Source of the DNA: Nitrospirota bacterium | Lineage (GTDB): Bacteria; Nitrospirota; Thermodesulfovibrionia; Thermodesulfovibrionales; JdFR-86 | Length of the DNA stretch: 64,000 nucleotides | Direction: 5' to 3' | Assembly (NCBI GenBank): GCA_963721805.1 | Contig: CAVRJY010000004.1 | Coordinates: 32,001-96,000, forward strand | Shown here: positions 1 through 64,000 of the stretch, one piece after another | How positions within the stretch are numbered: position 1 is the first letter of the stretch | Layout: each line of letters opens with the position of its first letter | The notes under the pieces: generated by a model | Told to the model about the DNA's origin: nothing | The model's input: only the letters and a program-made list of their open reading frames with translations | Databases searched by the model: none | Position numbers and translations under genes: made by a program

Positions 1-453
1 GCTCAGACCCTTGGAAGAATCACGTCGGTTAATCAAATCCGCTGGTTAGATGTTAACTTCCGGGACAACTATGTCTCCCTCTATACGAGGAAGGCCAAGA
101 ACTCAAACGTCAAGGAAATCCGCATCCCGATGAACAGGGTGCTGAGAGCCTGTTTTGAGAACATCCCACGCCAAGGAGAGTATGTGTTTATCAATCCAAA
201 GACAAAGAAGCCGTATGGCTACCGCAGCAAGTTTCTCAAGACGCTATGCAGGAAAGCCAATGTTCAGGTTTTCGGTTATCACTCGCTCAGGCATTTCGGA
301 GCCTCTCGGTTGGACAACAAAGGTGCAGCTCTAAGCGACATTCAAAAAATCCTTGGCCATGAAAAAGCCAGCACAACGGCTATCTACCTTCAGAGCTTAA
401 CAGGAAGCGTGGAGAAGACCGTGGAGCTGCTTGAAGACCTAAGTCACCCCTAA
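1..453 (+). CDS. Tyrosine recombinase/integrase, C-terminal catalytic part (5'-truncated by the window)
   Basis: Frame is open from base 1 (AQTLGRITSVNQIRWLDVNF, catalytic Arg region) through HSLRH...LGH...TTAIY; lower GC than the flanks; converges on a tRNA 3' end. Confidence 0.9.
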   Translation, partial: AQTLGRITSVNQIRWLDVNFRDNYVSLYTRKAKNSNVKEIRIPMNRVLRACFENIPRQGEYVFINPKTKKPYGYRSKFLKTLCRKANVQVFGYHSLRHFGASRLDNKGAALSDIQKILGHEKASTTAIYLQSLTGSVEKTVELLEDLSHP

Positions 454-464
454 AGTCACCCCTA
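441..464. repeat. Perfect 12-bp tandem direct repeat (aagtcaccccta x2), candidate integrase arm-type site
   Basis: 441-452 and 453-464 are identical; lies between the integrase stop and the tRNA 3' end. Confidence 0.6.
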
Positions 465-514
465 CCGATAAAAAAAGGGCTTGCGAAATCCTCGCAAACC
501 CTTGGTATTAATGA

Positions 515-586
515 AGCCGGGAATGGGAGTCGAACCCACGACCTGCTGATTACGAATCAGCTGCTCTGCCTCTGAGCTATCCCGGC
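515..586 (-). tRNA. tRNA-Thr (CGT)
   Basis: Reverse complement GCCGGGATAGCTCAG...CTGAT-TCGTAAT-CAG...GGTTCGACTCCCATTCCCGGCT folds as a cloverleaf with anticodon CGT; no encoded CCA. Confidence 0.95.
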
Positions 587-672
587 TGAAATAGAAAATT
601 TACTATAGATGATGGTGTTTTTTCAATCCGGCTGCCCTGCCCCGCCCTTTGCGGCGCCCTCCCCCACCGCGC

Positions 673-714
673 TTGACTCCATCGGACCGACAGGGTATAA
701 TGTGCATATGCACA
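673..714 (+). promoter_or_regulatory. sigma70 promoter with overlapping palindromic operator
   Basis: TTGACT(673-678)-17 nt-TATAAT(696-701), then perfect palindrome TGTGCATATGCACA (701-714). Confidence 0.75.
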
Positions 715-732
715 ATTCGCAAGGACGGTTCC

Positions 733-1038
733 ATGCCGCGCAATAAAAAACCCCGCACCTGCGGGTGCAGCTTCATGGGCAGGGCATACAAGCCCACCGG
801 CAAGCCGATGAGCGAACTGCAGCGCGTACCTATCGCCGAGGACGAGCTAGAGGCGCTGAGGCTTTGTGACTTGCAGGGGCTCTCGCAGGCCGAGGCAGGG
901 GTACGCATGGGCGTATCGCGCGGTACGGTGCAACGCATATTGGCCTCGGCGCGCCGAAAGACCGCCGACGCCCTCACCGGCTGCAAGGCGCTTGTGCTCG
1001 AACACACACTATGCAAAAATTCAGGCAAGGAGGATTAG
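733..1038 (+). CDS. DUF134 family HTH protein (putative regulator)
   Basis: MPRNKKPR..., DELEALRLCDLQGLSQAEAGVRMGVSRGTVQRILASAR, typical of DUF134; AAGGA upstream of ATG 733. Confidence 0.85.
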   Translation: MPRNKKPRTCGCSFMGRAYKPTGKPMSELQRVPIAEDELEALRLCDLQGLSQAEAGVRMGVSRGTVQRILASARRKTADALTGCKALVLEHTLCKNSGKED

Positions 1039-1043
1039 AGAGG

Positions 1044-1424
1044 ATGAAGATCGGATTCCCTGTAGGCAGCCCCGAGGGGCTGCAAAGCGAGGTTTACGGG
1101 CATTTCGGCTCGGCCCCGGCATTCGTGATCGTAGACAGCGAGGGCGGGGTGCGCACGCTCGTTAACGCCGACGCCGTGCACACGCACGGGCAGTGCAGCC
1201 CGATCCGCGCGCTCGGGGGCGAGGCAGTCGACGGCATCGTCGTGGGCGGCATCGGGGCCGGAGCGCTTGGCAAGCTCATGTCCATGGGCATCGCGGTATT
1301 CAAGGCCGGGGCCCCGAGCATCGAGGCCAACCTCGCCCTGCTAGGCGAGGGCAAGCTCACGCGCATGAACCCGATGATGACCTGCGGCGGACACAGCGGC
1401 GGCGAAGGCTGCTCGCACCACTAA
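1044..1424 (+). CDS. NifB/NifX-family (FeMo-cofactor biosynthesis-like) protein
   Basis: HFGSAPAFVIVD, VGGIGAGA, His/Cys-rich tail. Confidence 0.85.
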   Translation: MKIGFPVGSPEGLQSEVYGHFGSAPAFVIVDSEGGVRTLVNADAVHTHGQCSPIRALGGEAVDGIVVGGIGAGALGKLMSMGIAVFKAGAPSIEANLALLGEGKLTRMNPMMTCGGHSGGEGCSHH

Positions 1425-1438
1425 AAGAAGGAGAAATA

Positions 1439-1801
1439 ATGGCAAGGACTCTGGAACTCACCAATGAACTGCGCGCGCTGGGGTATATGTGCGGTGTGCT
1501 CACCACTCAGCTGACCGACCCGGTCTGCTGCGACTGCAGGAAGATGCCCTCGACGCACTCAACGCTCTCGGCCCACGTGGCCTCTCTCCAGGCCCTGTCC
1601 GAGGGAAACCTCAATGAGGCCGAGCTTAAGCGCCTCAATGCTATGGCCGAGGTGCTCGCGGCCTCGTCCCTTCCGGTCGAGCCCAAGCCCCAGCGCAAGG
1701 TCGGGACATGCAACCTGCCCGGGGGCGAGTGCATCATAAAGCACTCGCGCAACCTATATAAACGCATACAGGGAATCGCGGAGGGCGGAAGCCATGAGTG
1801 A
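1439..1801 (+). CDS. Hypothetical Cys-rich protein
   Basis: AAGGAG RBS; CCDC and CNLPGGEC motifs; overlaps the next gene. Confidence 0.7.
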   Translation: MARTLELTNELRALGYMCGVLTTQLTDPVCCDCRKMPSTHSTLSAHVASLQALSEGNLNEAELKRLNAMAEVLAASSLPVEPKPQRKVGTCNLPGGECIIKHSRNLYKRIQGIAEGGSHE

Positions 1802-2168
1802 CAAGAAATTCGTATTCATCCTCACCTCGTCTTTCGACAGGCCGGACGCTATGGCCGGGGCGATGCAGCTTGCGGTTAACATGAAGGCCTTCGACGCGGA
1901 GCTGGACTTCTTCCTTATGGACAGCGCCGCGCTGCTGGCGAAGAAGGGCTTCGCAGAGTCAGTCACCTGGCAGAAGAAGGACGAGTTCTCGCCGCTCGCG
2001 GAACTGGTCAGGACGCTCACCGAGGACTTCGGCGTCAAGTTCTACGTCTGCGCCTCGTGCGTCAAGGCCAACGGGATCGACGCCACGAACCTCATCCCGA
2101 ACGCCGAGATAAAGCCCGGCTCGTTCCTCGGCGAGATGCTCATGGAACGCACCCCGCTTACGTTTTGA
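1794..2168 (+). CDS. DsrE-family sulfur relay protein
   Basis: DFFLMDSAALL, VKFYVCASC; size typical of DsrE/F. Confidence 0.8.
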   Translation: MSDKKFVFILTSSFDRPDAMAGAMQLAVNMKAFDAELDFFLMDSAALLAKKGFAESVTWQKKDEFSPLAELVRTLTEDFGVKFYVCASCVKANGIDATNLIPNAEIKPGSFLGEMLMERTPLTF

Positions 2169-2183
2169 TAGAATAGCTGTACA

Positions 2184-3360
2184 GTGCAGGACATAACCTC
2201 TTTGGCGGTGCTCAACCTGCGGCGCGCGCCCGCGCGCACCGCGGCGGTATTCATATACCTCGCGGCGATGGCCGGCGTGCTGTTCGTGGGAGGGGTGCTG
2301 TACCTGGGCGTGCTGGACGCCACATCTCGTGGCGCAGCCCGCTTGGGCGCGGACGCGATGGTCGTGCCCGGCCTCGCGCGGTGCCGACCTCTCTGACATC
2401 CTCCTTTCGGAGCGCGGGGCCAGGCCCGTAATGCCCGCGTCGAATGCCGAAAAGGTGCGGCTGATGCCCGAGGTCGCGAATGCGGCGGCCCAGCTCTATG
2501 TCAACTCAGGACCGCTTGCCTGCTGCGCGCTCTCGGACGTCCTTCTCGTCGGGTTCGACCAGGCGCATGACTTCACGCTCGCGCCCTGGCTGCGAGAGCG
2601 CATAGGCCGCACTTTAGCGGACGACGAGGTGATCGTAGGCTCCGGCATATCGGCCGAGCCCGGCGGGAAGATCGCGTTTTACGGGATGCTGTTTAAGGTC
2701 GCGGGAAAGCTCGAGCCCGCCGGGGTGGGCAAGCTCGACCTGACCGTATTTATCCCTCTGAGCGGGGCGCGCAAGATGCTCGCGGAGGCCGCGCTAAAAA
2801 GCCCCTCGCCGCCCTCCATAACCCCCGGCGACATATCTGTCGTGCTGGTGAAATTCAAGTCCGGCATCAACCCCGATGCAGCGGCGCTCGCTATCGAGTC
2901 CCGGCTGCCGGGGTTGCGCGTAGAGCTCGCTTCCCAAGCGATCACGAGGCTCCGCAGCTCCATGATGACCCCAGCATACGCTGTGCTCGCCGCGGGCGCG
3001 GCGCAATGGGCCTCAGGTATCGTGATGCTCTGGGCCGTATTCGGCTTCGTGCTCCAAAGCCGGAGGGCCGAGCTGAGCCTGATGCGCGCCGTAGGCGCCA
3101 AGCTTAAGGATATCAGGCGCATGGTCCTGCTCGAGACCGCCCTGCTGGGGGCCATTGCCTCGGCCGCCGGGATCGCGGCCGGAGGCCTGGTGCTGTGGGC
3201 CATGCCTGGGATGCCCTACCCCTCCGCTCCGGCCATATTTGCCGCGGCCATTGCCGCCGCAGGCATCTGCGTGCTCACCAGCCTCTCGGCCACGCTATAC
3301 CCGCTTCACCGCGCCACGGCCGCCTTCTCCCCCCATAGCGCGACGACCGCCGGCCTCTGA
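2184..3360 (+). CDS. ABC transporter permease (MacB/FtsX type), frameshifted near 2365-2370
   Basis: N-terminal NLRRAPART + TM in one frame; periplasmic domain and RRAELSLMRAVGA FtsX motif in another; removing one base joins them. Confidence 0.75.
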
Positions 3361-3442
3361 TTGACAGCCGCCCGCACCTGTGATAGATTCTCTTCAGAGG
3401 GCCTGCAATCACTTCGAGGGGAGAGAAAAAGGAGCTGTAGCC

Positions 3443-3949
3443 ATGCCTACGGAGCTAAAGGAAAAGGGTAACGGGAAGAAGACCGGGGAGATCACGGTCT
3501 CTAAGCCCGGCGGGATCACCTCTATGTTCGACGAGATGGAGAGGATGTTCGGGGGCATCATGGGCCACGGCCTGATGCACCGCTTCATGCCCCCCTTCAA
3601 ATGGCCGTCGGAGTTCGAGATAGGCTACCCCTCGGTCGACATCTTCGAGGACGCCGACAAGGTGACGGTCAAGGCCGAGCTGCCGGGCGTTGAGAAAGAC
3701 GGCGTCAACGTCAGCGTCAACGAAGACCTGATCACTATCAGCGGCGAGAAGAACAAGGAAGAGAAGGTAGAGAAGAAAGATTACTACCGGCTCGAACGCT
3801 CATATGGCTCGTTCAGCCGCTCGCTGCGCCTCCCGGCCGAGGTCAAGGCCGACAAGGCTAGCGCGACGTTCAAAGACGGCGTGCTCGAGGTCACGCTCCC
3901 CAAAACTGAAAAAGGCAAGACAAAAGGCGTGAAGGTCGATATCAAGTAG
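3443..3949 (+). CDS. Hsp20/alpha-crystallin small heat shock protein
   Basis: PSVDIFED, AELPGV, ERSYGSFSRSLRLP, ATFKDGVLEV. Confidence 0.95.
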   Translation: MPTELKEKGNGKKTGEITVSKPGGITSMFDEMERMFGGIMGHGLMHRFMPPFKWPSEFEIGYPSVDIFEDADKVTVKAELPGVEKDGVNVSVNEDLITISGEKNKEEKVEKKDYYRLERSYGSFSRSLRLPAEVKADKASATFKDGVLEVTLPKTEKGKTKGVKVDIK

Positions 3950-4073
3950 CCTGTCTATTGCAAACGGCAAAGGCGGGCGGCCGCAGGCATGCTGCCGCCC
4001 GGGTGCCACGGGCACCTCTCAATTTCCTTCATTAACGATATCGAGATAACCTTAAGATAAGTTATACTATCAA

Positions 4074-5234
4074 TTGCCGCTTATGAAGAACATCGTCATC
4101 CTTGGATCAACCGGCTCGATCGGCCGAAGCGCCCTGCGCGTCATCGAGGCTAATCCCGACCGCTTCCGTGTGGTGGGCCTGACAGGCCACCGCAACGTCA
4201 CGCTATTGATCGAACAAGCCATTAAATTTCGGCCGCTCGCGGTAGCCGTAAGCACCCCGGAGGCTGCGGCCGAGGTCCGAGCCAGCCTCGACGTGAAGGT
4301 ATACGTAGGAGTCGAGGGCATCGAGGCCATCGCCTCGCTGGATGCGGCCGATCTCGTGATATCCGCCATAGTGGGCTCGCACGGTCTGATGCCGACGATG
4401 GCCGCGCTCCGCGCCGGAAAGTCCATAGGCCTCGCCAACAAGGAGACCCTCGTGATGGCCGGAGATCTCGTGATGGCCGAGGCCCGCAGCCGCGGCGTCG
4501 ATATCCTTCCCGTAGACAGCGAACACAGCGCGATATTCCAGTGCCTCGAGGGCCGCGCGCCGGACTCGGTCAGAAAGCTCATCCTCACCGCCTCGGGCGG
4601 GCCGTTTATAGGCATGACCACGCGAGAGCTCGAGGCAGTCACGCCCGAGGCCGCGTTAAAACATCCCTCGTGGAGCATGGGCCGGAAGATCACCGTGGAT
4701 TCCGCAACCCTCATGAACAAGGGTCTGGAGGTCATCGAGGCGCACCACCTCTTCGACGCCGCGCCAGCGATAATCGACGTCGTCATTCACCCCCAGAGCA
4801 TCATACACTCGATGGTCGAGTTCCGGGACGGAAGCTGCCTGGCGCAGCTCTCGGTACCGGACATGCGCGGGGCCATTGCCTATGCGATGTCCTGCCCCGA
4901 GCGCATAGAGGCCGTGATCCCGGCGCTGAACCTGGCCTCGACCGGCACGCTTACGTTTCACGCGCCGGATAAGGCCGCGTTCCCGTGCCTCTCTCTCGCA
5001 TACGACGCGCTGGAGGCCGGCGGCACGATGCCCGCGGTGCTTAACGCGGCAAACGAGGTCGCTGTCGAGGCGTTTTTAGAGGGCAGGATCGGGTTCATGG
5101 ACATACCGGCCCTGATCCATAAAACTATGGAGGCGCACGCAACCGTCCCCGCCACCGATATAGATACCATCCTCGACGTCCACCGCTGGGCCGTGGCCCA
5201 TGCCTCGGAACTCGCAGGGGGCCTGCCGCGATGA
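4074..5234 (+). CDS. dxr: 1-deoxy-D-xylulose-5-phosphate reductoisomerase
   Basis: ILGSTGSIG, LANKETLV, PVDSEHSA, HPSWSMGRKITVDSATLMNKGLE. Confidence 0.97.
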   Translation: MPLMKNIVILGSTGSIGRSALRVIEANPDRFRVVGLTGHRNVTLLIEQAIKFRPLAVAVSTPEAAAEVRASLDVKVYVGVEGIEAIASLDAADLVISAIVGSHGLMPTMAALRAGKSIGLANKETLVMAGDLVMAEARSRGVDILPVDSEHSAIFQCLEGRAPDSVRKLILTASGGPFIGMTTRELEAVTPEAALKHPSWSMGRKITVDSATLMNKGLEVIEAHHLFDAAPAIIDVVIHPQSIIHSMVEFRDGSCLAQLSVPDMRGAIAYAMSCPERIEAVIPALNLASTGTLTFHAPDKAAFPCLSLAYDALEAGGTMPAVLNAANEVAVEAFLEGRIGFMDIPALIHKTMEAHATVPATDIDTILDVHRWAVAHASELAGGLPR

Positions 5235-6301
5235 CGATAATCTCGGCGGTAGTGCTCCTTGGCGTGCTGATATTCGTGCACGAGCTGGGGCATTTCATCG
5301 TCGCTAAGTGGATGGGCGTAAAGGTCGAGAAATTCTCGCTGGGCTTTGGCCCGAAGCTTATAGGCAAGACCGTGGGCGAGACGGAATACGTGCTCGCCGC
5401 GGTGCCGCTCGGCGGATACGTCAAGATGCTGGGCGAGGACCCCGAGGTCGAACTCACCGAGGCCGAGGCCGGCCGGGCCTTCAACCGCAAGCCGGTCTGG
5501 AGGCGCGCATTGATCGTGTTTTCGGGCCCGGCCACCAATCTCGTATTCGCGGCCTTCCTCTTCACGCTGATATTCCTGACCGGCGTGCCGGCATTCTATC
5601 CCCGCGTGGGAGAGGTCATGGTCAACACCCCGGCCGCGGCGGCCGGGCTCGTTAACGGAGACACGATCATAGCGATCTCGAACACTCCGGTGGAGTCCTG
5701 GGAGGACATGACCGCGATAATATTCGACAGCCCGGGGCGCAGCCTGATGCTCAAGGTCAGGCGCGGCGGCGAGCTCCTGAGCATCCCGATCACGCCCGAG
5801 CGCAAGAAGGCCACGAACATATTCGGTGAGGAGAAGGAGCGCGGCCTGATCGGCATAAAGCCCTCGGGCGACGAGTTCACGAAGCGGTTCGGCCCTGTAG
5901 ATTCGGTCGTGATGGGCGTGCAGCGCACCTGGGACGTATCGGCGCTCACCGTCGTCTCGGTCGTAAAGCTGATAGAGCGAGTCATCCCGGCCAACACGAT
6001 AGGCGGGCCGATAATGATAGTCACTATGGCCGGGGAGCAGGCCTCGCACGGCGCGATGAGCTTCTTTCTGTTCATGGCGCTCATAAGCGTGAACCTCGGC
6101 GTTATAAACCTCTTCCCGATACCGATCCTCGACGGAGGGCACCTGCTGTTTTTCGGGATCGAGGCCGTACGCAGAAAGCCCCTGAGCGAGCACGTTATGG
6201 GCATAGCCCAGCGCTTCGGGCTCGCGTTTCTGCTCGGCGTGATGGCGTTTGCGATCTATAACGACATCATGCGCTACGTCTTCGGGAAGGGTACGCCCTA
6301 G
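5231..6301 (+). CDS. rseP: RIP metalloprotease RseP
   Basis: HELGH zinc motif, PDZ domain, [11 protein letters not shown]; follows dxr. Confidence 0.96.
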
Positions 6302-6303
6302 CC

Positions 6304-6762
6304 GTGGGCATCGTCATGGGGCGAGAAGAGCTTGTTGATGAATTAGAGGCGCTTCGCGACCGCGGGCTCAAGGTCGTGTTCACGAACGGCTGCTTCGATA
6401 TCCTGCACGCCGGACACGTGAGGTACTTAAAGGAAGCGCGCGCCCTGGGCGACGCGCTCGTCGTCGGGCTCAACTCCGACCTCTCGGTCGGGCGCATCAA
6501 GCCCGGACGCCCGATAGTGCCCGGCGACCAGAGGGCCGAGGTGCTCGCGGCCCTCGCCTCGGTGGACTACGTAGTGTTCTTCGACGAGGAGACCCCGTAC
6601 GAACTCATCAAGGCCATCAGGCCGGACGTGCTCGTAAAGGGCGGCGACTGGAAGCCCGCGGACATAGTGGGCTCGGACTTGGTGCCTGTTACCATGAGCC
6701 TTCCGTTTTCAGAGGGGCTGTCTTCTTCAAGCATCATCGAGCGCATCCGGGCCTCACGCTAA
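6304..6762 (+). CDS. rfaE2: D-glycero-beta-D-manno-heptose 1-phosphate adenylyltransferase
   Basis: [28 protein letters not shown]. Confidence 0.92.
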
Positions 6763-6781
6763 TCAAACTTACATTCGTCAT

Positions 6782-9700
6782 ATGGCCGAGTTAAAACCAC
6801 TGATAGCCGCATTCCTGGGCCCGGCCGAAAGCTCGCGGCCCGGCCGCATATACAATCTCGGCGGCTCCTCGATGGCGCTGTACCTGGCCCATGTCCGCGA
6901 GCCCATGCTCGCGCTCGGGGCCGGGGACGAGCAGATGCGCCGCCTCTGGGAGGACGTCGCGCTATACCGCCGCCTGCTCGGCATCGAAGCCCCTGAGGCG
7001 CTCTACGTGCCACCGTCGGAGTCCGACGCCGAGGGCCAGCGCGCAAGCGCGGTGTACAGGCTCATCGACGAAGGCGCCGAGCTCTCGGTCTTCGCCGCGC
7101 GCGAGGCGTTTCAGACACCGCTCTGGAGCCCGGAGGGCCTGCTCGACAGCTCGATGATCCTCGAGCGCGGCACAGAGCTTGCGCGCACGGACGTAGAGGA
7201 CCGCCTGCTGAAGCTGGGCTACGTGCGCGTCTCACTGGTCACCTACCGCGGCCAGTACAGCGTCCGCGGGTACATACTGGACGTCTTCCCCTCGACCGGG
7301 ACGCAGCCGCTCAGGGTCGAGTTCTTCGGCGACGTTATAGACGACGTCCGCACCTTCGACCCCGACACCCAGCGCTCCATACGCCGGGCCGAGTCCTTCA
7401 TTCTCCTGCCGTCGGGCGACCCCGAAAGCGGCATGGGCGTGGAGGGGCTTTATGACGGCAGGCGCGTCTTCGTGGTCGAGCCTGCCGAGGAAGGCGGCAT
7501 GCCGGAGGGCGCGGTGCTCTTAAGCCGCTACGCCATCGCAGGAGAGGGCATGGATTCCGGGCTGCTGCCCATAGCCGGGCTCGGGATCATGCCGGGCGAG
7601 AGGCGCGACATCGCCGCGCTCGCAGGGGCGATAAAGTCCATGATCCCCTCGACCCGAGTCGTGTTTTTCTCGTCATCGCACCGGGCAGGCCGAACGCCTG
7701 CGCGACGTGCTTGCCGAGGGCGACGTGACCGCGCCGGTTATAGAATTTAATGAGCTGCCAGCATACCCGGGCGCGGTCTCGATCACGGTGGGCGGCCCGT
7801 CGGCCGGGTTTCATGCGCCGGGGCTCCTGGTGCTCACCGAGGAGGAGCTCTTCGGCGGCAAGCCCGCGTACAGGCCGATCAAGAAATCCCGCGTCAAGAA
7901 GCTGCTTGCGACTATCGACGACCTCGCCGTGGGCGATTATGTCGTGCACACAGAGAAGGGCATCGGCAGGTTCCTCGGGCTTCAGCGCCAGCGCGTCGAG
8001 GACACGGAGTACGAACTCATAGCGCTTGAGTATGCCGAGGGCGCGAGGCTCTATCTCCCGCTCTCCGCGATTGAGCTTATCAAGAAGTACCACGCCGACG
8101 AGGGCGCGGCCGTAAGGCTGGAGAAGCTCGGCTCGGCCGGCTGGAAGCGCACGCGCGAGCGCGTTGGAAAACGCATCCGCGAGATGGCGGACGAGCTGCT
8201 GAAGATATACGCAGGCCGCGAGGTCGCGCGGGGGTTCGCGTTCTCCCCCGACACCGTGATGCACCGCGAGTTCGAGAGCTTCTTCCCCTACGAGGCCACG
8301 CCTGACCAGCTCAATGCCGTGGAGGAGATCAAGCGCGACATGGAGAGCGACCGGCCGATGGACCGCCTGCTGTGCGGCGACGTAGGCTACGGCAAGACCG
8401 AGGTCGCCATGCGCGCGGCGTTCAAGGCCGTATTCGACGCGAGACAGGTCGTGGTGCTCGTCCCTACGACGCTTCTGTGCGAGCAGCACGCCCGCATATT
8501 TAAAAAGCGCTTCTCGGCCTTCCCAGTGAAGATCGACTACATCAGCCGCTTTAAGTCCCCGGCCGAAAGAAAAGACACCATCGAGCGGTTCGAGCGCGGA
8601 GAGATAGACATAGTGATCGCGACGCACGCGATACTGCGCACCGGGCTTAGGGCAAAAGGTCTGGGGCTTCTGATAATAGACGAGGAACACCGCTTCGGAG
8701 TGGCCCAGAAGGAGCGCATAAAGGAACTCAGAAGCGGGATCGACGTGCTCTCGCTTAGCGCCACGCCGATACCGCGCACGCTGCAGATGGCGCTCTCGGG
8801 CATCAGGGGGATGAGCCTTATCGAGACCCCGCCCGAGGAGCGGCTCTCGGTCGCGACGACCGTCGCGGTCTCGGACCCCCAGCTCATACGCCAGGCCATC
8901 GAGCGCGAACTCATCCGCGGCGGGCAGGTGTTCTTCGTCCATAACCGCATAGAGAGCATCGAGCGCACTGCGACGCGCGTACGCGGCTTGGTGCCGGACG
9001 CGCGCATAGCCGTGGCCCACGGACGCACGCCAGAGCGCGAGCTTGAGCGCATCATGCTCGATTTCTTAAACGGCGCGATCGACGTCCTCGTCTGCACCGC
9101 GATCGTGGGCGCGGGGCTCGACATCCCGACCGCGAACACGATCATCATTGACATGGCCGAGCGCATGGGGCTTGCGGACCTCTACCAGCTCAAGGGCCGC
9201 GTCGGCCGCAGCAACGTGCGCGCATACGCGTATTTCCTCGTCAAGAGCGAAGAGACCTTGACCGACGACGCGCGCAAGCGGCTGCAGGCCCTGCAGGAAC
9301 TCAGCTACGTCGGCGCGGGCTTCAGGCTCGCGATGAAGGACCTCGAGATCCGCGGGGCCGGAAACCTCCTGGGCGCGGAGCAGTCAGGCAATATCGACGC
9401 GGTCGGGCTGGACCTGTACATGGAGATGCTCGAACGCGCGGTGGCCGAGATCAAGGGTGTGCCGATCAAGGAGAAGACACACTGCACGGTTTCGATGGCC
9501 CTAAACGCGTTCATCCCCGAGGGCTACGTCGAGGACATATCGCTGAGGCTCAGCGCATACCGCGCGGTGGCCGGGGCCGAGACCGAGGAGGAGCTGCAGG
9601 AGATCATGCGCGGGCTCGTGGACCGTTACGGCCCTATGCCGCCTGAGGCTGAAAACCTCGTGGCCGTGATGGGGCTTCGGATACTGGCCTCGGGGCTCGG

Positions 9701-9923
9701 GATCTCGGAGCTGACACAGTTGGGCCGGAGGCTCGGCTTCGCGCTCGCCGAGGGCTCCCCCCTCGCGCCGGACAGGATCATGGCCGCGCTCGGGGCCAAG
9801 GTGCGTTTTACGCAGAAGGGCTTCGAGTTCCAGACCGGCAAGGGGGACGAGGCCGTAGCGGCCGCGCGCGCGGTGCTGGGGAGGCTCGCCGGTGCGCCGC
9901 CACAGGGGGCATTACCCTTTTAA
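6782..9923 (+). CDS. mfd: Transcription-repair coupling factor, split by a frameshift near 7680
   Basis: UvrB-like N-part (RGYILDVFP, RVEFFGD) in 6782-7750; RID, CGDVGYGKTE, DEEHRFG, QLKGRVGR in 7707-9923. Confidence 0.93.
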
Positions 9924-9947
9924 CTAAACGTATAAGTTTCTTGCGGA

Positions 9948-10919
9948 TTATTTGTTATTGTCCAGTAATGGTTTGCCGCTGACCCGATGCCAGTGCTGAA
10001 TGCCATGCCATATATCCTCAGCCGTCTCGGCATACCAAAACAGATCACGGTCCTCGAGATCGATGACGCCCTCGGCGACCAGAAAATCCACATTCACCGC
10101 TTGACGCCAGAAGGACTCGCCCACCAGGACCACCGGCAGAGGCGCTATGCTCCTGGTCTGGATCAGGGTCAGGGTCTCGAACAACTCGTCAAACGTCCCG
10201 TATCCTCCGGGGAAGGCCACCAACGCCTTGGCGCGCTTCAGGAAATGCAGCTTGCGCATCGCGAAATAGTGAAACTTGAGACAAAGTTCAGGCGTTATGT
10301 AGGGGTTCGGGTACTGCTCATGGGGCAGCGTAATATTAAGGCCGATGGATTTGGCATTCAAATCGAACGCGCCGCGGTTGGCGGCCTCCATTATGCCGGG
10401 ACCTCCGCCCGTGACCAAAGTTACGCGACAATCCTCCGGCCCCTTACCAGCCGCGGCCACCAAGCGGCCTAATGCACGCGCTTCTTCGTAATAACGGCTC
10501 TTAGCCACAATGGACCCGGCCACGCTCAGGCACCGCTGAAGTTCCCCGTTGCCGGGGTCTGCCGCCAGCGCCCGCTCTAAGGCATCCACCTTGCGCCGTG
10601 CGGCTGCCGGTTCATGCAGGCGGGTGCTGCCGAACACGACGATGGTATGCTCCACGCCGTGCTGCTGCAATAACAGCTCGGGCTTGAGGTAGTCGATCTG
10701 GAGCCGCACGCCGCGCGTCTCGTCCTGATTCAGAAACGCTACGTCCTGATCCGCCTGACGATAGCCCGAGCTGGCCATGATGGCCTGCACCCGCGCCATC
10801 GCCTGCGGGTCATCCTCCGCCGCCTTGGGGCTCTGCCATGGCAACGGTTGCAGCCGTTTATGAGGGTGGGCCGGGGCCGGCACCACCGGGTGCGCATCAC
10901 GATTCTTTGAGTTGCTCAT
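9948..10919 (-). CDS. LOG family (Rossmann-fold nucleotide phosphoribohydrolase) protein
   Basis: VFGSTR, TGGGPGIMEAANRGA, PGGYGTFDELFE. Confidence 0.92.
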   Translation of the reverse strand: MSNSKNRDAHPVVPAPAHPHKRLQPLPWQSPKAAEDDPQAMARVQAIMASSGYRQADQDVAFLNQDETRGVRLQIDYLKPELLLQQHGVEHTIVVFGSTRLHEPAAARRKVDALERALAADPGNGELQRCLSVAGSIVAKSRYYEEARALGRLVAAAGKGPEDCRVTLVTGGGPGIMEAANRGAFDLNAKSIGLNITLPHEQYPNPYITPELCLKFHYFAMRKLHFLKRAKALVAFPGGYGTFDELFETLTLIQTRSIAPLPVVLVGESFWRQAVNVDFLVAEGVIDLEDRDLFWYAETAEDIWHGIQHWHRVSGKPLLDNNK

Positions 10920-11105
10920 CGCCGCTTCACCATCGGTTTATCGCTCCAATCCGCGCACATGATTAGGGTAAAAGAATAATCCCTGCAAGTCAAGCATACC
11001 CGCCTCTGTCACCTCGTCAAATGGCTTTGTATCGCCAAGGGTTTCCGAGCCATCCGCTATTGCACAACCCAGATGGCACGGCGGCCCGGTGACATTCAGA
11101 TGCGC

Positions 11106-11143
11106 AAAAAAAAGAATCCAGAGAGGATCAACCCCCTGGATTC
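11106..11143 (-). terminator. Rho-independent terminator after tRNA-Leu
   Basis: gaatccag...ctggattc stem next to an A8 run (U-tract on the minus strand). Confidence 0.7.
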
Positions 11144-11145
11144 AA

Positions 11146-11231
11146 TGGTGCCGAAGGCGGGATTTGAACCCGCATGGGTTGCCCCACACGCCCCTCAAAC
11201 GTGCGTGTCTACCAGATTCCACCACTTCGGC
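11146..11231 (-). tRNA. tRNA-Leu (GAG)
   Basis: Reverse complement GCCGAAGTGGTGGAA...CACGT-TTGAGGG-GCGTG, long variable arm, GGTTCAAATCC, ends ACCA. Confidence 0.95.
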
Positions 11232-11286
11232 TGAGCTTAGATATTACTACAGGTCCGGCAGGCTTTTCAAGGGAGCTCAGGGGCGG

Positions 11287-11664
11287 TCAGCGGCCCTCTA
11301 GCGCGCTTTGGACCGCGGCGCGCAAGTCCTCGTCGTTTACCGGCTTCATGAGTATCGCGGCCGGGCCGGTGCCCATCGCGGCCTCGACCGTGGCCGGGTC
11401 GGTATGCGCGGTGCAGTAGATGACCGGGGCCTTGAGGCTCTTTTTCAGCGCCATCGCGGTCTCTATGCCGTTAAGCTTGCCCCGGAGCTTGATGTCCATG
11501 AGAATCAGGTCCGGGGCGTGCTCGGTGGCGATGCGTATCGCGGATTCGCCCGAGATCGCTATGGGGAGCACCTTATAGCCGAATCCCAGCAGCGTGGCCT
11601 TGATGCCGATCGCCACGATGCCCTCGTCCTCGACGATCAGTATCTTGGTTTCCCCAGGATGCAT
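11287..11664 (-). CDS. Single-domain response regulator (receiver)
   Basis: ILIVEDE, PDLILMDIKL, TAH, KP. Confidence 0.9.
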   Translation of the reverse strand: MHPGETKILIVEDEGIVAIGIKATLLGFGYKVLPIAISGESAIRIATEHAPDLILMDIKLRGKLNGIETAMALKKSLKAPVIYCTAHTDPATVEAAMGTGPAAILMKPVNDEDLRAAVQSALEGR

Positions 11665-11800
11665 GCGCTTATTATACGGAATTTGGCATGGATTTTCCCG
11701 CAGTGGAATCCGTCGCCGTCCCTTGCTCTATACACGCCGATCCTTTAAGATACATCTGTCATCTGACCCTGGAGAGCGCCGTTTACCCGATAAGACACTG

Positions 11801-13963
11801 ATGGGCAATAAAGCAAGAAATGATAGACGCATTGCGGACGCCGAGGGCGCGGGCGTCTCCGGCTCCGGAATTAATCCGGCCTCGGCCCAACCCGCCGGCA
11901 ATAAGGCCGGGAAGGCCGGATATCTGGCCGCTGGCGCCATCGCGCTCGTTACGTTCCTGATATACCTGCCCAGCCTGCAAAACGGATTATTGAATTGGGA
12001 TGACGACAAGTATGTCACCAACAACTGGTTCATCCGCCATCTCGACCTCAACCTGCTGAGGTCCGCGTTTGGGTTTCACGAGGCCAACTGGGACCCGCTC
12101 ACGTGGGTCTCACACGCGGTTGATTATTCGATATGGGGACTTAACCCCCTGGGCCACCACCTGACGAGCATCGCCCTGCACGCCGCGAACTCGGCCCTCG
12201 TGTTCTTTGATACGCTGAGGCTGATCGGGCTCTACAGGAAAAGGGACCAGCCGGCCCCGTGGCTTGATGGCCGCGCGGCGCTCGTGGCGGCGGCCGCCAC
12301 GGGCCTTCTCTTCGGGCTGCATCCCATACACGTTGAGTCCGTGTCATGGGTGGCGGAGAGGAAGGACGTCCTTTGCGCAATGTTCTACCTGCTGAGTCTG
12401 ATAGCGTACGTCCGGTACTCGGCGGCGGCAGGCGCGTCATGGTATCGCAACAAGTCCTATCTGCTGTGCCTCGGCTTTTTCGCGCTCGCGCTGCTGAGCA
12501 AGCCGATGGCCGTGAGCCTGCCGCTCGTGCTCCTGATAATCGACTGGTACCCGGCCGGGAGGATTGATTCGATGCGCTCCCTCAGGGCCGCGATCACAGA
12601 AAAGCTCCCGTTTATACTATTGAGCCTGGGCGCGTCCGTGCTTACAGTCATGGCCCAGAGGGCAGGCGGCGCGATGTCATTGACCGAGGCCGTGCCGCTG
12701 GGCTCGAGGCTCCTGGTCGCCTCCAACGCGCTGCTTTCGTATCTGTGGAAGATGGCTCTGCCGGTGGGCCTCCTGCCGTTTTATCCCTATCCCAAGTCCA
12801 TTCCGGCGTGGTATCCGCTGTCCGCGGCGGCAGTGGCAGCGGTCTTCGTAGCCGCAGCGGTCATGGGGCGGCGCCACAAGGCGCTGGTCTCGGCGTTTGG
12901 CTATTACGCGATCACGCTCCTGCCCGCACTCGGTATCGTACAGGTAGGGGGGCACGAGATGGCGGACAGGTTCGCCTATCTGCCGGGCATCGGCCCCATG
13001 ATGCTGCTGGGGCTGCTTGCGGCGTTTGGGTGGTCAAAGGCGAGCGCCTTAAAAGGCGGCGGGCTAAGCGCGAAGGCCGTTTTGCTTTCGGCCGCGGCAT
13101 TGCTGGCCATTACGCTCGGGTACCTGACGGCGCAGCAGGAGAAGCTTTGGAACAATGACATGACACTGTGGAGCGCCGTAGTCAGGCACTCACCGGATTC
13201 CGCGAAAGCCCATATCAACCTTGGCGTCGCATACGCATCTGAAGGCGCATGGGACAGCGCCATCCAGCAATACCAGAGCGCCTTGCGGCTGGACCCCGAT
13301 TCCGCGAAAGCCCATACCAACCTTGGCGTCGCATACGCATCCAAAGGCTTATGGGACAGCGCAGTGGCAGAATACCAAAGTGCGCTGCGGCAAAACGCTG
13401 ATTCCTATGAATCCCATTATAACCTTGGCGTCGCATATGCATCCAAAGGCTTATGGGACAGCGCAATCCAGCAATACCGGATGGCCCTGCAGCTTAACCC
13501 CTACTCCGATGAAGCCCACAATAATCTTGGCGTAGCCTACAGATCCGAGGGCTTGTGGGACAGGGCGATCTCGGAATACCAGGAGGCATTGCGGCTGCGT
13601 CCCGATTCCCACGAAGCACATAACAACCTTGGCATAGCATATAAATCTCAGGGCTTGTGGGATAAGGCGATTTCGGAATACCAGAGCGCCTTGCGGCTGG
13701 ACCCCGGCTCCTATAAAACCTATAACAATATTGGCTCTGCATATGCATCTCAGGGCTTATGGGACAGGGCAATTCCGCAATACCAGGCAGCACTGCGGCT
13801 GAACCCCGATTTTTTTGAGGCACATTTCAATCTTGGCGCCGCATACGCATCCAAAGGCTTGTGGGACGGGGCAATCTCAGAGTACCAGGCAGCCTTGAGG
13901 CTGCGTCCCGATTCCGAAGAAGCACGCCAGAGCCTCAGTGATATAGTCTCAAGACGGCGTTAA
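11801..13963 (+). CDS. TMTC-like GT-C membrane glycosyltransferase with C-terminal TPRs
   Basis: WDDDKY, HPIHVESVSWVAERKDVL, ALLSKP, ADRFAYLP, multi-TM, 7 TPRs; start chosen at ATG 11801. Confidence 0.85.
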   Translation: MGNKARNDRRIADAEGAGVSGSGINPASAQPAGNKAGKAGYLAAGAIALVTFLIYLPSLQNGLLNWDDDKYVTNNWFIRHLDLNLLRSAFGFHEANWDPLTWVSHAVDYSIWGLNPLGHHLTSIALHAANSALVFFDTLRLIGLYRKRDQPAPWLDGRAALVAAAATGLLFGLHPIHVESVSWVAERKDVLCAMFYLLSLIAYVRYSAAAGASWYRNKSYLLCLGFFALALLSKPMAVSLPLVLLIIDWYPAGRIDSMRSLRAAITEKLPFILLSLGASVLTVMAQRAGGAMSLTEAVPLGSRLLVASNALLSYLWKMALPVGLLPFYPYPKSIPAWYPLSAAAVAAVFVAAAVMGRRHKALVSAFGYYAITLLPALGIVQVGGHEMADRFAYLPGIGPMMLLGLLAAFGWSKASALKGGGLSAKAVLLSAAALLAITLGYLTAQQEKLWNNDMTLWSAVVRHSPDSAKAHINLGVAYASEGAWDSAIQQYQSALRLDPDSAKAHTNLGVAYASKGLWDSAVAEYQSALRQNADSYESHYNLGVAYASKGLWDSAIQQYRMALQLNPYSDEAHNNLGVAYRSEGLWDRAISEYQEALRLRPDSHEAHNNLGIAYKSQGLWDKAISEYQSALRLDPGSYKTYNNIGSAYASQGLWDRAIPQYQAALRLNPDFFEAHFNLGAAYASKGLWDGAISEYQAALRLRPDSEEARQSLSDIVSRRR
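13196..13910 (+). repeat. Seven tandem 102-bp TPR-coding units
   Basis: Repeated DSxxAHxNLGVAYASxGLWDxAIxxYQxALRLxP with high DNA similarity. Confidence 0.9.
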
Positions 13964-14057
13964 AAAGGCCGTCGCGCGCGGCTGCGCCTTATGGCGAGGA
14001 GCTGATGCGGGCCCCCTTCGCCTTTACAAGAATAATGATGAATTGCTATAATTTTAA

Positions 14058-14519
14058 ATGCGAAAAATTGTGATTGCCTTGGGCTTATTAACTGCCGTTT
14101 TCCTCACCGCCTGCGCCCCTTCCAACAAAGACGCCGACGGAGCCGTACTGGTCGTCAAGGCTTACGCAAAGGCCCTCGAGGAGGCATATCAAAACGATAA
14201 CGCGGATTTTCTGAGCCCTTTCGCCACGCCCAAACAGGTAAGCGACATCAAGCTCAACATCCTCTCATACAGGACTGCGGGACGGCATTACAATGCCAGG
14301 CTCGACAATCTCACGATCAAGTCCACCGCGAAGTCCAAGGCCAAGGACGGCGAAGACGAAGTCCTTGTCCGGACCCAGGAGGAATGGAAGTTCTGGGTGA
14401 CCGAGCTGGGGAAGAACACCATAGTCATGCCCGCCAAATCCGCAACTTACGACATCACCTACCATTTGCACAAGAGCGGTAACTCATGGGTCGTACGGGA
14501 TATGGACGTGAAGGGGTAG
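14058..14519 (+). CDS. Hypothetical lipoprotein
   Basis: Signal peptide with lipobox LTA-C. Confidence 0.75.
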   Translation: MRKIVIALGLLTAVFLTACAPSNKDADGAVLVVKAYAKALEEAYQNDNADFLSPFATPKQVSDIKLNILSYRTAGRHYNARLDNLTIKSTAKSKAKDGEDEVLVRTQEEWKFWVTELGKNTIVMPAKSATYDITYHLHKSGNSWVVRDMDVKG

Positions 14520-14671
14520 GCAGCAACCAGCCCCGTCTTCCTGTTTTTTATCCGAGCCCTGTCTCCAGATTCGCAGATGCGCCGTTGCTCCCCGCCGGCC
14601 TGTTCCGGAGATAACTCCTCGCTGCCGTCTGCTTTACACCCGGCGCGCGGGTTGGATATAATTCTGCTGCC

Positions 14672-16414
14672 ATGAAGACCGATCCAAAAAAATTAGTCTG
14701 GCCTGTTGCGGTAATGGCTGCAGGACTGATTCTGAGCCTGCGGCTGCTCACCGGCGGATATTTGTTTGGGCATGACATGGCGACGCACGCCTTCTGGGCC
14801 CAGCAGTTTCTGATGTCCCTGTCCTCGGGCCTCCTGCATCCGAGCTGGGTGATGGAGACCAATCTCGGGGCCGGAAGCCCGGCGTTCGTCTTCTACCCGC
14901 CGTTTATCTTCTATACCTACCCCGTCTTCGAGCTTTTCACGCACAACGTGCCATACATCATGCTTTATTCCGCGGCGCTGGCGCTCGTCTGGTCGGGGCT
15001 TGCGATGTACCTTTACGCCGGGCTTTTCATGGACAGGCCGCGCGCCTTCGTCGTCTCTCTCATATACATGGCGGCGCCTTACCACCTGCTGGATATATAC
15101 ATCCGTGCCAATATGGCCGAATTCTGGGCCTTCGCTTGGATTCCGCTCGTGTTCTATGCGGCCCACAGGGCCGCGACCGATCCGAGCACGAAGCGCACGG
15201 CATGGCTCGCTGCCGCATTTGCAGGGCTTGTCGTTACGCATATCCTCACGGCTATGCTCGTGGCGGCCTTCATAATCCCCTATATGCTCGTGTTTGCGGG
15301 ACGCGCCGGGAGGAAAACCGCCCTGCTGCATGCCGCCGCCGGCCTAGGCGCGGGCTTGCTCTTAAGCGGCGTGTATCTGATCCCCGCTATGATGGAACAA
15401 CCCTATATCCTCGTCGAAGGGGGAAAGGGCCCGTGGTATGAGGTCTACAACAACTTCATATTCTTTCAGAAGTTCGGTGACTGGTGGTTCAACATTTTCG
15501 TGGACATCACGTCCATGGCGGCGCTGGGCGTTGCCGCCATCGCGTTTGTGCGTTATTTCTCCAAAGACAAGGGCTCACGCGAATCGGCCGGGATGCGGCT
15601 GATCGGGTTTTCGGCTTTCGCGATAGCAGCCGGATTTCTGATGATGACTCCGCTTTCGACCCCGTTGTGGGCAGTGTTTGCGCCGCTTCGGAAGGTCGCG
15701 TTCCCATGGCGCATACTTTCACCCATGAGCCTGCTGGCCTCCATTGCGCTCGGCTTGCTGCTATTGCCCGAGTTCCGGCCCCAGGCCCCCGGCCGCAGGA
15801 AGGCCATGCTCGCGGCCGTCGCAGTCGTGCTCGTCATCAGCGCGGTGCTGGCCGGACGCATCGTTATCGGATACAAGGGCATCACGCCCCCGCCGGGCTT
15901 CAAGTACACGCCTGAGATGTCATACGATGAGTTCCGCCAAAACACCATGCTGTTCACTCCTGGCGACCCGGCGGTGCTGGACGACCCCTACTTCATGCCC
16001 GCGCAGACCGGCGGCAAACTCGAGATCGTGAACTCCGTGGCGAAGATGGAGGTCGAGGGCGGAAACGGGTTTTGCTTTTTCAAGAGCGGAGAAGGAGAGG
16101 CCGAGCCCATCGTATGGGACCCCGAGCACCGCATCTTCAAGGTGCACGCCGTCTCAAAAGACACGGTGGTCCTGCGCCTTTACGCGTATCCGGACTGGAA
16201 CGTGCTTGTAAACGGTCTCACGGCCACCACCCACACCGAGCGCGACGGCCTGCTCTCGGTGGATGTGCCCGAGGGGGACTCGATCGTAGAGCTCACGTTC
16301 AGGGGCGGCATATACGGCGTTATCGGGCTTTTGAGCACGCTCATTGCGGCGGCAGGCATTGTCTGGACATTAGTCAGGCGGCCGCGCAAGAAAAATACGC
16401 CCTCCGAAACTTAA
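14672..16414 (+). CDS. GT-C-like membrane protein (PTPS-related / YfhO-like family)
   Basis: GHD..H, GAGSPAFVFYPP, PYHLLDIYIRANMAE, FPWR; C-terminal YPDW soluble domain. Confidence 0.75.
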   Translation: MKTDPKKLVWPVAVMAAGLILSLRLLTGGYLFGHDMATHAFWAQQFLMSLSSGLLHPSWVMETNLGAGSPAFVFYPPFIFYTYPVFELFTHNVPYIMLYSAALALVWSGLAMYLYAGLFMDRPRAFVVSLIYMAAPYHLLDIYIRANMAEFWAFAWIPLVFYAAHRAATDPSTKRTAWLAAAFAGLVVTHILTAMLVAAFIIPYMLVFAGRAGRKTALLHAAAGLGAGLLLSGVYLIPAMMEQPYILVEGGKGPWYEVYNNFIFFQKFGDWWFNIFVDITSMAALGVAAIAFVRYFSKDKGSRESAGMRLIGFSAFAIAAGFLMMTPLSTPLWAVFAPLRKVAFPWRILSPMSLLASIALGLLLLPEFRPQAPGRRKAMLAAVAVVLVISAVLAGRIVIGYKGITPPPGFKYTPEMSYDEFRQNTMLFTPGDPAVLDDPYFMPAQTGGKLEIVNSVAKMEVEGGNGFCFFKSGEGEAEPIVWDPEHRIFKVHAVSKDTVVLRLYAYPDWNVLVNGLTATTHTERDGLLSVDVPEGDSIVELTFRGGIYGVIGLLSTLIAAAGIVWTLVRRPRKKNTPSET

Positions 16415-16441
16415 GCCCCGCCGCCTTGCATATCCCGGGGC

Positions 16442-17539
16442 CTATTCGCTTTTTTCGGGATAGCTCTGAAACAGGCGGCCCCACTTTGTCGATAGCGCCC
16501 GGTCCCTCTGGATGCGCCTGCCCTTCGTGGGCCACCACAGATAGTCGTGGTAGAAAAACGATCCGAACACGAACAGGTATACAAGCGGGGTATGGAAGAA
16601 AAAGCGCTGTAACCCCCTGAGCGGGCCGAACCATATCATGTCCCCGACGGTGCTCGCCACGTTGTCCCCGACGGGAAAGCAGAAGTTCACGCCTGAGACG
16701 TCCTCCCCGACGATATCGATCTCCTCGACCCGGCCCGTGCCGAGCCCGTCCTCGTGTGCCATGCGGATGTATGGGATGCTCATAGGGTCAAAGCCCATCA
16801 TCTTGGCGGCCACGGCGTCTATGGCCACGCTGTCGGCGCTCGCCAGCATGTAGTCCTTCTCCACCGGGAGCATAGTGCGGGGGCCCGGGCCCGAGCCGCA
16901 AAGCGTGCCGTCCATGACCGCGAAGATCCCGCTGTGGATCTCCTTTTGGATCGCGAGCAGGTCGACGAGGGTCTCGTGTATGTGGCTGTGCGTATAGTGG
17001 CGCTTGGTGTTTAGGAGCCCGCCGAAGGCGTTCTTCATAGCCCCTGTGGTGGTCGTATAGATATGGGTCTTTACGGTGGGCAGGTGTATTATGTTCCGGC
17101 CGATGAAGTACTCGGGTATCTGTATGCCCTCAGGGTATATCCTGTCCAGGACGCGCATGCGCGCCTTGGGGCGGTAGGTCACCCATTTCATCTGCTCCGG
17201 TATGAAGTTGAAGAGCTCCTCGATCCCGTATTTTTCATAGAGCGGCGTCAGGCGATTCAGAGTGCCTCCCCTGCGCGGGTCGGTGACCACGGTATTGTTG
17301 TGCACCGCGGTGATCTCGCCATATCCCATCTCGCGCAGCGCGAGTATCACGCCCTCGAGCTGCCATGGGGTCGTGTTCGCGCTCAGAAACGGGAAGTGCC
17401 ACGAGATGTTGTCTTTCAGTATCGTGGTCCGCTCCCGCGGCAGCGCGGTCCCAACGCCCGCGGCGCTCATCATGCCGCCGATGTCCTTGAGCACCGTGTC
17501 GGGATGGGTCTTGATTACCGAGACTACTGGCTTAGCCAT
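16442..17539 (-). CDS. DUF362 domain protein
   Basis: LPTVKTH, TGAMKNAFG, DSVAIDAVAAKMMG; GAGGGG RBS. Confidence 0.8.
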   Translation of the reverse strand: MAKPVVSVIKTHPDTVLKDIGGMMSAAGVGTALPRERTTILKDNISWHFPFLSANTTPWQLEGVILALREMGYGEITAVHNNTVVTDPRRGGTLNRLTPLYEKYGIEELFNFIPEQMKWVTYRPKARMRVLDRIYPEGIQIPEYFIGRNIIHLPTVKTHIYTTTTGAMKNAFGGLLNTKRHYTHSHIHETLVDLLAIQKEIHSGIFAVMDGTLCGSGPGPRTMLPVEKDYMLASADSVAIDAVAAKMMGFDPMSIPYIRMAHEDGLGTGRVEEIDIVGEDVSGVNFCFPVGDNVASTVGDMIWFGPLRGLQRFFFHTPLVYLFVFGSFFYHDYLWWPTKGRRIQRDRALSTKWGRLFQSYPEKSE

Positions 17540-17553
17540 TGACGGCCCCCTCG

Positions 17554-18510
17554 CTAATGATAATAAAGCACGGCCCATACCGCGCAGCAATAAAGCAATA
17601 TGTTGATTATCATGGGCTTGTCCCCAAGGAGGATGCTCTCGGGGCTCCCGCCCTCTTTCCTGTGGTATACGAGATAGAGATACCTGTATATGCCGTACAG
17701 GACGAAAGGGATCGAGTACTTGAGCCGGTCGGTGTGGAACTTCTCGACCGTCTCGGCCGAAAAGGTGTAAAGCGCGTATACGACCACGGTGCCCGACGTG
17801 ACGACCGAGATCATCTGGTCTAATAGCAGCGCGTTATACTCGCCGTATACCGGCCGGTGGGCCTCGGCGCCGCCCTCCAGGAATACGATCTCGTGGCGGC
17901 GCTTCGTCAGCGCCAGAAAGAGCGAGAGGAAGAACGTGCAGGCCAGCAGCCATGACGAGACCGATACGCCGATCGCAACCGCACCGGCCATTACGCGGAT
18001 GAAAAAACCCGCGGCTATCGAAAACACGTCCATGATGACGACGTGCTTGAGTCTCAGGCTGTATGCGACCTGCACCGCGAGATACAGCGCCACGAGCGCC
18101 GCAAACGCGCCGTTTACCGCGTATGCGCCCGCAAGCGACGCGACGCCGAGCACCGCGCTCGCCACTGCGGCAGCCCCGGGCTGGATCATGCCCGAGGGCA
18201 GCGGCCTGTGGCGCTTATCCGGGTGGAGGCGGTCTTGTTCCATGTCCATGAGGTCGTTCATTATATAGACCGCCCCGGAGGCGAGGCAGAAGACCGCGAA
18301 CGCGGCAACTGTCGTAAGGAGGTAGCTGGGGTTTGTGATGTTTTGGGAAAACGCGATCGCCACGAAGACCGCAAGGTTCTTCGTCCACTGCCTCGGGCGC
18401 ATCAGTCTTATTACAGTGCCAATCACTCCGCGTGCGCTCCCATCGGATGCCCCGACCTCCCCTGACCGCTCTGCGAGGGCCGTCCCCGCATATTGATAAT
18501 TATAATCCAT
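17554..18510 (-). CDS. UbiA-family polyprenyl-phosphate phosphoribosyltransferase (DPPR synthase-like)
   Basis: RPRQWTKN, YIMNDLMD..DRLHPDKRHRPLPSG, LALTKRRHE; start uncertain. Confidence 0.88.
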   Translation of the reverse strand: MDYNYQYAGTALAERSGEVGASDGSARGVIGTVIRLMRPRQWTKNLAVFVAIAFSQNITNPSYLLTTVAAFAVFCLASGAVYIMNDLMDMEQDRLHPDKRHRPLPSGMIQPGAAAVASAVLGVASLAGAYAVNGAFAALVALYLAVQVAYSLRLKHVVIMDVFSIAAGFFIRVMAGAVAIGVSVSSWLLACTFFLSLFLALTKRRHEIVFLEGGAEAHRPVYGEYNALLLDQMISVVTSGTVVVYALYTFSAETVEKFHTDRLKYSIPFVLYGIYRYLYLVYHRKEGGSPESILLGDKPMIINILLYCCAVWAVLYYH

Positions 18511-18527
18511 TTGAGCTAAGTTATTAT

Positions 18528-19682
18528 GTGAATTTGGTTCATCACAGCAATCGCACAACCAAGGCAAGCCTCGTGCTTACGACCATAAACGACCCGGTAG
18601 TCCTTGAGCACTACCACGCGAACTTCTCGAAATACGGCCACCTCGACGAGGTCAGGGTATTTCTTATCCCGGACAAAAAAACCGCTGCCGGGGCATTCAC
18701 CCGCTGCCGGGACTTGGCCGGGCGCGGCCTCGATCTCGTATGCCCCGGGTTCGGCGAGCAGGAAGAGTTCCTGGCCCGCGTCGGGTTTCCGCCGCATCTC
18801 GTGCCATACAACTCCGACAACCGCAGGAACATAGGCTTCCTGATGGCCCTCGAGGACGGCTGCGGTTTCGTCATCTCCGTCGACGACGACAATTACCCCC
18901 GCGAGGGCGAAGACTTCTTTGCCGGCCATGCCACGGTCATGGAGGGGCCCCGCGAGGCCGAGGTGGTGAATACCGAAAGCGGCTGGTTTAACATATGCGG
19001 CCTGCTCGAACTGGACAGGCCGGGCGAGGCGTACCCGCGCGGGTTCCCCTATTTCGCCAGGCACGCCGCAGCTGAGGTCAGGCGCGAACGCTCGTTGGCC
19101 GACGTCCATATCAACGCCGGGCTCTGGCTCGGCGAGCCTGACGTGGACGCCATCAGCTGGCTGGCCGCACCGGCCCGCGCCATATCAATGAAAGGCAGCC
19201 CTGTCGTGCTCGGAAACAGGGCATGGTCTCCGGTTAACACCCAAAACACATCGCTTAAGAGGGAATGCCTCGCTGCTTACTATTACCTGAAGATGGGCTA
19301 CCCCCTTGGCGGCATGCCCATCGACCGCTATGGGGACATCTTCAGCGGCTACTTCGCTCAGGCCTGCGCGCGCCACCTCGGCGGCGCGGTCAGGGCCGGC
19401 ACGCCGCTTGCCGACCACATACGAAACAGCCACGACTACATGAAGGACGCCTCGAACGAGTGGGCCTGTATCGCGGCCTGCGAGGACATACTCGCATGGC
19501 TTCCAGAGGCCCGGCTCTCTGGAGGCACGTACGACGAGGCCTACGTCTCGCTGAGCCACGAGCTTCAGGAGGCGGTCGAGCGCTTCAGGGGCCGGATATG
19601 GACCGACGCCGCGCGCGGGTATTTTCATCAGGCCGCATTCTATATGCGCAAGTGGGCCGCGGCCTGCAGGCGTCTGGCTTAA
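18528..19682 (+). CDS. GT75 / reversibly glycosylated polypeptide (UDP-arabinopyranose mutase-like) protein
   Basis: RRNIGFL, SVDDDNYP, RGFPY, GLWLGEPDVDA, RYGDIFSG parallel the RGP/UAM motifs. Confidence 0.65.
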   Translation: MNLVHHSNRTTKASLVLTTINDPVVLEHYHANFSKYGHLDEVRVFLIPDKKTAAGAFTRCRDLAGRGLDLVCPGFGEQEEFLARVGFPPHLVPYNSDNRRNIGFLMALEDGCGFVISVDDDNYPREGEDFFAGHATVMEGPREAEVVNTESGWFNICGLLELDRPGEAYPRGFPYFARHAAAEVRRERSLADVHINAGLWLGEPDVDAISWLAAPARAISMKGSPVVLGNRAWSPVNTQNTSLKRECLAAYYYLKMGYPLGGMPIDRYGDIFSGYFAQACARHLGGAVRAGTPLADHIRNSHDYMKDASNEWACIAACEDILAWLPEARLSGGTYDEAYVSLSHELQEAVERFRGRIWTDAARGYFHQAAFYMRKWAAACRRLA

Positions 19683-19749
19683 GGCCCATCGACGGATGAT
19701 GGCCCGCCCCCTGACCGCCAGCGCCGCACCAGGGCTGCCGTAGCCCGCC

Positions 19750-20496
19750 ATGCCCAGGAAAAAGGTCGGGATATCGATGCCGGTAGCCAACGAGGAGGCC
19801 TCCATCGGGCTTTTTCTGGATGGGCTCCTGCGCGAAAGCTCGGCCCTCGGAGAGTTCGAGTTCAAGGTCTATGTCGTCATGGACGGCTATTCCAAGGATA
19901 AGACCGCGGAGATCGCCGGGGCGATATCAAAGCAAAACCCGGCCATCGAACTTGTCTACTTCGGCGAATCCACCGGGGTGGTAAGCTGCTATATCGAGGG
20001 GTTCAGGCGCGCGCTTGCGGCCGGCTGCGACTACGTCATCGAGATGGACAGCGGCGGCAGCCATCCTCCAGTAAAACTCAGGGAGATGCTCCACGCCCTT
20101 GACGACGAGGGCTATGACGCCGCGTTCATGAGCCGCTTCATGGCGGGCGCGGGCACCAGGGGCTTCCCGCTATACAGGAGGGCGATCAGCCGCGGCGGCA
20201 CGATGCTCGCAAACCTGTGGCTCGGCATGGGCTATACCGATAGCACCGGCGGGTTTGAGGGGTTCAGGGCGGACCTGCTCAGGAGGCTCAGGTTTGAGGG
20301 CTTCATATCAACGGGCGGGATGTTTCAGACCGAGATGAAATACTACTGCCACTGCCTCGGCTGCAGGGCGAAAGAAATCCCATACGTATACGCCGCGACG
20401 AGCTCCACGTTCAAGCCCGGCTGGGTCGCGGACGCGCTCCGAATCCTGTTAAGGCTCAAGGCCAACAGGAAAAACGCCATAACCGACGCTACGTAA
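19750..20496 (+). CDS. GT2 polyprenol-phosphate glycosyltransferase (DPM1-like)
   Basis: PVANEE, DGYSKDKT, EMDSGGSH, SRF, DSTGGF. Confidence 0.85.
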   Translation: MPRKKVGISMPVANEEASIGLFLDGLLRESSALGEFEFKVYVVMDGYSKDKTAEIAGAISKQNPAIELVYFGESTGVVSCYIEGFRRALAAGCDYVIEMDSGGSHPPVKLREMLHALDDEGYDAAFMSRFMAGAGTRGFPLYRRAISRGGTMLANLWLGMGYTDSTGGFEGFRADLLRRLRFEGFISTGGMFQTEMKYYCHCLGCRAKEIPYVYAATSSTFKPGWVADALRILLRLKANRKNAITDAT

Positions 20497-20583
20497 CGCG
20501 CCGCGCAGAAACGCCGCGCACCGCCATCTCGAGCGCCTTTTCAGGCTGACAACCCCGTCGCATTCTTAGTGTTATAATAATAA

Positions 20584-21567
20584 ATGGAGCATGTATCCGG
20601 CAGGGACTTTCCCTGGAAAGACAGGCGTGTGCTCGTGACCGGGGGCACCGGGTTTCTCGGCTCTTTCGTCGTCAATAAGCTCAGGGCCAGGGGCTGCGGC
20701 AATGTGTTCGCCCCGCGCTCGGCTGAGTATGACTTCGTCGAGATGGCTGACGTCAAGCGCGCATACAACGACCTGCGGCCTGACATGGTACTGCACCTCG
20801 CGGGCCGCGTCGGCGGCATCGGCAAGAACCGCCGCCATCCGGGCAGGTTTTTCTACGACAACATTATGATGGGCGTGCAGCTGATGGAGCAGGCGCGCGT
20901 AAGCGGCGTCGAGAAGTTCGTAGCGCTCGGGACGGTCTGCGCCTATCCGAAGTTCACGCCTGTGCCTTTCAAGGAGGACGACCTTTGGAACGGCTACCCC
21001 GAGGAGACCAACGCCCCCTATGGGCTCGCAAAAAAGATGCTCCTCGTCCAAGCCCAGGCGTACAGGCAGGAATACGGCTTCAACGCCATCTACCTCCTCC
21101 CCGTTAACCTCTACGGTCCGGGCGACAGCTTCGACCTCGAAGACTCGCACGTAATCCCGGCCCTCATAAGGAAGGCCCTCGAGGCCAAAGACAGCGGCGA
21201 GCGCGAACTCACGGTCTGGGGCAGCGGTACGGCCTCGCGAGAGTTCCTGTATGTCGAGGACTGCGCCGAGGGCATAGTGCTCGCCTCGGAGCGCTACAAC
21301 AAGCCCGATCCGGTAAACCTCGGCACCGGACGGATGGTCTCGATAAAAGACCTCGCCGAGCTTATTGTCAGGCTGACGGCATTTGAGGGCACGCTCCGCT
21401 GGGACAGCTCGCGGCCGGACGGCCAACCGCGGCGCATGCTCGACACCACGCGCGCCGAGCGCGAGTTCGGCTTCAAGTCCAGGGTCGAGTTCGAGGATGG
21501 GTTGAGAAGGACCATCGAGTGGTATAAGGCCCAGCGAGCCGCGGCGAGCGCTACCAGTCAGGCGTAA
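20584..21567 (+). CDS. fcl: GDP-L-fucose synthase-like NAD(P)-dependent epimerase/reductase
   Basis: [50 protein letters not shown]. Confidence 0.85.
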
Positions 21568-21601
21568 GCCTGATCTGCCTCACCGCCTGATCCCTTCCAT
21601 G

Positions 21602-23845
21602 TCATACCCCGCCCAGGAGCAGCATGAGCGTGACGCCAACGCCGAAGACTATTAACACGTCCTGCAGCGCCCTTTCCCGCCGGTCCTCAAAGCGCAGCGT
21701 GACAAGGTTCTCGCCGCCCCGCGGAAGCCGCACGGCCTTAAACGCCACATTGGCGCGGTAGATGGGCGCAGGGACTCCGTTGACATAGGCCCTCCAGTCC
21801 GGATGCCATGCGTCCGCATAGTAAAGCCAGCCGCCTTCGGGGTCGGGCGCTTCGGCATTAATGACTATCTCGTTAGGCTTGTAACTCACCACCCGCGCCG
21901 CGCCCTCGCGGCCCGAGCCTTGGAGCCTGAGTGACTCCGGCACTCCGAATATGACAGGCCGCACGCCTATCGCGGGGCTCTGGTCGAGCATCGAATCGAG
22001 CTGCTCCGTGGTATCGGCGTACTCGACGCTGCCCGGCACCCTTGCCTTGGGCGCGGTGCAGCCTATGGCCGCAAGGTTGTCGGCGGCGTATGAGGGATGG
22101 TTTTCGCGTATCTTCAGGAACGCTACCATATCCTTCGTCAGGAGGTCGACCCTGAGCATCGGGACGCAGGGGTCCCACTGGACGAAGTTCAGGTCGTAGT
22201 TAAACGGCGCCCCGATCTGCAGATACGCGTATGCCGAGGTCTGCCGCCCAACGGTCAGGTCCTTCATCCTCGTCTCAGAGTAAGGATATGGGTTGGTCCT
22301 GGTCGTCTCCACTACCTGAGCTATCGTGAAGTGGTTGAGTTCGACCGAATGCTCCATTATGCCTCTGACCCTGTAGTCGACCGCTGTCTGGTATATGAAC
22401 ACCTCAAGTACCACGCAAAGGAGGAGGGAAAGCCCGGCCCTGCGGCGAAACTCGTATTTCCTGAACGCGAGGTATCCGGCCAAAAGCCCGGCGTAGACCA
22501 CCGCTGCCGTCGCGATGAAGTACCCGGCCCCGGTCTCAGGGAGCCCCTTGCTGAGCATCGCGAACACGGCTGCGTGCTCGACAGCCACAACCGCGGGCAG
22601 CGCGGCGAGCACGATGCGCCTTGACCCGGCGGAAAACTCACCCGCCCGCCCGAGGAGCCGCTGCACCCCAAAGCCGGCCATCACGGGCATGAGGACCAGG
22701 TACGTGGACGTGACGTAGCCTATGTGGCGGTAGTATTTCATAAGCGGGAACCAGTTATAGAGGGCCTCTGCAACAAAGGTCGTCTTCCCAAGCGACATGA
22801 GCCCAAGGACGACGACCGCAAACAGCAGCGCATAAAAGACGCGTCCGCGCTCACGCACGAGGGCGTAAACCATTAGGCCAAACGGAAGCAGACCGAAATA
22901 CGTGGTGGTGTCAAATATGCTGCCATAGTCCCCGGTGCCCAGCTCTATGGGCACTACCATCCCGAGGAACTTCCGAAACCCCAGACGGTCGGGGTTGGGG
23001 TAGGTCAGGAAGGTCTCGAGCACCGTGGTGCCATCGGGGTTCCGGCCTGAGCTCAGGAGCTGGGAGTCAAGCAGAGAGTCCCTCAAAAAGACGAACTCCG
23101 CCCCGAGCATCGCCACGAATACGGCAAACAGCGCCGCGCTCAGCAGCAGCTCGCTGCGCGGTATCGTCAGGAACTCGCGCCACTTGCCGCGGTAGGCGAC
23201 CAACAGCGCGGCGAACACGCAGGTCCCGGCAAGCGCGGGTATCACGGGCACGTAGGGCGTGTTGCCCTGGTATAGAAGCAGCGACGCGATGAGCCCCAGC
23301 GCCAGCCTGCTAGGCCTGCCCTCCCTGAGGAACTTGAGCATGAAATATATGACGTACGGCAGCAGGTAGGACATCCTGAAGTTCAGCATGAGCTGGCTCA
23401 GGAAGACCGTGCCGCAGATCGTCGACAGAGCTACGAACAGCACCGTCTCGCGGTCCTCAAACAGCAGGCGCGAGAGCTTGTACACGCCTATGAGCATGAC
23501 GAGCTGCTCGACGTAAAGCGCAAGGCTGAACAGCAGCAGCGTGTCGCTTACCCTGAAGACCAGCCCCACAAGCCCCATGAGCCAGGCCGCAGGGGATATG
23601 AACGAACTGAAATACCCCGACGGGAACCCGTAAAACCCAAACGGCAGCCACTGGGGTATCTCGCCATGGTAAAACACGTCATTGTAATAGAAATAGAACA
23701 TGCGGTAAAAAACTCCGCTGTCGTGGAAGGGAATGACGTACTTGAACAGCAGCGGAAGGTTGACCAGTAACAGGCAGGCCGCAAGCAGCAGAAGGTCCCG
23801 GCCGGGCTTGTCCTTTAACCTGCTGATGTCCATACGCCAGTCCAC
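21602..23845 (-). CDS. YfhO-family GT-C-like membrane protein
   Basis: Many TMs; C-terminal DAWHPDWRAYVNG...RANVAFKAV. Confidence 0.75.
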   Translation of the reverse strand: MDWRMDISRLKDKPGRDLLLLAACLLLVNLPLLFKYVIPFHDSGVFYRMFYFYYNDVFYHGEIPQWLPFGFYGFPSGYFSSFISPAAWLMGLVGLVFRVSDTLLLFSLALYVEQLVMLIGVYKLSRLLFEDRETVLFVALSTICGTVFLSQLMLNFRMSYLLPYVIYFMLKFLREGRPSRLALGLIASLLLYQGNTPYVPVIPALAGTCVFAALLVAYRGKWREFLTIPRSELLLSAALFAVFVAMLGAEFVFLRDSLLDSQLLSSGRNPDGTTVLETFLTYPNPDRLGFRKFLGMVVPIELGTGDYGSIFDTTTYFGLLPFGLMVYALVRERGRVFYALLFAVVVLGLMSLGKTTFVAEALYNWFPLMKYYRHIGYVTSTYLVLMPVMAGFGVQRLLGRAGEFSAGSRRIVLAALPAVVAVEHAAVFAMLSKGLPETGAGYFIATAAVVYAGLLAGYLAFRKYEFRRRAGLSLLLCVVLEVFIYQTAVDYRVRGIMEHSVELNHFTIAQVVETTRTNPYPYSETRMKDLTVGRQTSAYAYLQIGAPFNYDLNFVQWDPCVPMLRVDLLTKDMVAFLKIRENHPSYAADNLAAIGCTAPKARVPGSVEYADTTEQLDSMLDQSPAIGVRPVIFGVPESLRLQGSGREGAARVVSYKPNEIVINAEAPDPEGGWLYYADAWHPDWRAYVNGVPAPIYRANVAFKAVRLPRGGENLVTLRFEDRRERALQDVLIVFGVGVTLMLLLGGV

Positions 23846-23858
23846 CGGATAGTATAGC

Positions 23859-25079
23859 TCACATCATCGCTGCGCGGCCAAGCTCCACTACCGGCGCATA
23901 CAGCCACCCGGGCACAGGCATACCGCACGTTATCGGGGCCAGATACAGCCCCATAGCCACTACCGCGGCGCATAGCGCATAGCGCCACCGCGCGCTGCGC
24001 CCGGCCAGCGCCTCGCCGAGCGCATACCCCACAGCCAGATACCCCAGCGGCAGCACCGCGAGCGCCGAGTGCATGAAGACCGGCCTCTGCACCGGGATGA
24101 AGACCGCGTAAGTGAGCGCGAAGACCGCCGCGATGAGCCCGAGCTCCATCTCGCGCCCCTTGAGCGCCCTGTAGAGCATATACCCCATAGAGGGCAGCAC
24201 GAGCATCCACAGCACCGGCTGGTTCATGTAGACCACGTTTATGTCCATCCCGCCCCCGATGTCCTTGGAGACCAGCGTATATACGAGCGGGCGCGTGAAC
24301 CACTGCCACGCCGAAAGCGAGGTATGCATCATCGGGCCGAGGAAGCCGGACGTCTCGGAGTGCTGCAGCGACCAGTAAGCGTCGGACTCGAAGCGCGCGA
24401 AGTCCCAAAACCCGTATCCCCGGCCGAACCACGCGTAATAGGCCAGCAGGTAGACCCCCAGCGGGATGAGCGTGAAGGAGAGCAGCGCCTCGATATAGGC
24501 CCAGAGCCCGGCCCTGCGCCGCCAGAGCGCTATGGCGCAGTATGCCAGCAGTGCCGGGATCGCAAGCGCGTAGTACCACTTCGTGGCGAGCGCCATGCCC
24601 GCGAACGCCCCGCTGAGTGCCATGGCCCAGCGCTTGCAGTCCCTGACGTGGCGTATCGCGAAGTACAGGGCCGCGAGCATGAAAAAAGCGGCCAGCGGCT
24701 CCTCAAACGTCGTCCTCGAATGGAACATCTGAAGCGGGTCCGAGGCGAGCATCAGGGCCGCAAGCCCCCCGGCCGCCGCGCCCCACAGCCGCAGCCCGAT
24801 CAGGTATACCATCAAGACGGAGAGCCCCGCGAATATGAGGTTCCGCATCCTGCGGCCATAGGGGCCGTCGCCGAATATCTTCATGTCGAGGTACAGCAGG
24901 ATGTGCTTAAGCGGGGGGTGCTCCCAGCGGTCGTACTGCACGAACCCGCTCTGCACGTAGCTCACTGCCGCCTTCATGTGCGATGCCTCGTCCACGGGGC
25001 TGAACTCCCGACCCGCTCCCATAGCCCACAGCCCGAGCGTCAGGACGAGTGCCGCAAGCAGCGCCCAGTGCCTGTTCAT
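23859..25079 (-). CDS. GT39/PMT-like lipid-carrier-dependent glycosyltransferase
   Basis: VDE, EHPPLKH, GMALATKW, SAWQW..RP; multi-TM. Confidence 0.85.
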   Translation of the reverse strand: MNRHWALLAALVLTLGLWAMGAGREFSPVDEASHMKAAVSYVQSGFVQYDRWEHPPLKHILLYLDMKIFGDGPYGRRMRNLIFAGLSVLMVYLIGLRLWGAAAGGLAALMLASDPLQMFHSRTTFEEPLAAFFMLAALYFAIRHVRDCKRWAMALSGAFAGMALATKWYYALAIPALLAYCAIALWRRRAGLWAYIEALLSFTLIPLGVYLLAYYAWFGRGYGFWDFARFESDAYWSLQHSETSGFLGPMMHTSLSAWQWFTRPLVYTLVSKDIGGGMDINVVYMNQPVLWMLVLPSMGYMLYRALKGREMELGLIAAVFALTYAVFIPVQRPVFMHSALAVLPLGYLAVGYALGEALAGRSARWRYALCAAVVAMGLYLAPITCGMPVPGWLYAPVVELGRAAMM

Positions 25080-25681
25080 CGCGCCCCCAGGCTCTGCATG
25101 ATCGAGCCGTAGCCCTCGCCGGTCACGACGACCATGTCGGCCGGTATCGCCGCGGTCTTAAGCGCGCTTATGACAGGGCCCAGCTCGTCCTCGGGCCAGT
25201 ACCCGCCCTGTATCACCACGAGCGCGGGCTCGGTCATCCGTGGCAGGGCTGAGAGGCGCGTGATCGTAAGCGGCGCGCCCTTGATCGTGCCCCTGTACCC
25301 GTCGCGCTCAGGCTCGAACTGCTCTTCCGAGGCGAGCCGTCCCGCGACCTTATCCCACCTGGAGTCCGGGATGACGTGGTATACCGCGCGAAGCGTGCCG
25401 TTTCTCACCGCGTGGAATAGATACGTCGAGTCTCCGGGGGGCTCCGTCGCGTCCGCGGGCTCGTTGGCCCCGAGCCTCCCGAACAGCACGAGCACGCGGC
25501 CCCTGACGCCCTGGGCCGCCCAGAGGTCCAGCGCCATCGCGGGCTCGGGGGCGTACGTGACGAGCATCCCGCCGCCCTGCACCGGGGCGTAATGGCGGCC
25601 GTGGGCCGAGAGGGCCCCCAGCAGGACGATGACCGCGGCGAAGAAGCCCGCTATCGCAAGCGATGCGCCCTTGTGGGACAT
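25076..25681 (-). CDS. Hypothetical exported/membrane-anchored protein
   Basis: N-terminal hydrophobic segment MSHKGASLAIAGFFAAVIVLLG; overlaps the downstream PMT-like gene. Confidence 0.6.
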   Translation of the reverse strand: MSHKGASLAIAGFFAAVIVLLGALSAHGRHYAPVQGGGMLVTYAPEPAMALDLWAAQGVRGRVLVLFGRLGANEPADATEPPGDSTYLFHAVRNGTLRAVYHVIPDSRWDKVAGRLASEEQFEPERDGYRGTIKGAPLTITRLSALPRMTEPALVVIQGGYWPEDELGPVISALKTAAIPADMVVVTGEGYGSIMQSLGAR

Positions 25682-25739
25682 GGTATATATTACCTGCGCC
25701 CGGCCCGGAGGTTCAATGTGCCGGGCCGCACGAAGCGGG

Positions 25740-27521
25740 TCATCTGCCGCCTGACATCCGGCTGTTGACGGCTGCCAGCGTATCGAGGACGTCAGGGTTC
25801 GAGGGGTCGATCCGAAGCGCATACTGCAGGGCCGATACGGCCTTTTGCGCGTCACCCGAGTTATAGTACGCGATAGCCAGGTTGCGGAGCGTTGTGGGCG
25901 CCTCAAGGTGATACGGGGCTCCGGCGCTCGCGACGTCCGGCGGGAACATCGAGACGGCCCTCTCATAAGCCGCGATGGCCTGCCGGTTATCGCCCGCCGA
26001 GGCATAGGCCAGCCCCAGGTTGTTCAGCACCGTGACCCTGTTGGCGTCGTTCATGACGTCTTGCCCGGCGCTGATCCGCGCGGGCAGCAAAGAGGCCGCG
26101 CGCTCGAGCACCGGTATGCCTTCCTGAGGCTTCCCGGCCATCCCGTATGCCATGCCCAGATTGTTGAGCACCCTGAGCTTCTCCGGGCTTTTGCGCGCCG
26201 CGTCCTCCCAAAAACCCACCAGGTCGCCGTACACTGCGTTTCTGCTATATGTAAGCGCGACAAATACGAGCACGACAGCCGCGGCCCCGGCATTAAGCGC
26301 GCGCCTCCCGGCCCTGCTCCTAATCACCTCGCAGAACCTGAGGCCGAGCGCGGCCGCGGCCATCGTCACCCCCGCCATCGGCAGGTAGAGCCTGTGCTCG
26401 TAGACGAGGTCGTTAAGCGGCACTATGCTCGACTCCACGGCAAGCGTGAGGTAAAACCAGAGTATCCCGAAGGAGGCCCAGCGCCAGTGGGCGCGCCCCG
26501 TGGCACGCGACGAGTAGCGGTAAAGCCAGACCGCCACGGCCACAAGCCCGGCATTTATCAGCACCGAAAGCATCACCGGCCATTGCAGCAGGCTCGTGTA
26601 AAACGGATAGTCATAATCGAAGTTCAGCCCGGCCGGGAACGCGAGGAGCCGCATGTACGTCAGCAGCACCCGCTGCTCGCTCAGGAGATATCCCCATGGC
26701 GATATGCTGTGGATGTTGGCCGCGTTTACGGTCTCGCCGACGCTGTGCGCCCCGGCCATGACCAGCGTGGCCGGTATTATCATGACCGCCGCGGCCCACG
26801 GCAGGAGCCGCGAGGGCCGTATGCCCCTGACGCCGCCGAGGAAAAACACGTCCACGAGCACCATCGCGGCCGGGAGCGTAAAGGCCGTCTCCTTCGAGCG
26901 CACCGCGGCCAGCACGCACACGACCGAAAGCGCGTACAAGACGTGCGAGCGCCGACTGCCGGGCCCGTCGAGCCTGGAGCGCACGTAGAGCGCGAGCGCC
27001 AGCAGGTAGAAAAGCCCGACCATCGAGGTGAAACGCTGCGAGATGTATGTCACGGCCTCTGTCTGCACCGGGTGCACGGCGAAGACCGCCGCGGCCCAGA
27101 AGGCCGCTATCCGCAGCGAGCCCTCGCCGCCCGGCGGCGAGAGGGCCGAGGCCCCAAACAGCATCAGCGCCAGCCAGTAAAGCGTGACCGCCGACGCGGC
27201 GTGTACCACGAGATTGAAGGCGTGGAACTCCCCCACCGAGCCGCCGCCCATCTGCCAGTTGAGCGCGAAGCTCGCGAAGACCAGCAGCCGGTCGTTGAAA
27301 TGTATGAGGAAGCGCCTGCCCGGCCCCGGCGTTTCGTGCGTGAGGGCCGCGAAACTGCCCCAGTCCTTCATTGCCGGGTTGTTGATGATAAATGCCTGGT
27401 CGTCGAACACGAAAGGCGCGCTGAAGGTGTTTGAATACGCAATGAGCGCGGCAACGACGATGACGGCCATATGCAATGCACTTGACGAAAGCATATCGCC
27501 TGGGGCCGCGCTCATCTTCAT
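25740..27521 (-). CDS. Second TMTC-like GT-C glycosyltransferase with TPRs
   Basis: FVFDD, HPVQTEAVTYISQR, SKE, EHRLYLP, TPRs. Confidence 0.85.
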   Translation of the reverse strand: MKMSAAPGDMLSSSALHMAVIVVAALIAYSNTFSAPFVFDDQAFIINNPAMKDWGSFAALTHETPGPGRRFLIHFNDRLLVFASFALNWQMGGGSVGEFHAFNLVVHAASAVTLYWLALMLFGASALSPPGGEGSLRIAAFWAAAVFAVHPVQTEAVTYISQRFTSMVGLFYLLALALYVRSRLDGPGSRRSHVLYALSVVCVLAAVRSKETAFTLPAAMVLVDVFFLGGVRGIRPSRLLPWAAAVMIIPATLVMAGAHSVGETVNAANIHSISPWGYLLSEQRVLLTYMRLLAFPAGLNFDYDYPFYTSLLQWPVMLSVLINAGLVAVAVWLYRYSSRATGRAHWRWASFGILWFYLTLAVESSIVPLNDLVYEHRLYLPMAGVTMAAAALGLRFCEVIRSRAGRRALNAGAAAVVLVFVALTYSRNAVYGDLVGFWEDAARKSPEKLRVLNNLGMAYGMAGKPQEGIPVLERAASLLPARISAGQDVMNDANRVTVLNNLGLAYASAGDNRQAIAAYERAVSMFPPDVASAGAPYHLEAPTTLRNLAIAYYNSGDAQKAVSALQYALRIDPSNPDVLDTLAAVNSRMSGGR

Positions 27522-27665
27522 CCGGTAGTATACCTCCGCCGCGAAACAAGAGACAACATCTATTCGAGGGGCGAGGGCCGGTTGGCCCCTCTCACTTAAT
27601 TACATTGACGGTGCATGGTAAGGGGTATCCTGATTCGGTCGACTTTGAAGGTGGGCGCTGCCCAC

Positions 27666-27700
27666 AAAAAAACAGGACGGGCCCGAGGGCCCGTCCTGTT
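27666..27700 (-). terminator. Rho-independent terminator closing the cytochrome cluster
   Basis: 14-bp perfect inverted repeat aacaggacgggccc/gggcccgtcctgtt plus A-run. Confidence 0.9.
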
Positions 27701-27724
27701 GGACGTCTGATTCGCGGCTACGAT

Positions 27725-30700
27725 TTAGTTGGCGTCGTAGTCGTAAGTCGCCGGGTTGGCGTAAGTCGTCGTACCGCCGTGACCGGCTGAGGCTGCGCGT
27801 GAGGTCGGTGTTGCGGGACCGTGTGCGCTGCCGCAGTTCGATACGTTGTTGTTCGTGATCGGCGTAGAGTAGCACGAACCCTGATAGGACGTGCCGTTTC
27901 TGTCGACCGCGGTGGTAGCAGTCACGGGGTTCACGCCGCTCCAGCCGCCGCCGTTGAGGAACCTCTTGCCCTGGTTCTTCGAGACGTGGCCGCCCTGGTA
28001 GAGGTTCGGCCTGTTAGCGCCGACCATGACGTAGTTGACGACCTTGGATACGTTACAGGTCGTAACGTTGCCGGTGCTGCTGTCGACCAGCAGGTTGGCG
28101 ACACCGTTGCCGGTGATCTGCAGGGACGCGCCGCTGCAGTTCACAGGGTCGCTGGTGCTGACGACGCCGATGTACTTGCCGGCGAGTGCGTTAGCACCGC
28201 CGCCGAAGTTCTTCGACGGGTCCGTACAGTTGTAGATCTGGTTGCCTGTGCTCGTGTTCTCGCACGCGGAGAAGCCGCTGGCCAAGGCGATGAGGCCCTT
28301 GTCAGCATAACCCGCGCTGCGCGGCTTGCATGACGTGGCAGGAGCGGTAGCCACGCTGAGCTTGGGGGTAGCGCCCGCGGTGCTTGCGCTGACCACGGTG
28401 CTTACGCCGTTACACGTGCCGTTCGTGAACTGGATGACGTCGCCGGCAAACTGGTTCAGCGTCCCGGTGCCCAGCGAGGTCGTGTTACATACGCCGGCTG
28501 CTGCGCTTACGCAGGTACCCGACCCGATCGTAGCCACGCCGGTGTAGTCGCCGGTCGTCGCGTTGATCATGCCGCGAGCGTACAGGTTGAAGGTGACGCC
28601 GTTAGCGGTCGTGCAGGCTGCCTTGGCCGTATCGACGCTCGTGAAGTACACCGTCTGGCCGATGTTGTCGAGTATGACCGGCGACGTCGCATAACAGTTG
28701 TTGTCGGTGTCCTCGTTGAACTTGAAGCTGAAGCCGGCCAGCGAGTGGTCGCCGCCATAAGAGGCAGCTACCGACAGCGTCCCGGTCGAGGTGCAGCTCG
28801 TGTTGTTGAACGCGCCGTTGTCTATACACGTCGGCCTCTCAGCCGCGATCGGGTTGGAGTCGTAACCCGGATCGGAAGGCGTGTTCATCCACGAAGCCGG
28901 CAGCTGGTTCTGGGCGTTGGTGCCGTGCACCGCACCCTCGCGCTCGCCAAGGTGGCACTCCTTGCAGAATATGCCCCAGCCGGCGAACTTGGTGGTCGGC
29001 ACGTAGCAGTGTGCGGTGCCGTACATCGTCGTTGCGCCGTGAGGCTGCCTGGAGAGCTTGTTGTTCCTGGGGCCCCACTTGTAGTCGTACGGGCTGTTGA
29101 AGTCGCCGGTAAGACCGCTGGCCGAGAAGTTCTCGGTCTGGCTCGAGCCCTCGTCCTCGGCGGTGCCGTAGACGTCAGCCCTGTGGCAGTTGTAGCAGAG
29201 GTACTGCGGCAGCATCTCGGTGTCGTCGTTCTCAGCTACCGTCGTGCCTGCTCCGGGCCTCGTGCCGGACTGCACGCCGTACTTGACGATCGTCACGCCG
29301 GGAGCCATCGTGGCGTGCGTGCCGTCAACGTTGATGGTGTCCATGGCCTCGAACCTGAGTTCGGTGTCCGCATCCTTCATGATCCAGCGGTTGTCGGATA
29401 CGTGAGGACCCTGCGGGTCTTCAGGCGATCCGCCGTGGCAGTCCGAGCAGTTGATCTGAGCCCACGGCCCGTACGGCGGGACGAACGTGTCGCCCAGTCC
29501 GGGGGTTACCATGTTGACGGTGCCGTCGGGGATGGCCGAAGCGCCGGTATCCCACGGGTTGCCGTCGGTGGAAGCCGCTTTGAAGGTCGAGTCGTCGATG
29601 ATCTGGGTGATCTGATACCACGTCCCGTCAGACTCCCTGACGTACCAGCCCGGCAGTGCGTTGTTCGGGAGCTTCTGGCCGGTGAGCGTTACAGTGCCGC
29701 CCGATGCGGAGCCGTTCCAGGTGAGGCCGGCGCCGTACCACTGCGGGTTGAGGTTGGCCGCGAAGGTGCCCGCGACCCTGGATATGGTGTTCATACGGCC
29801 TGCGGAGGCATCGCCGAGCTTCGAGCCGTCGGTCGGCAGCGGCTGGTTCTGGCCTACCGCGTAAACCGCGTGGTGGGCCAGGTTGTTCGGGTTGAACTCC
29901 TGTGCTATGTCAGTGCCCTTGCCCTCCCACGTCGCGTTGCCCTTGTTGGGGCCGCCGCTTACGAGGTCGGGAGGCGTGTTGCCGAAGGCGTAGTAGCTGT
30001 GGCACTTCACGCAGACGTCGCGCTGGTTCGTGGCCGCAGCCTTTACGGTGTACGTCGCGGCTGACGGATCAGCGAAGGTGTCGCTCGCGAGGCCGGTAGC
30101 CGCTACGAGGTAGACGTCGCCGGTCGACGGGGCGCAGGTAGCGCTCGTCTTCTGGGCGAAGGCAACGCCGTTAGACAGGTTCCAGTCGATGATCTCGTCG
30201 CGGTTTGCGGTTGCGCACGCGCCGCTCGTCCAGTGGAGCTTGTAGCCGGACCACTGGCTGAAAGCCCAGTCCTTGGTCGGGTCAGAGCAGCCGCTGACGC
30301 CGGTGGAGATGCTCTCCTGAGCCTGGCCGGTGATCATCTCTGCGTCCGTAGGATCCTTGACGGCAGTTGCGCTACAGTTGCCGGATTCCACGACGTTGTT
30401 GTTGACGTCGAGGATCTGGTAGCCGTTGCCGGCTGCGGGCGTGCAGGCGGTAAAGCTCGGCAGCGTGACCGTGGTCGCGTCGCTGTCGAGGATCGGGTAC
30501 TGAGTACCGCCAGCGGTTGCGGTCGCGCCACAAGTGCCGGTGTTGATGATGAGGCTCATGCCCCTGAGGTTCGTCGTGCTGCTGAACGTACCGGTGACGA
30601 CCGTCAGGGCGTTGGCGCCGTTAGTGATGCTCGACGAGGTGCCGGAGTAGTTGAGTGCGACGGTGTCGTTGGACGGTGCGGTCGTCATGGCGGCAGCGGG

Positions 30701-33598
30701 GTTGTACGAAACCGCCACGCCCCATGCGCCGTTCATGCCCGGATCCATCGAACCGTCGAGCTTCCTGACCTCGTACTTCCAGTCAGCGGCGGTGTAGTCG
30801 CCGAGGACCTTGCCCGTGGCCGGAGTAAACGGAAGGCCGAAGGTGTAGACCGTGCCAGAGCTGTCCGTCGTGCTGCCGGTGACCTGGCGGACGTACCTGG
30901 TGTTCTTTACGGTGGCGTCACCCGAGGTGGACTCCATTACGATCAGGTAGCCCTTCCACTGGTCGGCAACCCAGCCGGTAGCGGCCAGCGTCCTGCTGGT
31001 GTCAGTCAGCGAAAGCGAATCGCCTGCAACCGTAACGGCCTCGTGGCGCGGTGCGATCTGCGTGCCGTGGACGTTGTGGCAGTCTGCGCAGGCTACGAAC
31101 CTGGTGCCGGCGGGGTTGACCGCGGCCTCTGCCCTGTCAATCGAGTTGACGATGCGGTTGGTGGCGTACGCGCCGCCGACCGGGTGGCCGGAGGCGTACG
31201 AGCCGAGGCCGTTGTTGCTGGCCGAGGCGTTCAGGAGCGCCGAGACGTCCGGAGCTTCGTTGCCGAGGTAAAGCTCGGTCCCGGTGCTGTGGCATGCTAC
31301 GCAAGCCGAATCGGGAGCCGAATCAGAATCAGTGTTGATCAGCAGCGACTCGTTAGAGGACTGGTGGGGCGAGAACTTGAACGAACCGTTCTGCGCGCCG
31401 ACAGCGCTTGCCTGCTGGTCGTTGTGGCACTTCACGCAGACCGCACCGAAGTACGATCCGTCGGTGAAGCTGCTGCCGACCTTGTACATGTGGACCGCGC
31501 CAACCTGTGTGGCGTTGGTCACTTCGATCGCCGGCAGCGTGTGGCTGTTGCCGACAACTTCGTTCTGGTGGCAGCTGAGGCAGAAGCCGCCGCCGGAGGT
31601 ATTGTAATCAGAGTTCACGAGCGACGACGAATCCACATAAGAGGTCGCGTTCGTGGCGCGCAGGTTGTACGCGTTGCCGTCTCCGCTGCTTGCGTTGTCA
31701 TTGTGCTTCGCGTGACAGTTCAGGCATGAAGTCTCAAACGCGGTGGGGTATGCATCGCTGCTGTACGCAGCCGGTGCGATGTGCCTGTGCGTGCCGGACG
31801 CCATCCTCGTGACGATGTCGGAGTGACAATCGTTACAGGAGGCGCTCTGCGCGGTGGCGCCGCTGCCGTTCCATATCGCGGTGCCGGCCTGGTCGGAACC
31901 TATGCCGGTGCCTGCGTGGCAGGAGACGTTCGAACAGTTCGACGGGCTGCCGGTAGCCGTGAAGGTGACCGGCATCTGGACGCCTGCGGAGTTCGCGAAG
32001 GTGCCGCCAGCCAGTAAGGTCTTGACGCCGTTTACGTGGTTGGCGCCGGCCGCGAGGTCGGCGTCACTTGACGGGTCAGCGACGTTATTGACCGTTGCGG
32101 CGTGGCAGTTGTAGCACTTGATGCCGCTGTTGCTCATAAGGTGAACGGTGTGGGTCTTCGACATCGCTGACGGGTCTGCCTTGTTGCCGTGGCAGCTCGT
32201 GCAGTCGCTGATGGAGCCGGTGAACCAGTCCTTCGGCGCGTAAGCATTAGCCGCGTCGATAGGCGCTGCGTTAGAGTGGCAGTACAGCGTGGTGCAGGTG
32301 TCGTCAGCGCCGCCAGCGGTCATGCCGGCGACGGTGAAGCCATTTGCGTTCCACGTACCGGGGTTGAACTGGCCGGTGCTGAGCTTGGAAGCGGGCATGC
32401 CCGCCGTCGTGCCGTTGAAGTTGACCTCTATGACGTTATCGCCAAAATTGGAGTTCGGCATGCCACCCGTGTGGCACATGTCGCAATTGGCTGAGCCATA
32501 CTTGTCAACGTGCGTTACGTGTGCGCCGGCGCTCGCAGCGCCGGTCGTGTTGGTGGTGCCACCGACGTCCGTATTGACCAGCGATGCGACGTTGGTCGGC
32601 GGTTTGCCGTGGCAGTCGGTACAACCGGCCACGAAGCCGCGAGCGGGATCCTTGTGACAGCCGGTGTTGCCGGTGCCCCAGCAGGTCGCGCTGTCGGAAG
32701 TCGCATGCGCAGCTTCGGTTGCGGCGGTGACTTTAGAAGTATCGTAGTCAGCGCCACTGCCGCCCGGCTGTGCGGCCGCGATCTCGTAGCCTATGTTGTT
32801 GGCTGCGGTCTCGGTGTGGCAAACGACGCAGACTGAGGTCGTCTTGTTACCGGTGGAAACCTCGGAATACGGGCCGGTCTCGTTGAGGAACTTGACGTTC
32901 GCCCAGTTGCCCGATATTACGTCGCCATTAGAGTTGACCACAGGGACGCCCCTGTTGATCTGGGTCCTGACGAGCTTCGTGTCGCTGATCGCGTACGAGT
33001 GGCCTGCGGCGACATAGGGCGACTTGATCCACGTGCCATCGCCTTCAACGTTGATGACGCTGAGGTTGTTCGTGGCGATCCTGTAGAAAGTGCCGGAGTT
33101 CGTCAAAGCGGTGCTCAGGCCGAACTGGATCGTCATGCCGACGAGCGAACCCGAGGCATAAGAACCGCTGACCGTGACGGAATTCGTGCCGGCCCCGTTG
33201 GCGGCCATCGTGCCGTTAAAGAGCGCGGAACCGCCGGAGACGTACGTGCCGTTATACAGCCTGGCCTGCGACATCGAGTGCGGGTCGTGGCAATCGACGC
33301 ACTCCCTCGACCACGATCCGAACCTGTCGGCGGCGTTCGTCGAGGAGTGAGTCACCATCGCATCAGCCGGGCCGCCCGAATAGTGGCACGACGTGCAAAC
33401 CTGGTTAAGAGGCGTATTGTCTATACCGCCATAGCTCGGAGTATTCTGCGCAGTATTATTGTGACATGCCTGGCAGCTTCCGACCATAGAATGCGGCGGG
33501 TCTAGCGCGAGGGCGATCCCGGCAAAGCCGAGCGCTGCGACTAGGGAAAAGACCGTGAGCAGAATCAGCCTTTTCATGTTGAACCGATTTCCCGACAT
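27725..33598 (-). CDS. Giant secreted multiheme cytochrome c (~1957 aa, ~21 heme sites)
   Basis: Signal peptide; hand count of 18 CXXCH, 2 CX4CH (CTTLYCH, CSNVSCH) and 1 CX7CH; S/T/G/A-rich non-heme inserts; GGGGGA RBS before ATG 33598. Confidence 0.93.
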   Translation of the reverse strand: MSGNRFNMKRLILLTVFSLVAALGFAGIALALDPPHSMVGSCQACHNNTAQNTPSYGGIDNTPLNQVCTSCHYSGGPADAMVTHSSTNAADRFGSWSRECVDCHDPHSMSQARLYNGTYVSGGSALFNGTMAANGAGTNSVTVSGSYASGSLVGMTIQFGLSTALTNSGTFYRIATNNLSVINVEGDGTWIKSPYVAAGHSYAISDTKLVRTQINRGVPVVNSNGDVISGNWANVKFLNETGPYSEVSTGNKTTSVCVVCHTETAANNIGYEIAAAQPGGSGADYDTSKVTAATEAAHATSDSATCWGTGNTGCHKDPARGFVAGCTDCHGKPPTNVASLVNTDVGGTTNTTGAASAGAHVTHVDKYGSANCDMCHTGGMPNSNFGDNVIEVNFNGTTAGMPASKLSTGQFNPGTWNANGFTVAGMTAGGADDTCTTLYCHSNAAPIDAANAYAPKDWFTGSISDCTSCHGNKADPSAMSKTHTVHLMSNSGIKCYNCHAATVNNVADPSSDADLAAGANHVNGVKTLLAGGTFANSAGVQMPVTFTATGSPSNCSNVSCHAGTGIGSDQAGTAIWNGSGATAQSASCNDCHSDIVTRMASGTHRHIAPAAYSSDAYPTAFETSCLNCHAKHNDNASSGDGNAYNLRATNATSYVDSSSLVNSDYNTSGGGFCLSCHQNEVVGNSHTLPAIEVTNATQVGAVHMYKVGSSFTDGSYFGAVCVKCHNDQQASAVGAQNGSFKFSPHQSSNESLLINTDSDSAPDSACVACHSTGTELYLGNEAPDVSALLNASASNNGLGSYASGHPVGGAYATNRIVNSIDRAEAAVNPAGTRFVACADCHNVHGTQIAPRHEAVTVAGDSLSLTDTSRTLAATGWVADQWKGYLIVMESTSGDATVKNTRYVRQVTGSTTDSSGTVYTFGLPFTPATGKVLGDYTAADWKYEVRKLDGSMDPGMNGAWGVAVSYNPAAAMTTAPSNDTVALNYSGTSSSITNGANALTVVTGTFSSTTNLRGMSLIINTGTCGATATAGGTQYPILDSDATTVTLPSFTACTPAAGNGYQILDVNNNVVESGNCSATAVKDPTDAEMITGQAQESISTGVSGCSDPTKDWAFSQWSGYKLHWTSGACATANRDEIIDWNLSNGVAFAQKTSATCAPSTGDVYLVAATGLASDTFADPSAATYTVKAAATNQRDVCVKCHSYYAFGNTPPDLVSGGPNKGNATWEGKGTDIAQEFNPNNLAHHAVYAVGQNQPLPTDGSKLGDASAGRMNTISRVAGTFAANLNPQWYGAGLTWNGSASGGTVTLTGQKLPNNALPGWYVRESDGTWYQITQIIDDSTFKAASTDGNPWDTGASAIPDGTVNMVTPGLGDTFVPPYGPWAQINCSDCHGGSPEDPQGPHVSDNRWIMKDADTELRFEAMDTINVDGTHATMAPGVTIVKYGVQSGTRPGAGTTVAENDDTEMLPQYLCYNCHRADVYGTAEDEGSSQTENFSASGLTGDFNSPYDYKWGPRNNKLSRQPHGATTMYGTAHCYVPTTKFAGWGIFCKECHLGEREGAVHGTNAQNQLPASWMNTPSDPGYDSNPIAAERPTCIDNGAFNNTSCTSTGTLSVAASYGGDHSLAGFSFKFNEDTDNNCYATSPVILDNIGQTVYFTSVDTAKAACTTANGVTFNLYARGMINATTGDYTGVATIGSGTCVSAAAGVCNTTSLGTGTLNQFAGDVIQFTNGTCNGVSTVVSASTAGATPKLSVATAPATSCKPRSAGYADKGLIALASGFSACENTSTGNQIYNCTDPSKNFGGGANALAGKYIGVVSTSDPVNCSGASLQITGNGVANLLVDSSTGNVTTCNVSKVVNYVMVGANRPNLYQGGHVSKNQGKRFLNGGGWSGVNPVTATTAVDRNGTSYQGSCYSTPITNNNVSNCGSAHGPATPTSRAASAGHGGTTTYANPATYDYDAN

Positions 33599-33615
33599 GA
33601 TCCAGTATCCCCCTT

Positions 33616-36360
33616 TCACTGTGCTACCACCTTCCCAATGGACACTCTGGTTCCATCAATTTTCTTCTCGGCCTTGCTGCCGAACGGCTTGAAGGACTTC
33701 AGCGACTTGCCGCTGTTGCCCTTGATCTGAAGTATCGTGACCTTGGCGTTTGCGGTCGTGTTAGGCTGGCCGATCACTACCTCGGCCTTCGCGTCGCCGT
33801 TTACGTCGCCGGCCGCTATCGAGACGTTCTTGCCCTTTGCTGCGTTGTTGCCGGAGCTGACCGTGAAGTGGTGCTTCACGACGTTGTCCGACGTAAGCAT
33901 CTGAATCAGGGCCGAGTTCTTGTGGGTGCTCGGCACGGTCGAGGCTATGATGAGAGGCATGCCGAGGCCGTCCACGTCGCCGACTGCGAGCTGAACGCCG
34001 TCAACGGTCGGGCCGAGGTCGACTGCATCGGAGCTGGAAACCGTCCATGAGCCGGGGCCACCTGACGTATCGACCCAGCTGATTATCGCCTCAGGCGTTG
34101 TGTTAGCTCCGGACGCGCATGCGGTGATGATCTCGGGGATGCCGTCGCCGTCAACGTCGCCGGCCGCTACCGAGGTGCCGGCGGTGCCACAGCCGCTATC
34201 GTAAGTGCCATCGAACTGGTTGACATACGTATCGCTGCCGCTAGAGGTCGGCGAATAAACTGCGTACTCGCCCGAACCGTCAGGCGCATCGCCAAGGACG
34301 ATATCGGAGAGGCCGTCCAGGTCGAAGTCCGCAGTGGCTACCGAGCCGGTATTGCCGCTGAACGCCGCGATGTAGGTGTCGAAGTCAGCCATACCGGTGT
34401 CTTTGTATGCGTTGGTCCCGTCGCCGTCCACGTTGGCCACGATCAGGTCCGCAGTCAAGTCAGGATTGCTCGTGTTCATGATGCCGGCCGAGGTAGTATA
34501 GCCGGTGGTCGTGTCGCCTACGCAGTAGTCAACCACTGCGTATGCGGCCTGCTGTATGCCCTTCGCGCTGAAGGCCTTGATCGTCTGGGTGGCTGCGCAC
34601 GGGCCGACGCCCTCGCTGACGATGATCTGGTTGGTCTGCTTCATGCTCTGGTACGTGCCGTTTACGCTGAGCGCGCCGCCGTCAGCCAGCGTCTGGGTGA
34701 CCGGGGCGGGCGTCTTGTAGCCCTTGACCGCGTTAAAGGCTACGGTGTAGGTGCCGGCGCCGACCGTAAAGGACTTGCTGCCGGAGCCCGTCATCGTGCC
34801 GTTAGGGCCGGTGATGGTGTAGCTGGCGCCCGCGACGTTGGTAGTTACGTTGATCGCCGCGCCGACCACAACGGTCAGCTTGACGGGTACGACGACCGTA
34901 TCGGCGCTGCAGCCTGCCGCTATGGTGATGTTCGCGGTGTAGATGCCGGTGGCCATGCCGGCCGAGTTAGCCGATACGTTCATGGTGCCGCTGGTGGTAC
35001 CGCTGGCGGGCGAGATCTGTACCCAGCCCTGGTCAGCCGTGGCGGTCCATGATGCGTCGGTGCCGAGCGTGAGGGTCAGGGGTGCGGTCGTGCTCGATAC
35101 GCTGTTGGCGCCGAGGTTGATCGCCTTGGGCGATGCGCTGATCCCTACCGAGGAGGCTACGTTAACCGTGACGGCCACCCTTACGGAGGCGCCGGGGCCG
35201 CTGACGGTGATGTGGCCGGTGTGGCTGCCGGCGGTGAGGCCGGTGGTGTTAAGCGAAACGCCGACGCTGTCGGTGCCGGAGCCGTTGATCGAGCCTGAGG
35301 TTGCGTCCGGCACGATCCAGGCTGAATCGGAAGAGAGGGTCCATGCGAGGGAGCCGCTTCCGTTGTTCGCTATATAAAGGTTCTGAGAGCCGGTGCTCGA
35401 GCTGCAGCCTACGCTGCTGAAATCGAGTGCGGCGGGCGTCACGTTAAGAGCGGTGTAGGCGTCGACGCCAAGGACTGCGACCGCGCCGGGCTCCGCTACG
35501 AGGAGCCTTCCGTCAGTCCCGATAGCCATGCCGTCGGCCTGTCCGTTCTGGGTGATCGCCGCGAGGTCGAACCTGCCGAGGTATGCGCCGGTGGCGTCAT
35601 AAACCTGGAGCTCGCCGCCTGAAGCATCACTTACGTAGATCCTGCCCTGTCCGTCGACCGCTGCGCCGCCGGGGGCGCTCACTACCGCTGCGCCGGAATC
35701 AAGCGGGCCGTTTGAGAAGAGAGTCGCCTTAAGCGAGCCGTCGCTTGCGAAGACCTGCCCCCTGGAGCCGAGGGTGGCGCCGTCGCCGAGGACCACCGAG
35801 GGCCTGTCGAGCACGACGACGTCGCCGGTGGCGGAGACCGCAACCGCTGCGGGCGCACTTACCGACGTGATGCTCATCAGCAGCGCCTTGCTGTTGATGT
35901 CGTATATCCTGACCGCGTTAGCGGCGGAATCGGCCACGTACACCTTCGCCGCATCAACGGCTATGGATGATACGGACTTCAGGCCGCTGCCGAGCGCGAC
36001 AGAGGTTCCGAGGTTTGCGTCATAGACCTTTACAGCGCCGGTAGCGACGCCGCTCGTGCCGCTTGAGAGGCCTACATATACCTTACCGCTTGCGTCAACT
36101 GCCACCGCAAACGGAGTAAGGCTCCTGTCAGGGACCATTCTCTTGATGAAATTACCCTGATACCCGAACACGTCGACGGACTTGTTATACCAGTCCGCGA
36201 CATATGCGTTGCCGCTGGATGCCACGGCAACGTCAGCGGCCTTGAAATTCTGGCCGTTTGACATCGTCCCCAGACTGGAGATCTGAGGTAGCGAAGCAGC
36301 CATTGCCGCGCTCGCAAACAGCATGATGAGACCGAAGACCAGCAAGACCTTAAATTTCAT
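33616..36360 (-). CDS. Secreted NHL beta-propeller + BACON-like Ig domains + FG-GAP repeat protein
   Basis: Signal peptide; NHL blades (VAVDASGKVYV, GRIYVSD); WTLSSDSAWI / WTATADQGWV; GDVDGDGIPEII, GDVNGDAKAEVV. Confidence 0.85.
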   Translation of the reverse strand: MKFKVLLVFGLIMLFASAAMAASLPQISSLGTMSNGQNFKAADVAVASSGNAYVADWYNKSVDVFGYQGNFIKRMVPDRSLTPFAVAVDASGKVYVGLSSGTSGVATGAVKVYDANLGTSVALGSGLKSVSSIAVDAAKVYVADSAANAVRIYDINSKALLMSITSVSAPAAVAVSATGDVVVLDRPSVVLGDGATLGSRGQVFASDGSLKATLFSNGPLDSGAAVVSAPGGAAVDGQGRIYVSDASGGELQVYDATGAYLGRFDLAAITQNGQADGMAIGTDGRLLVAEPGAVAVLGVDAYTALNVTPAALDFSSVGCSSSTGSQNLYIANNGSGSLAWTLSSDSAWIVPDATSGSINGSGTDSVGVSLNTTGLTAGSHTGHITVSGPGASVRVAVTVNVASSVGISASPKAINLGANSVSSTTAPLTLTLGTDASWTATADQGWVQISPASGTTSGTMNVSANSAGMATGIYTANITIAAGCSADTVVVPVKLTVVVGAAINVTTNVAGASYTITGPNGTMTGSGSKSFTVGAGTYTVAFNAVKGYKTPAPVTQTLADGGALSVNGTYQSMKQTNQIIVSEGVGPCAATQTIKAFSAKGIQQAAYAVVDYCVGDTTTGYTTSAGIMNTSNPDLTADLIVANVDGDGTNAYKDTGMADFDTYIAAFSGNTGSVATADFDLDGLSDIVLGDAPDGSGEYAVYSPTSSGSDTYVNQFDGTYDSGCGTAGTSVAAGDVDGDGIPEIITACASGANTTPEAIISWVDTSGGPGSWTVSSSDAVDLGPTVDGVQLAVGDVDGLGMPLIIASTVPSTHKNSALIQMLTSDNVVKHHFTVSSGNNAAKGKNVSIAAGDVNGDAKAEVVIGQPNTTANAKVTILQIKGNSGKSLKSFKPFGSKAEKKIDGTRVSIGKVVAQ

Positions 36361-36603
36361 GGTGCCCTCCGACTTTTATACCCATAGATTTATCAGGAAA
36401 AGACACGAGGCTGGCGGACGATGGCGCGCCAAACCTGATGCCGTCCATGGCGAGCCCTCTCCTCTTCGTCTCCTGCATTTTCCTTTTCTTCCTTTCCTTG
36501 TTTGTCCGGCTCCGGCCCATCCGCTGCGCCTTCTCAGGTCCGCCGCTGCGATGAGGCATCGCCTTCTGTTTTATACGTATCGGGCATTAACCCGGTTATA
36601 TTC

Positions 36604-37533
36604 CTACTTTATATGACACGCGGTGCAGAGGGCGCTGTCGTTATTGCTCGTGACCAGGAACGGGAAGGTCCCCACTGTCTTGTCGCCCTGATTGTGCACG
36701 TCGTGACAGGTCTCGCACTCTAGGCTCGTCCCCTCGCCGCCCGCGGGACTGTAAAACAGCCTGATGCCGACGCCCTCGGGAAGAGACGTGTCATTTGGCG
36801 AGTTGAAATAGCAGAACTTTGCGCCGGAAGCGCAGCCCCCCGCGGCCGAATGGAATTCACCGGGGTACTTGGCCGTCATGGTCGCGGTGAAATCTATGCT
36901 GATCGGATGGTCGTTGCTGAGATCGACCTTCTGGTTGTCGTTGCCGCCGGAGTAGTTGTACCTGTCGCCTATGTCCGGGTTGATCACCGCGGCGCCATAC
37001 GCCTGGCTGCCGATCGTCGTCACCGTGGTGGTGCCCATCGGATCGAGAGTCGGTCCGCCGGCCTCTTCAGCGTCAAGCGGTTTGGTAACGAGACTGTTCA
37101 GAGCCCCGACGCCGTCATGGCAGCTCAGGCAGAGCAGGGAATACATCCTGACTTCGCCGGAACCGGCCTGATACGTAGGAGAGGTATACAGCACATAGTT
37201 AGTTGCGTTGGACAGCTGCCTGTTCCACAGCAGCATGCTGCCGCCGCCACCGGTTAGACTGTTGCCGATCGAGGTGATCGTATTGAGGTTGCCTCCCTCG
37301 CCCCCGCTATTCTGAATATAGCTGAGCGGACCAACATTCGTGTTCGCGCCGTGCGGCGTGTGACAGAAGACGCAGACTTCTACTGTGTCGTACGAATTTT
37401 TCTGCCCATCGAAGCTCAAATCGTGCAGCGATCCAACGACTCCTCCGAGTGCTATCACGCTCGATAGCGTCAAAACACTCACCCCTACCAATACTGCCGT
37501 GATGATTTTGCTGACTTTTCTTTTGACTTTCAT
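36604..37533 (-). CDS. OmcE-like tetraheme cytochrome c (candidate nanowire subunit)
   Basis: HDLS, VCVFCHTPH, LLWNR, CLSCHDG, DLSNDHP, LECETCH, FL...LCTACH, in the order recalled for Geobacter OmcE; GGAGGTGA RBS. Confidence 0.85.
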   Translation of the reverse strand: MKVKRKVSKIITAVLVGVSVLTLSSVIALGGVVGSLHDLSFDGQKNSYDTVEVCVFCHTPHGANTNVGPLSYIQNSGGEGGNLNTITSIGNSLTGGGGSMLLWNRQLSNATNYVLYTSPTYQAGSGEVRMYSLLCLSCHDGVGALNSLVTKPLDAEEAGGPTLDPMGTTTVTTIGSQAYGAAVINPDIGDRYNYSGGNDNQKVDLSNDHPISIDFTATMTAKYPGEFHSAAGGCASGAKFCYFNSPNDTSLPEGVGIRLFYSPAGGEGTSLECETCHDVHNQGDKTVGTFPFLVTSNNDSALCTACHIK

Positions 37534-37561
37534 AAAATGCTCACCTCCGTGCCTTAGTAAT

Positions 37562-37579
37562 ATGCAATGCCCATGCCAG
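37562..37579 (-). promoter_or_regulatory. sigma54 (-24/-12) promoter of the OmcE-like gene
   Basis: Minus strand CTGGCATGGGCATTGCAT = GG-N10-GC consensus, about 30 nt before the ATG. Confidence 0.85.
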
Positions 37580-37591
37580 AGCTTTTCATGC

Positions 37592-38704
37592 TCACGGCCA
37601 TTCCTTCTTATCAACGCCGCCCCTCCAGTGTTCCGCGCCGTGGCAGTTCAGGTAGCACTTGGGCCATCCGGTGCCGTAGGATGGGAAATAAAACGGCCCC
37701 GAGCTGTTCGTAGACGGCCTGACTATGGTTGAGTTGAACGCTATCAGGTTGTCGTACCTCTGGGTGCCATGCGAGGCGTGGCAGGTAAAGCACGAGGTCT
37801 GTTTGGCTACTATATGATAGCTATGCCGCTTGAAGCTCTTGTCGCTGAGGATCGAGGTGCGCTGGTGGCACATATAGCAAAGCTCGTATGCGCGTTCGGT
37901 CTCGGGCCCGTCGTCGGTCCTGTATGGCGCGACCAGCAGCGGGGCGGAGCCGGACCCGTGTGGCCCCTGGGGGCCGTACCTGTCGTCATTGCCGTGGCAG
38001 TCAGTGCATGTGACGGTAGACGTCGGCCTCAAAGTTGGGATGAGGCTCGGCACGTCGCCGTTTTTCCCGACGGCCTCCACCGGGTGGTATGAGGCGTTAT
38101 CCGGGTTGAAATCCACCGCGATATTTCGCGTAGTGGAAGGCAGGTTGGCGCTGTCGGAATGGCAATTATAGCAAAGCTCATATTCATATGAGGCCCTCTT
38201 CAGCCGGAGCCCCTGCGGTTCGCTCCCCCTGCCCATCCCGCGCTTATCCGGCCTGTACCCCGAGACTCCCGCAAGCGGCGAGGCCTCGCTCGAGACATGC
38301 ACAACATGGCAGTCCACGCACGTCACATGCCTCGGGGCCATCGTGGAGTCCTCGGGCAGCACCTCGTCCATGCGGTGGAACCGGGACGTCTCCAATATAG
38401 GATGGTGGGAGGGCTTGATCAGCGTGCTTTTTATGTCCGCCTTGGCCTTGCCCTTCGGGCCGTGGCAGCCCAGGCAGACCTTGCCCCATGACGCGCGGAG
38501 CATCGGGGTGCCGCGCTTTCCAACCCCTGCATGGCAGCCGGCGCACCCGGCCGGGTTCACCCGCTTGTCCATATGGGACAGCAACATCGTGGTATGGGTC
38601 TTGCGCACCGCGCGCTGCAGGATCGGAGCCCTGGCCGCCGCGCCGCCAGCGGACAGCGCCGAGAGGGCGAGGAAGGCCAGGGCCGGGACAACGGCCCAGC
38701 GCAT
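37592..38704 (-). CDS. Octaheme cytochrome c
   Basis: Signal peptide; CAGCH, CLGCH, CVDCH, CYNCH, CTDCH, CYMCH, CFTCH plus CYLNCH (CX3CH). Confidence 0.9.
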   Translation of the reverse strand: MRWAVVPALAFLALSALSAGGAAARAPILQRAVRKTHTTMLLSHMDKRVNPAGCAGCHAGVGKRGTPMLRASWGKVCLGCHGPKGKAKADIKSTLIKPSHHPILETSRFHRMDEVLPEDSTMAPRHVTCVDCHVVHVSSEASPLAGVSGYRPDKRGMGRGSEPQGLRLKRASYEYELCYNCHSDSANLPSTTRNIAVDFNPDNASYHPVEAVGKNGDVPSLIPTLRPTSTVTCTDCHGNDDRYGPQGPHGSGSAPLLVAPYRTDDGPETERAYELCYMCHQRTSILSDKSFKRHSYHIVAKQTSCFTCHASHGTQRYDNLIAFNSTIVRPSTNSSGPFYFPSYGTGWPKCYLNCHGAEHWRGGVDKKEWP

Positions 38705-38727
38705 ACATTTATTATAGAGCCCCTCTC

Positions 38728-39650
38728 TCATGGGCATGGCTTGTGGCAGGCGTCGCACAGCTGGTCGAACCCGATCACGAGGAATTTGTAGCCCTCGACC
38801 TGAGGGTCGGTGGTATCGGTCCACAAATGCGGGTCGTGGCAGGTGGAGCACTGAACGCCATAATAATATCCGGGAGCATAGCCGGGGAAAGCCCCGGGGC
38901 CGTCGACGTCGTTGACCATTACGCCGGGGCTCCCGTCATACAGGAAGTTGGTAGGCCGCAGGTACACGTGGCTCGCCTGAGAGTTGACCATGCTCAGGTC
39001 AAACGGGTAGCGCACCATCGTAGTCTGCCCGCCCACGGCGCAGTTGGCGAGGCTGTCGGCAATGAGCCTTGAGTTCATCGGGATCGAGACGACGTGCTTG
39101 TTGGTCAGGTCGGTGCCTATGTATGAGGGGCACGTGGCCTTGATCCTGCCGGTGGAATCTATGCAGTCGTCGGCGTTCATCTTTATAGGGCCCGTTGACT
39201 GCTCTGAGGCGCTTACGCTTACTATGTCGCCTACGGCCAGCGTCCCGTCATGGCAGCTCAGGCACATGCGCGAGGTCCCGTCCGGGTGGCTCGGGGGGTC
39301 CGAAAGCAGGGTGCCATACCCGGCATTGCTAATGGTCCCCTTCGGCAATACAGTGTACTGCGCGTCCGAAAGCCTGTGGTTCCAAAGCGGGCCGTTGACG
39401 AGCACGGTATTCGTGATGGCTGTGTGGGGCGTATGGCAGAATATGCATATCTGGGTCTCGGATTGCGCCCTGACCCCGGATGAGTTCGCGGATAGGTTAT
39501 GCGGGTTATTGTATGCGGTGACGTTGCCGACTCCCATAAGGACGGCCTCGGCGTCCCGGTTCATAACGACCAATGCCGCAACTATGAGGATGCCGGCCAG
39601 CAGCATGACGGCGGCCATAATGCCGGCGCTTTTTTCTCAGCCAGTTTCAT
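38728..39650 (-). CDS. Second OmcE-like tetraheme cytochrome c (true start probably 39650 with a 1-nt deletion in an A6 run; open frame starts 39618)
   Basis: HNLS, ICIFCHTPH, PLWNH, CLSCHDG, DLTNKH, CSTCH, CDACH; GGAGGTGA RBS precedes ATG 39650. Confidence 0.83.
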
Positions 39651-39653
39651 ACC

Positions 39654-40721
39654 CTAATCACCTCCGAGGAAACGAAAGGCCTGTATGCGCCTGTTGAATG
39701 AATCCACCACGAACAGGCGGTCGGTGCGGTCCATAAAAAGCCCTGTCGGGATCATGAATTCCCCGTACCCGGCGCCAGGTTTGCCGAAATACAGCAGGAG
39801 CCCGCCCTGCTGGTCATATATTTTAACCATGTCCTGGGCGGTGTCGGCGACGTATATATGTCCTTCCCTGTCGACCGCGATGCCCTTTATCTTGTCAAAG
39901 GTCTCGGCCGTATCGCCCTGAAGCCCGAAGGCCCTGATAAACCGTCCGTCAGGCCCGAAGATCTGCACCCGGAAGTTCAGCGTGTCCGAGACGTAGAGCC
40001 TGCCCTCGCCGTCGACGGCAATATGGGTTGGGTAGTTCAGTTTGCCATCGTCCTCTCCGCGCCCGCCCACGCTGCCGGTGCGGGTACCGTCAAGCGAATA
40101 CTTGTAGATCGTGTGCGCCCATGTATCGGCCACGTACAATACCCCCCGGGGGATGTCGATGGCAAGGCCGGTGGGGCGCTCGAAGGGGCCCCGGATGATG
40201 CGCTGGAACTTGCCTTTGCCGTTGAATACGAAGAGCCCCTGCAAGTCCGCATCCGTGACGTAGATGCTGCCGTCCGGGCCGGATGCGACCCCGATTGGGT
40301 ACATCAGGGCCAGACCGTTTGCGTCGGTTATGTTGAAGGAATCCATCTTTTTGAGGTCCACGACGCAGACTCGGTGCGCGCCCGGGTCGGTCACGTAGAG
40401 CCTGTCTTTATCGTCCACAAAGACCCCGTGCGGCCGCACAAGCGTCTCGGGCGCCACGGGCATCTCCTCGAACTGGGGGTCGTCCTGAAAACCGCCCACC
40501 AGGGCCTCAGTGGCCGCGCCGTGCTCTGCGCCAGAGATGCGGCTCAGGCTCCAGAGGTACATTATGCGCGGCTTCTGCCCTCCTCCCGGCCACACGATCC
40601 CGCCCGAGAGGGTATTGTCCAGCGCTGCTTTTGGCGTTGCGCACGAGGCCAGAGTCCCGATGCACAGCACCGCCGCGGCAACGGCCCTGCAGAGGGTGCT
40701 CATTCGTTCTCCCGCTCTCAA
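39654..40721 (-). CDS. NHL-repeat six-bladed beta-propeller lipoprotein
   Basis: Lipobox LAS-C; six P.G.A.D..G..YV.D repeats. Confidence 0.9.
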   Translation of the reverse strand: MRAGERMSTLCRAVAAAVLCIGTLASCATPKAALDNTLSGGIVWPGGGQKPRIMYLWSLSRISGAEHGAATEALVGGFQDDPQFEEMPVAPETLVRPHGVFVDDKDRLYVTDPGAHRVCVVDLKKMDSFNITDANGLALMYPIGVASGPDGSIYVTDADLQGLFVFNGKGKFQRIIRGPFERPTGLAIDIPRGVLYVADTWAHTIYKYSLDGTRTGSVGGRGEDDGKLNYPTHIAVDGEGRLYVSDTLNFRVQIFGPDGRFIRAFGLQGDTAETFDKIKGIAVDREGHIYVADTAQDMVKIYDQQGGLLLYFGKPGAGYGEFMIPTGLFMDRTDRLFVVDSFNRRIQAFRFLGGD

Positions 40722-41689
40722 TACTCCTCGATTACAGCCTTGTCCCTGAGCCTCTTCAGTGTGGACTCCCTGAGTTCCTTCTGCCTGTCGGCCTCCATGC
40801 GCGCCTTGATGCCGGCGGCTACTTCGTCCAGAGTAAGCTGAGCGGGTTCGATGATCTCCTCGACGCGGACGATATGAAAGCCGTATATCGTGCGTACAAG
40901 GGGGCTGATTTCGCCGGCCTTCAGAGCGAAGGCCACCTTCTCGAGGTCGGGGTCGAGGCGGCCCTTGTGCACAATGCCGAGCTCGCCGCCCTTGACCCTG
41001 TAAGGGTCGTCGGAGTAGTCCCAGGCCAGTTGCCCGAAGTCTCCGCCCTTCTTCAGTTTGGCGAGGACCTCCTCGGCCCGCTTCTTCCGGAGCGCGACCT
41101 CCCCGGCCGAAAGCGACGGGTCGACCGCGATGAGGATATTGCTCATCCTGCGCGACTCAGGCCGTTTATAGGCAGCGCGGTGAGACTCATATTCGGCCTT
41201 CACCTCGGCGTCCGTCACCGCGGACTTGGCCTTGAACTCCTGCGCCTCGAAGGCCTCAACCGTAAGCCTGCGGCGGAGGTTCTCGACATATTGATCCCTG
41301 GTTAGCCCGGCGGCGCTAAGGGACCCGAAATAGCTCTTCATGCTCCGCACACGGTCGATCGTCTTTTGTTCGGCCGTGTCTACCGCGCCAAGTTCGGGAT
41401 GGATGCCGAGCCTCCGGGCTTCCTCATAAAGCAGCTCTGACTCTATAAGCATATCGATCGCCTTGGGACGGTACGCGGCCAGGGTCTCTTCGGAGACCGT
41501 CCCATGGAATGAAGCCGCCGGCAGCAGCTGGTTCATGGCCTCGCTGAGCTGAAACTGGTTGAATACGACGCCGTTGACCTTAAGGACCGGTTTCGAAGCG
41601 GATGCCCCGAATGCAACAGGCGCCCATAAAGCGGCAAATACCATCGCCGCGGCCCATATTACGGAAACCCTGAGTGAGAACACCTTCAT
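40718..41689 (-). CDS. Parvulin-type peptidyl-prolyl isomerase foldase (SurA/PrsA-like)
   Basis: Signal peptide; SNILI, DFGQLA..YSDD...KGGELG, GEISPLVRTIYGFHI. Confidence 0.92.
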   Translation of the reverse strand: MKVFSLRVSVIWAAAMVFAALWAPVAFGASASKPVLKVNGVVFNQFQLSEAMNQLLPAASFHGTVSEETLAAYRPKAIDMLIESELLYEEARRLGIHPELGAVDTAEQKTIDRVRSMKSYFGSLSAAGLTRDQYVENLRRRLTVEAFEAQEFKAKSAVTDAEVKAEYESHRAAYKRPESRRMSNILIAVDPSLSAGEVALRKKRAEEVLAKLKKGGDFGQLAWDYSDDPYRVKGGELGIVHKGRLDPDLEKVAFALKAGEISPLVRTIYGFHIVRVEEIIEPAQLTLDEVAAGIKARMEADRQKELRESTLKRLRDKAVIEEY

Positions 41690-41786
41690 GCGACTCCCCT
41701 TTCGGTTAAGAAAATTAATACAAGCTTTATTATCACATAAATGGCGGCCCGTTTTGAACGCCGCCGCTCATTGACCTGCCGCGGGC

Positions 41787-44389
41787 CTACCGCGCAAACG
41801 TCATGCCGAAGGTTCTCCGCACCTTCAGTGCAAACTCATGCTGCATAACATTGCCGAAATCCATCATATTGGTGTAAGAGGCCGAGAGGGTGAACCTCCG
41901 GTACTTCCAGTCGTAGATGATGGCCGTGTCAGCGAAGAGCCCGGCGTTATTTTCGACCTTCCGGATAGTTTGCGTAAGCGTCAGGGTGCTCTCGTTCGAG
42001 ATGTGATAAGACGCATCGCTTTGGACGTCCAGCTCGCTAGGCATGGTGTCGCTGCCTGTGTAAGAAAGGGAACTCTGGACCTGGAGCTTCATGGAGGGGT
42101 TCCAGTGGAGCCCCGCGATGACGTAAGTCGTCTTTTGTATCGCGGCACCTGAGCTTTCGACGGGCATGTCCAGATAATAGTTTGCCGTCACATCCAACTT
42201 GAGGGAGTAGTCCGGCATGTAAAGCGCGTATGCGGAATAATGATGCCTTATGCTCCAGTCCTTGGCGCTGACGGAGCTGTATTGTGGGTCGGACGGGAAC
42301 GGATAGACCGTCTGCGCGTCGTAGGCCAGCCTCAGGTTCACCCTCTCGGAGCCGAGCAGCGTAGCGGCTGCGCTGAAGGTGGCGGGGAAGCCGTCGACGT
42401 CGTAGCCGGCGTCGAATCCCATATCGAACTGTATCCGCCTGGTCATGTAAGTGAATTTCCCGATTATGTCCTCGGCAAGGTTATAAGTGAAACCGTTGTT
42501 CCTTAGTGACGTATTAGCGCCGACATTCGAAGTGTAGTTGACGCTTGAGGTGATGATGCCGCTGCCGCCGTCGATACCGGCGACCCTGCCATTGTAGTAG
42601 ACATCTGCCCTGGTCTCCGAAATGATATAAGGGGTCAGGCGAAGGCGCTTGACCACGCCGTTGTCTCCCTCCAGGCCCAGGCCGAATGAATATTCCAGCT
42701 CGTTATATTTGTGGCCCGGCGTGTCGGAATAGGCGTATCCGACCATCCCCTCGGCGTAGTATGCAAGCAGATACTTAAGCGGGCTCGTATAAAGCAGATC
42801 GGAGTACGTGAGATATGAGTCGTTGTTCTGTTGGGAGTGGACCCTCAGTATATTAGTGAAGTCCGTCTCGCTGGAGCTCTTCTGGGCGAGGTTCCCCCAC
42901 TGCTGGTGCGTGTCGAGCTGGGCGTCGGAATAACGTGTTTCATTGGTGCCATATACGTTATTGTAGTAGTTATAATAGAAGTTCCACCAAGTCCTGAACG
43001 TGGGCTGCCCCGGGGTTATTTCAGTCGGGTCAACCGATATCATTCGCAGAGACGCCTGCTCAGCCGAGTAGTTGCCATCTTTGAAGTTGGTAAAATTTGT
43101 CTGCGAATCGTAGTAATCGAAATAGATCAACGGGAACTTGAATCCGAATAGTTCCTTGCCGCTTTGGAATCGCTCCGCCCAACTCGGTCCGGAGTTACTC
43201 CTCCAGTTCCAAAAACTGTTGCCGTTTCCGTTACCATTTCCGTTGCCATTTCCGTTACCATTTCCGTTGCCGTTTCCGTTGCCATTTCCGTTGCCGTTGC
43301 CGTTGCCGTTTCCGTTGCCATTTCCGTTGCCGTTTCCATTGCCGTTTCCATTACGATTCCAGCTCCAAGCACCGCTCCCGTTTCCATTTCCATTTCCGTT
43401 GCCATTTCCATTCCGTTACCATTTCCATTCCCGTTTCCATTTCCATTCCCGTTTCCATTTCCATTCCGTTCCATTTCCATTCCCGTTACCATTTCCATTC
43501 CCGTTACCATTTCCATTCCCGTTACCATTTCCATTCCCGTTACCATTTCCATTCCCGTTACCATTTCCATTCCCGTTACCATTTCCATTCCCGTTGCCAT
43601 TTCCATTCCCGTTACCATTTCCATTCCCGTTACCATTTCCATTCCCGTTACCATTTCCATTCCCGTTACCATTTCCATTGCCGTTTCCATTCCGTTGCCG
43701 TTACCATTCCCGTTGCCGTTGCCGTTGCCAGTCTCGATTCTATTCAAGCGCCTGTATTTAAGCCTGTATCTGTTTTGTGCGGAATCTTCTTTCTGTGTAC
43801 CGTCGTCGTAATAAACTATATTGCCGTAGCCGAAAAACCTGATAAATCCAGGTCTTGAATAAAAGAGGCTGAGAGCGATATATTGGTCTGTATAGTCTTG
43901 CCCCCTGCCGTATTCATATATCAGTTCGATAGGCTGGGGAAGATACTGCCAGAGTTTCAGCCCTCTGCTGGTGTTGATGTCGTTTAGGAAACTCAGGTCA
44001 AGGCCGATCCTGCCGTCCCATTGCGATGCCGTTGTCGCAGAGCTAAAATAACCGGTGCGGCTGAAGTTGTCGTACTTCGTCATGACCTTGAAGACCATAA
44101 GCCTCGGGTCCACGACGTAGCCGGTATATGTCAGCTTGTATATCTGGTCGAATTCGTGGCCCGGTCCGAGGTCCCCGAATGCGGAATAGAAATCTTCCTC
44201 CACCGAGAAATCCAGAGTGTATCTCCTCTGGTGCCTCCAGCCCTCATCGAGGTAGCTTAAGGCCTCGGCCCTCTCCGGCAGCAGTGCGAAAGCCAGGGTA
44301 ATGCCAAGCAGCATAAGGGCGCAAAGGGCTCCCAAGGCCCCCGTGCGTGGCTTAAATCGCTTCATCCCTGTCATGCCGCGGATGGTCAT
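41787..44389 (-). CDS. Putative outer-membrane beta-barrel protein with an internal (Gly-Asn)n tract, frameshifted within the repeat
   Basis: Signal peptide; YVVDPRL; Tyr-rich amphipathic strands; ends LKVRRTF...; the GN frame runs directly into the 41787-43130 ORF. Confidence 0.75.
43218..43729 (-). repeat. Gly-Asn coding tandem repeat (6-bp GGNAAY units; 18-bp GGAAATGGTAACGGGAAT core)
   Basis: About 512 bp of ccatt/ccgtt units, interrupted once by SGAWSWNR. Confidence 0.95.
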
Positions 44390-44397
44390 CGCCCTGT

Positions 44398-44745
44398 TCA
44401 GTTCCGCCTGTCCGCGCCTATGGCGTGCACCGCGCCGCCCTTGACCGCGACGCCCCTGCGCCGGCCTTTAAGCGGCACGGCCAGGCCGCTGAGCTCCAGC
44501 ACCCTGACGTCGCGCTTTATGGTCGCCACCGAACTGAAAAGAAGGCTCGAGAGGTCATCGTACCCAAGCAGATGGCCCTGACGCTCGGCCTCGGTAGCGA
44601 GCCTGTGAACCCGCTGCCTCCTGAGCGCCGATAGCCCCTCGTCACGCAGCACCTCGTCGTCGCCCTGCCCGACGAGCGTGAGCCTGAGCTTGACGGCCAG
44701 CCCGCCTTTGTTGTCCACGTAGTATTCGACCTTGCCGTAGTCCAT
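44398..44745 (-). CDS. DUF1670-like small HTH protein
   Basis: RLATEAERQGHLLGYDDLSSLLFSSVATIKRD. Confidence 0.7.
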   Translation of the reverse strand: MDYGKVEYYVDNKGGLAVKLRLTLVGQGDDEVLRDEGLSALRRQRVHRLATEAERQGHLLGYDDLSSLLFSSVATIKRDVRVLELSGLAVPLKGRRRGVAVKGGAVHAIGADRRN

Positions 44746-44753
44746 CGCCAGTG

Positions 44754-45041
44754 CTACTCCTCTCCTTCAACCTGCCTGGGCGTACCGATCAGCATGCCGC
44801 TGCGCCTCAGGTAGTTCATATCGCGCTTAAGCGTGGCCTTCGAGGTCAGCATTATCATCCCGAGGTCGCGGTAGCTGAGCTTGGCACCCTGCCATATGGC
44901 CTCCTCGATGATCCTGCCGAGCCTCTTGCGCCTCGTCTCCGCCACCCCGGCCCCGTGGTCCTCTTCGCTCAATACCGTGAGCCGAAGTGTCTTCAGGCTG
45001 TTCTTGCCGTCTTGCACCCAATACGTCAGCGTACCGCTCAT
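44754..45041 (-). CDS. DUF1670-like small HTH protein, paralogue of the neighbour
   Basis: RIIEEAIWQGAKLSYRDLGMIMLTSKATLKRD; GGAGGG RBS. Confidence 0.7.
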   Translation of the reverse strand: MSGTLTYWVQDGKNSLKTLRLTVLSEEDHGAGVAETRRKRLGRIIEEAIWQGAKLSYRDLGMIMLTSKATLKRDMNYLRRSGMLIGTPRQVEGEE

Positions 45042-45527
45042 CTGAACCCTCCACTTGGAAAAACTGCGTTAAATGCCACACTCAGGGTCATATGCCTGAG
45101 CTCCGTTTTGACATGGATATCCCGATCAAGGCTGAAAATTAAGATCATTTGAGCCCTCCCCCAAACTATGCGATACACTTCTACATAAAATATCCAAAAA
45201 ACATGCCATCCTTAGCTCAAGCTATAATTATGCATATTTCCTTCACTTTTCCTTCATTTTTTCTTCATTTTATTCCGATCAAAAACAGGACAAACCATGA
45301 CAAACCTCCTCGTGCAGTTCATATGAACCCGTTGCAAATGACCCTCCCAGACCGAACCCTCCCGGAAACGGAATGCCTGCTAGCCTCTGAAGCCTGTTCG
45401 CAGAAGTTTTTAATGGCTTTCATGCAACAGTTTATTGATGAGCGGTTGCCAGCCTCACGCCGGGCGCCTCCCATGCCTTAGGGGGCGTAATATTTATAAT
45501 TCCGCGTGGGGCATGTATAATAGGCCG

Positions 45528-47042
45528 ATGCAGAAGATTTCAGCCGAAGAAGTCGAACTGCCGCTCCTCGCGGGCGTGCCGCTTGGCTACGCGAAGGGCA
45601 ACATGGTGCTGCCCGTGCGAAGGGATGGCGGGGTGCTCATCGGCGCGGTCTCGGATGCGCGCGGGGCGATGGCGCTGCGCGAGATCGCCCGCCGCCACGG
45701 TCTGACGCCGCAGCAGATCCATCTGCCTAACGACGAACTCCTCGATCTTATCAACCGCGTTTACGCTACGATGGGCTCGGCCCGCGAGGTCATGGACGAC
45801 ATCTCGGGCGAGGATTTCTCGTCCGTCGCCACCGAGTTCGAGCGGCCGCGCGACATCCTCGAACTGGCCGAGGAGGCCCCGATCATCAGGCTCTTAAACG
45901 CCCTCCTGCAGCAGGCCGTGAAGGAGCGCGCCTCGGACATCCATATCGAGCCTTACGAGAAAGAACTGGAAGTCCGCTTCCGCGTCGACGGAGTGCTGCG
46001 CCGCGTGCTCACGCCGCCCAAACTCATACAGGACGCGCTTCTGAGCCGCGTGAAGATCATGGCCAGCCTCGATATCGCGGAGAAGCGCCTGCCGCAGGAC
46101 GGCCGCATACGCCTCCTGATAGCAGGGCGCGACATCGACGTCCGCGTCTCGGTCGTGCCTACGATATACGGCGAGCGCGCGGTCTTACGGATGCTTGACC
46201 GAATGTCGGGCCTGATCGGGCTTCAGGAGATCGGCCTCTCGGCTGCGGACGAGCAGACGCTCGGTGGCCTGCTTAAGCGCTCGCACGGCATCCTGCTCGT
46301 CACCGGCCCGACCGGATCGGGCAAGACGACCACGCTGTACGCCAGCCTCAACCTCATACACTCCGAGCAGAGCAACATAATCACTATCGAAGACCCGGTG
46401 GAGTACCAGCTCCGGGGCATAGGGCAGATACACGTCAACCCGAAGATCGGGCTTACGTTCGCCTCGGGGCTGCGCTCGATCTTGCGGCAGGACCCGGACG
46501 TGATCATGGTCGGCGAGATACGCGACCGCGACACGGCCGAGATAGCCATTCAGGCCTCGCTTACGGGCCACCTCGTGCTGAGCACGCTTCATACCAACGA
46601 CGCCGCATCGGCCGTGACGAGGCTCATCGACATGGGGGTCGAGCCATTCCTGGTCGCCTCCTCGCTGATGGGAGTACTCGCGCAGAGGCTCGTGCGCAGG
46701 CTCTGCCCGGAGTGCGCCACGCCATATGCGCCCAGCCCCACCGAGGCCGCGTACTTCGGCCCGAACCCGCCCGCCCGCCTCATGCGCGCCGTAGGGTGCG
46801 ACAAGTGCGGCCAGACCGGATATATGGGCCGCGAGGGCATATTCGAACTCCTGGTGGTAGGGCCCGAGATCATCAGACATATAACCGACCGCACGGACGC
46901 CTCGACGCTCAGGGCCGAGGCGCTAAGGCTCGGGATGCACAGCCTCCGCGAGCAGGGTTTCATGAAGGCCGCAGCTGGAGTTACGACGCTAGAGGAGGTC
47001 CTGCGCGTGACGCGCGCCGAACATGCCGATATTCCGGTATAA
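45528..47042 (+). CDS. gspE: Type II secretion ATPase GspE
   Basis: ASDIHIEP, GPTGSGKTT, LRQDPD, LSTLHTN; heads the gsp run. Confidence 0.93.
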   Translation: MQKISAEEVELPLLAGVPLGYAKGNMVLPVRRDGGVLIGAVSDARGAMALREIARRHGLTPQQIHLPNDELLDLINRVYATMGSAREVMDDISGEDFSSVATEFERPRDILELAEEAPIIRLLNALLQQAVKERASDIHIEPYEKELEVRFRVDGVLRRVLTPPKLIQDALLSRVKIMASLDIAEKRLPQDGRIRLLIAGRDIDVRVSVVPTIYGERAVLRMLDRMSGLIGLQEIGLSAADEQTLGGLLKRSHGILLVTGPTGSGKTTTLYASLNLIHSEQSNIITIEDPVEYQLRGIGQIHVNPKIGLTFASGLRSILRQDPDVIMVGEIRDRDTAEIAIQASLTGHLVLSTLHTNDAASAVTRLIDMGVEPFLVASSLMGVLAQRLVRRLCPECATPYAPSPTEAAYFGPNPPARLMRAVGCDKCGQTGYMGREGIFELLVVGPEIIRHITDRTDASTLRAEALRLGMHSLREQGFMKAAAGVTTLEEVLRVTRAEHADIPV

Positions 47043-48201
47043 GGGCTACGCCGCGGGCGGGGGCTCGGCCGCGGGCACGATAGAGGCCGAAGGCCCGCAC
47101 GACGCCGCCCTGAAGCTCAAGGCCCAGGGGCTGCACCCCTGGGAGATCACCTCGGAGGAACATACCCGCCGCTCCCCGCTATGGGACCGCATCCGGGGCC
47201 GCGAATCCGTACGCCTCCCGGCCCTCACCCGCCAGCTTTCGATCCTTATAGGCGCGGGCGTCCCGCTCGTCGAGGCCCTGCGCGCGTCATCGAGGGAGAA
47301 GGCCGGCCGCGAGGCCCGCATAATGTTAGACATCCGCGAGCGCGTGGCCGGGGGCTCATCCCTGGCCAGGGCGCTTGAGGCATACCCCGACGTGTTCCCG
47401 GACTACTACCGCGGCATGGTCGAGGCCGGAGAGAACAGCGGAGCGCTCGATGACGTCCTGGGCCGGATGGCCGAGCACCTCGAGGCCGAGGACGAGATGG
47501 CGGGCAAGGTGCGCGCCGCGATGGTATATCCGCTGTTCATGGCATCGGTCTCGATGATAGTCCTCTCGTTCCTCTTCGCCTTTGTAGTGCCGAAGATCGT
47601 GAAGCTCTTCGAAAACTCGAAGGTCGCGCTCCCGCTCTCCACGCGGCTGCTCATCGCGATAAGCAACGTGCTGACCGGCTGGTGGTGGCTGATCCTTATA
47701 GCAGGCGTATGCGGCGTGGGGGCCTGGAGGGTCATAAGCGCCCGCCACCGCATCAGGATAGACAAGCTGACGTTCTCTTTCATGCGGGAACTGTATATAG
47801 CAAGGCTCGCCCGCGCGCTCAGTTTTCTGCTCGAGGGCGGGATGCCGTTCATCCGGAGCCTCGAACTGGCGGGCCGCGCGGCCGGAAACGAATGGCTAAA
47901 AGCCCGCTGCAGCGAGGCCTCGGAGTCCGTGCAGGGCGGCTCTTCGCTTTCGGGCGCTCTCTCGGGCGGGGGGCTCCCGCCTGTATTTATCGAGCTCGTG
48001 GCCACCGGCGAGCGCAGCGGAAAGCTCAGCGAGGTGCTGGGCCACGCCGCACGCGGGTACGAGGCGGACTACAGCCGCAAGGTACAGCGCTCGCTCGCGC
48101 TTTTGGAGCCGGCGCTGATATTATTAATGGGCGCGGTGGTGGGGTTTATCGTCTTCGCCGTACTGCTGCCGATGTTCCAGCTTAACCAGCTCATCCGATA
48201 A
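47023..48201 (+). CDS. gspF: Type II secretion platform protein GspF
   Basis: TRQLSILIGAGVPL, AGENSG, GERSG, LLEP. Confidence 0.92.
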   Translation: MPIFRYKGYAAGGGSAAGTIEAEGPHDAALKLKAQGLHPWEITSEEHTRRSPLWDRIRGRESVRLPALTRQLSILIGAGVPLVEALRASSREKAGREARIMLDIRERVAGGSSLARALEAYPDVFPDYYRGMVEAGENSGALDDVLGRMAEHLEAEDEMAGKVRAAMVYPLFMASVSMIVLSFLFAFVVPKIVKLFENSKVALPLSTRLLIAISNVLTGWWWLILIAGVCGVGAWRVISARHRIRIDKLTFSFMRELYIARLARALSFLLEGGMPFIRSLELAGRAAGNEWLKARCSEASESVQGGSSLSGALSGGGLPPVFIELVATGERSGKLSEVLGHAARGYEADYSRKVQRSLALLEPALILLMGAVVGFIVFAVLLPMFQLNQLIR

Positions 48202-48217
48202 GGAGGCCGCAATCCCG

Positions 48218-48685
48218 ATGAACAGCAAACCGTCCGCGACTGAAAGAAAAACCCTCGGCAGCGATGGCTTCACCCTGCTTGAGATCATCGTAGTCGTATT
48301 CATCCTGAGCCTGCTGGCCGCCATCGTCGCGCCGAAATTCATGGGCCGCACAGACGACGCCAAGGTCACGGAGGCGAAGGTCCAGATCCGCAACTTCGAG
48401 ACCGCGCTTAAGCTCTACCGCATCGACAACGGCCAGTACCCCTCGACCGAGCAGGGCCTGGACGCTCTCGTCGCCAAGCCCACCATCGGCAACGTCCCGG
48501 CCAAATACAGAGATGGCGGATACCTCGAACAGAAGCGCCCTCCGATGGACCCCTGGAGCAACCCCTACGTCTACGCCTCGCCCGGCACTAACGGCGACTA
48601 CGACATCATCAGCCTCGGGGCCGACGGCAGGGAGGGCGGCGAGGGCTACAACAAGGATATCCAAAGCTGGGACCTCGGTAACTGA
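48218..48685 (+). CDS. gspG: Major pseudopilin GspG
   Basis: GFTLLE, YPSTEQGL, DPWSNPYVY, SLGADG. Confidence 0.96.
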   Translation: MNSKPSATERKTLGSDGFTLLEIIVVVFILSLLAAIVAPKFMGRTDDAKVTEAKVQIRNFETALKLYRIDNGQYPSTEQGLDALVAKPTIGNVPAKYRDGGYLEQKRPPMDPWSNPYVYASPGTNGDYDIISLGADGREGGEGYNKDIQSWDLGN

Positions 48686-48722
48686 TTGCATGAACAAATC
48701 GGCCGAGGGCAGGTGAACGACA

Positions 48723-49277
48723 GTGAAGTTCATGCGAGCCATAGCCCGGCCTGATATAGAATTAATTTCCCCTCAAACACCCCGAACTCGTGCAATCCGC
48801 TATCGCAACCATTCGTCGGACCGCGCCATCGCACACGGCGGCTTCACGCTGATAGAGCTCATCGCCGTGCTCGCCATCGTCGCATCGCTGATGGTCATAG
48901 CCCTGCCCCGCCTTGATTTCGGCCGCGACAGGCTGGCCTCGGAGTCCCGCAGGGTCGCGTCGCTCCTGAGGGCGACAACCGAGGAGGCCGCGATGCGCAA
49001 AGAAGACCTCCTGCTCAGGTTCGACATGCCCCAGCATACTATAGGCGTGCTCCGGCCGGACGATAAGGCAGCCCCTCAGCAGCTGGAATTCTTCCGCTCG
49101 GTCGAGCTGCCCTCGCGCGGCGTGGTCAAGGAAGGCACGCTCGACGTCCCGATAGGCCCGATGGGCCCGGCCGAGCACGTCATAGTACACCTCGCGGAGC
49201 CCGGCGGACGGGCGATGACCGTGACGCTCAACAGCATAAGCGAACGCGTGACGATCAAGCAGGACGCGCCGCAGTGA
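48723..49277 (+). CDS. gspH: Minor pseudopilin GspH
   Basis: GFTLIE methylation motif; position after gspG; start uncertain. Confidence 0.75.
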   Translation: MKFMRAIARPDIELISPQTPRTRAIRYRNHSSDRAIAHGGFTLIELIAVLAIVASLMVIALPRLDFGRDRLASESRRVASLLRATTEEAAMRKEDLLLRFDMPQHTIGVLRPDDKAAPQQLEFFRSVELPSRGVVKEGTLDVPIGPMGPAEHVIVHLAEPGGRAMTVTLNSISERVTIKQDAPQ

Positions 49278-49660
49278 AGCGCAACGGGCCCCACGGGCCC
49301 CACGGGGGCCTTCCCCTTAAAGGCTTTACTCTGCTGGAGGTCATGATCGCACTCGCGATAGCCGGCGGGGCGCTGGTAGTGCTGCTTTACAGCATATCGT
49401 TTCACCTAAACCTGATAGGCGACCAGCGCACGCGCACGGTAGCGGCTATGCTCTGCCGCGAACGGCTGGAGACTTTAAGGCAGATCCCAGCTGGCCCGCC
49501 GCAGGGCGCCTTCGATGCCCCTTTTGAGGATTACCGCTACCAGACCTCGATAGGCAACTCGGCCTTTGACGGCCTGAGCGTGCTTAACGCCACGGTCTCG
49601 AGCGGCCAGACCTCCGTATCGCTGCGCGAACTCGTGCGCACGAGGGAGCTCAGCCAGTGA
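49274..49660 (+). CDS. gspI: Minor pseudopilin GspI
   Basis: GFTLLEVMIALAI; position. Confidence 0.8.
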   Translation: MKRNGPHGPHGGLPLKGFTLLEVMIALAIAGGALVVLLYSISFHLNLIGDQRTRTVAAMLCRERLETLRQIPAGPPQGAFDAPFEDYRYQTSIGNSAFDGLSVLNATVSSGQTSVSLRELVRTRELSQ

Positions 49661-50277
49661 TCCGGCGGCAATCCATAGCCGGCTTCACTCTCCTTGAGAT
49701 GCTCGTGGCGCTCGCGATATTCGCGGGCATGGCCGCGATGCTCTATAGCGGCCTGTTCGCGGCCCACCGCGCAACCGACGGGGTGCAGGACTCGCTGCTT
49801 CGGCTCCACGAGGTGCGCACCTCGCTTGACGTGATGCGCCGCGAGATCGAGGCCGCAGAGCCCATAAAGAGCACCGACCCGCTGCCCTCGCTCACCCTCA
49901 TCGGGAAGGACTACTACGGCTCGGCCTCGACGGACTGCACTTTCACGACCTTCCGCTCCCCGTCGGGCGGCTCGCTCATGGTGCGGTATTACGTGGTAGA
50001 GTCCGACGACCGCAAGCTCGCCCTGCACAAGCAGGTCCGAAGGCCCTGGGCCACGCCGGATGAGGCCGAGGACGCAGAGCTGATCGACGACATAGGCGGC
50101 TTCCTGGTCGAGGTCAGAGACGGCGACAAATGGAAGTCGACTTGGGACGGCCAGATAACCGGACAGGGCGGCGGCCAAGACTCAGGCCAAATCCGCATAA
50201 CGCTCACCGTGCATGCGAAGACCGGCGACATGACGCTCCGCGAGACCGCGAAGCCAGCTATCGGGGGCGGGATATGA
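49657..50277 (+). CDS. gspJ: Minor pseudopilin GspJ
   Basis: GFTLLEMLVALAI; position. Confidence 0.8.
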   Translation: MIRRQSIAGFTLLEMLVALAIFAGMAAMLYSGLFAAHRATDGVQDSLLRLHEVRTSLDVMRREIEAAEPIKSTDPLPSLTLIGKDYYGSASTDCTFTTFRSPSGGSLMVRYYVVESDDRKLALHKQVRRPWATPDEAEDAELIDDIGGFLVEVRDGDKWKSTWDGQITGQGGGQDSGQIRITLTVHAKTGDMTLRETAKPAIGGGI

Positions 50278-51188
50278 GGATCACGCGGCAGATTCCCGCT
50301 TCACCCGGACCTTCCGCGGTTGGCACAGCGAAGGACACCAGGCTCAATAAACGGGGCTTCGCCCTCGTGCTCACGCTCTCGGTGCTCGCGCTGATGACCG
50401 CGCTCACTGTGGAGTTCATCGACTCTGTGCGGTTAAATGCGACCTTCATGGAAAACTGGGAGACCACGCGTGAGCTCTCGCTCGCCGCACGCTCAGGGGC
50501 CTCGATAGCGGTTGAGCTGCTGTTTAAAGAACTTGCGAACCGCACGTATTCCTATCCCGGCCGGATCGACATCCCGCCGCTATATCCATTTGCGGACGGC
50601 AAGGTCCAGGTAGCGGTATCCATAGAGGACGAGGACTCGAAGTTCAATATCGCGAAACTCGTCACCGAGGGCGGCGCGCGCAACGACGCGGCGTATGCCG
50701 CGTTCCTCAGGCTTTTGGGCGCGCTAGATATCAGCCCCTCGGTCGCTGACCGGATAGCGGGCTGGATGTCGGGCGGCCCGGGCGGCAGGCGCGGCCCGCT
50801 CCGTAGCGTCGACGAAATACTCGAGATACCCGGCGTGGACCGCTCGGTTTATGATAAATTAAAGCCTTACGTTACCGTATTCGGCAGCGGGCTTATAAAC
50901 ATCAACGGGGCGGCGGCCCCCGTGCTCCGCTCGCTCGACGGCGGGATAAGCCCGGATATGGCCGGCCGCATCGTAAGCCGCCGCGATGAGCAGCCCTTCG
51001 AGTCCGCCGCGGACATCACGAAGGTGGCCGGTTTCGAGGGCCTTGGGATAGGGCTGATGGGGCGCATATGCGTCAAGGGCACCGCGTATTATCTCACGGT
51101 GCAGGCTGCGTCCCCCGAGGGGGTGCGCAGCACCATTGAGTGTGCGGTGGGCGGTGACGGCAAGGTGCAGTACTGGAGAGAGCTGTAA
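50274..51188 (+). CDS. gspK: Minor pseudopilin GspK
   Basis: GFALVLTL, IEDEDSKFNI, ININGA. Confidence 0.85.
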   Translation: MRITRQIPASPGPSAVGTAKDTRLNKRGFALVLTLSVLALMTALTVEFIDSVRLNATFMENWETTRELSLAARSGASIAVELLFKELANRTYSYPGRIDIPPLYPFADGKVQVAVSIEDEDSKFNIAKLVTEGGARNDAAYAAFLRLLGALDISPSVADRIAGWMSGGPGGRRGPLRSVDEILEIPGVDRSVYDKLKPYVTVFGSGLININGAAAPVLRSLDGGISPDMAGRIVSRRDEQPFESAADITKVAGFEGLGIGLMGRICVKGTAYYLTVQAASPEGVRSTIECAVGGDGKVQYWREL

Positions 51189-51200
51189 TATAAAACACGC

Positions 51201-52274
51201 ATGCCAGAGATAATCTTCATAGACCTCACAGGCCCCGCGAAGGGCAGCGCCTACGTGCTCGACAAGGGTACGGGCAAGGTGCGCTCGACGCTCGAGTTCG
51301 ATGAAATAGGCGCGCTCGGCCCCATCGAGGCCGCCAAGGGCTCCGAGGCCTGCCTGAGCCTCCCGCTATCGATGCTGGATTTCCGCAGGGTATCGCTCCC
51401 CGTGGCCGACCCGGACAAGGTGCGCCGCCTCCTGCCCTTCGAGCTCGAGGGCCTGATGCTCCAGGACCCTGGCCGCGCCGTGATCGACGCCGTCGTGCTG
51501 GGCACAAGCAAGGAAGACCCCTCGCGCCATGACGTGCTCGCGGTATACATGGACGCCCAGGTGCTCGGTGCGGTGCTCGCGGCTCTCGCGCGGCATGGGA
51601 TCGACCCGCGCGTGGCCTGCTCGATAGAGCTTTCGGCCGCGCTCGAGGAATACGGCCGTCTGGGCGGAGAGCCCGAGGCAGTGCTCATGAACTTCGGCGG
51701 TCTTACGGAAGGCCGTACGATGCGCGCATGGCAGGAGGCCGTCTCGGGGGGCAGGATCAACCTCAGGCGAGGCCCTCTGGGTTATACGGCCGACGAGCGC
51801 AGGACAAGAAAATCGCTAGCGCTCGCCGCTGTGCTCGCGATACTCATGCTCGCCACCCTGGGCGCTGACATCGGCCTCAGGATCAAGGCGGAACGCGGCC
51901 GCGAACGCACCATGGAGGACGCGGTCAAGTCCGCGTACGCCTCGGCCTTCCCGCAGGAGAAATACTCCGGCCCGCAGGGGATATCATACAAGCTGCAGGC
52001 CCGGATCAAGGAGCTGGAGGCTCGCGTGCGCAATCTAAAGGGCCTGCGGCCCCTCGACCTCATGGCCGGACTCCAGCCCCCCAAGGGGCTCTCATATACC
52101 GAGATAGCGCTCGAGGCTGACGGCGTGACGCTAAGCGGCAAGGCCGACTCCATGCCCACGGTGCAGGCCGCGCAGGCCGCGCTGGGCGGGACGCTCGACG
52201 ACGTGAAGATCACCGAGACCACCCCGGCCGGCGATGCGGTCAAGTTTACTATGACAGGCCGCAGGAAGCCCTGA
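51201..52274 (+). CDS. gspL: Type II secretion protein GspL
   Basis: Cytoplasmic domain (LPFELE), INLRRG, single TM, periplasmic tail; position. Confidence 0.75.
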   Translation: MPEIIFIDLTGPAKGSAYVLDKGTGKVRSTLEFDEIGALGPIEAAKGSEACLSLPLSMLDFRRVSLPVADPDKVRRLLPFELEGLMLQDPGRAVIDAVVLGTSKEDPSRHDVLAVYMDAQVLGAVLAALARHGIDPRVACSIELSAALEEYGRLGGEPEAVLMNFGGLTEGRTMRAWQEAVSGGRINLRRGPLGYTADERRTRKSLALAAVLAILMLATLGADIGLRIKAERGRERTMEDAVKSAYASAFPQEKYSGPQGISYKLQARIKELEARVRNLKGLRPLDLMAGLQPPKGLSYTEIALEADGVTLSGKADSMPTVQAAQAALGGTLDDVKITETTPAGDAVKFTMTGRRKP

Positions 52275-52275
52275 C

Positions 52276-52755
52276 ATGAACCGCAGGGGGACCATATGGC
52301 TGGTAAGCGTGGCAATTATCGCCGCGCTCTTTGCCGGGCTCTTCGTGGCGCTCAGGGCTGCCCAGAGGGACGCCTCCGCGATGGAGACAACCGCCAGGGA
52401 CGCTGTGCGGTATGCCGCGCGCTGCCGTGAGCTGAACGACACGGCCGCCGCGCTCGAGGCCCGTGCGGCCGCTGATGTCCCCTCCGGGATCGTCGAGGCC
52501 GTGGACCGCGTCACGGCCCCGCTGGGGCTCAAGGACCGCGTGAAGTCCGTAAAAAACCTGCCTTCAGGCCCCAGGGAGCAGCTTGCGGAACTCAGCTTGG
52601 CGGGGCTCACGCCCAACGAACTCGCCAACGTGCTTTACTCCATCGAGACCGCGCCGATGCTCCTTGTCGTGCGGAAGGCCGACGTCCGCTCGTCGTTCGA
52701 GCGGCAGGGCACACTGAACGCCTCGCTCACGCTGGCCCTGATCAAGACCAAGTGA
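52276..52755 (+). CDS. gspM: Type II secretion protein GspM
   Basis: N-terminal TM, coiled coil, small C-terminal domain; position. Confidence 0.65.
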   Translation: MNRRGTIWLVSVAIIAALFAGLFVALRAAQRDASAMETTARDAVRYAARCRELNDTAAALEARAAADVPSGIVEAVDRVTAPLGLKDRVKSVKNLPSGPREQLAELSLAGLTPNELANVLYSIETAPMLLVVRKADVRSSFERQGTLNASLTLALIKTK

Positions 52756-53771
52756 TGCGCTCCCTGCTTTGGGCCCTCATAGTGCTCATCGTCGCCATCC
52801 CGCTGTTTGCCGTCGCCGCGTGGGAGATCGCGGTCCCGCTTGAGTTAATCGAGTCGGGCGCGCGCACCCCGCTTGAGGCCCAGGGGCTAGACCTCGCGTT
52901 TAAGGGGCTCGCGAAGGGCCTGTTTTTCAGCCTGCACAGCGACGAGGTCACGGTGCTCAGGGGCGATATGCCGGTCATATCCGCAACGGATGCCGAGGCC
53001 GCGCTGAGGCCGCTCTCCCTGCTTTCTGGCAGGCCGGAGGCCGGGTTTAAGGCAAAGCTCGCCGGGGGCACGATTACCGGCACGGCCACGCTCGTCAAAC
53101 GCTACCTATACCTGAAGGCCGATCTCACAGGCGCGGATCTCGCCTCGATACGCGGGCTGCTCGAGCCGCTTGGCCTGCGCGGGTCGCGCGGGAATACCTC
53201 TGCCTCGTTCGATGTAGGCCCTGACGGGGGGCACATAGAGTTCACGGTGCGCGACGCGGCGCTCGGGACGTTTGCGGGCGTCCAGACCGGCAGCGTCCCG
53301 CTTGGGATGCTCAAGGCCGCCGGGGGCATCCCGCTTGGGATCGCTAACACCGCGGGTGGCACTGCGCAGGGGCTGGCCTCGGCCGTCCAGGGCGGCAACA
53401 TCCCGCTGGGGATTATCAACGCCGTCGCCAACGCACCGCTCGGCGTGCTCAATACCGCGCGTGACACTGTGTTGGGGATATTTTCGGTCGGCCAGACCGG
53501 CAACATCCCGCTGGGGATGTTCAATACCGTGCGAGGGGCGCTCAGTCTCAAAAACGGCGTGACCGAGATCACCTCGCTCTCACTCGAGGGCAGGGACATA
53601 TACGCCAAGGCCGCAGGCAGCATCAGCCGCAGCGGCGCGCTCGACCTCGCGCTCGTCGTAATGCCCTCGCCCGGCAGCCCGTATGCGAGCCTGCTCGGCC
53701 AGATGCCCGGCTGGACCAGGACCGGCCCCGGGCGGTACGAAACCAGGCTCAGGACGCCGGGGCGCAAGTAA
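52752..53771 (+). CDS. gspN: Type II secretion protein GspN-like, with an internal repeat insert
   Basis: N-terminal TM, beta-rich body; last gene of the gsp run. Confidence 0.6.
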   Translation: MMRSLLWALIVLIVAIPLFAVAAWEIAVPLELIESGARTPLEAQGLDLAFKGLAKGLFFSLHSDEVTVLRGDMPVISATDAEAALRPLSLLSGRPEAGFKAKLAGGTITGTATLVKRYLYLKADLTGADLASIRGLLEPLGLRGSRGNTSASFDVGPDGGHIEFTVRDAALGTFAGVQTGSVPLGMLKAAGGIPLGIANTAGGTAQGLASAVQGGNIPLGIINAVANAPLGVLNTARDTVLGIFSVGQTGNIPLGMFNTVRGALSLKNGVTEITSLSLEGRDIYAKAAGSISRSGALDLALVVMPSPGSPYASLLGQMPGWTRTGPGRYETRLRTPGRK

Positions 53772-53801
53772 CCAATAAGCCGCATCATTATATTGCGCTG
53801 A

Positions 53802-53830
53802 TTGACAATCAATTGTTAATAATATATTTT
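53802..53830 (+). promoter_or_regulatory. sigma70 promoter of pilB
   Basis: TTGACA-17 nt-TATTTT in an AT-rich gap. Confidence 0.6.
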
Positions 53831-53837
53831 ATTTAAT

Positions 53838-55661
53838 ATGGCCCCTAAACTCGGGGAGATGCTTATCTCCTCCAACATAATCAACGAAGAACAGCTAAAG
53901 CTGGCCCTCAACCTCCAGAAAAAGGAGGGCGGGAGACTCGGCAGCAAGCTCGTAAAACTCGGCTACGTGAGCGAGGAAAAACTCGTCGCGTTCCTAAGCA
54001 AGCAGTTCGGCGTCCCGGCCATAAGCCTCGAAAGCTACAGGATCGACCCGTCGGTCGTGAAGCTCATCCCGCTGGACATGGCCCGCAAATACAGCATCAT
54101 GCCGGTCGCGCGCGTGGGCGCCGTGCTCACCATAGCGATGACAGACCCCTCCAACGTCTTCGCGATCGACGACGTGAAGTTCATGACAGGCTACAACGTC
54201 GAGGTCGCCGTCTCGACCGAATCGAGCATAAGCTCGGCAGTCGCGGAATATTACGGCGGCAGGGGCGGCGAGATGGTGCCGTCGCAGAAGACCACGCCGG
54301 CCGAGCAAAACAAGATACTCGAAGCCAAGGACTACACCCTCTCTGACGAAGACCTGGCCGGCGGAAGCCATATGGAAGGCCAGGAAGACGGCCCGATGAT
54401 CGACGTCGCGGACTTCGACTCGGTCGTCGGCAGCGCGCTTGACGGCATCGAGGCCGTCGAGGAAGAGACGGATGCCGACCAGGTGCGCGAGGTCGAGGCC
54501 CCGATCGTGAAGCTCGTCAACGGCATATTCGTCAACGCTGTGAAGGCCGGGGCCTCGGACATCCACATCGAGCCGTACGAGACCTCGCTGCGCGTCAGGT
54601 ACCGCGTCGACGGCGTCATGTACACGGTCATGAACCTGCCCACGAAGATAAGGGCCGCGCTCACCTCTCGCATCAAGATCATGAGCAAGCTCGATATCGC
54701 CGAGCGCCGCCTGCCGCAGGACGGCCGCATAAAGCTCAAGCTCGGCAAGAAGCGCGAGATCGACTTCCGCGTCTCCGTCCTACCGTGCCTGTTCGGTGAG
54801 AAGACCGTCCTTCGGCTCCTGGACAAGTCCACCCTGCAGGTGGACCTCACGAAGCTCGGCTTTGACGAACTCGCGCTGCGGGACTTCATGGAAGCCATCG
54901 AGAAGCCCTTCGGGATGATACTCGTCACCGGCCCCACGGGCTCTGGCAAGACCACCACGCTGTATTCCGCCCTTACGCACCTAAACAAGCCCGACACGAA
55001 CATCATGACCGCCGAGGACCCGGTGGAGTTCAACTTCATGGGCATCAACCAGGTCCACGTGCGCGAGGACATCGGCCTTACCTTCGCCGCGGCACTCCGC
55101 TCTTTCCTGCGGCAGGACCCCGACATCATCATGGTAGGGGAGATCAGGGACTTCGAGACCGCGGAGATCGCGGTCAAGGCGGCCCTGACCGGCCACCTCG
55201 TCCTGAGCACCCTGCACACCAACGACGCCCCGAGCACGATCAACCGCCTGCTGAACATGGGCATCGAGCCCTTCCTCGTCTCGTCGGCCTGCATACTCAT
55301 CATGGCCCAGAGGCTCGCGCGTCGCATATGCATGCAGTGCAAGGAGGAGGAGACCGTGCCGCACCAGGCCCTGCTGAAAGTGGGTTTTTCGGAAGAGGAA
55401 GTCAAGACCTTCAAGCCGATGAAAGGGCGCGGCTGCCCGGCCTGCAACGGCACCGGATACAAGGGCCGCATCGCGCTGTACGAAGTGATGCCGATACGCG
55501 AGGAGATCAAGGAACTTATACTGGAGGGCGCGTCCTCGGACGAGATCAAGCGCGGCGCGCTGAGGCTCGGCTGCAAATCGCTGCGTTTAAGCGGCCTCCA
55601 GAAGATTAAAGAGGGCGTCACTACGATCGACGAGGTGCTTCGCGTCACCTTCGGCGACTAG
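53838..55661 (+). CDS. pilB: Type IV pilus assembly ATPase PilB
   Basis: MshEN-like KLGEMLI...RLGSKLV, GPTGSGKTT, TAEDPVE, CxxC pairs. Confidence 0.95.
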   Translation: MAPKLGEMLISSNIINEEQLKLALNLQKKEGGRLGSKLVKLGYVSEEKLVAFLSKQFGVPAISLESYRIDPSVVKLIPLDMARKYSIMPVARVGAVLTIAMTDPSNVFAIDDVKFMTGYNVEVAVSTESSISSAVAEYYGGRGGEMVPSQKTTPAEQNKILEAKDYTLSDEDLAGGSHMEGQEDGPMIDVADFDSVVGSALDGIEAVEEETDADQVREVEAPIVKLVNGIFVNAVKAGASDIHIEPYETSLRVRYRVDGVMYTVMNLPTKIRAALTSRIKIMSKLDIAERRLPQDGRIKLKLGKKREIDFRVSVLPCLFGEKTVLRLLDKSTLQVDLTKLGFDELALRDFMEAIEKPFGMILVTGPTGSGKTTTLYSALTHLNKPDTNIMTAEDPVEFNFMGINQVHVREDIGLTFAAALRSFLRQDPDIIMVGEIRDFETAEIAVKAALTGHLVLSTLHTNDAPSTINRLLNMGIEPFLVSSACILIMAQRLARRICMQCKEEETVPHQALLKVGFSEEEVKTFKPMKGRGCPACNGTGYKGRIALYEVMPIREEIKELILEGASSDEIKRGALRLGCKSLRLSGLQKIKEGVTTIDEVLRVTFGD

Positions 55662-55693
55662 CAACAAGAGAATCAGGGGGGTTAGATAAAATC

Positions 55694-56797
55694 ATGGCGA
55701 TGAACCTGTACGATTTGCTTAAGGCGATGATCGAGCGCGGGGCCTCGGACCTGCATATCACCACCGGCTCCTCGCCGCGCATCCGCGTCGACAGCAGGCT
55801 CATCGTGCTCGACCCGAAGGCCGAAGCCCTAACGCCGACCGACACCAAGGCGCTCTGCTACAGCATCCTCACCGACGCCCAGAAGCACAAGTTCGAGGAG
55901 TTCAGCGAGCTGGACCTCTCGTTCGGCCTCAAGGGGCTGAGCCGCTTCCGCGCCAACGTCTTCATGCAGCGGGGCGCCGTGGCCGGGGCCTTCCGCGCCA
56001 TCCCCTTCGGCGTACGCAGCTTCCAGGAGCTCGGCCTGCCGGAGATCGTCTCGGATCTCGCCAAGCGGCCGCGCGGCCTGATACTCGTCACCGGCCCGAC
56101 CGGCTCGGGCAAGTCCACCACGCTGGCGACTATCATCGACAGGATCAACGAGGAGCGCTACGAGCACATCATCACGATCGAGGACCCGATAGAGTACCTG
56201 CACGGCCACAAGCGCGCCCTGGTCAACCAGCGCGAGGTCAACGCCGACACGCAGTCGTTCAAGGACGCCCTGAAATACGTCCTCAGGCAGGACCCCGACG
56301 TCGTACTGATCGGCGAGATGCGCGACCTCGAGACGATTGAGGCGGCGCTTAAGGTCTCCGAGACCGGCCACCTGACGCTCGCCACCCTGCACACTAACTC
56401 AGCCGTGCAGAGCATCAACCGCATAATCGACGTCTTCCCCCCGCACCAGCAGTCGCAGATCAGGGTGCAGCTGAGCTTCGTACTCGAGGCCGTTCTGGCG
56501 CAGCAGCTCATACCCAAGAAATCCGGCAAGGGCCGGGTGATGGCGCTCGAGATCATGATCCCCACCCCCGCCATACGCAACCTCATCCGAGAGGACAAGG
56601 TCCACCAGATATACTCCATGATGCAGACCGGGCAGTCGAAGATCGGCATGCAGACGATGAACCAGTCCCTCGTCGACCTCTGCAAGCGCGGGCTCATCTC
56701 TTACGAAGAGGCGCTGCAGCACACGATGATCACGGACGAGTTCGTCCAGATGATGCAACGCGAACAGCTAAAGGAAAAGGATAAAAGGGGGGGATAA
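55694..56797 (+). CDS. pilT: Type IV pilus retraction ATPase PilT
   Basis: ASDLH, GPTGSGKSTT, AIRNLIRE. Confidence 0.96.
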   Translation: MAMNLYDLLKAMIERGASDLHITTGSSPRIRVDSRLIVLDPKAEALTPTDTKALCYSILTDAQKHKFEEFSELDLSFGLKGLSRFRANVFMQRGAVAGAFRAIPFGVRSFQELGLPEIVSDLAKRPRGLILVTGPTGSGKSTTLATIIDRINEERYEHIITIEDPIEYLHGHKRALVNQREVNADTQSFKDALKYVLRQDPDVVLIGEMRDLETIEAALKVSETGHLTLATLHTNSAVQSINRIIDVFPPHQQSQIRVQLSFVLEAVLAQQLIPKKSGKGRVMALEIMIPTPAIRNLIREDKVHQIYSMMQTGQSKIGMQTMNQSLVDLCKRGLISYEEALQHTMITDEFVQMMQREQLKEKDKRGG

Positions 56798-56800
56798 ATT

Positions 56801-58006
56801 ATGGCCACAGTCTTTCAGTGGGCGGGGAAGACCAGCCTCGGCACGATAGAGACCGGGGAGACCACCGCGAACTCGCGCGAGGAGGTCTCCAACCAGCTCA
56901 GGCGGCGCAACATAACGGCCACCTCCATAGTCGAAAAGGAAAAAAAGAAGTTTAGCTTCGGCGGCGGCAAGGTCACTGACAAGGACATCGTCGTATTCAC
57001 GCGCCAGTTCTCGACGATGATCGACGCCGGCCTCCCGCTAGTGCAGGCCCTAGAGATCCTCTCCACCCAGGTCGAGAGCAAGGCGCTCGGCAAGGCCCTC
57101 GGGGTGATCAAGGGCGACGTCGAGAGCGGCTCCACGTATGCCGACGCCCTCAGGAAACACCCGAAGATATTCGACGCCCTGTACTGCAACATGGTCGCGG
57201 CCGGCGAAAGCGGCGGTATCCTCGACACCATCCTGAACCGTCTCGCCAGCTACATTGAGAAGACCATGAAGCTCAAGCGGAAGATCAAGAGCGCCCTTAC
57301 GTACCCGATCACGATCAGCGCGGTCGCGGTCATCGTCGTCGGCGTCATCATGGTCTTCGTCGTCCCGACCTTCTCGAAGATGTTCGCGACCCTCGGCGGC
57401 ACACTGCCGCTTCCGACCCAGATGATCATCTCCGCCAGCAACTTCCTCAAAAAAGGCGGGGCGGTCCTCATAGTCGCAGTCGCGTTCGGCATAGCCTATG
57501 CGCTCAGACAGATCCGCAAGACCGATGCCGGTCTCTACAGGACCGACGCGATACTCCTGAAGGTCCCGATATTCGGGCCGATGCTCCTGAAGGTCGCGAT
57601 TTCGAAGTTCACGCGCACGATGGGCACACTGACGAGCTCAGGCGTGCCGATACTCGACGGCCTCGAGATCACCGCAAAGACGGCCGGCAACAGGGTTATC
57701 GAACTCGCGGTAATGGACGTCCGCACCGCGGTCAGCGAGGGCAAGACCCTATCTGAGCCCCTCACCAAGGCCAAGATATTCCCGCCGATGGTCACGCACA
57801 TGATCGCCGTAGGCGAATCCACCGGCGCGCTCGATACGATGATGACGAAGATCGCGGACTTCTACGACGACGAGGTCGACAACGCGGTCACGAACCTCAC
57901 GGCCATGATGGAGCCCATCCTGATGGTGTTCCTCGGCACGACGTGCGGTTTCATCATCGTCTCGATGTACCTGCCGATCTTCAAGCTGATCACCCTCATC
58001 AAGTAA
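56801..58006 (+). CDS. pilC: Type IV pilus platform protein PilC
   Basis: FTRQFSTMIDAGLPL, AGESGG, MEP. Confidence 0.95.
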   Translation: MATVFQWAGKTSLGTIETGETTANSREEVSNQLRRRNITATSIVEKEKKKFSFGGGKVTDKDIVVFTRQFSTMIDAGLPLVQALEILSTQVESKALGKALGVIKGDVESGSTYADALRKHPKIFDALYCNMVAAGESGGILDTILNRLASYIEKTMKLKRKIKSALTYPITISAVAVIVVGVIMVFVVPTFSKMFATLGGTLPLPTQMIISASNFLKKGGAVLIVAVAFGIAYALRQIRKTDAGLYRTDAILLKVPIFGPMLLKVAISKFTRTMGTLTSSGVPILDGLEITAKTAGNRVIELAVMDVRTAVSEGKTLSEPLTKAKIFPPMVTHMIAVGESTGALDTMMTKIADFYDDEVDNAVTNLTAMMEPILMVFLGTTCGFIIVSMYLPIFKLITLIK

Positions 58007-58098
58007 GTGGGGCGGCTGGCGGATTCCGGGCGGGTTAAGCGGATATGCGGAAAAGCCGCCCGCGGGCGAGCGACGAGCGCTGTTGACGCCAGCCACCG

Positions 58099-59712
58099 GT
58101 GAGCGCATTGAACGCTGAGACCGAGCAGGACCTGCGGCCGGGCATCGAGGTCCCGATCCGAAGGTTAAAAGCCCTGATCGCCTTCCGCATCTGCCTCGTC
58201 ACCTTACTGGTGGGCTCGTTCATGGTGTTCAGGATCGGTCACGGCATATTCCCGTACTCCTTCGCGGTCATGTACCTGATAGCCGCGTTCTACGGCATGA
58301 CGATCGTCCACCTGCTGCTGCTCGGGCGGCTCGCAAACGCGGCCCACGCATACATCCAGATAATCGGCGACGTCACGGGCACCGTGGCCCTCATAGCGTT
58401 TACGGGCGGCATCGAGAGCGGCTTTACCTCGCTGCTGATCCTCAACGTCATCTCCGCGGCGATAGTGGCCGGAAGGCGCGCGGGCTACCTTGCCGCGACG
58501 CTCTCGGCCCTGCTCTACGGCGTGCTCCTCGACGCCCAGTTCAACCTGGCGATCCCGGCCCCCTACGAACCCATTACCGCCGCCAAGGCCTTCCTCTTCA
58601 ACCTCTTTTCTCACATCACCGCGCTATACCTCACGGCGTTCCTGATGGGCATCCTGGTCAGGCGTCTCGAGCGCCAGGCCACGAGCATCATGGACCTTAC
58701 CGCCTTCAACCGCGAGGTGATCGAGCACACCCCGAGCGGGCTTTTCACCACGGACTCGAGCGGGAGGATCCAGGTCTTCAACCGCGCGGCCGAGCTGATA
58801 ACCGGCATCGGCCGCGAGCAGGCGCTGGGGGCCGAGCCCCGGGAGATATTCCCCTTCCTGCCGCGGGAGGGGCAATGGCCCGAGCGCTCGGAGCAGACCG
58901 TGTCAGCGGGCGGCGGCCGCAAGATCATAGGGCTGACGATCTCGGACATGCACGACTCCTCCGGGGTGGGCCATATCGGGGTATTCGAGGACCTCACAGA
59001 GATGAAGAAAATGGCCGAGGAGATGAAGCGCAGGGAAAAGCTCGCCGCTATCGGAGAGCTATCGGCCAACATGGCGCACGAGATCCGAAACCCGCTGGCC
59101 TCGCTTAAAAGCTCGATAGAGCTGATCCGCGAGGCCTCGATCACGCCGGAGCAGCGCAGCCGCCTGATGGGCATAGCGATAAACGAGATGGACCGCTTAA
59201 ACACCATCGTCACGGACTTCCTGGACTACGCGCGGCCGGCCAAGCCCAAGATGCAGCCCTGCGACCTGCACCAGACACTCGACCGCGCGGCCGACGTCCT
59301 CGTTGGATCGGGCCACCAGAACGTACAGATAAAAAGGCTCTACCAGGGCCCGCTGCCGATTGTTGCCGACCCCGAGATGCTCGGGCAGGTCTTCCTCAAC
59401 ATCGGCCTGAACGCCTTCGATGCGATGCCCGACGGCGGCACGCTTGAGATATCCACGGCCGTCGGCGCCGGCCGCAGGGTGGAGGTCAGGTTCCGGGACA
59501 CCGGCACCGGCATCGAGGCCGAGAACCTCGAACGAGTATTCTATCCATTCTACACCACTAAGAAAAAAGGCACCGGCATCGGCCTCAGCATCGTATACAG
59601 GATAGTAGTGGAAGACCACGGCGGGACCGTGCGCGTAAAAAGCCCCCCGGAGGGCCCCGGCACGGTGTTCGTCGTCGAGCTGCCGCTGGATGGCGCGGGG
59701 GCCGCGGCATGA
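58099..59712 (+). CDS. pilS: Sensor histidine kinase PilS
   Basis: Multi-TM N-terminus, PAS, AHEIRNPL, GTGIGL; position. Confidence 0.85.
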   Translation: MSALNAETEQDLRPGIEVPIRRLKALIAFRICLVTLLVGSFMVFRIGHGIFPYSFAVMYLIAAFYGMTIVHLLLLGRLANAAHAYIQIIGDVTGTVALIAFTGGIESGFTSLLILNVISAAIVAGRRAGYLAATLSALLYGVLLDAQFNLAIPAPYEPITAAKAFLFNLFSHITALYLTAFLMGILVRRLERQATSIMDLTAFNREVIEHTPSGLFTTDSSGRIQVFNRAAELITGIGREQALGAEPREIFPFLPREGQWPERSEQTVSAGGGRKIIGLTISDMHDSSGVGHIGVFEDLTEMKKMAEEMKRREKLAAIGELSANMAHEIRNPLASLKSSIELIREASITPEQRSRLMGIAINEMDRLNTIVTDFLDYARPAKPKMQPCDLHQTLDRAADVLVGSGHQNVQIKRLYQGPLPIVADPEMLGQVFLNIGLNAFDAMPDGGTLEISTAVGAGRRVEVRFRDTGTGIEAENLERVFYPFYTTKKKGTGIGLSIVYRIVVEDHGGTVRVKSPPEGPGTVFVVELPLDGAGAAA

Positions 59713-61061
59713 GCGCGCGCATCCTCATAGTGGAGGACGAGGAGGGGCTCAGGGAGGTCCTGAGCATCCTGCTTGAGGGCGAGGGCCATACGATACTGAC
59801 AGCGGCCAACGGGACCGAGGGCCTCGCGCTTTTGGACCGCGACATCTTCGACCTCATCATAACGGACATAAAGATGCCCGGAGCGAGCGGCTATGACATC
59901 CTCAAGCGCGCCAGAGAGATCGCGCCCGAGACGCTGGTGATCATGGTCACAGCGTTCGGCACGCTCGAGGACGCGATAGACGCGATGAAACAGGGCGCGT
60001 TTGACTATATCCAGAAGCCGTTTAAGATCGACGAGATCCGCGTCATCGTCCGTAACGCGATAGACCGCCGGAGGCTCAGCACCGAGGTCTCGCTCCTGCG
60101 CGAGCAGGTGCGCACCACATACGAGCTATGCAATATCGTCGGCAAGAGCCCCGCGATGGTATCGCTCCTTCAGCTGATCCCGCGCGTGGCCAAAAGCGGC
60201 CTCAACGTCCTGATCACCGGCGAGAGCGGCACCGGCAAAGACCTGGTAGCCAACGCCCTCCATACGCTCAGCGACCGCTCTGCGGGCAACTTCGTGCCGG
60301 TCAACTGCGCGGCGTTCCCCGAGGGCCTGCTCGAGAGCGAGCTGTTCGGCCATGTCCGGGGGGCCTTCACCGGGGCGGTGCAGAACAAGCGCGGCCTGTT
60401 CGAGGTCGCCAACCACGGCACCCTGTTCCTGGACGAGATCGGCGAGATGCCGATCTCGCTTCAGTCGAAGCTCCTGCGAGCGATAGAAAACGGCACGTTC
60501 CGGCGCGTCGGGGATACCGCGGACATCACCGTCGACGCACGCATCATCGCGGCCACGAACCGCGACCTCAAGGAGGCCGTGGCCCAGGGGACATTCCGCG
60601 AGGACCTGTACTTCCGCCTAAACGGGGTGCCGATGCACATACCTCCGCTCAGGGAGCGCAAGGAGGACCTGCCCCTGCTGATCGGGCGGTTCATCGCGAA
60701 GTCCTCGAAGAGCGGCAGGCAGTTTTCGGGCAACGCGCTCCGCATATTGATGGAGCGGGAATGGAAGGGCAACGTCCGGGAGCTTGAGAACGCTATCGAG
60801 CGCATTCTGATGATGACCGACGACGAGATCATCACCGAGTCGCACCTCCCGCCGGAGATAACCGGCCGCGAGGCCCCCGTCGCGGCGCAGGCCCGGATCG
60901 TGGACGGGTTCTCTCTGGAGGACGCGCTGAGCGATTTGGAGCGTGGATACCTCATCGAGGCCCTCAGGCTCGCCGAGGGGAACAAAACCGAGGCCGCCAA
61001 GCTCCTGGGGCTGACTTTCCGCAGCATCCGCCACCGCCTCGTGAAGCACGGCATAAAATAG
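59709..61061 (+). CDS. pilR: sigma54-dependent response regulator PilR
   Basis: Receiver, GESGTGK, GAFTGA, Fis-type HTH. Confidence 0.87.
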   Translation: MSARILIVEDEEGLREVLSILLEGEGHTILTAANGTEGLALLDRDIFDLIITDIKMPGASGYDILKRAREIAPETLVIMVTAFGTLEDAIDAMKQGAFDYIQKPFKIDEIRVIVRNAIDRRRLSTEVSLLREQVRTTYELCNIVGKSPAMVSLLQLIPRVAKSGLNVLITGESGTGKDLVANALHTLSDRSAGNFVPVNCAAFPEGLLESELFGHVRGAFTGAVQNKRGLFEVANHGTLFLDEIGEMPISLQSKLLRAIENGTFRRVGDTADITVDARIIAATNRDLKEAVAQGTFREDLYFRLNGVPMHIPPLRERKEDLPLLIGRFIAKSSKSGRQFSGNALRILMEREWKGNVRELENAIERILMMTDDEIITESHLPPEITGREAPVAAQARIVDGFSLEDALSDLERGYLIEALRLAEGNKTEAAKLLGLTFRSIRHRLVKHGIK

Positions 61062-61134
61062 ACCTAAATTTCTCAATAAATTCAGCATGATTCTGCTATC
61101 CCGTCCCGAGGGAATATTTTTCTTCCCGGCCGAT

Positions 61135-61161
61135 TAAAGTTTTCCCTCGATCCTCCGATAA
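61135..61161 (+). promoter_or_regulatory. sigma28 (FliA) promoter
   Basis: TAAA(GTTT)-N15-TCCGATAA. Confidence 0.85.
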
Positions 61162-61181
61162 GATGTCTAAGAGCCGCAGGC

Positions 61182-61195
61182 CGACAAGGATGTCG
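61182..61195 (+). promoter_or_regulatory. Putative CsrA-binding hairpin in the flagellin leader
   Basis: cgaca-AGGA-tgtcg hairpin, plus a second AGGA in the RBS. Confidence 0.65.
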
Positions 61196-61224
61196 AGCCA
61201 ACCCAGTTCAAGGAGGAATCACAA

Positions 61225-62088
61225 ATGTCACTCGTAATCAACACAAACGTAGCATCCCTCGACGCACAGAGAAACTTGGCTCAGAACAGCGAAGCGCTGA
61301 ACGTTTCCGTACAGAGGCTCTCATCCGGTCTGCGCATCAACTCGGCGAAGGACGATGCGGCCGGGCTGGCCATATCCTCCAAGCTGACCTCACAGGTCCG
61401 CAGCATCGCCGTTGCGGTCAGGAACGCTCAGGACGGCACCAGCCTTGCCCAGACCGCTGAGGGCGGCCTCCAGCAGATCGGCGACATCCTTGCCCGTATG
61501 AGGGAGCTCGCGACCCAGTCGGCCAACGGCACCCTCGCCGCCGGAGACCGCACCGCCACGGACACCGAGTTCCAGCAGCTGAAGCAGGAAATCGACCGTA
61601 TCAGCAACGTCACGGAGTTCAACGGCACCAAGCTCCTCGACGGGACGCTGAGCGTTGGCACCGGCGTCGCGCTGCAGGTCGGGTTCCATGCGACCGCAAA
61701 CGACCAGATCAACATCAAGCTCGCTTCCGCGGCGTCCTCGCTCGGCCTCGGGATAGCAGCCAACGCAACGATCGACGATACGACCCCCGGCGACAAGACC
61801 GGCCAGACGAACGCCAAGAACATGCTCAACACCCTCGATACCGCCATCGGCAACGTCAGCACGATGCGCGGCGCGCTCGGCGCCATCCAGAACAGGCTCA
61901 CGAGCACGATATCGAACCTGAGCACGACGTCCGAGAACCTCAGCGCAGCCAACTCGCGCATACAGGATGCGGACTTCGCATCTGAGACCGCGACGTTCAC
62001 GAGAAACCAGATCCTGGTGCAGTCGGCCACGGCCATATTGGCCCAGGCCAACGCGCTTCCGCAGCAGGCCCTGCAGCTCCTGAAGTAA
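61225..62088 (+). CDS. fliC: Flagellin
   Basis: INTNVASL, QRLSSGLRINSAKDDAAGLAI, LGAIQNRL, SRIQDADFA. Confidence 0.97.
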   Translation: MSLVINTNVASLDAQRNLAQNSEALNVSVQRLSSGLRINSAKDDAAGLAISSKLTSQVRSIAVAVRNAQDGTSLAQTAEGGLQQIGDILARMRELATQSANGTLAAGDRTATDTEFQQLKQEIDRISNVTEFNGTKLLDGTLSVGTGVALQVGFHATANDQINIKLASAASSLGLGIAANATIDDTTPGDKTGQTNAKNMLNTLDTAIGNVSTMRGALGAIQNRLTSTISNLSTTSENLSAANSRIQDADFASETATFTRNQILVQSATAILAQANALPQQALQLLK

Positions 62089-62122
62089 TAAGGGTTTCCT
62101 TAAAGAAGTGTCTTTTCCAAAA

Positions 62123-62160
62123 CGGGGCGGGCCCATGGATGGGTCCGCCCCTCCCTTTTT
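62123..62160 (+). terminator. Rho-independent terminator after flagellin
   Basis: ggggcgggccca/tgggtccgcccc stem then a T-run. Confidence 0.8.
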
Positions 62161-62167
62161 CCTTGAT

Positions 62168-62341
62168 CCTGTCTCAAAAAATGCTTCTGGCTGCAAGAGG
62201 CTTAAATCGCGGGATACTGTGTCGTAAAGGGAAAATCGTTCCTCGATGTAGCGCTGCTACACCATCGTCCGATTTTCCCTCTCCTCCTTGTCTGCCGCGA
62301 TTTCTTCTCTCTTTCGCTTCAGAAGCATTTTTTGAGACAGG
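62168..62341. mobile_element. 174-bp fold-back element (MITE/REP-like) with 22-bp perfect terminal inverted repeats
   Basis: cctgtctcaaaaaatgcttctg (62168-62189) / cagaagcattttttgagacagg (62320-62341), plus nested internal inverted repeats. Confidence 0.7.
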
Positions 62342-62343
62342 CC

Positions 62344-63892
62344 CTATCGCTTTCGAGGCCTAAAAGCAAAGGCTATCAGCAAAATTCCGATAGTGATGCA
62401 GCCAAGCGGCACGAGGTCTCCGTGGCGGCTATAGAACGTCGAGGTCGTATCCGTGCGGAAACTCACCGTAAGCGCGGTGCGCTGCAGGAGCCGGGTCTCG
62501 GCCACTATGCGGCCGGAGGAGTCTATCAGCCCGGATATGCCGGTGTTCGCGGCCCTCACGACCGGCTTTCTGTTCTCTATCGCGCGCATCACTGCCATCG
62601 CCCAGTGCTGGTACGGCCCGGCCGTCGTGCCGAACCACGCGTCGTTCGTCACGTTGACGATAAAACCTCCCCGGCCGTCCCTGAAATATCCGCGCAGGAG
62701 TTCTGGGAATATGATCTCGTAGCATATGGCGGTGCCGAATTCCTCGCCGTCCGGAAGCCGGATGAGCCTCTGCCCGGTCCCGGCCTTGAAGTCCCCGATC
62801 CCGGCCGCGAGGCGGTCGACGAAAAACAATACGCTTCGCATCGGCACGTACTCTCCAAACGGGACGAGGTGGATCTTGTCGTACCTGCCGGTTATCTCGC
62901 CAGCAGCGCTGATCAGCACCGCGCTATTGGTGTTTTCGTAGCGCACGCCCGGCCTGCTCGAGGGCTCCAGGAGGTCCACCCCGCTGAAGATCGGCGTCCT
63001 TACCTCGCGCGCCAGATTAATAACTCTTCCGGTGAGGGCGTCGGTGCCGAAGAAAAACGGCATCGCGGATTCGGGCCATATGACCAGCGATGGCGAGCCC
63101 GCCTTGACGGCCTCACGCGTCAGGCCCTCGTATATCCTGACGCTCTCGTCCTTAAACTCCTCGTCCCACTTGAGGCCCTGGTCGATATCTCCCTGCACGA
63201 GCGAGACGGTCTCATCGCGGCCCGGCCGCGACTCGCCGAGCCTCATCTGGCCATAGGCGAGCACCGCGGCCAGCAATACCGCCATCGCTGCGCTCGAGGC
63301 GAGCAGGCCGCGTGACGGCCGCCTGCGGCCATTGGCCCACCAGTCAGCAAGCAAACCGCCCACCGCCGCGACGATGAAGCTCACCCCGTATATCCCGACG
63401 ATGTCCGCCACCTGGATAAAGTGAAGGAACCGGTACTGGCTGTATCCGAGCGATGACCACGGAAACCCCGTAAGCGCGTGGCCCCGGACGTATTCCAGCG
63501 CGGTCCACAACACGGGGGCCGCGACCACGTACGGCAGACCGCTGCCGGCGTGCCGCCCCTGAGAGCGCCGCGAACGCGCCTATGTAGAGCGCCTCGTACA
63601 TCGCCAGCAGGAGCACCGCCGCGAGGCTCATCACGAGCGGCATCGAGCCGTAGTAGTGCATCGAGTTGTATATCCAGTACTGGGTGCCGAAGAAATATAC
63701 CAGACCCGCGAGGAAGCCCGCAGCGAAGGCGTCGCGCAGGCCGAGCCCCCGGATGGCCGACAGCAGGGGCACTAGCGCGACAAACGCAAGCGGCCAGAGA
63801 CCGGGCTTCGGGAAACTCAGGACGAGCATCAGGCCGGAGAGCACCGAGGCCGGGCCGTACTCGTAGAGCCCGCGGGGGATCGCAAGTTTCAT
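62344..63892 (-). CDS. lnt: Apolipoprotein N-acyltransferase, frameshifted near 63560
   Basis: GFPWSSLGYSQ, WPESA, YDKIHLVPFGEYVP, ICYE, TNDAWFG, RAANTGIS; N-terminal TMs lie in another frame. Confidence 0.92.
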
Positions 63893-64000
63893 AGGGAATA
63901 TTATACACGCCTGCCGCAGGGGCCGGCGGCCCCTGCTCGCATTGCCATCATGGCGCATTGCTATATACTTAGTTACCGCGCGCGTGCGCGCGTATTTTTT

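Follow-up and report, generated by a model that had tools for sequence, protein, structure and literature searches.

Ten co-oriented genes on the minus strand, running from position 45041 to 27725, form an operon in the Nitrospirota genome studied here (Table 1; the window is the whole 64,000-nucleotide stretch of DNA that was analysed). The operon closes at an intrinsic terminator, the sole strong minus-strand terminator within 27600-45400, which bears out the ten genes and strong terminator described in the initial annotation. Besides the barrel gene (see below), the other nine genes are open frames, and by-eye reading places signal peptides on all structural proteins of the operon. The start of the octaheme gene was set at MRWAVV, its longest ORF extending to 38851; the longest ORF of OmcE2 extends to 37614. 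Heme motifs across the operon total 36 (4 + 8 + 4 + 20), so that the heme sites first described are present, with the tally corrected from about 37 to 36 and that of the giant cytochrome from about 21 to 20.

Table 1. Features of the operon and of the genes past its terminator.
Feature	Position	Strand	Basis
DUF1670 small protein a, 95 aa	44754..45041	-	Pfam PF07900
DUF1670 small protein b, 115 aa	44398..44745	-	Pfam PF07900
Large outer-membrane beta-barrel gene	41787..44389	-	N-terminal ORF 43127-44389 + C-terminal ORF 41787-43130
(Gly-Asn)n coding tandem repeat in barrel gene	43218..43730	-	TRF
Periplasmic SurA-like parvulin PPIase, 323 aa, signal peptide	40718..41689	-	Pfam
NHL six-bladed beta-propeller lipoprotein	39654..40721	-	Pfam NHL
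OmcE1, OmcE-family tetraheme cytochrome, 296 aa	38728..39618	-	7TFS/9YUQ matches
Octaheme cytochrome	37592..38704	-	7 CxxCH + 1 CxxxCH; Pfam Paired_CXXCH_1
OmcE2, OmcE-family tetraheme cytochrome, 309 aa	36604..37533	-	7TFS/9YUQ matches
Secreted NHL/BACON x2/FG-GAP protein, 914 aa, adhesin-like	33616..36360	-	Pfam
Giant cytochrome, 1964 aa, 20 heme motifs	27725..33619	-	18 CxxCH + 2 CxxxxCH
Intrinsic terminator closing operon	27671..27700	-	13-bp stem, 9 GC pairs, loop of 4, T run
Three polytopic membrane proteins past terminator	21602..27521	-	Pfam + hydropathy
TPR-tailed polytopic protein	25740-27521	-	Pfam, hydropathy
GT39/PMT_2 protein	23859-25079	-	Pfam
YfhO-like protein, 11 hydrophobic segments	21602-23845	-	Pfam, hydropathy
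Sugar-modification genes: PTPS_related membrane protein, RGP-like, GT2, NAD epimerase	14672..21567	+	Pfam

The two small proteins at the head of the operon match PF07900 at E 6.8e-8 (a, 32.6 bits) and E 6.4e-12 (b, 45.7 bits; cut-off 25 for both), the matches spanning profile positions 62-144 of 220 only. Protein a also has a weak HTH_DeoR match (E 0.0015) and is, from its sequence, a probable HTH regulator. This pair heads the cluster in all four relatives and DUF1670 is present in 3 of the 78 OmcE loci, drawn from many phyla, that were compared. The PPIase matches Rotamase_3 (E 7.5e-23) and SurA_N_3 (E 2.1e-11), and a PPIase is co-located in 20 of these 78 loci. The NHL lipoprotein (Pfam NHL, E 2e-32) carries a lipobox, L-A-S-C, identified by eye. 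The barrel, propeller and prolyl-isomerase partners that had been proposed by reference to Geobacter clusters are thus all present in the operon.

The tetrahemes and the larger cytochromes

By sequence, both tetrahemes are members of the OmcE family, as had been proposed. Single-sequence matches link OmcE1 to the solved OmcE filament 7TFS (E 2.8e-10) and to the Desulfuromonas soudanensis filament 9YUQ (E 4e-6), and link OmcE2 to the same two structures (E 2.3e-14 and E 3.8e-14, respectively); the family profile (A2) matches both over their full length (E 6.7e-65 for 7TFS and E 3.6e-56 for 9YUQ). Each protein has exactly four CxxCH motifs, which are invariant across 58 aligned homologues. Three additional histidines (H61, H209 and H280, OmcE2 numbering) are also invariant in the 58 family sequences, and an N-terminal fourth, H37, is present in at least 90% of them. 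All eight histidines are invariant among 11 close sequences, and OmcE1 has four family-conserved extra histidines; the same conservation pattern has been given for the OmcE family (PMC13712944). Since eight histidines and four hemes also fit a monomeric bis-His tetraheme, the conserved pattern proves family membership and not polymerisation.

The two tetrahemes are only 27-28% identical to each other and are, judging from their sequences, old paralogues. OmcE1 pairs with the copy in one relative (G001), and OmcE2 has an orthologue in all four. OmcE2 is ∼25-30% identical to the solved filament proteins and contains two long insertions. For this paralogue the expected fold was recovered: 7TFS was the sole Foldseek PDB match (E 8.5e-6, TM 0.44 by query and 0.64 by target) of an AF2 model built without hemes, itself of low confidence (mean pLDDT 60.6, both long insertions below 50). 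A homo-dimer prediction for OmcE2 residues 29-309 with four hemes left half of the heme sites empty; its scores of 0.01 and 0.07, where the mark is 0.42, are given no weight for or against a polymer. OmcE2 is likely the major subunit of the predicted wire. OmcE-like tetrahemes are very common, with at least 550 confirmed stretches in species-representative genomes. OmcE filaments have been solved from two organisms only, with similar bundles seen in a third (PMC13712944), and even in Geobacter it is disputed whether OmcE and OmcS filaments are physiologically needed (PMC11077965; PMC13194489). For OmcE a helical rise of about 34 Å is given (PMC12954529).

The octaheme matches Paired_CXXCH_1 (E 2.5e-18), and its motif count is identical in all four relatives. 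Matches to the DmsE/MtrA family and to MtrC domains are weak: against the DmsE/MtrA decaheme family TIGR03508 the protein scored 44.2 bits, with a cut-off of 192.2, and it has eight hemes rather than ten. Neither the octaheme nor the giant cytochrome had a PDB sequence match at E ≤ 0.01. The giant, which matches Pfam Cytochrome_C7 and GSu_C4xC__C2xCH, has 16 of its 20 heme motifs within the first 850 residues, followed by a heme-poor, Cys-containing C-terminal region of 1100 residues rich in Ala, Gly, Thr, Ser and Asn; the best scores of these last residues (1105 were searched) against the protein atlas, 0.81 and 0.76, lie under the useful range. Its neighbour combines BACON_2 (E 4.6e-17), NHL (E 1.3e-12) and FG-GAP (E 1.5e-8) matches with a signal peptide that has no Cys lipobox. 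This propeller and giant-cytochrome pair is duplicated on another contig of the genome, where the second copies (G000:C2:454262-456976 for the NHL/BACON/FG-GAP protein and G000:C2:456979-463017 for the giant) are each 60% identical to those in the operon. Matches to the giant and to the BACON/FG-GAP protein occur in 13 and 12 of the 78 OmcE loci, respectively, mostly with low scores, and sequence homology of the two to Desulfuromonadia partners is weak or absent.

The outer-membrane barrel and its Asn-Gly repeat

The products of the barrel gene have no Pfam or NCBIfam match. In the relatives a single ORF of 685-772 aa encodes the barrel, likewise made up of this N-domain, an N/G-rich linker and this C-domain; here it is read as two ORFs because the frame shifts within the (GN)n repeat. 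An iterated HMM placed one family member in each of 46 of the 78 OmcE loci, a Geomonas locus included (one locus, L052, joined an intermediate round and was lost in the final one, and its barrel is uncounted); tblastn alone gave matches in Nitrospirae loci only (N part in 2 of 78, C part in 1 of 78). The AF2 model of an ortholog (from locus L016) is an all-beta barrel of ∼31 strands (pLDDT 73.5), and its Foldseek matches are large outer-membrane barrels throughout, namely FimD/PapC ushers, LptD, MtrB and TonB-dependent receptors. As modelled, the fold class is that of the large beta-barrels of the outer membrane. The initial annotation was right in calling the protein a beta-barrel, but the gene as assembled is not one open frame; nor is the 'GN-barrel' an extra part without a match, given its family's occurrence in 46 of the OmcE loci. 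Comparison of the family sequences indicates that only the Asn-Gly insert, present in 6 of the 46 members, is lineage-specific.

The repeat itself consists of about 27 copies of an 18-nt unit, giving a tract of ∼170 codons as against 45-78 residues in the relatives. Three-frame translations place three frame breaks in it, with four bases missing in A-runs (near 43690, at 43472-43461 and at 43411). These breaks probably stem from errors in the assembly's consensus, made within a repeat of 500 nt. Such errors are made plausible by two other genes: mfd, also split in the window, is a single frame in G005 (1042 aa) and G001 (1060 aa), with a 917-aa frame in G004, and a multiheme gene of the same genome (C1:1335767-1338731) lies in six pieces. 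One DNA read set (0.16 share of words) yielded 11 short low-depth contig pieces, none of them across a frame break and several from other GN-like repeats. Were the barrel truly out of frame, as a pseudogene or through a population-variable repeat, the cluster would be inactive or switchable and the machinery unassembled in the sequenced population. The confinement of all four missing bases, at three places, to the (GN)n repeat fits this explanation, as does the length of the tract, which so far exceeds that of the relatives as to suggest an unstable repeat. However, slippage of a 6- or 18-nt unit would preserve the frame, whereas every break is a one-base shortening of an A-run, as expected of consensus errors and as paralleled by the breaks in mfd and the six-piece multiheme gene. 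With the remaining nine genes open and the barrel gene intact in relatives, we regard an inactive cluster as very unlikely.

Conservation of the cluster and its likeness to known systems

The gene order of the operon is kept in the loci of all four relatives (G001, G004, G005 and G013) and in a named Nitrospirae locus (L019), and the arrangement is therefore not due to chance. Among the 78 OmcE loci an NHL protein occurs in 70 and the octaheme in 49, and the Geomonas locus (L061), ordered NHL-barrel-NHL-OmcE-octaheme-OmcE, has in common with the operon the core order barrel-NHL-OmcE-octaheme-OmcE. The earlier suspicion that the host is not a Geobacter proved correct, the nearest named loci among the matches listed being Nitrospirae/Nitrospirota MAGs. 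The genome, which is sulfate-reducer-like, has about 36 multiheme cytochrome ORFs; its dsrA scores above the cut-off of the family and is adjoined by a second dsr-like frame.

Clusters of the omcE type have been reported from five phyla, Nitrospirota included (Petersen et al., 2026, mBio, PMC13712944), the minimal cluster comprising OmcE, a barrel, two beta-propeller lipoproteins and another two multiheme cytochromes, with glycosylation genes after it. Our literature search for a described Thermodesulfovibrionales or Nitrospirota omcE cluster returned this paper alone, the accessible part of which mentions the phylum once; its Fig. 3D/4D and supplements may show one. Because such clusters are already on record there, the novelty first claimed for the system is largely gone; the giant cytochrome and the adhesin-like protein were once listed among parts unmatched to any described system, whereas the published minimal set includes two multiheme cytochromes and two propellers. 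With this locus a known OmcE cluster type is extended to a further phylum, and no new class of system is opened.

Like the omcE cluster of G. sulfurreducens and Desulfuromonas soudanensis WTL, the operon encodes a large beta-barrel and a beta-propeller lipoprotein alongside a tetraheme with four CxxCH and four distal histidines, has two more multiheme cytochromes (octaheme and 20-heme), and is adjoined by GT39, GT2, TPR and sugar genes (PMC13712944). It differs from the Desulfuromonadia cluster in its Nitrospirota host, in having two such divergent OmcE paralogues in one operon, in the added SurA-like PPIase and two DUF1670 genes, in the Asn-Gly insert of the barrel, and in the size of its terminal cytochrome with 20 hemes. 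Whereas the minimal cluster has two propeller lipoproteins, only one propeller here has a lipobox, the second having a signal peptide without one and being fused to BACON and FG-GAP domains.

Three other systems bear comparison. In G. sulfurreducens the osc (OmcS companion) operon similarly joins a filament cytochrome to helpers for folding (OscH) and secretion (OscE, OscF, OscG), with a porin-like mounting model (Shen et al., 2025, Cell Chem Biol, as cited in PMC13194489 and PMC13712944). There, however, the filament is built of OmcS, a hexaheme without sequence relationship to OmcE, and the helpers are likened by description. A prolyl isomerase, propellers and a porin are counted among the osc helpers. 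The SEEP-SRB partners of ANME, which are sulfate reducers, have operons in which a PPIase and a beta-propeller accompany a very large multiheme cytochrome, with a proposed role in interspecies electron transfer (Skennerton 2017 in PMC12246660); as described in the accessible part of that source, they are set apart by 26- and 16-heme proteins and by having no OmcE-type tetraheme.

The third comparison, with MtrCAB and other porin-cytochrome conduits, which also unite an outer-membrane barrel with periplasmic multiheme and surface cytochromes and have no subunits of the OmcE family, raises the question of whether a filament is formed at all. Here the barrel would sheathe the octaheme as MtrB does MtrA, and the tetrahemes and giant would be cell-bound surface or periplasmic proteins passing electrons over nanometres only. 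MtrB (6R2Q_B) is among the Foldseek matches of the barrel (TM 0.38/0.40), but ushers and LptD match it as well, and the model has ∼31 strands, not 26. The weak DmsE/MtrA-family and MtrC-domain matches of the octaheme point the same way as the MtrB match, yet its score falls far below the DmsE cut-off. Barrel, octaheme and NHL protein recur jointly in OmcE loci, in keeping with a conduit, and the eight-His pattern would be the same for monomer and polymer. In contrast, the homology of the tetrahemes to two proteins whose structures were solved as filaments extends over the full length, and a barrel and a propeller lipoprotein, the published markers of nanowire-capable OmcE genes, lie nearby. 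We therefore consider a conduit without a filament unlikely.

Proposed working of the operon and its genomic setting

With the family membership of the tetrahemes, the fold class of the barrel and the conserved gene order established above, we judge it probable that this is an operon of the omcE type for an extracellular cytochrome 'nanowire' and electron transfer in a dsrAB-carrying Nitrospirota, its core homologous to the Geobacter and Desulfuromonas clusters. Homology suggests how such an operon would work. The two small DUF1670/HTH proteins would regulate it; the structural proteins would be exported by Sec and receive their hemes through maturation genes that lie at other places in the genome; and the SurA-like PPIase and NHL propeller lipoprotein would be folding and assembly helpers in the periplasm or at the outer membrane. 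The ∼30-strand barrel would provide an outer-membrane pore or anchor, to which the octaheme would feed periplasmic electrons. OmcE2, perhaps together with OmcE1, would polymerise extracellularly into an insulated heme wire, in which, as in 7TFS and 9YUQ, each subunit would have one of its hemes ligated by a histidine from its neighbour. Together with the 20-heme giant, the secreted NHL/BACON/FG-GAP protein may form a separable surface module that contacts a mineral or a partner cell.

More speculatively, the OmcE paralogues may be non-redundant, with OmcE2 as the major wire subunit and OmcE1 either a minor one (start, anchor or cap) or the alternate in a heteropolymer; the duplicated BACON/FG-GAP and 20-heme module would dock at the end of the wire and contact the mineral or partner cell, a sulfate-reducing Nitrospirota would thereby exchange electrons outside the cell, and the Asn-Gly tract would be a length-variable flexible tether. 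We hold this combination to be a long shot. An in-cluster candidate for the anchor or tip is, according to PMC13712944, lacking in the omcE operons of Desulfuromonadia, and if the paralogue reading were true OmcE1 would be that candidate.

The wire might also be used in the opposite direction, with wire and giant drawing electrons from a reduced mineral, or from an archaeal or bacterial partner, for sulfate or sulfite reduction, rather than disposing of them onto Fe(III) or an electrode. Large multiheme/PPIase/beta-propeller operons occur in sulfate-reducing partners of methanotrophic archaea (Skennerton 2017 in PMC12246660), and cell-to-cell roles have been proposed for OmcE bundles (PMC13712944). 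The dsrA gene and its adjoining dsr-like frame are likewise in line with uptake. However, dsrAB are also found in sulfur oxidisers and disproportionators, and sequence gives no direction of flow; we view uptake as possible, but doubtful.

As a probable omcE-type operon, in whichever direction it is used, the locus provides, from a Nitrospirota lineage that carries dsrAB, a syntenic case of the OmcE wire cluster beyond the Desulfuromonadia, and supports the view of OmcE machinery as widespread and modular. It also supplies natural variants for probing helper roles, namely the two paralogues of the subunit, the additional PPIase, the flexible insert of the barrel, and the giant cytochrome and adhesin-like protein as a pair that can be separated.

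The description of the locus as self-contained and complete did not hold, as heme maturation genes lie elsewhere (all five Cytochrom_C_asm matches of the genome fall outside the window), glycosylation-type genes lie past the terminator, and the propeller and giant pair has a second copy. A link to the divergent type II secretion/type IV pilus genes at 45435-61061 was also considered; five proteins of that region had no matches near the cluster in the stretches of the four relatives or in the 78 loci, and the adjacency is therefore treated as unsupported. On the other side, PMT_2/PMT (GT39), GT2, epimerase, RGP and TPR-tailed polytopic proteins are encoded within 11594-27521, and GT4 was not seen among the glycosylation-type genes there. 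By analogy with the published Geobacter pattern (PMC13712944), the three membrane proteins past the terminator probably serve glycosylation and would be functionally tied to the cluster, the GT-C/GT39 enzymes perhaps glycosylating exported proteins; for the sugar-modification genes beyond them we infer a tie from the published pattern only. A DUF362 gene on the minus strand lies among these sugar-modification genes.

The omcE-type cluster and its conservation

The window's omcE-type cluster, from a genome of the Nitrospirota, is real and well conserved. As the initial annotation had proposed, ten co-oriented genes run head-to-tail on the minus strand, from 45041 to 27725, with intergenic spacing ranging from a 4-nt overlap up to 243 nt, and close at a strong terminator, the only such minus-strand element within 27600-45400. 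Its prediction of multiheme content also stood, with the exact counts revised from about 37 heme sites to 36 motifs across the operon and from about 21 hemes to 20 in the 1964-aa 'giant' cytochrome, whose last 1100 residues carry only four motifs. One DUF1670 protein also matches a DeoR-type HTH weakly in Pfam, and the barrel gene has no match in Pfam or NCBIfam. The unusual CxxxCH of the octaheme (C-Y-L-N-C-H in the window) and its seven CxxCH are kept in the window and in four of four relatives (L009, L011, L013, L014).

Features of the omcE-type cluster and its surroundings
Feature	Position	Strand	Details
107-aa ORF	130-453	+	C-terminal phage integrase match only, E 3.7e-13, profile positions 91-168 of 172
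mfd (transcription-repair coupling factor)	6782-9923	+	two overlapping ORFs, 6782-7750 (322 aa) and 7707-9923 (738 aa)
Polytopic/TPR protein	11594-13963	+	6-7 hydrophobic segments, C-terminal TPR
Polytopic/TPR protein	25740-27521, past terminator	-	6-7 hydrophobic segments, C-terminal TPR
PMT_2/PMT (GT39) protein; YfhO-like protein (11 hydrophobic segments)	past terminator		
GT2; epimerase; RGP-like protein; PTPS_related membrane protein	past terminator	other strand	
Terminator	27700..27671	-	13-bp stem, 9 GC pairs; 25 nt past last stop codon
Giant cytochrome	27725-33619	-	1964 aa; 18 CxxCH + 2 CxxxxCH
NHL/two BACON/FG-GAP protein	33616-36360	-	914 aa, secreted
Tetraheme OmcE2	36604-37533	-	
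Octaheme	37592-38704	-	7 CxxCH + 1 CxxxCH
Tetraheme OmcE1	38728-39618	-	
NHL six-bladed propeller	39654-40721	-	NHL E 2e-32; lipobox L-A-S-C by eye
SurA_N + parvulin PPIase	40718-41689	-	
Large gene (barrel)	41787-44389	-	
DUF1670 protein a		-	95 aa; PF07900, 32.6 bits (cut-off 25)
DUF1670 protein b		-	115 aa; PF07900, 45.7 bits (cut-off 25)
Type II secretion/type IV pilus block	within 45435-62088	+	two T2SSE/T2SSF pairs, T2SSK, PilT-like ATPase, PilS-like kinase, sigma-54 regulator
Flagellin	61225-62088		beyond secretion/pilus block

OmcE2 matches were found in 23 of 41 genomes (the source genome, G000, and 40 relatives). The full shared order (two DUF1670 genes, barrel, PPIase, NHL, octaheme, OmcE2, NHL/BACON protein, giant) is kept by G001, G004 and G005, all members of the same family, and, minus the last two genes, by G013 of another family; only G001 among these four has OmcE1. 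A Nitrospirae MAG (L019) retains all ten genes in unchanged order, and a Nitrospiraceae MAG (L068) keeps the order from barrel through giant. The suspicion that the host is no Geobacter agrees with the closest named record among the matches listed, 'Nitrospirae bacterium JdFR-86' (L016), of the phylum Nitrospirota. The genome (2.78 Mb, nine contigs, 94% complete) contains 36 ORFs with at least three CxxCH, and all five of its cytochrome-c assembly matches lie outside the window, which argues against calling the locus 'self-contained'. Across 78 OmcE loci from many phyla, a survey that includes many short contigs, NHL genes were co-located in 70, octahemes in 49 and PPIases in 20; the DUF1670 pair occurred in three of the 78 and in the relatives. 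In a Geomonas locus (L061) the genes run NHL-barrel-NHL-OmcE-octaheme-OmcE.

A second propeller-plus-giant pair (56-60% identical) lies outside the window at G000:C2:454262-463017, with the NHL/BACON/FG-GAP copy (60% identical) directly 5' of the giant paralogue (56-60% identical; a 2014-aa ORF with 18 CxxCH); this second copy elsewhere in the genome marks the pair as a separable module. NHL propeller genes also adjoin multiheme cytochromes at two other sites outside the window: G000:C1:1335091-1338731, where six short, heme-rich ORFs in succession resemble the fragments of a single large gene split by frameshifts, and G000:C3:9175-13442, where a 704-aa protein has 29 CxxCH and a 344-aa protein 13.

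OmcE family membership and paralogy

In single-sequence searches, OmcE1 and OmcE2 matched the Geobacter sulfurreducens OmcE filament 7TFS (E 2.8e-10 and 2.3e-14 respectively) and the D. soudanensis filament 9YUQ (E 4e-6 and 3.8e-14). A profile of 58 homologues, which takes in OmcE1 and OmcE2 themselves, matched both full-length (E 6.7e-65 and 3.6e-56). The 11 close sequences all keep the four CxxCH motifs, along with another four histidines (H37, H61, H209 and H280 in OmcE2 numbering); among the 58, three of the four extra histidines are invariant and H37 is retained in at least 90%, the same pattern as that reported in PMC13712944. These comparisons bear out the initial naming of two OmcE-like tetrahemes, which are OmcE homologues. 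OmcE2 gave a poor AF2 model (mean pLDDT 60.6), as expected when a heme protein that is largely coil is folded with no hemes present, though its sole Foldseek match in the PDB is 7TFS (E 8.5e-6, TM 0.64 on the target), in keeping with an OmcE fold. A monomeric bis-His cytochrome would likewise show eight histidines per four hemes, so the OmcE data establish family membership rather than polymerisation, and a filament-free conduit stands as a rival to the filament suggested by the 7TFS and 9YUQ matches.

OmcE1 and OmcE2 are only 27-28% identical, and in a quick tree (SH-aLRT support only) OmcE2 groups with four relatives and a Thermodesulfovibrionales MAG in a clade of six rows (SH-aLRT 97), while OmcE1 pairs with the G001 copy in another part of the tree (SH-aLRT 99); their separate positions and low identity mark them as old paralogues and no recent duplication. 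Multiple OmcE paralogues within one locus are common, with two or three held by seven of the scanned loci. A third and more distant OmcE-like tetraheme of 264 aa, sharing 26.5% identity with OmcE2, which the HMMER-based OmcE2 search of G000 and 40 relatives did not return, lies outside the window within G000:C1:606706-608361, directly 3' of a Cytochrom_C_asm (CcsA-like) gene. A third OmcE type, shorter at 238-304 aa, is found in relatives (L010:3709-4431, L012:2471-3196, L013:12007-12921, L014:6010-6726), a few kb upstream of the DUF1670 pair and encoded on the other strand, a place occupied in the window by type II secretion genes; these copies form a clade of their own (SH-aLRT 98). OmcE-like ORFs of similar length with extra heme motifs occur in other phyla (five CxxCH in L031, L032, L037 and L039, seven in L045) and fit the '5-heme OmcE-like' family that PMC13712944 mentions.

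The barrel gene and its Gly-Asn repeat

As assembled, the barrel gene is two ORFs (43127-44389 and 41787-43130), parted by frame changes within a 513-nt tandem repeat (18-nt unit, about 27 copies) that codes for Gly-Asn (GN) dipeptides. By three-frame translation and in the DNA itself, the GN phase switches frame and returns, the three sites of change lying near 43690, 43472-43461 and 43411, with four bases missing overall, each out of an A run. The relatives' barrel is a single ORF of 685-772 aa in four of four loci cut out, with N- and C-terminal parts like those in the window on either side of an N/G-rich linker. One rival reading takes the window's gene as truly broken and the cluster as silenced; contigs of one public run, covering part of the stretch, are short, and none crosses the breaks. 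We think that the breaks are assembly errors, because mfd is also split, a multiheme gene on G000:C1 is in six pieces, and the repeat is hard to polish: short-read polishing would be expected to fail in a 500-nt tandem repeat. The mfd split is itself either an assembly frameshift or a broken gene; the frame is intact in G005 (1042 aa) and G001 (1060 aa), and the matching frame in G004 is 917 aa.

An iterated HMM, run to convergence on all ORFs of at least 200 aa, found exactly one barrel member in each of 46 of the 78 OmcE loci, Geomonas included (522-863 aa, plus one 332-aa piece); L052, which joined an intermediate round and was then lost, is left out of this count. A model of the L016 ortholog (AF2, pLDDT 73.5) begins with about eight strands, which a linker without ordered structure (residues 193-262) separates from about 23 more, and its Foldseek matches, at low TM (0.2-0.45), are exclusively large outer-membrane barrels (FimD and PapC ushers, LptD, MtrB, TonB-dependent receptors). 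Given this family spread and these barrel-only matches, the 'GN-barrel', which the initial annotation could place in no described system, is the described system's large barrel, carrying a flexible insert particular to the lineage. Of the 46 members outside the window, only six have GN-rich inserts, of 45-78 residues; five of these are in Nitrospirota-type loci and the sixth in a MAG labelled Deltaproteobacteria. None is as long as the window's tract of about 170 codons.

Described systems and proposed operation

The mBio 2026 omcE paper (PMC13712944) gives a second OmcE filament structure, places OmcE homologues in five phyla including Nitrospirota, and takes a large beta-barrel and a beta-propeller lipoprotein nearby as the criterion for a nanowire-capable omcE; many of its clusters are followed by 15-70 genes (GT2/4/39, sugar modification, TPR, regulators). 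The window matches this description part for part, differing in phylum, in its two divergent OmcE paralogues per operon and DUF1670 pair, in the GN insert of its barrel, in the fusion of its second propeller, which lacks a lipobox, to BACON and FG-GAP domains, and in its 20-heme giant. There is no sign of a new system: the cluster belongs to the kind described across phyla in 2026, with some lineage-specific additions that deserve notice. On a Thermodesulfovibrionales or Nitrospirota omcE cluster, the literature seen offers only a one-word mention in PMC13712944, whose figures or supplements may show one. PMC12246660 describes sulfate-reducing partners of methanotrophs whose operons combine very large cytochromes with a PPIase and a propeller.

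What our analysis observes is homology, the fold class of the barrel and synteny; we infer polymerisation, an extracellular position and which way the electrons flow. The cluster most likely operates as proposed for OmcE. Its cytochromes would be exported by Sec and receive heme in the periplasm, assisted by the PPIase and the propeller lipoprotein; the barrel would serve as pore or anchor, the octaheme would pass electrons onward, OmcE2 would polymerise outside the cell through His-heme ligation between subunits, and the giant and adhesin-like protein might form a surface module. OscH of the OmcS 'osc' operon is reportedly a prolyl isomerase. A folding helper and secretion helpers have been proposed for that operon (PMC13194489, citing Shen 2025). 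The physiological role of OmcE/OmcS filaments in Geobacter is itself contested (PMC11077965, PMC13194489), and a rival reading has the same hardware serving electron uptake in a sulfate reducer; dsrA in G000 scores above its family cut-off.

The secretion/pilus block is divergent from the operon, and conserved adjacency of type II secretion genes to the cluster was seen in none of the loci examined. In design, the TPR-tailed polytopic proteins resemble GT-C glycosyltransferases with TPR tails, and the 593-aa one has paralogues at G000:C1:152097-155494 (52-53% identity). The 107-aa ORF near the window's start may be an integrase remnant.
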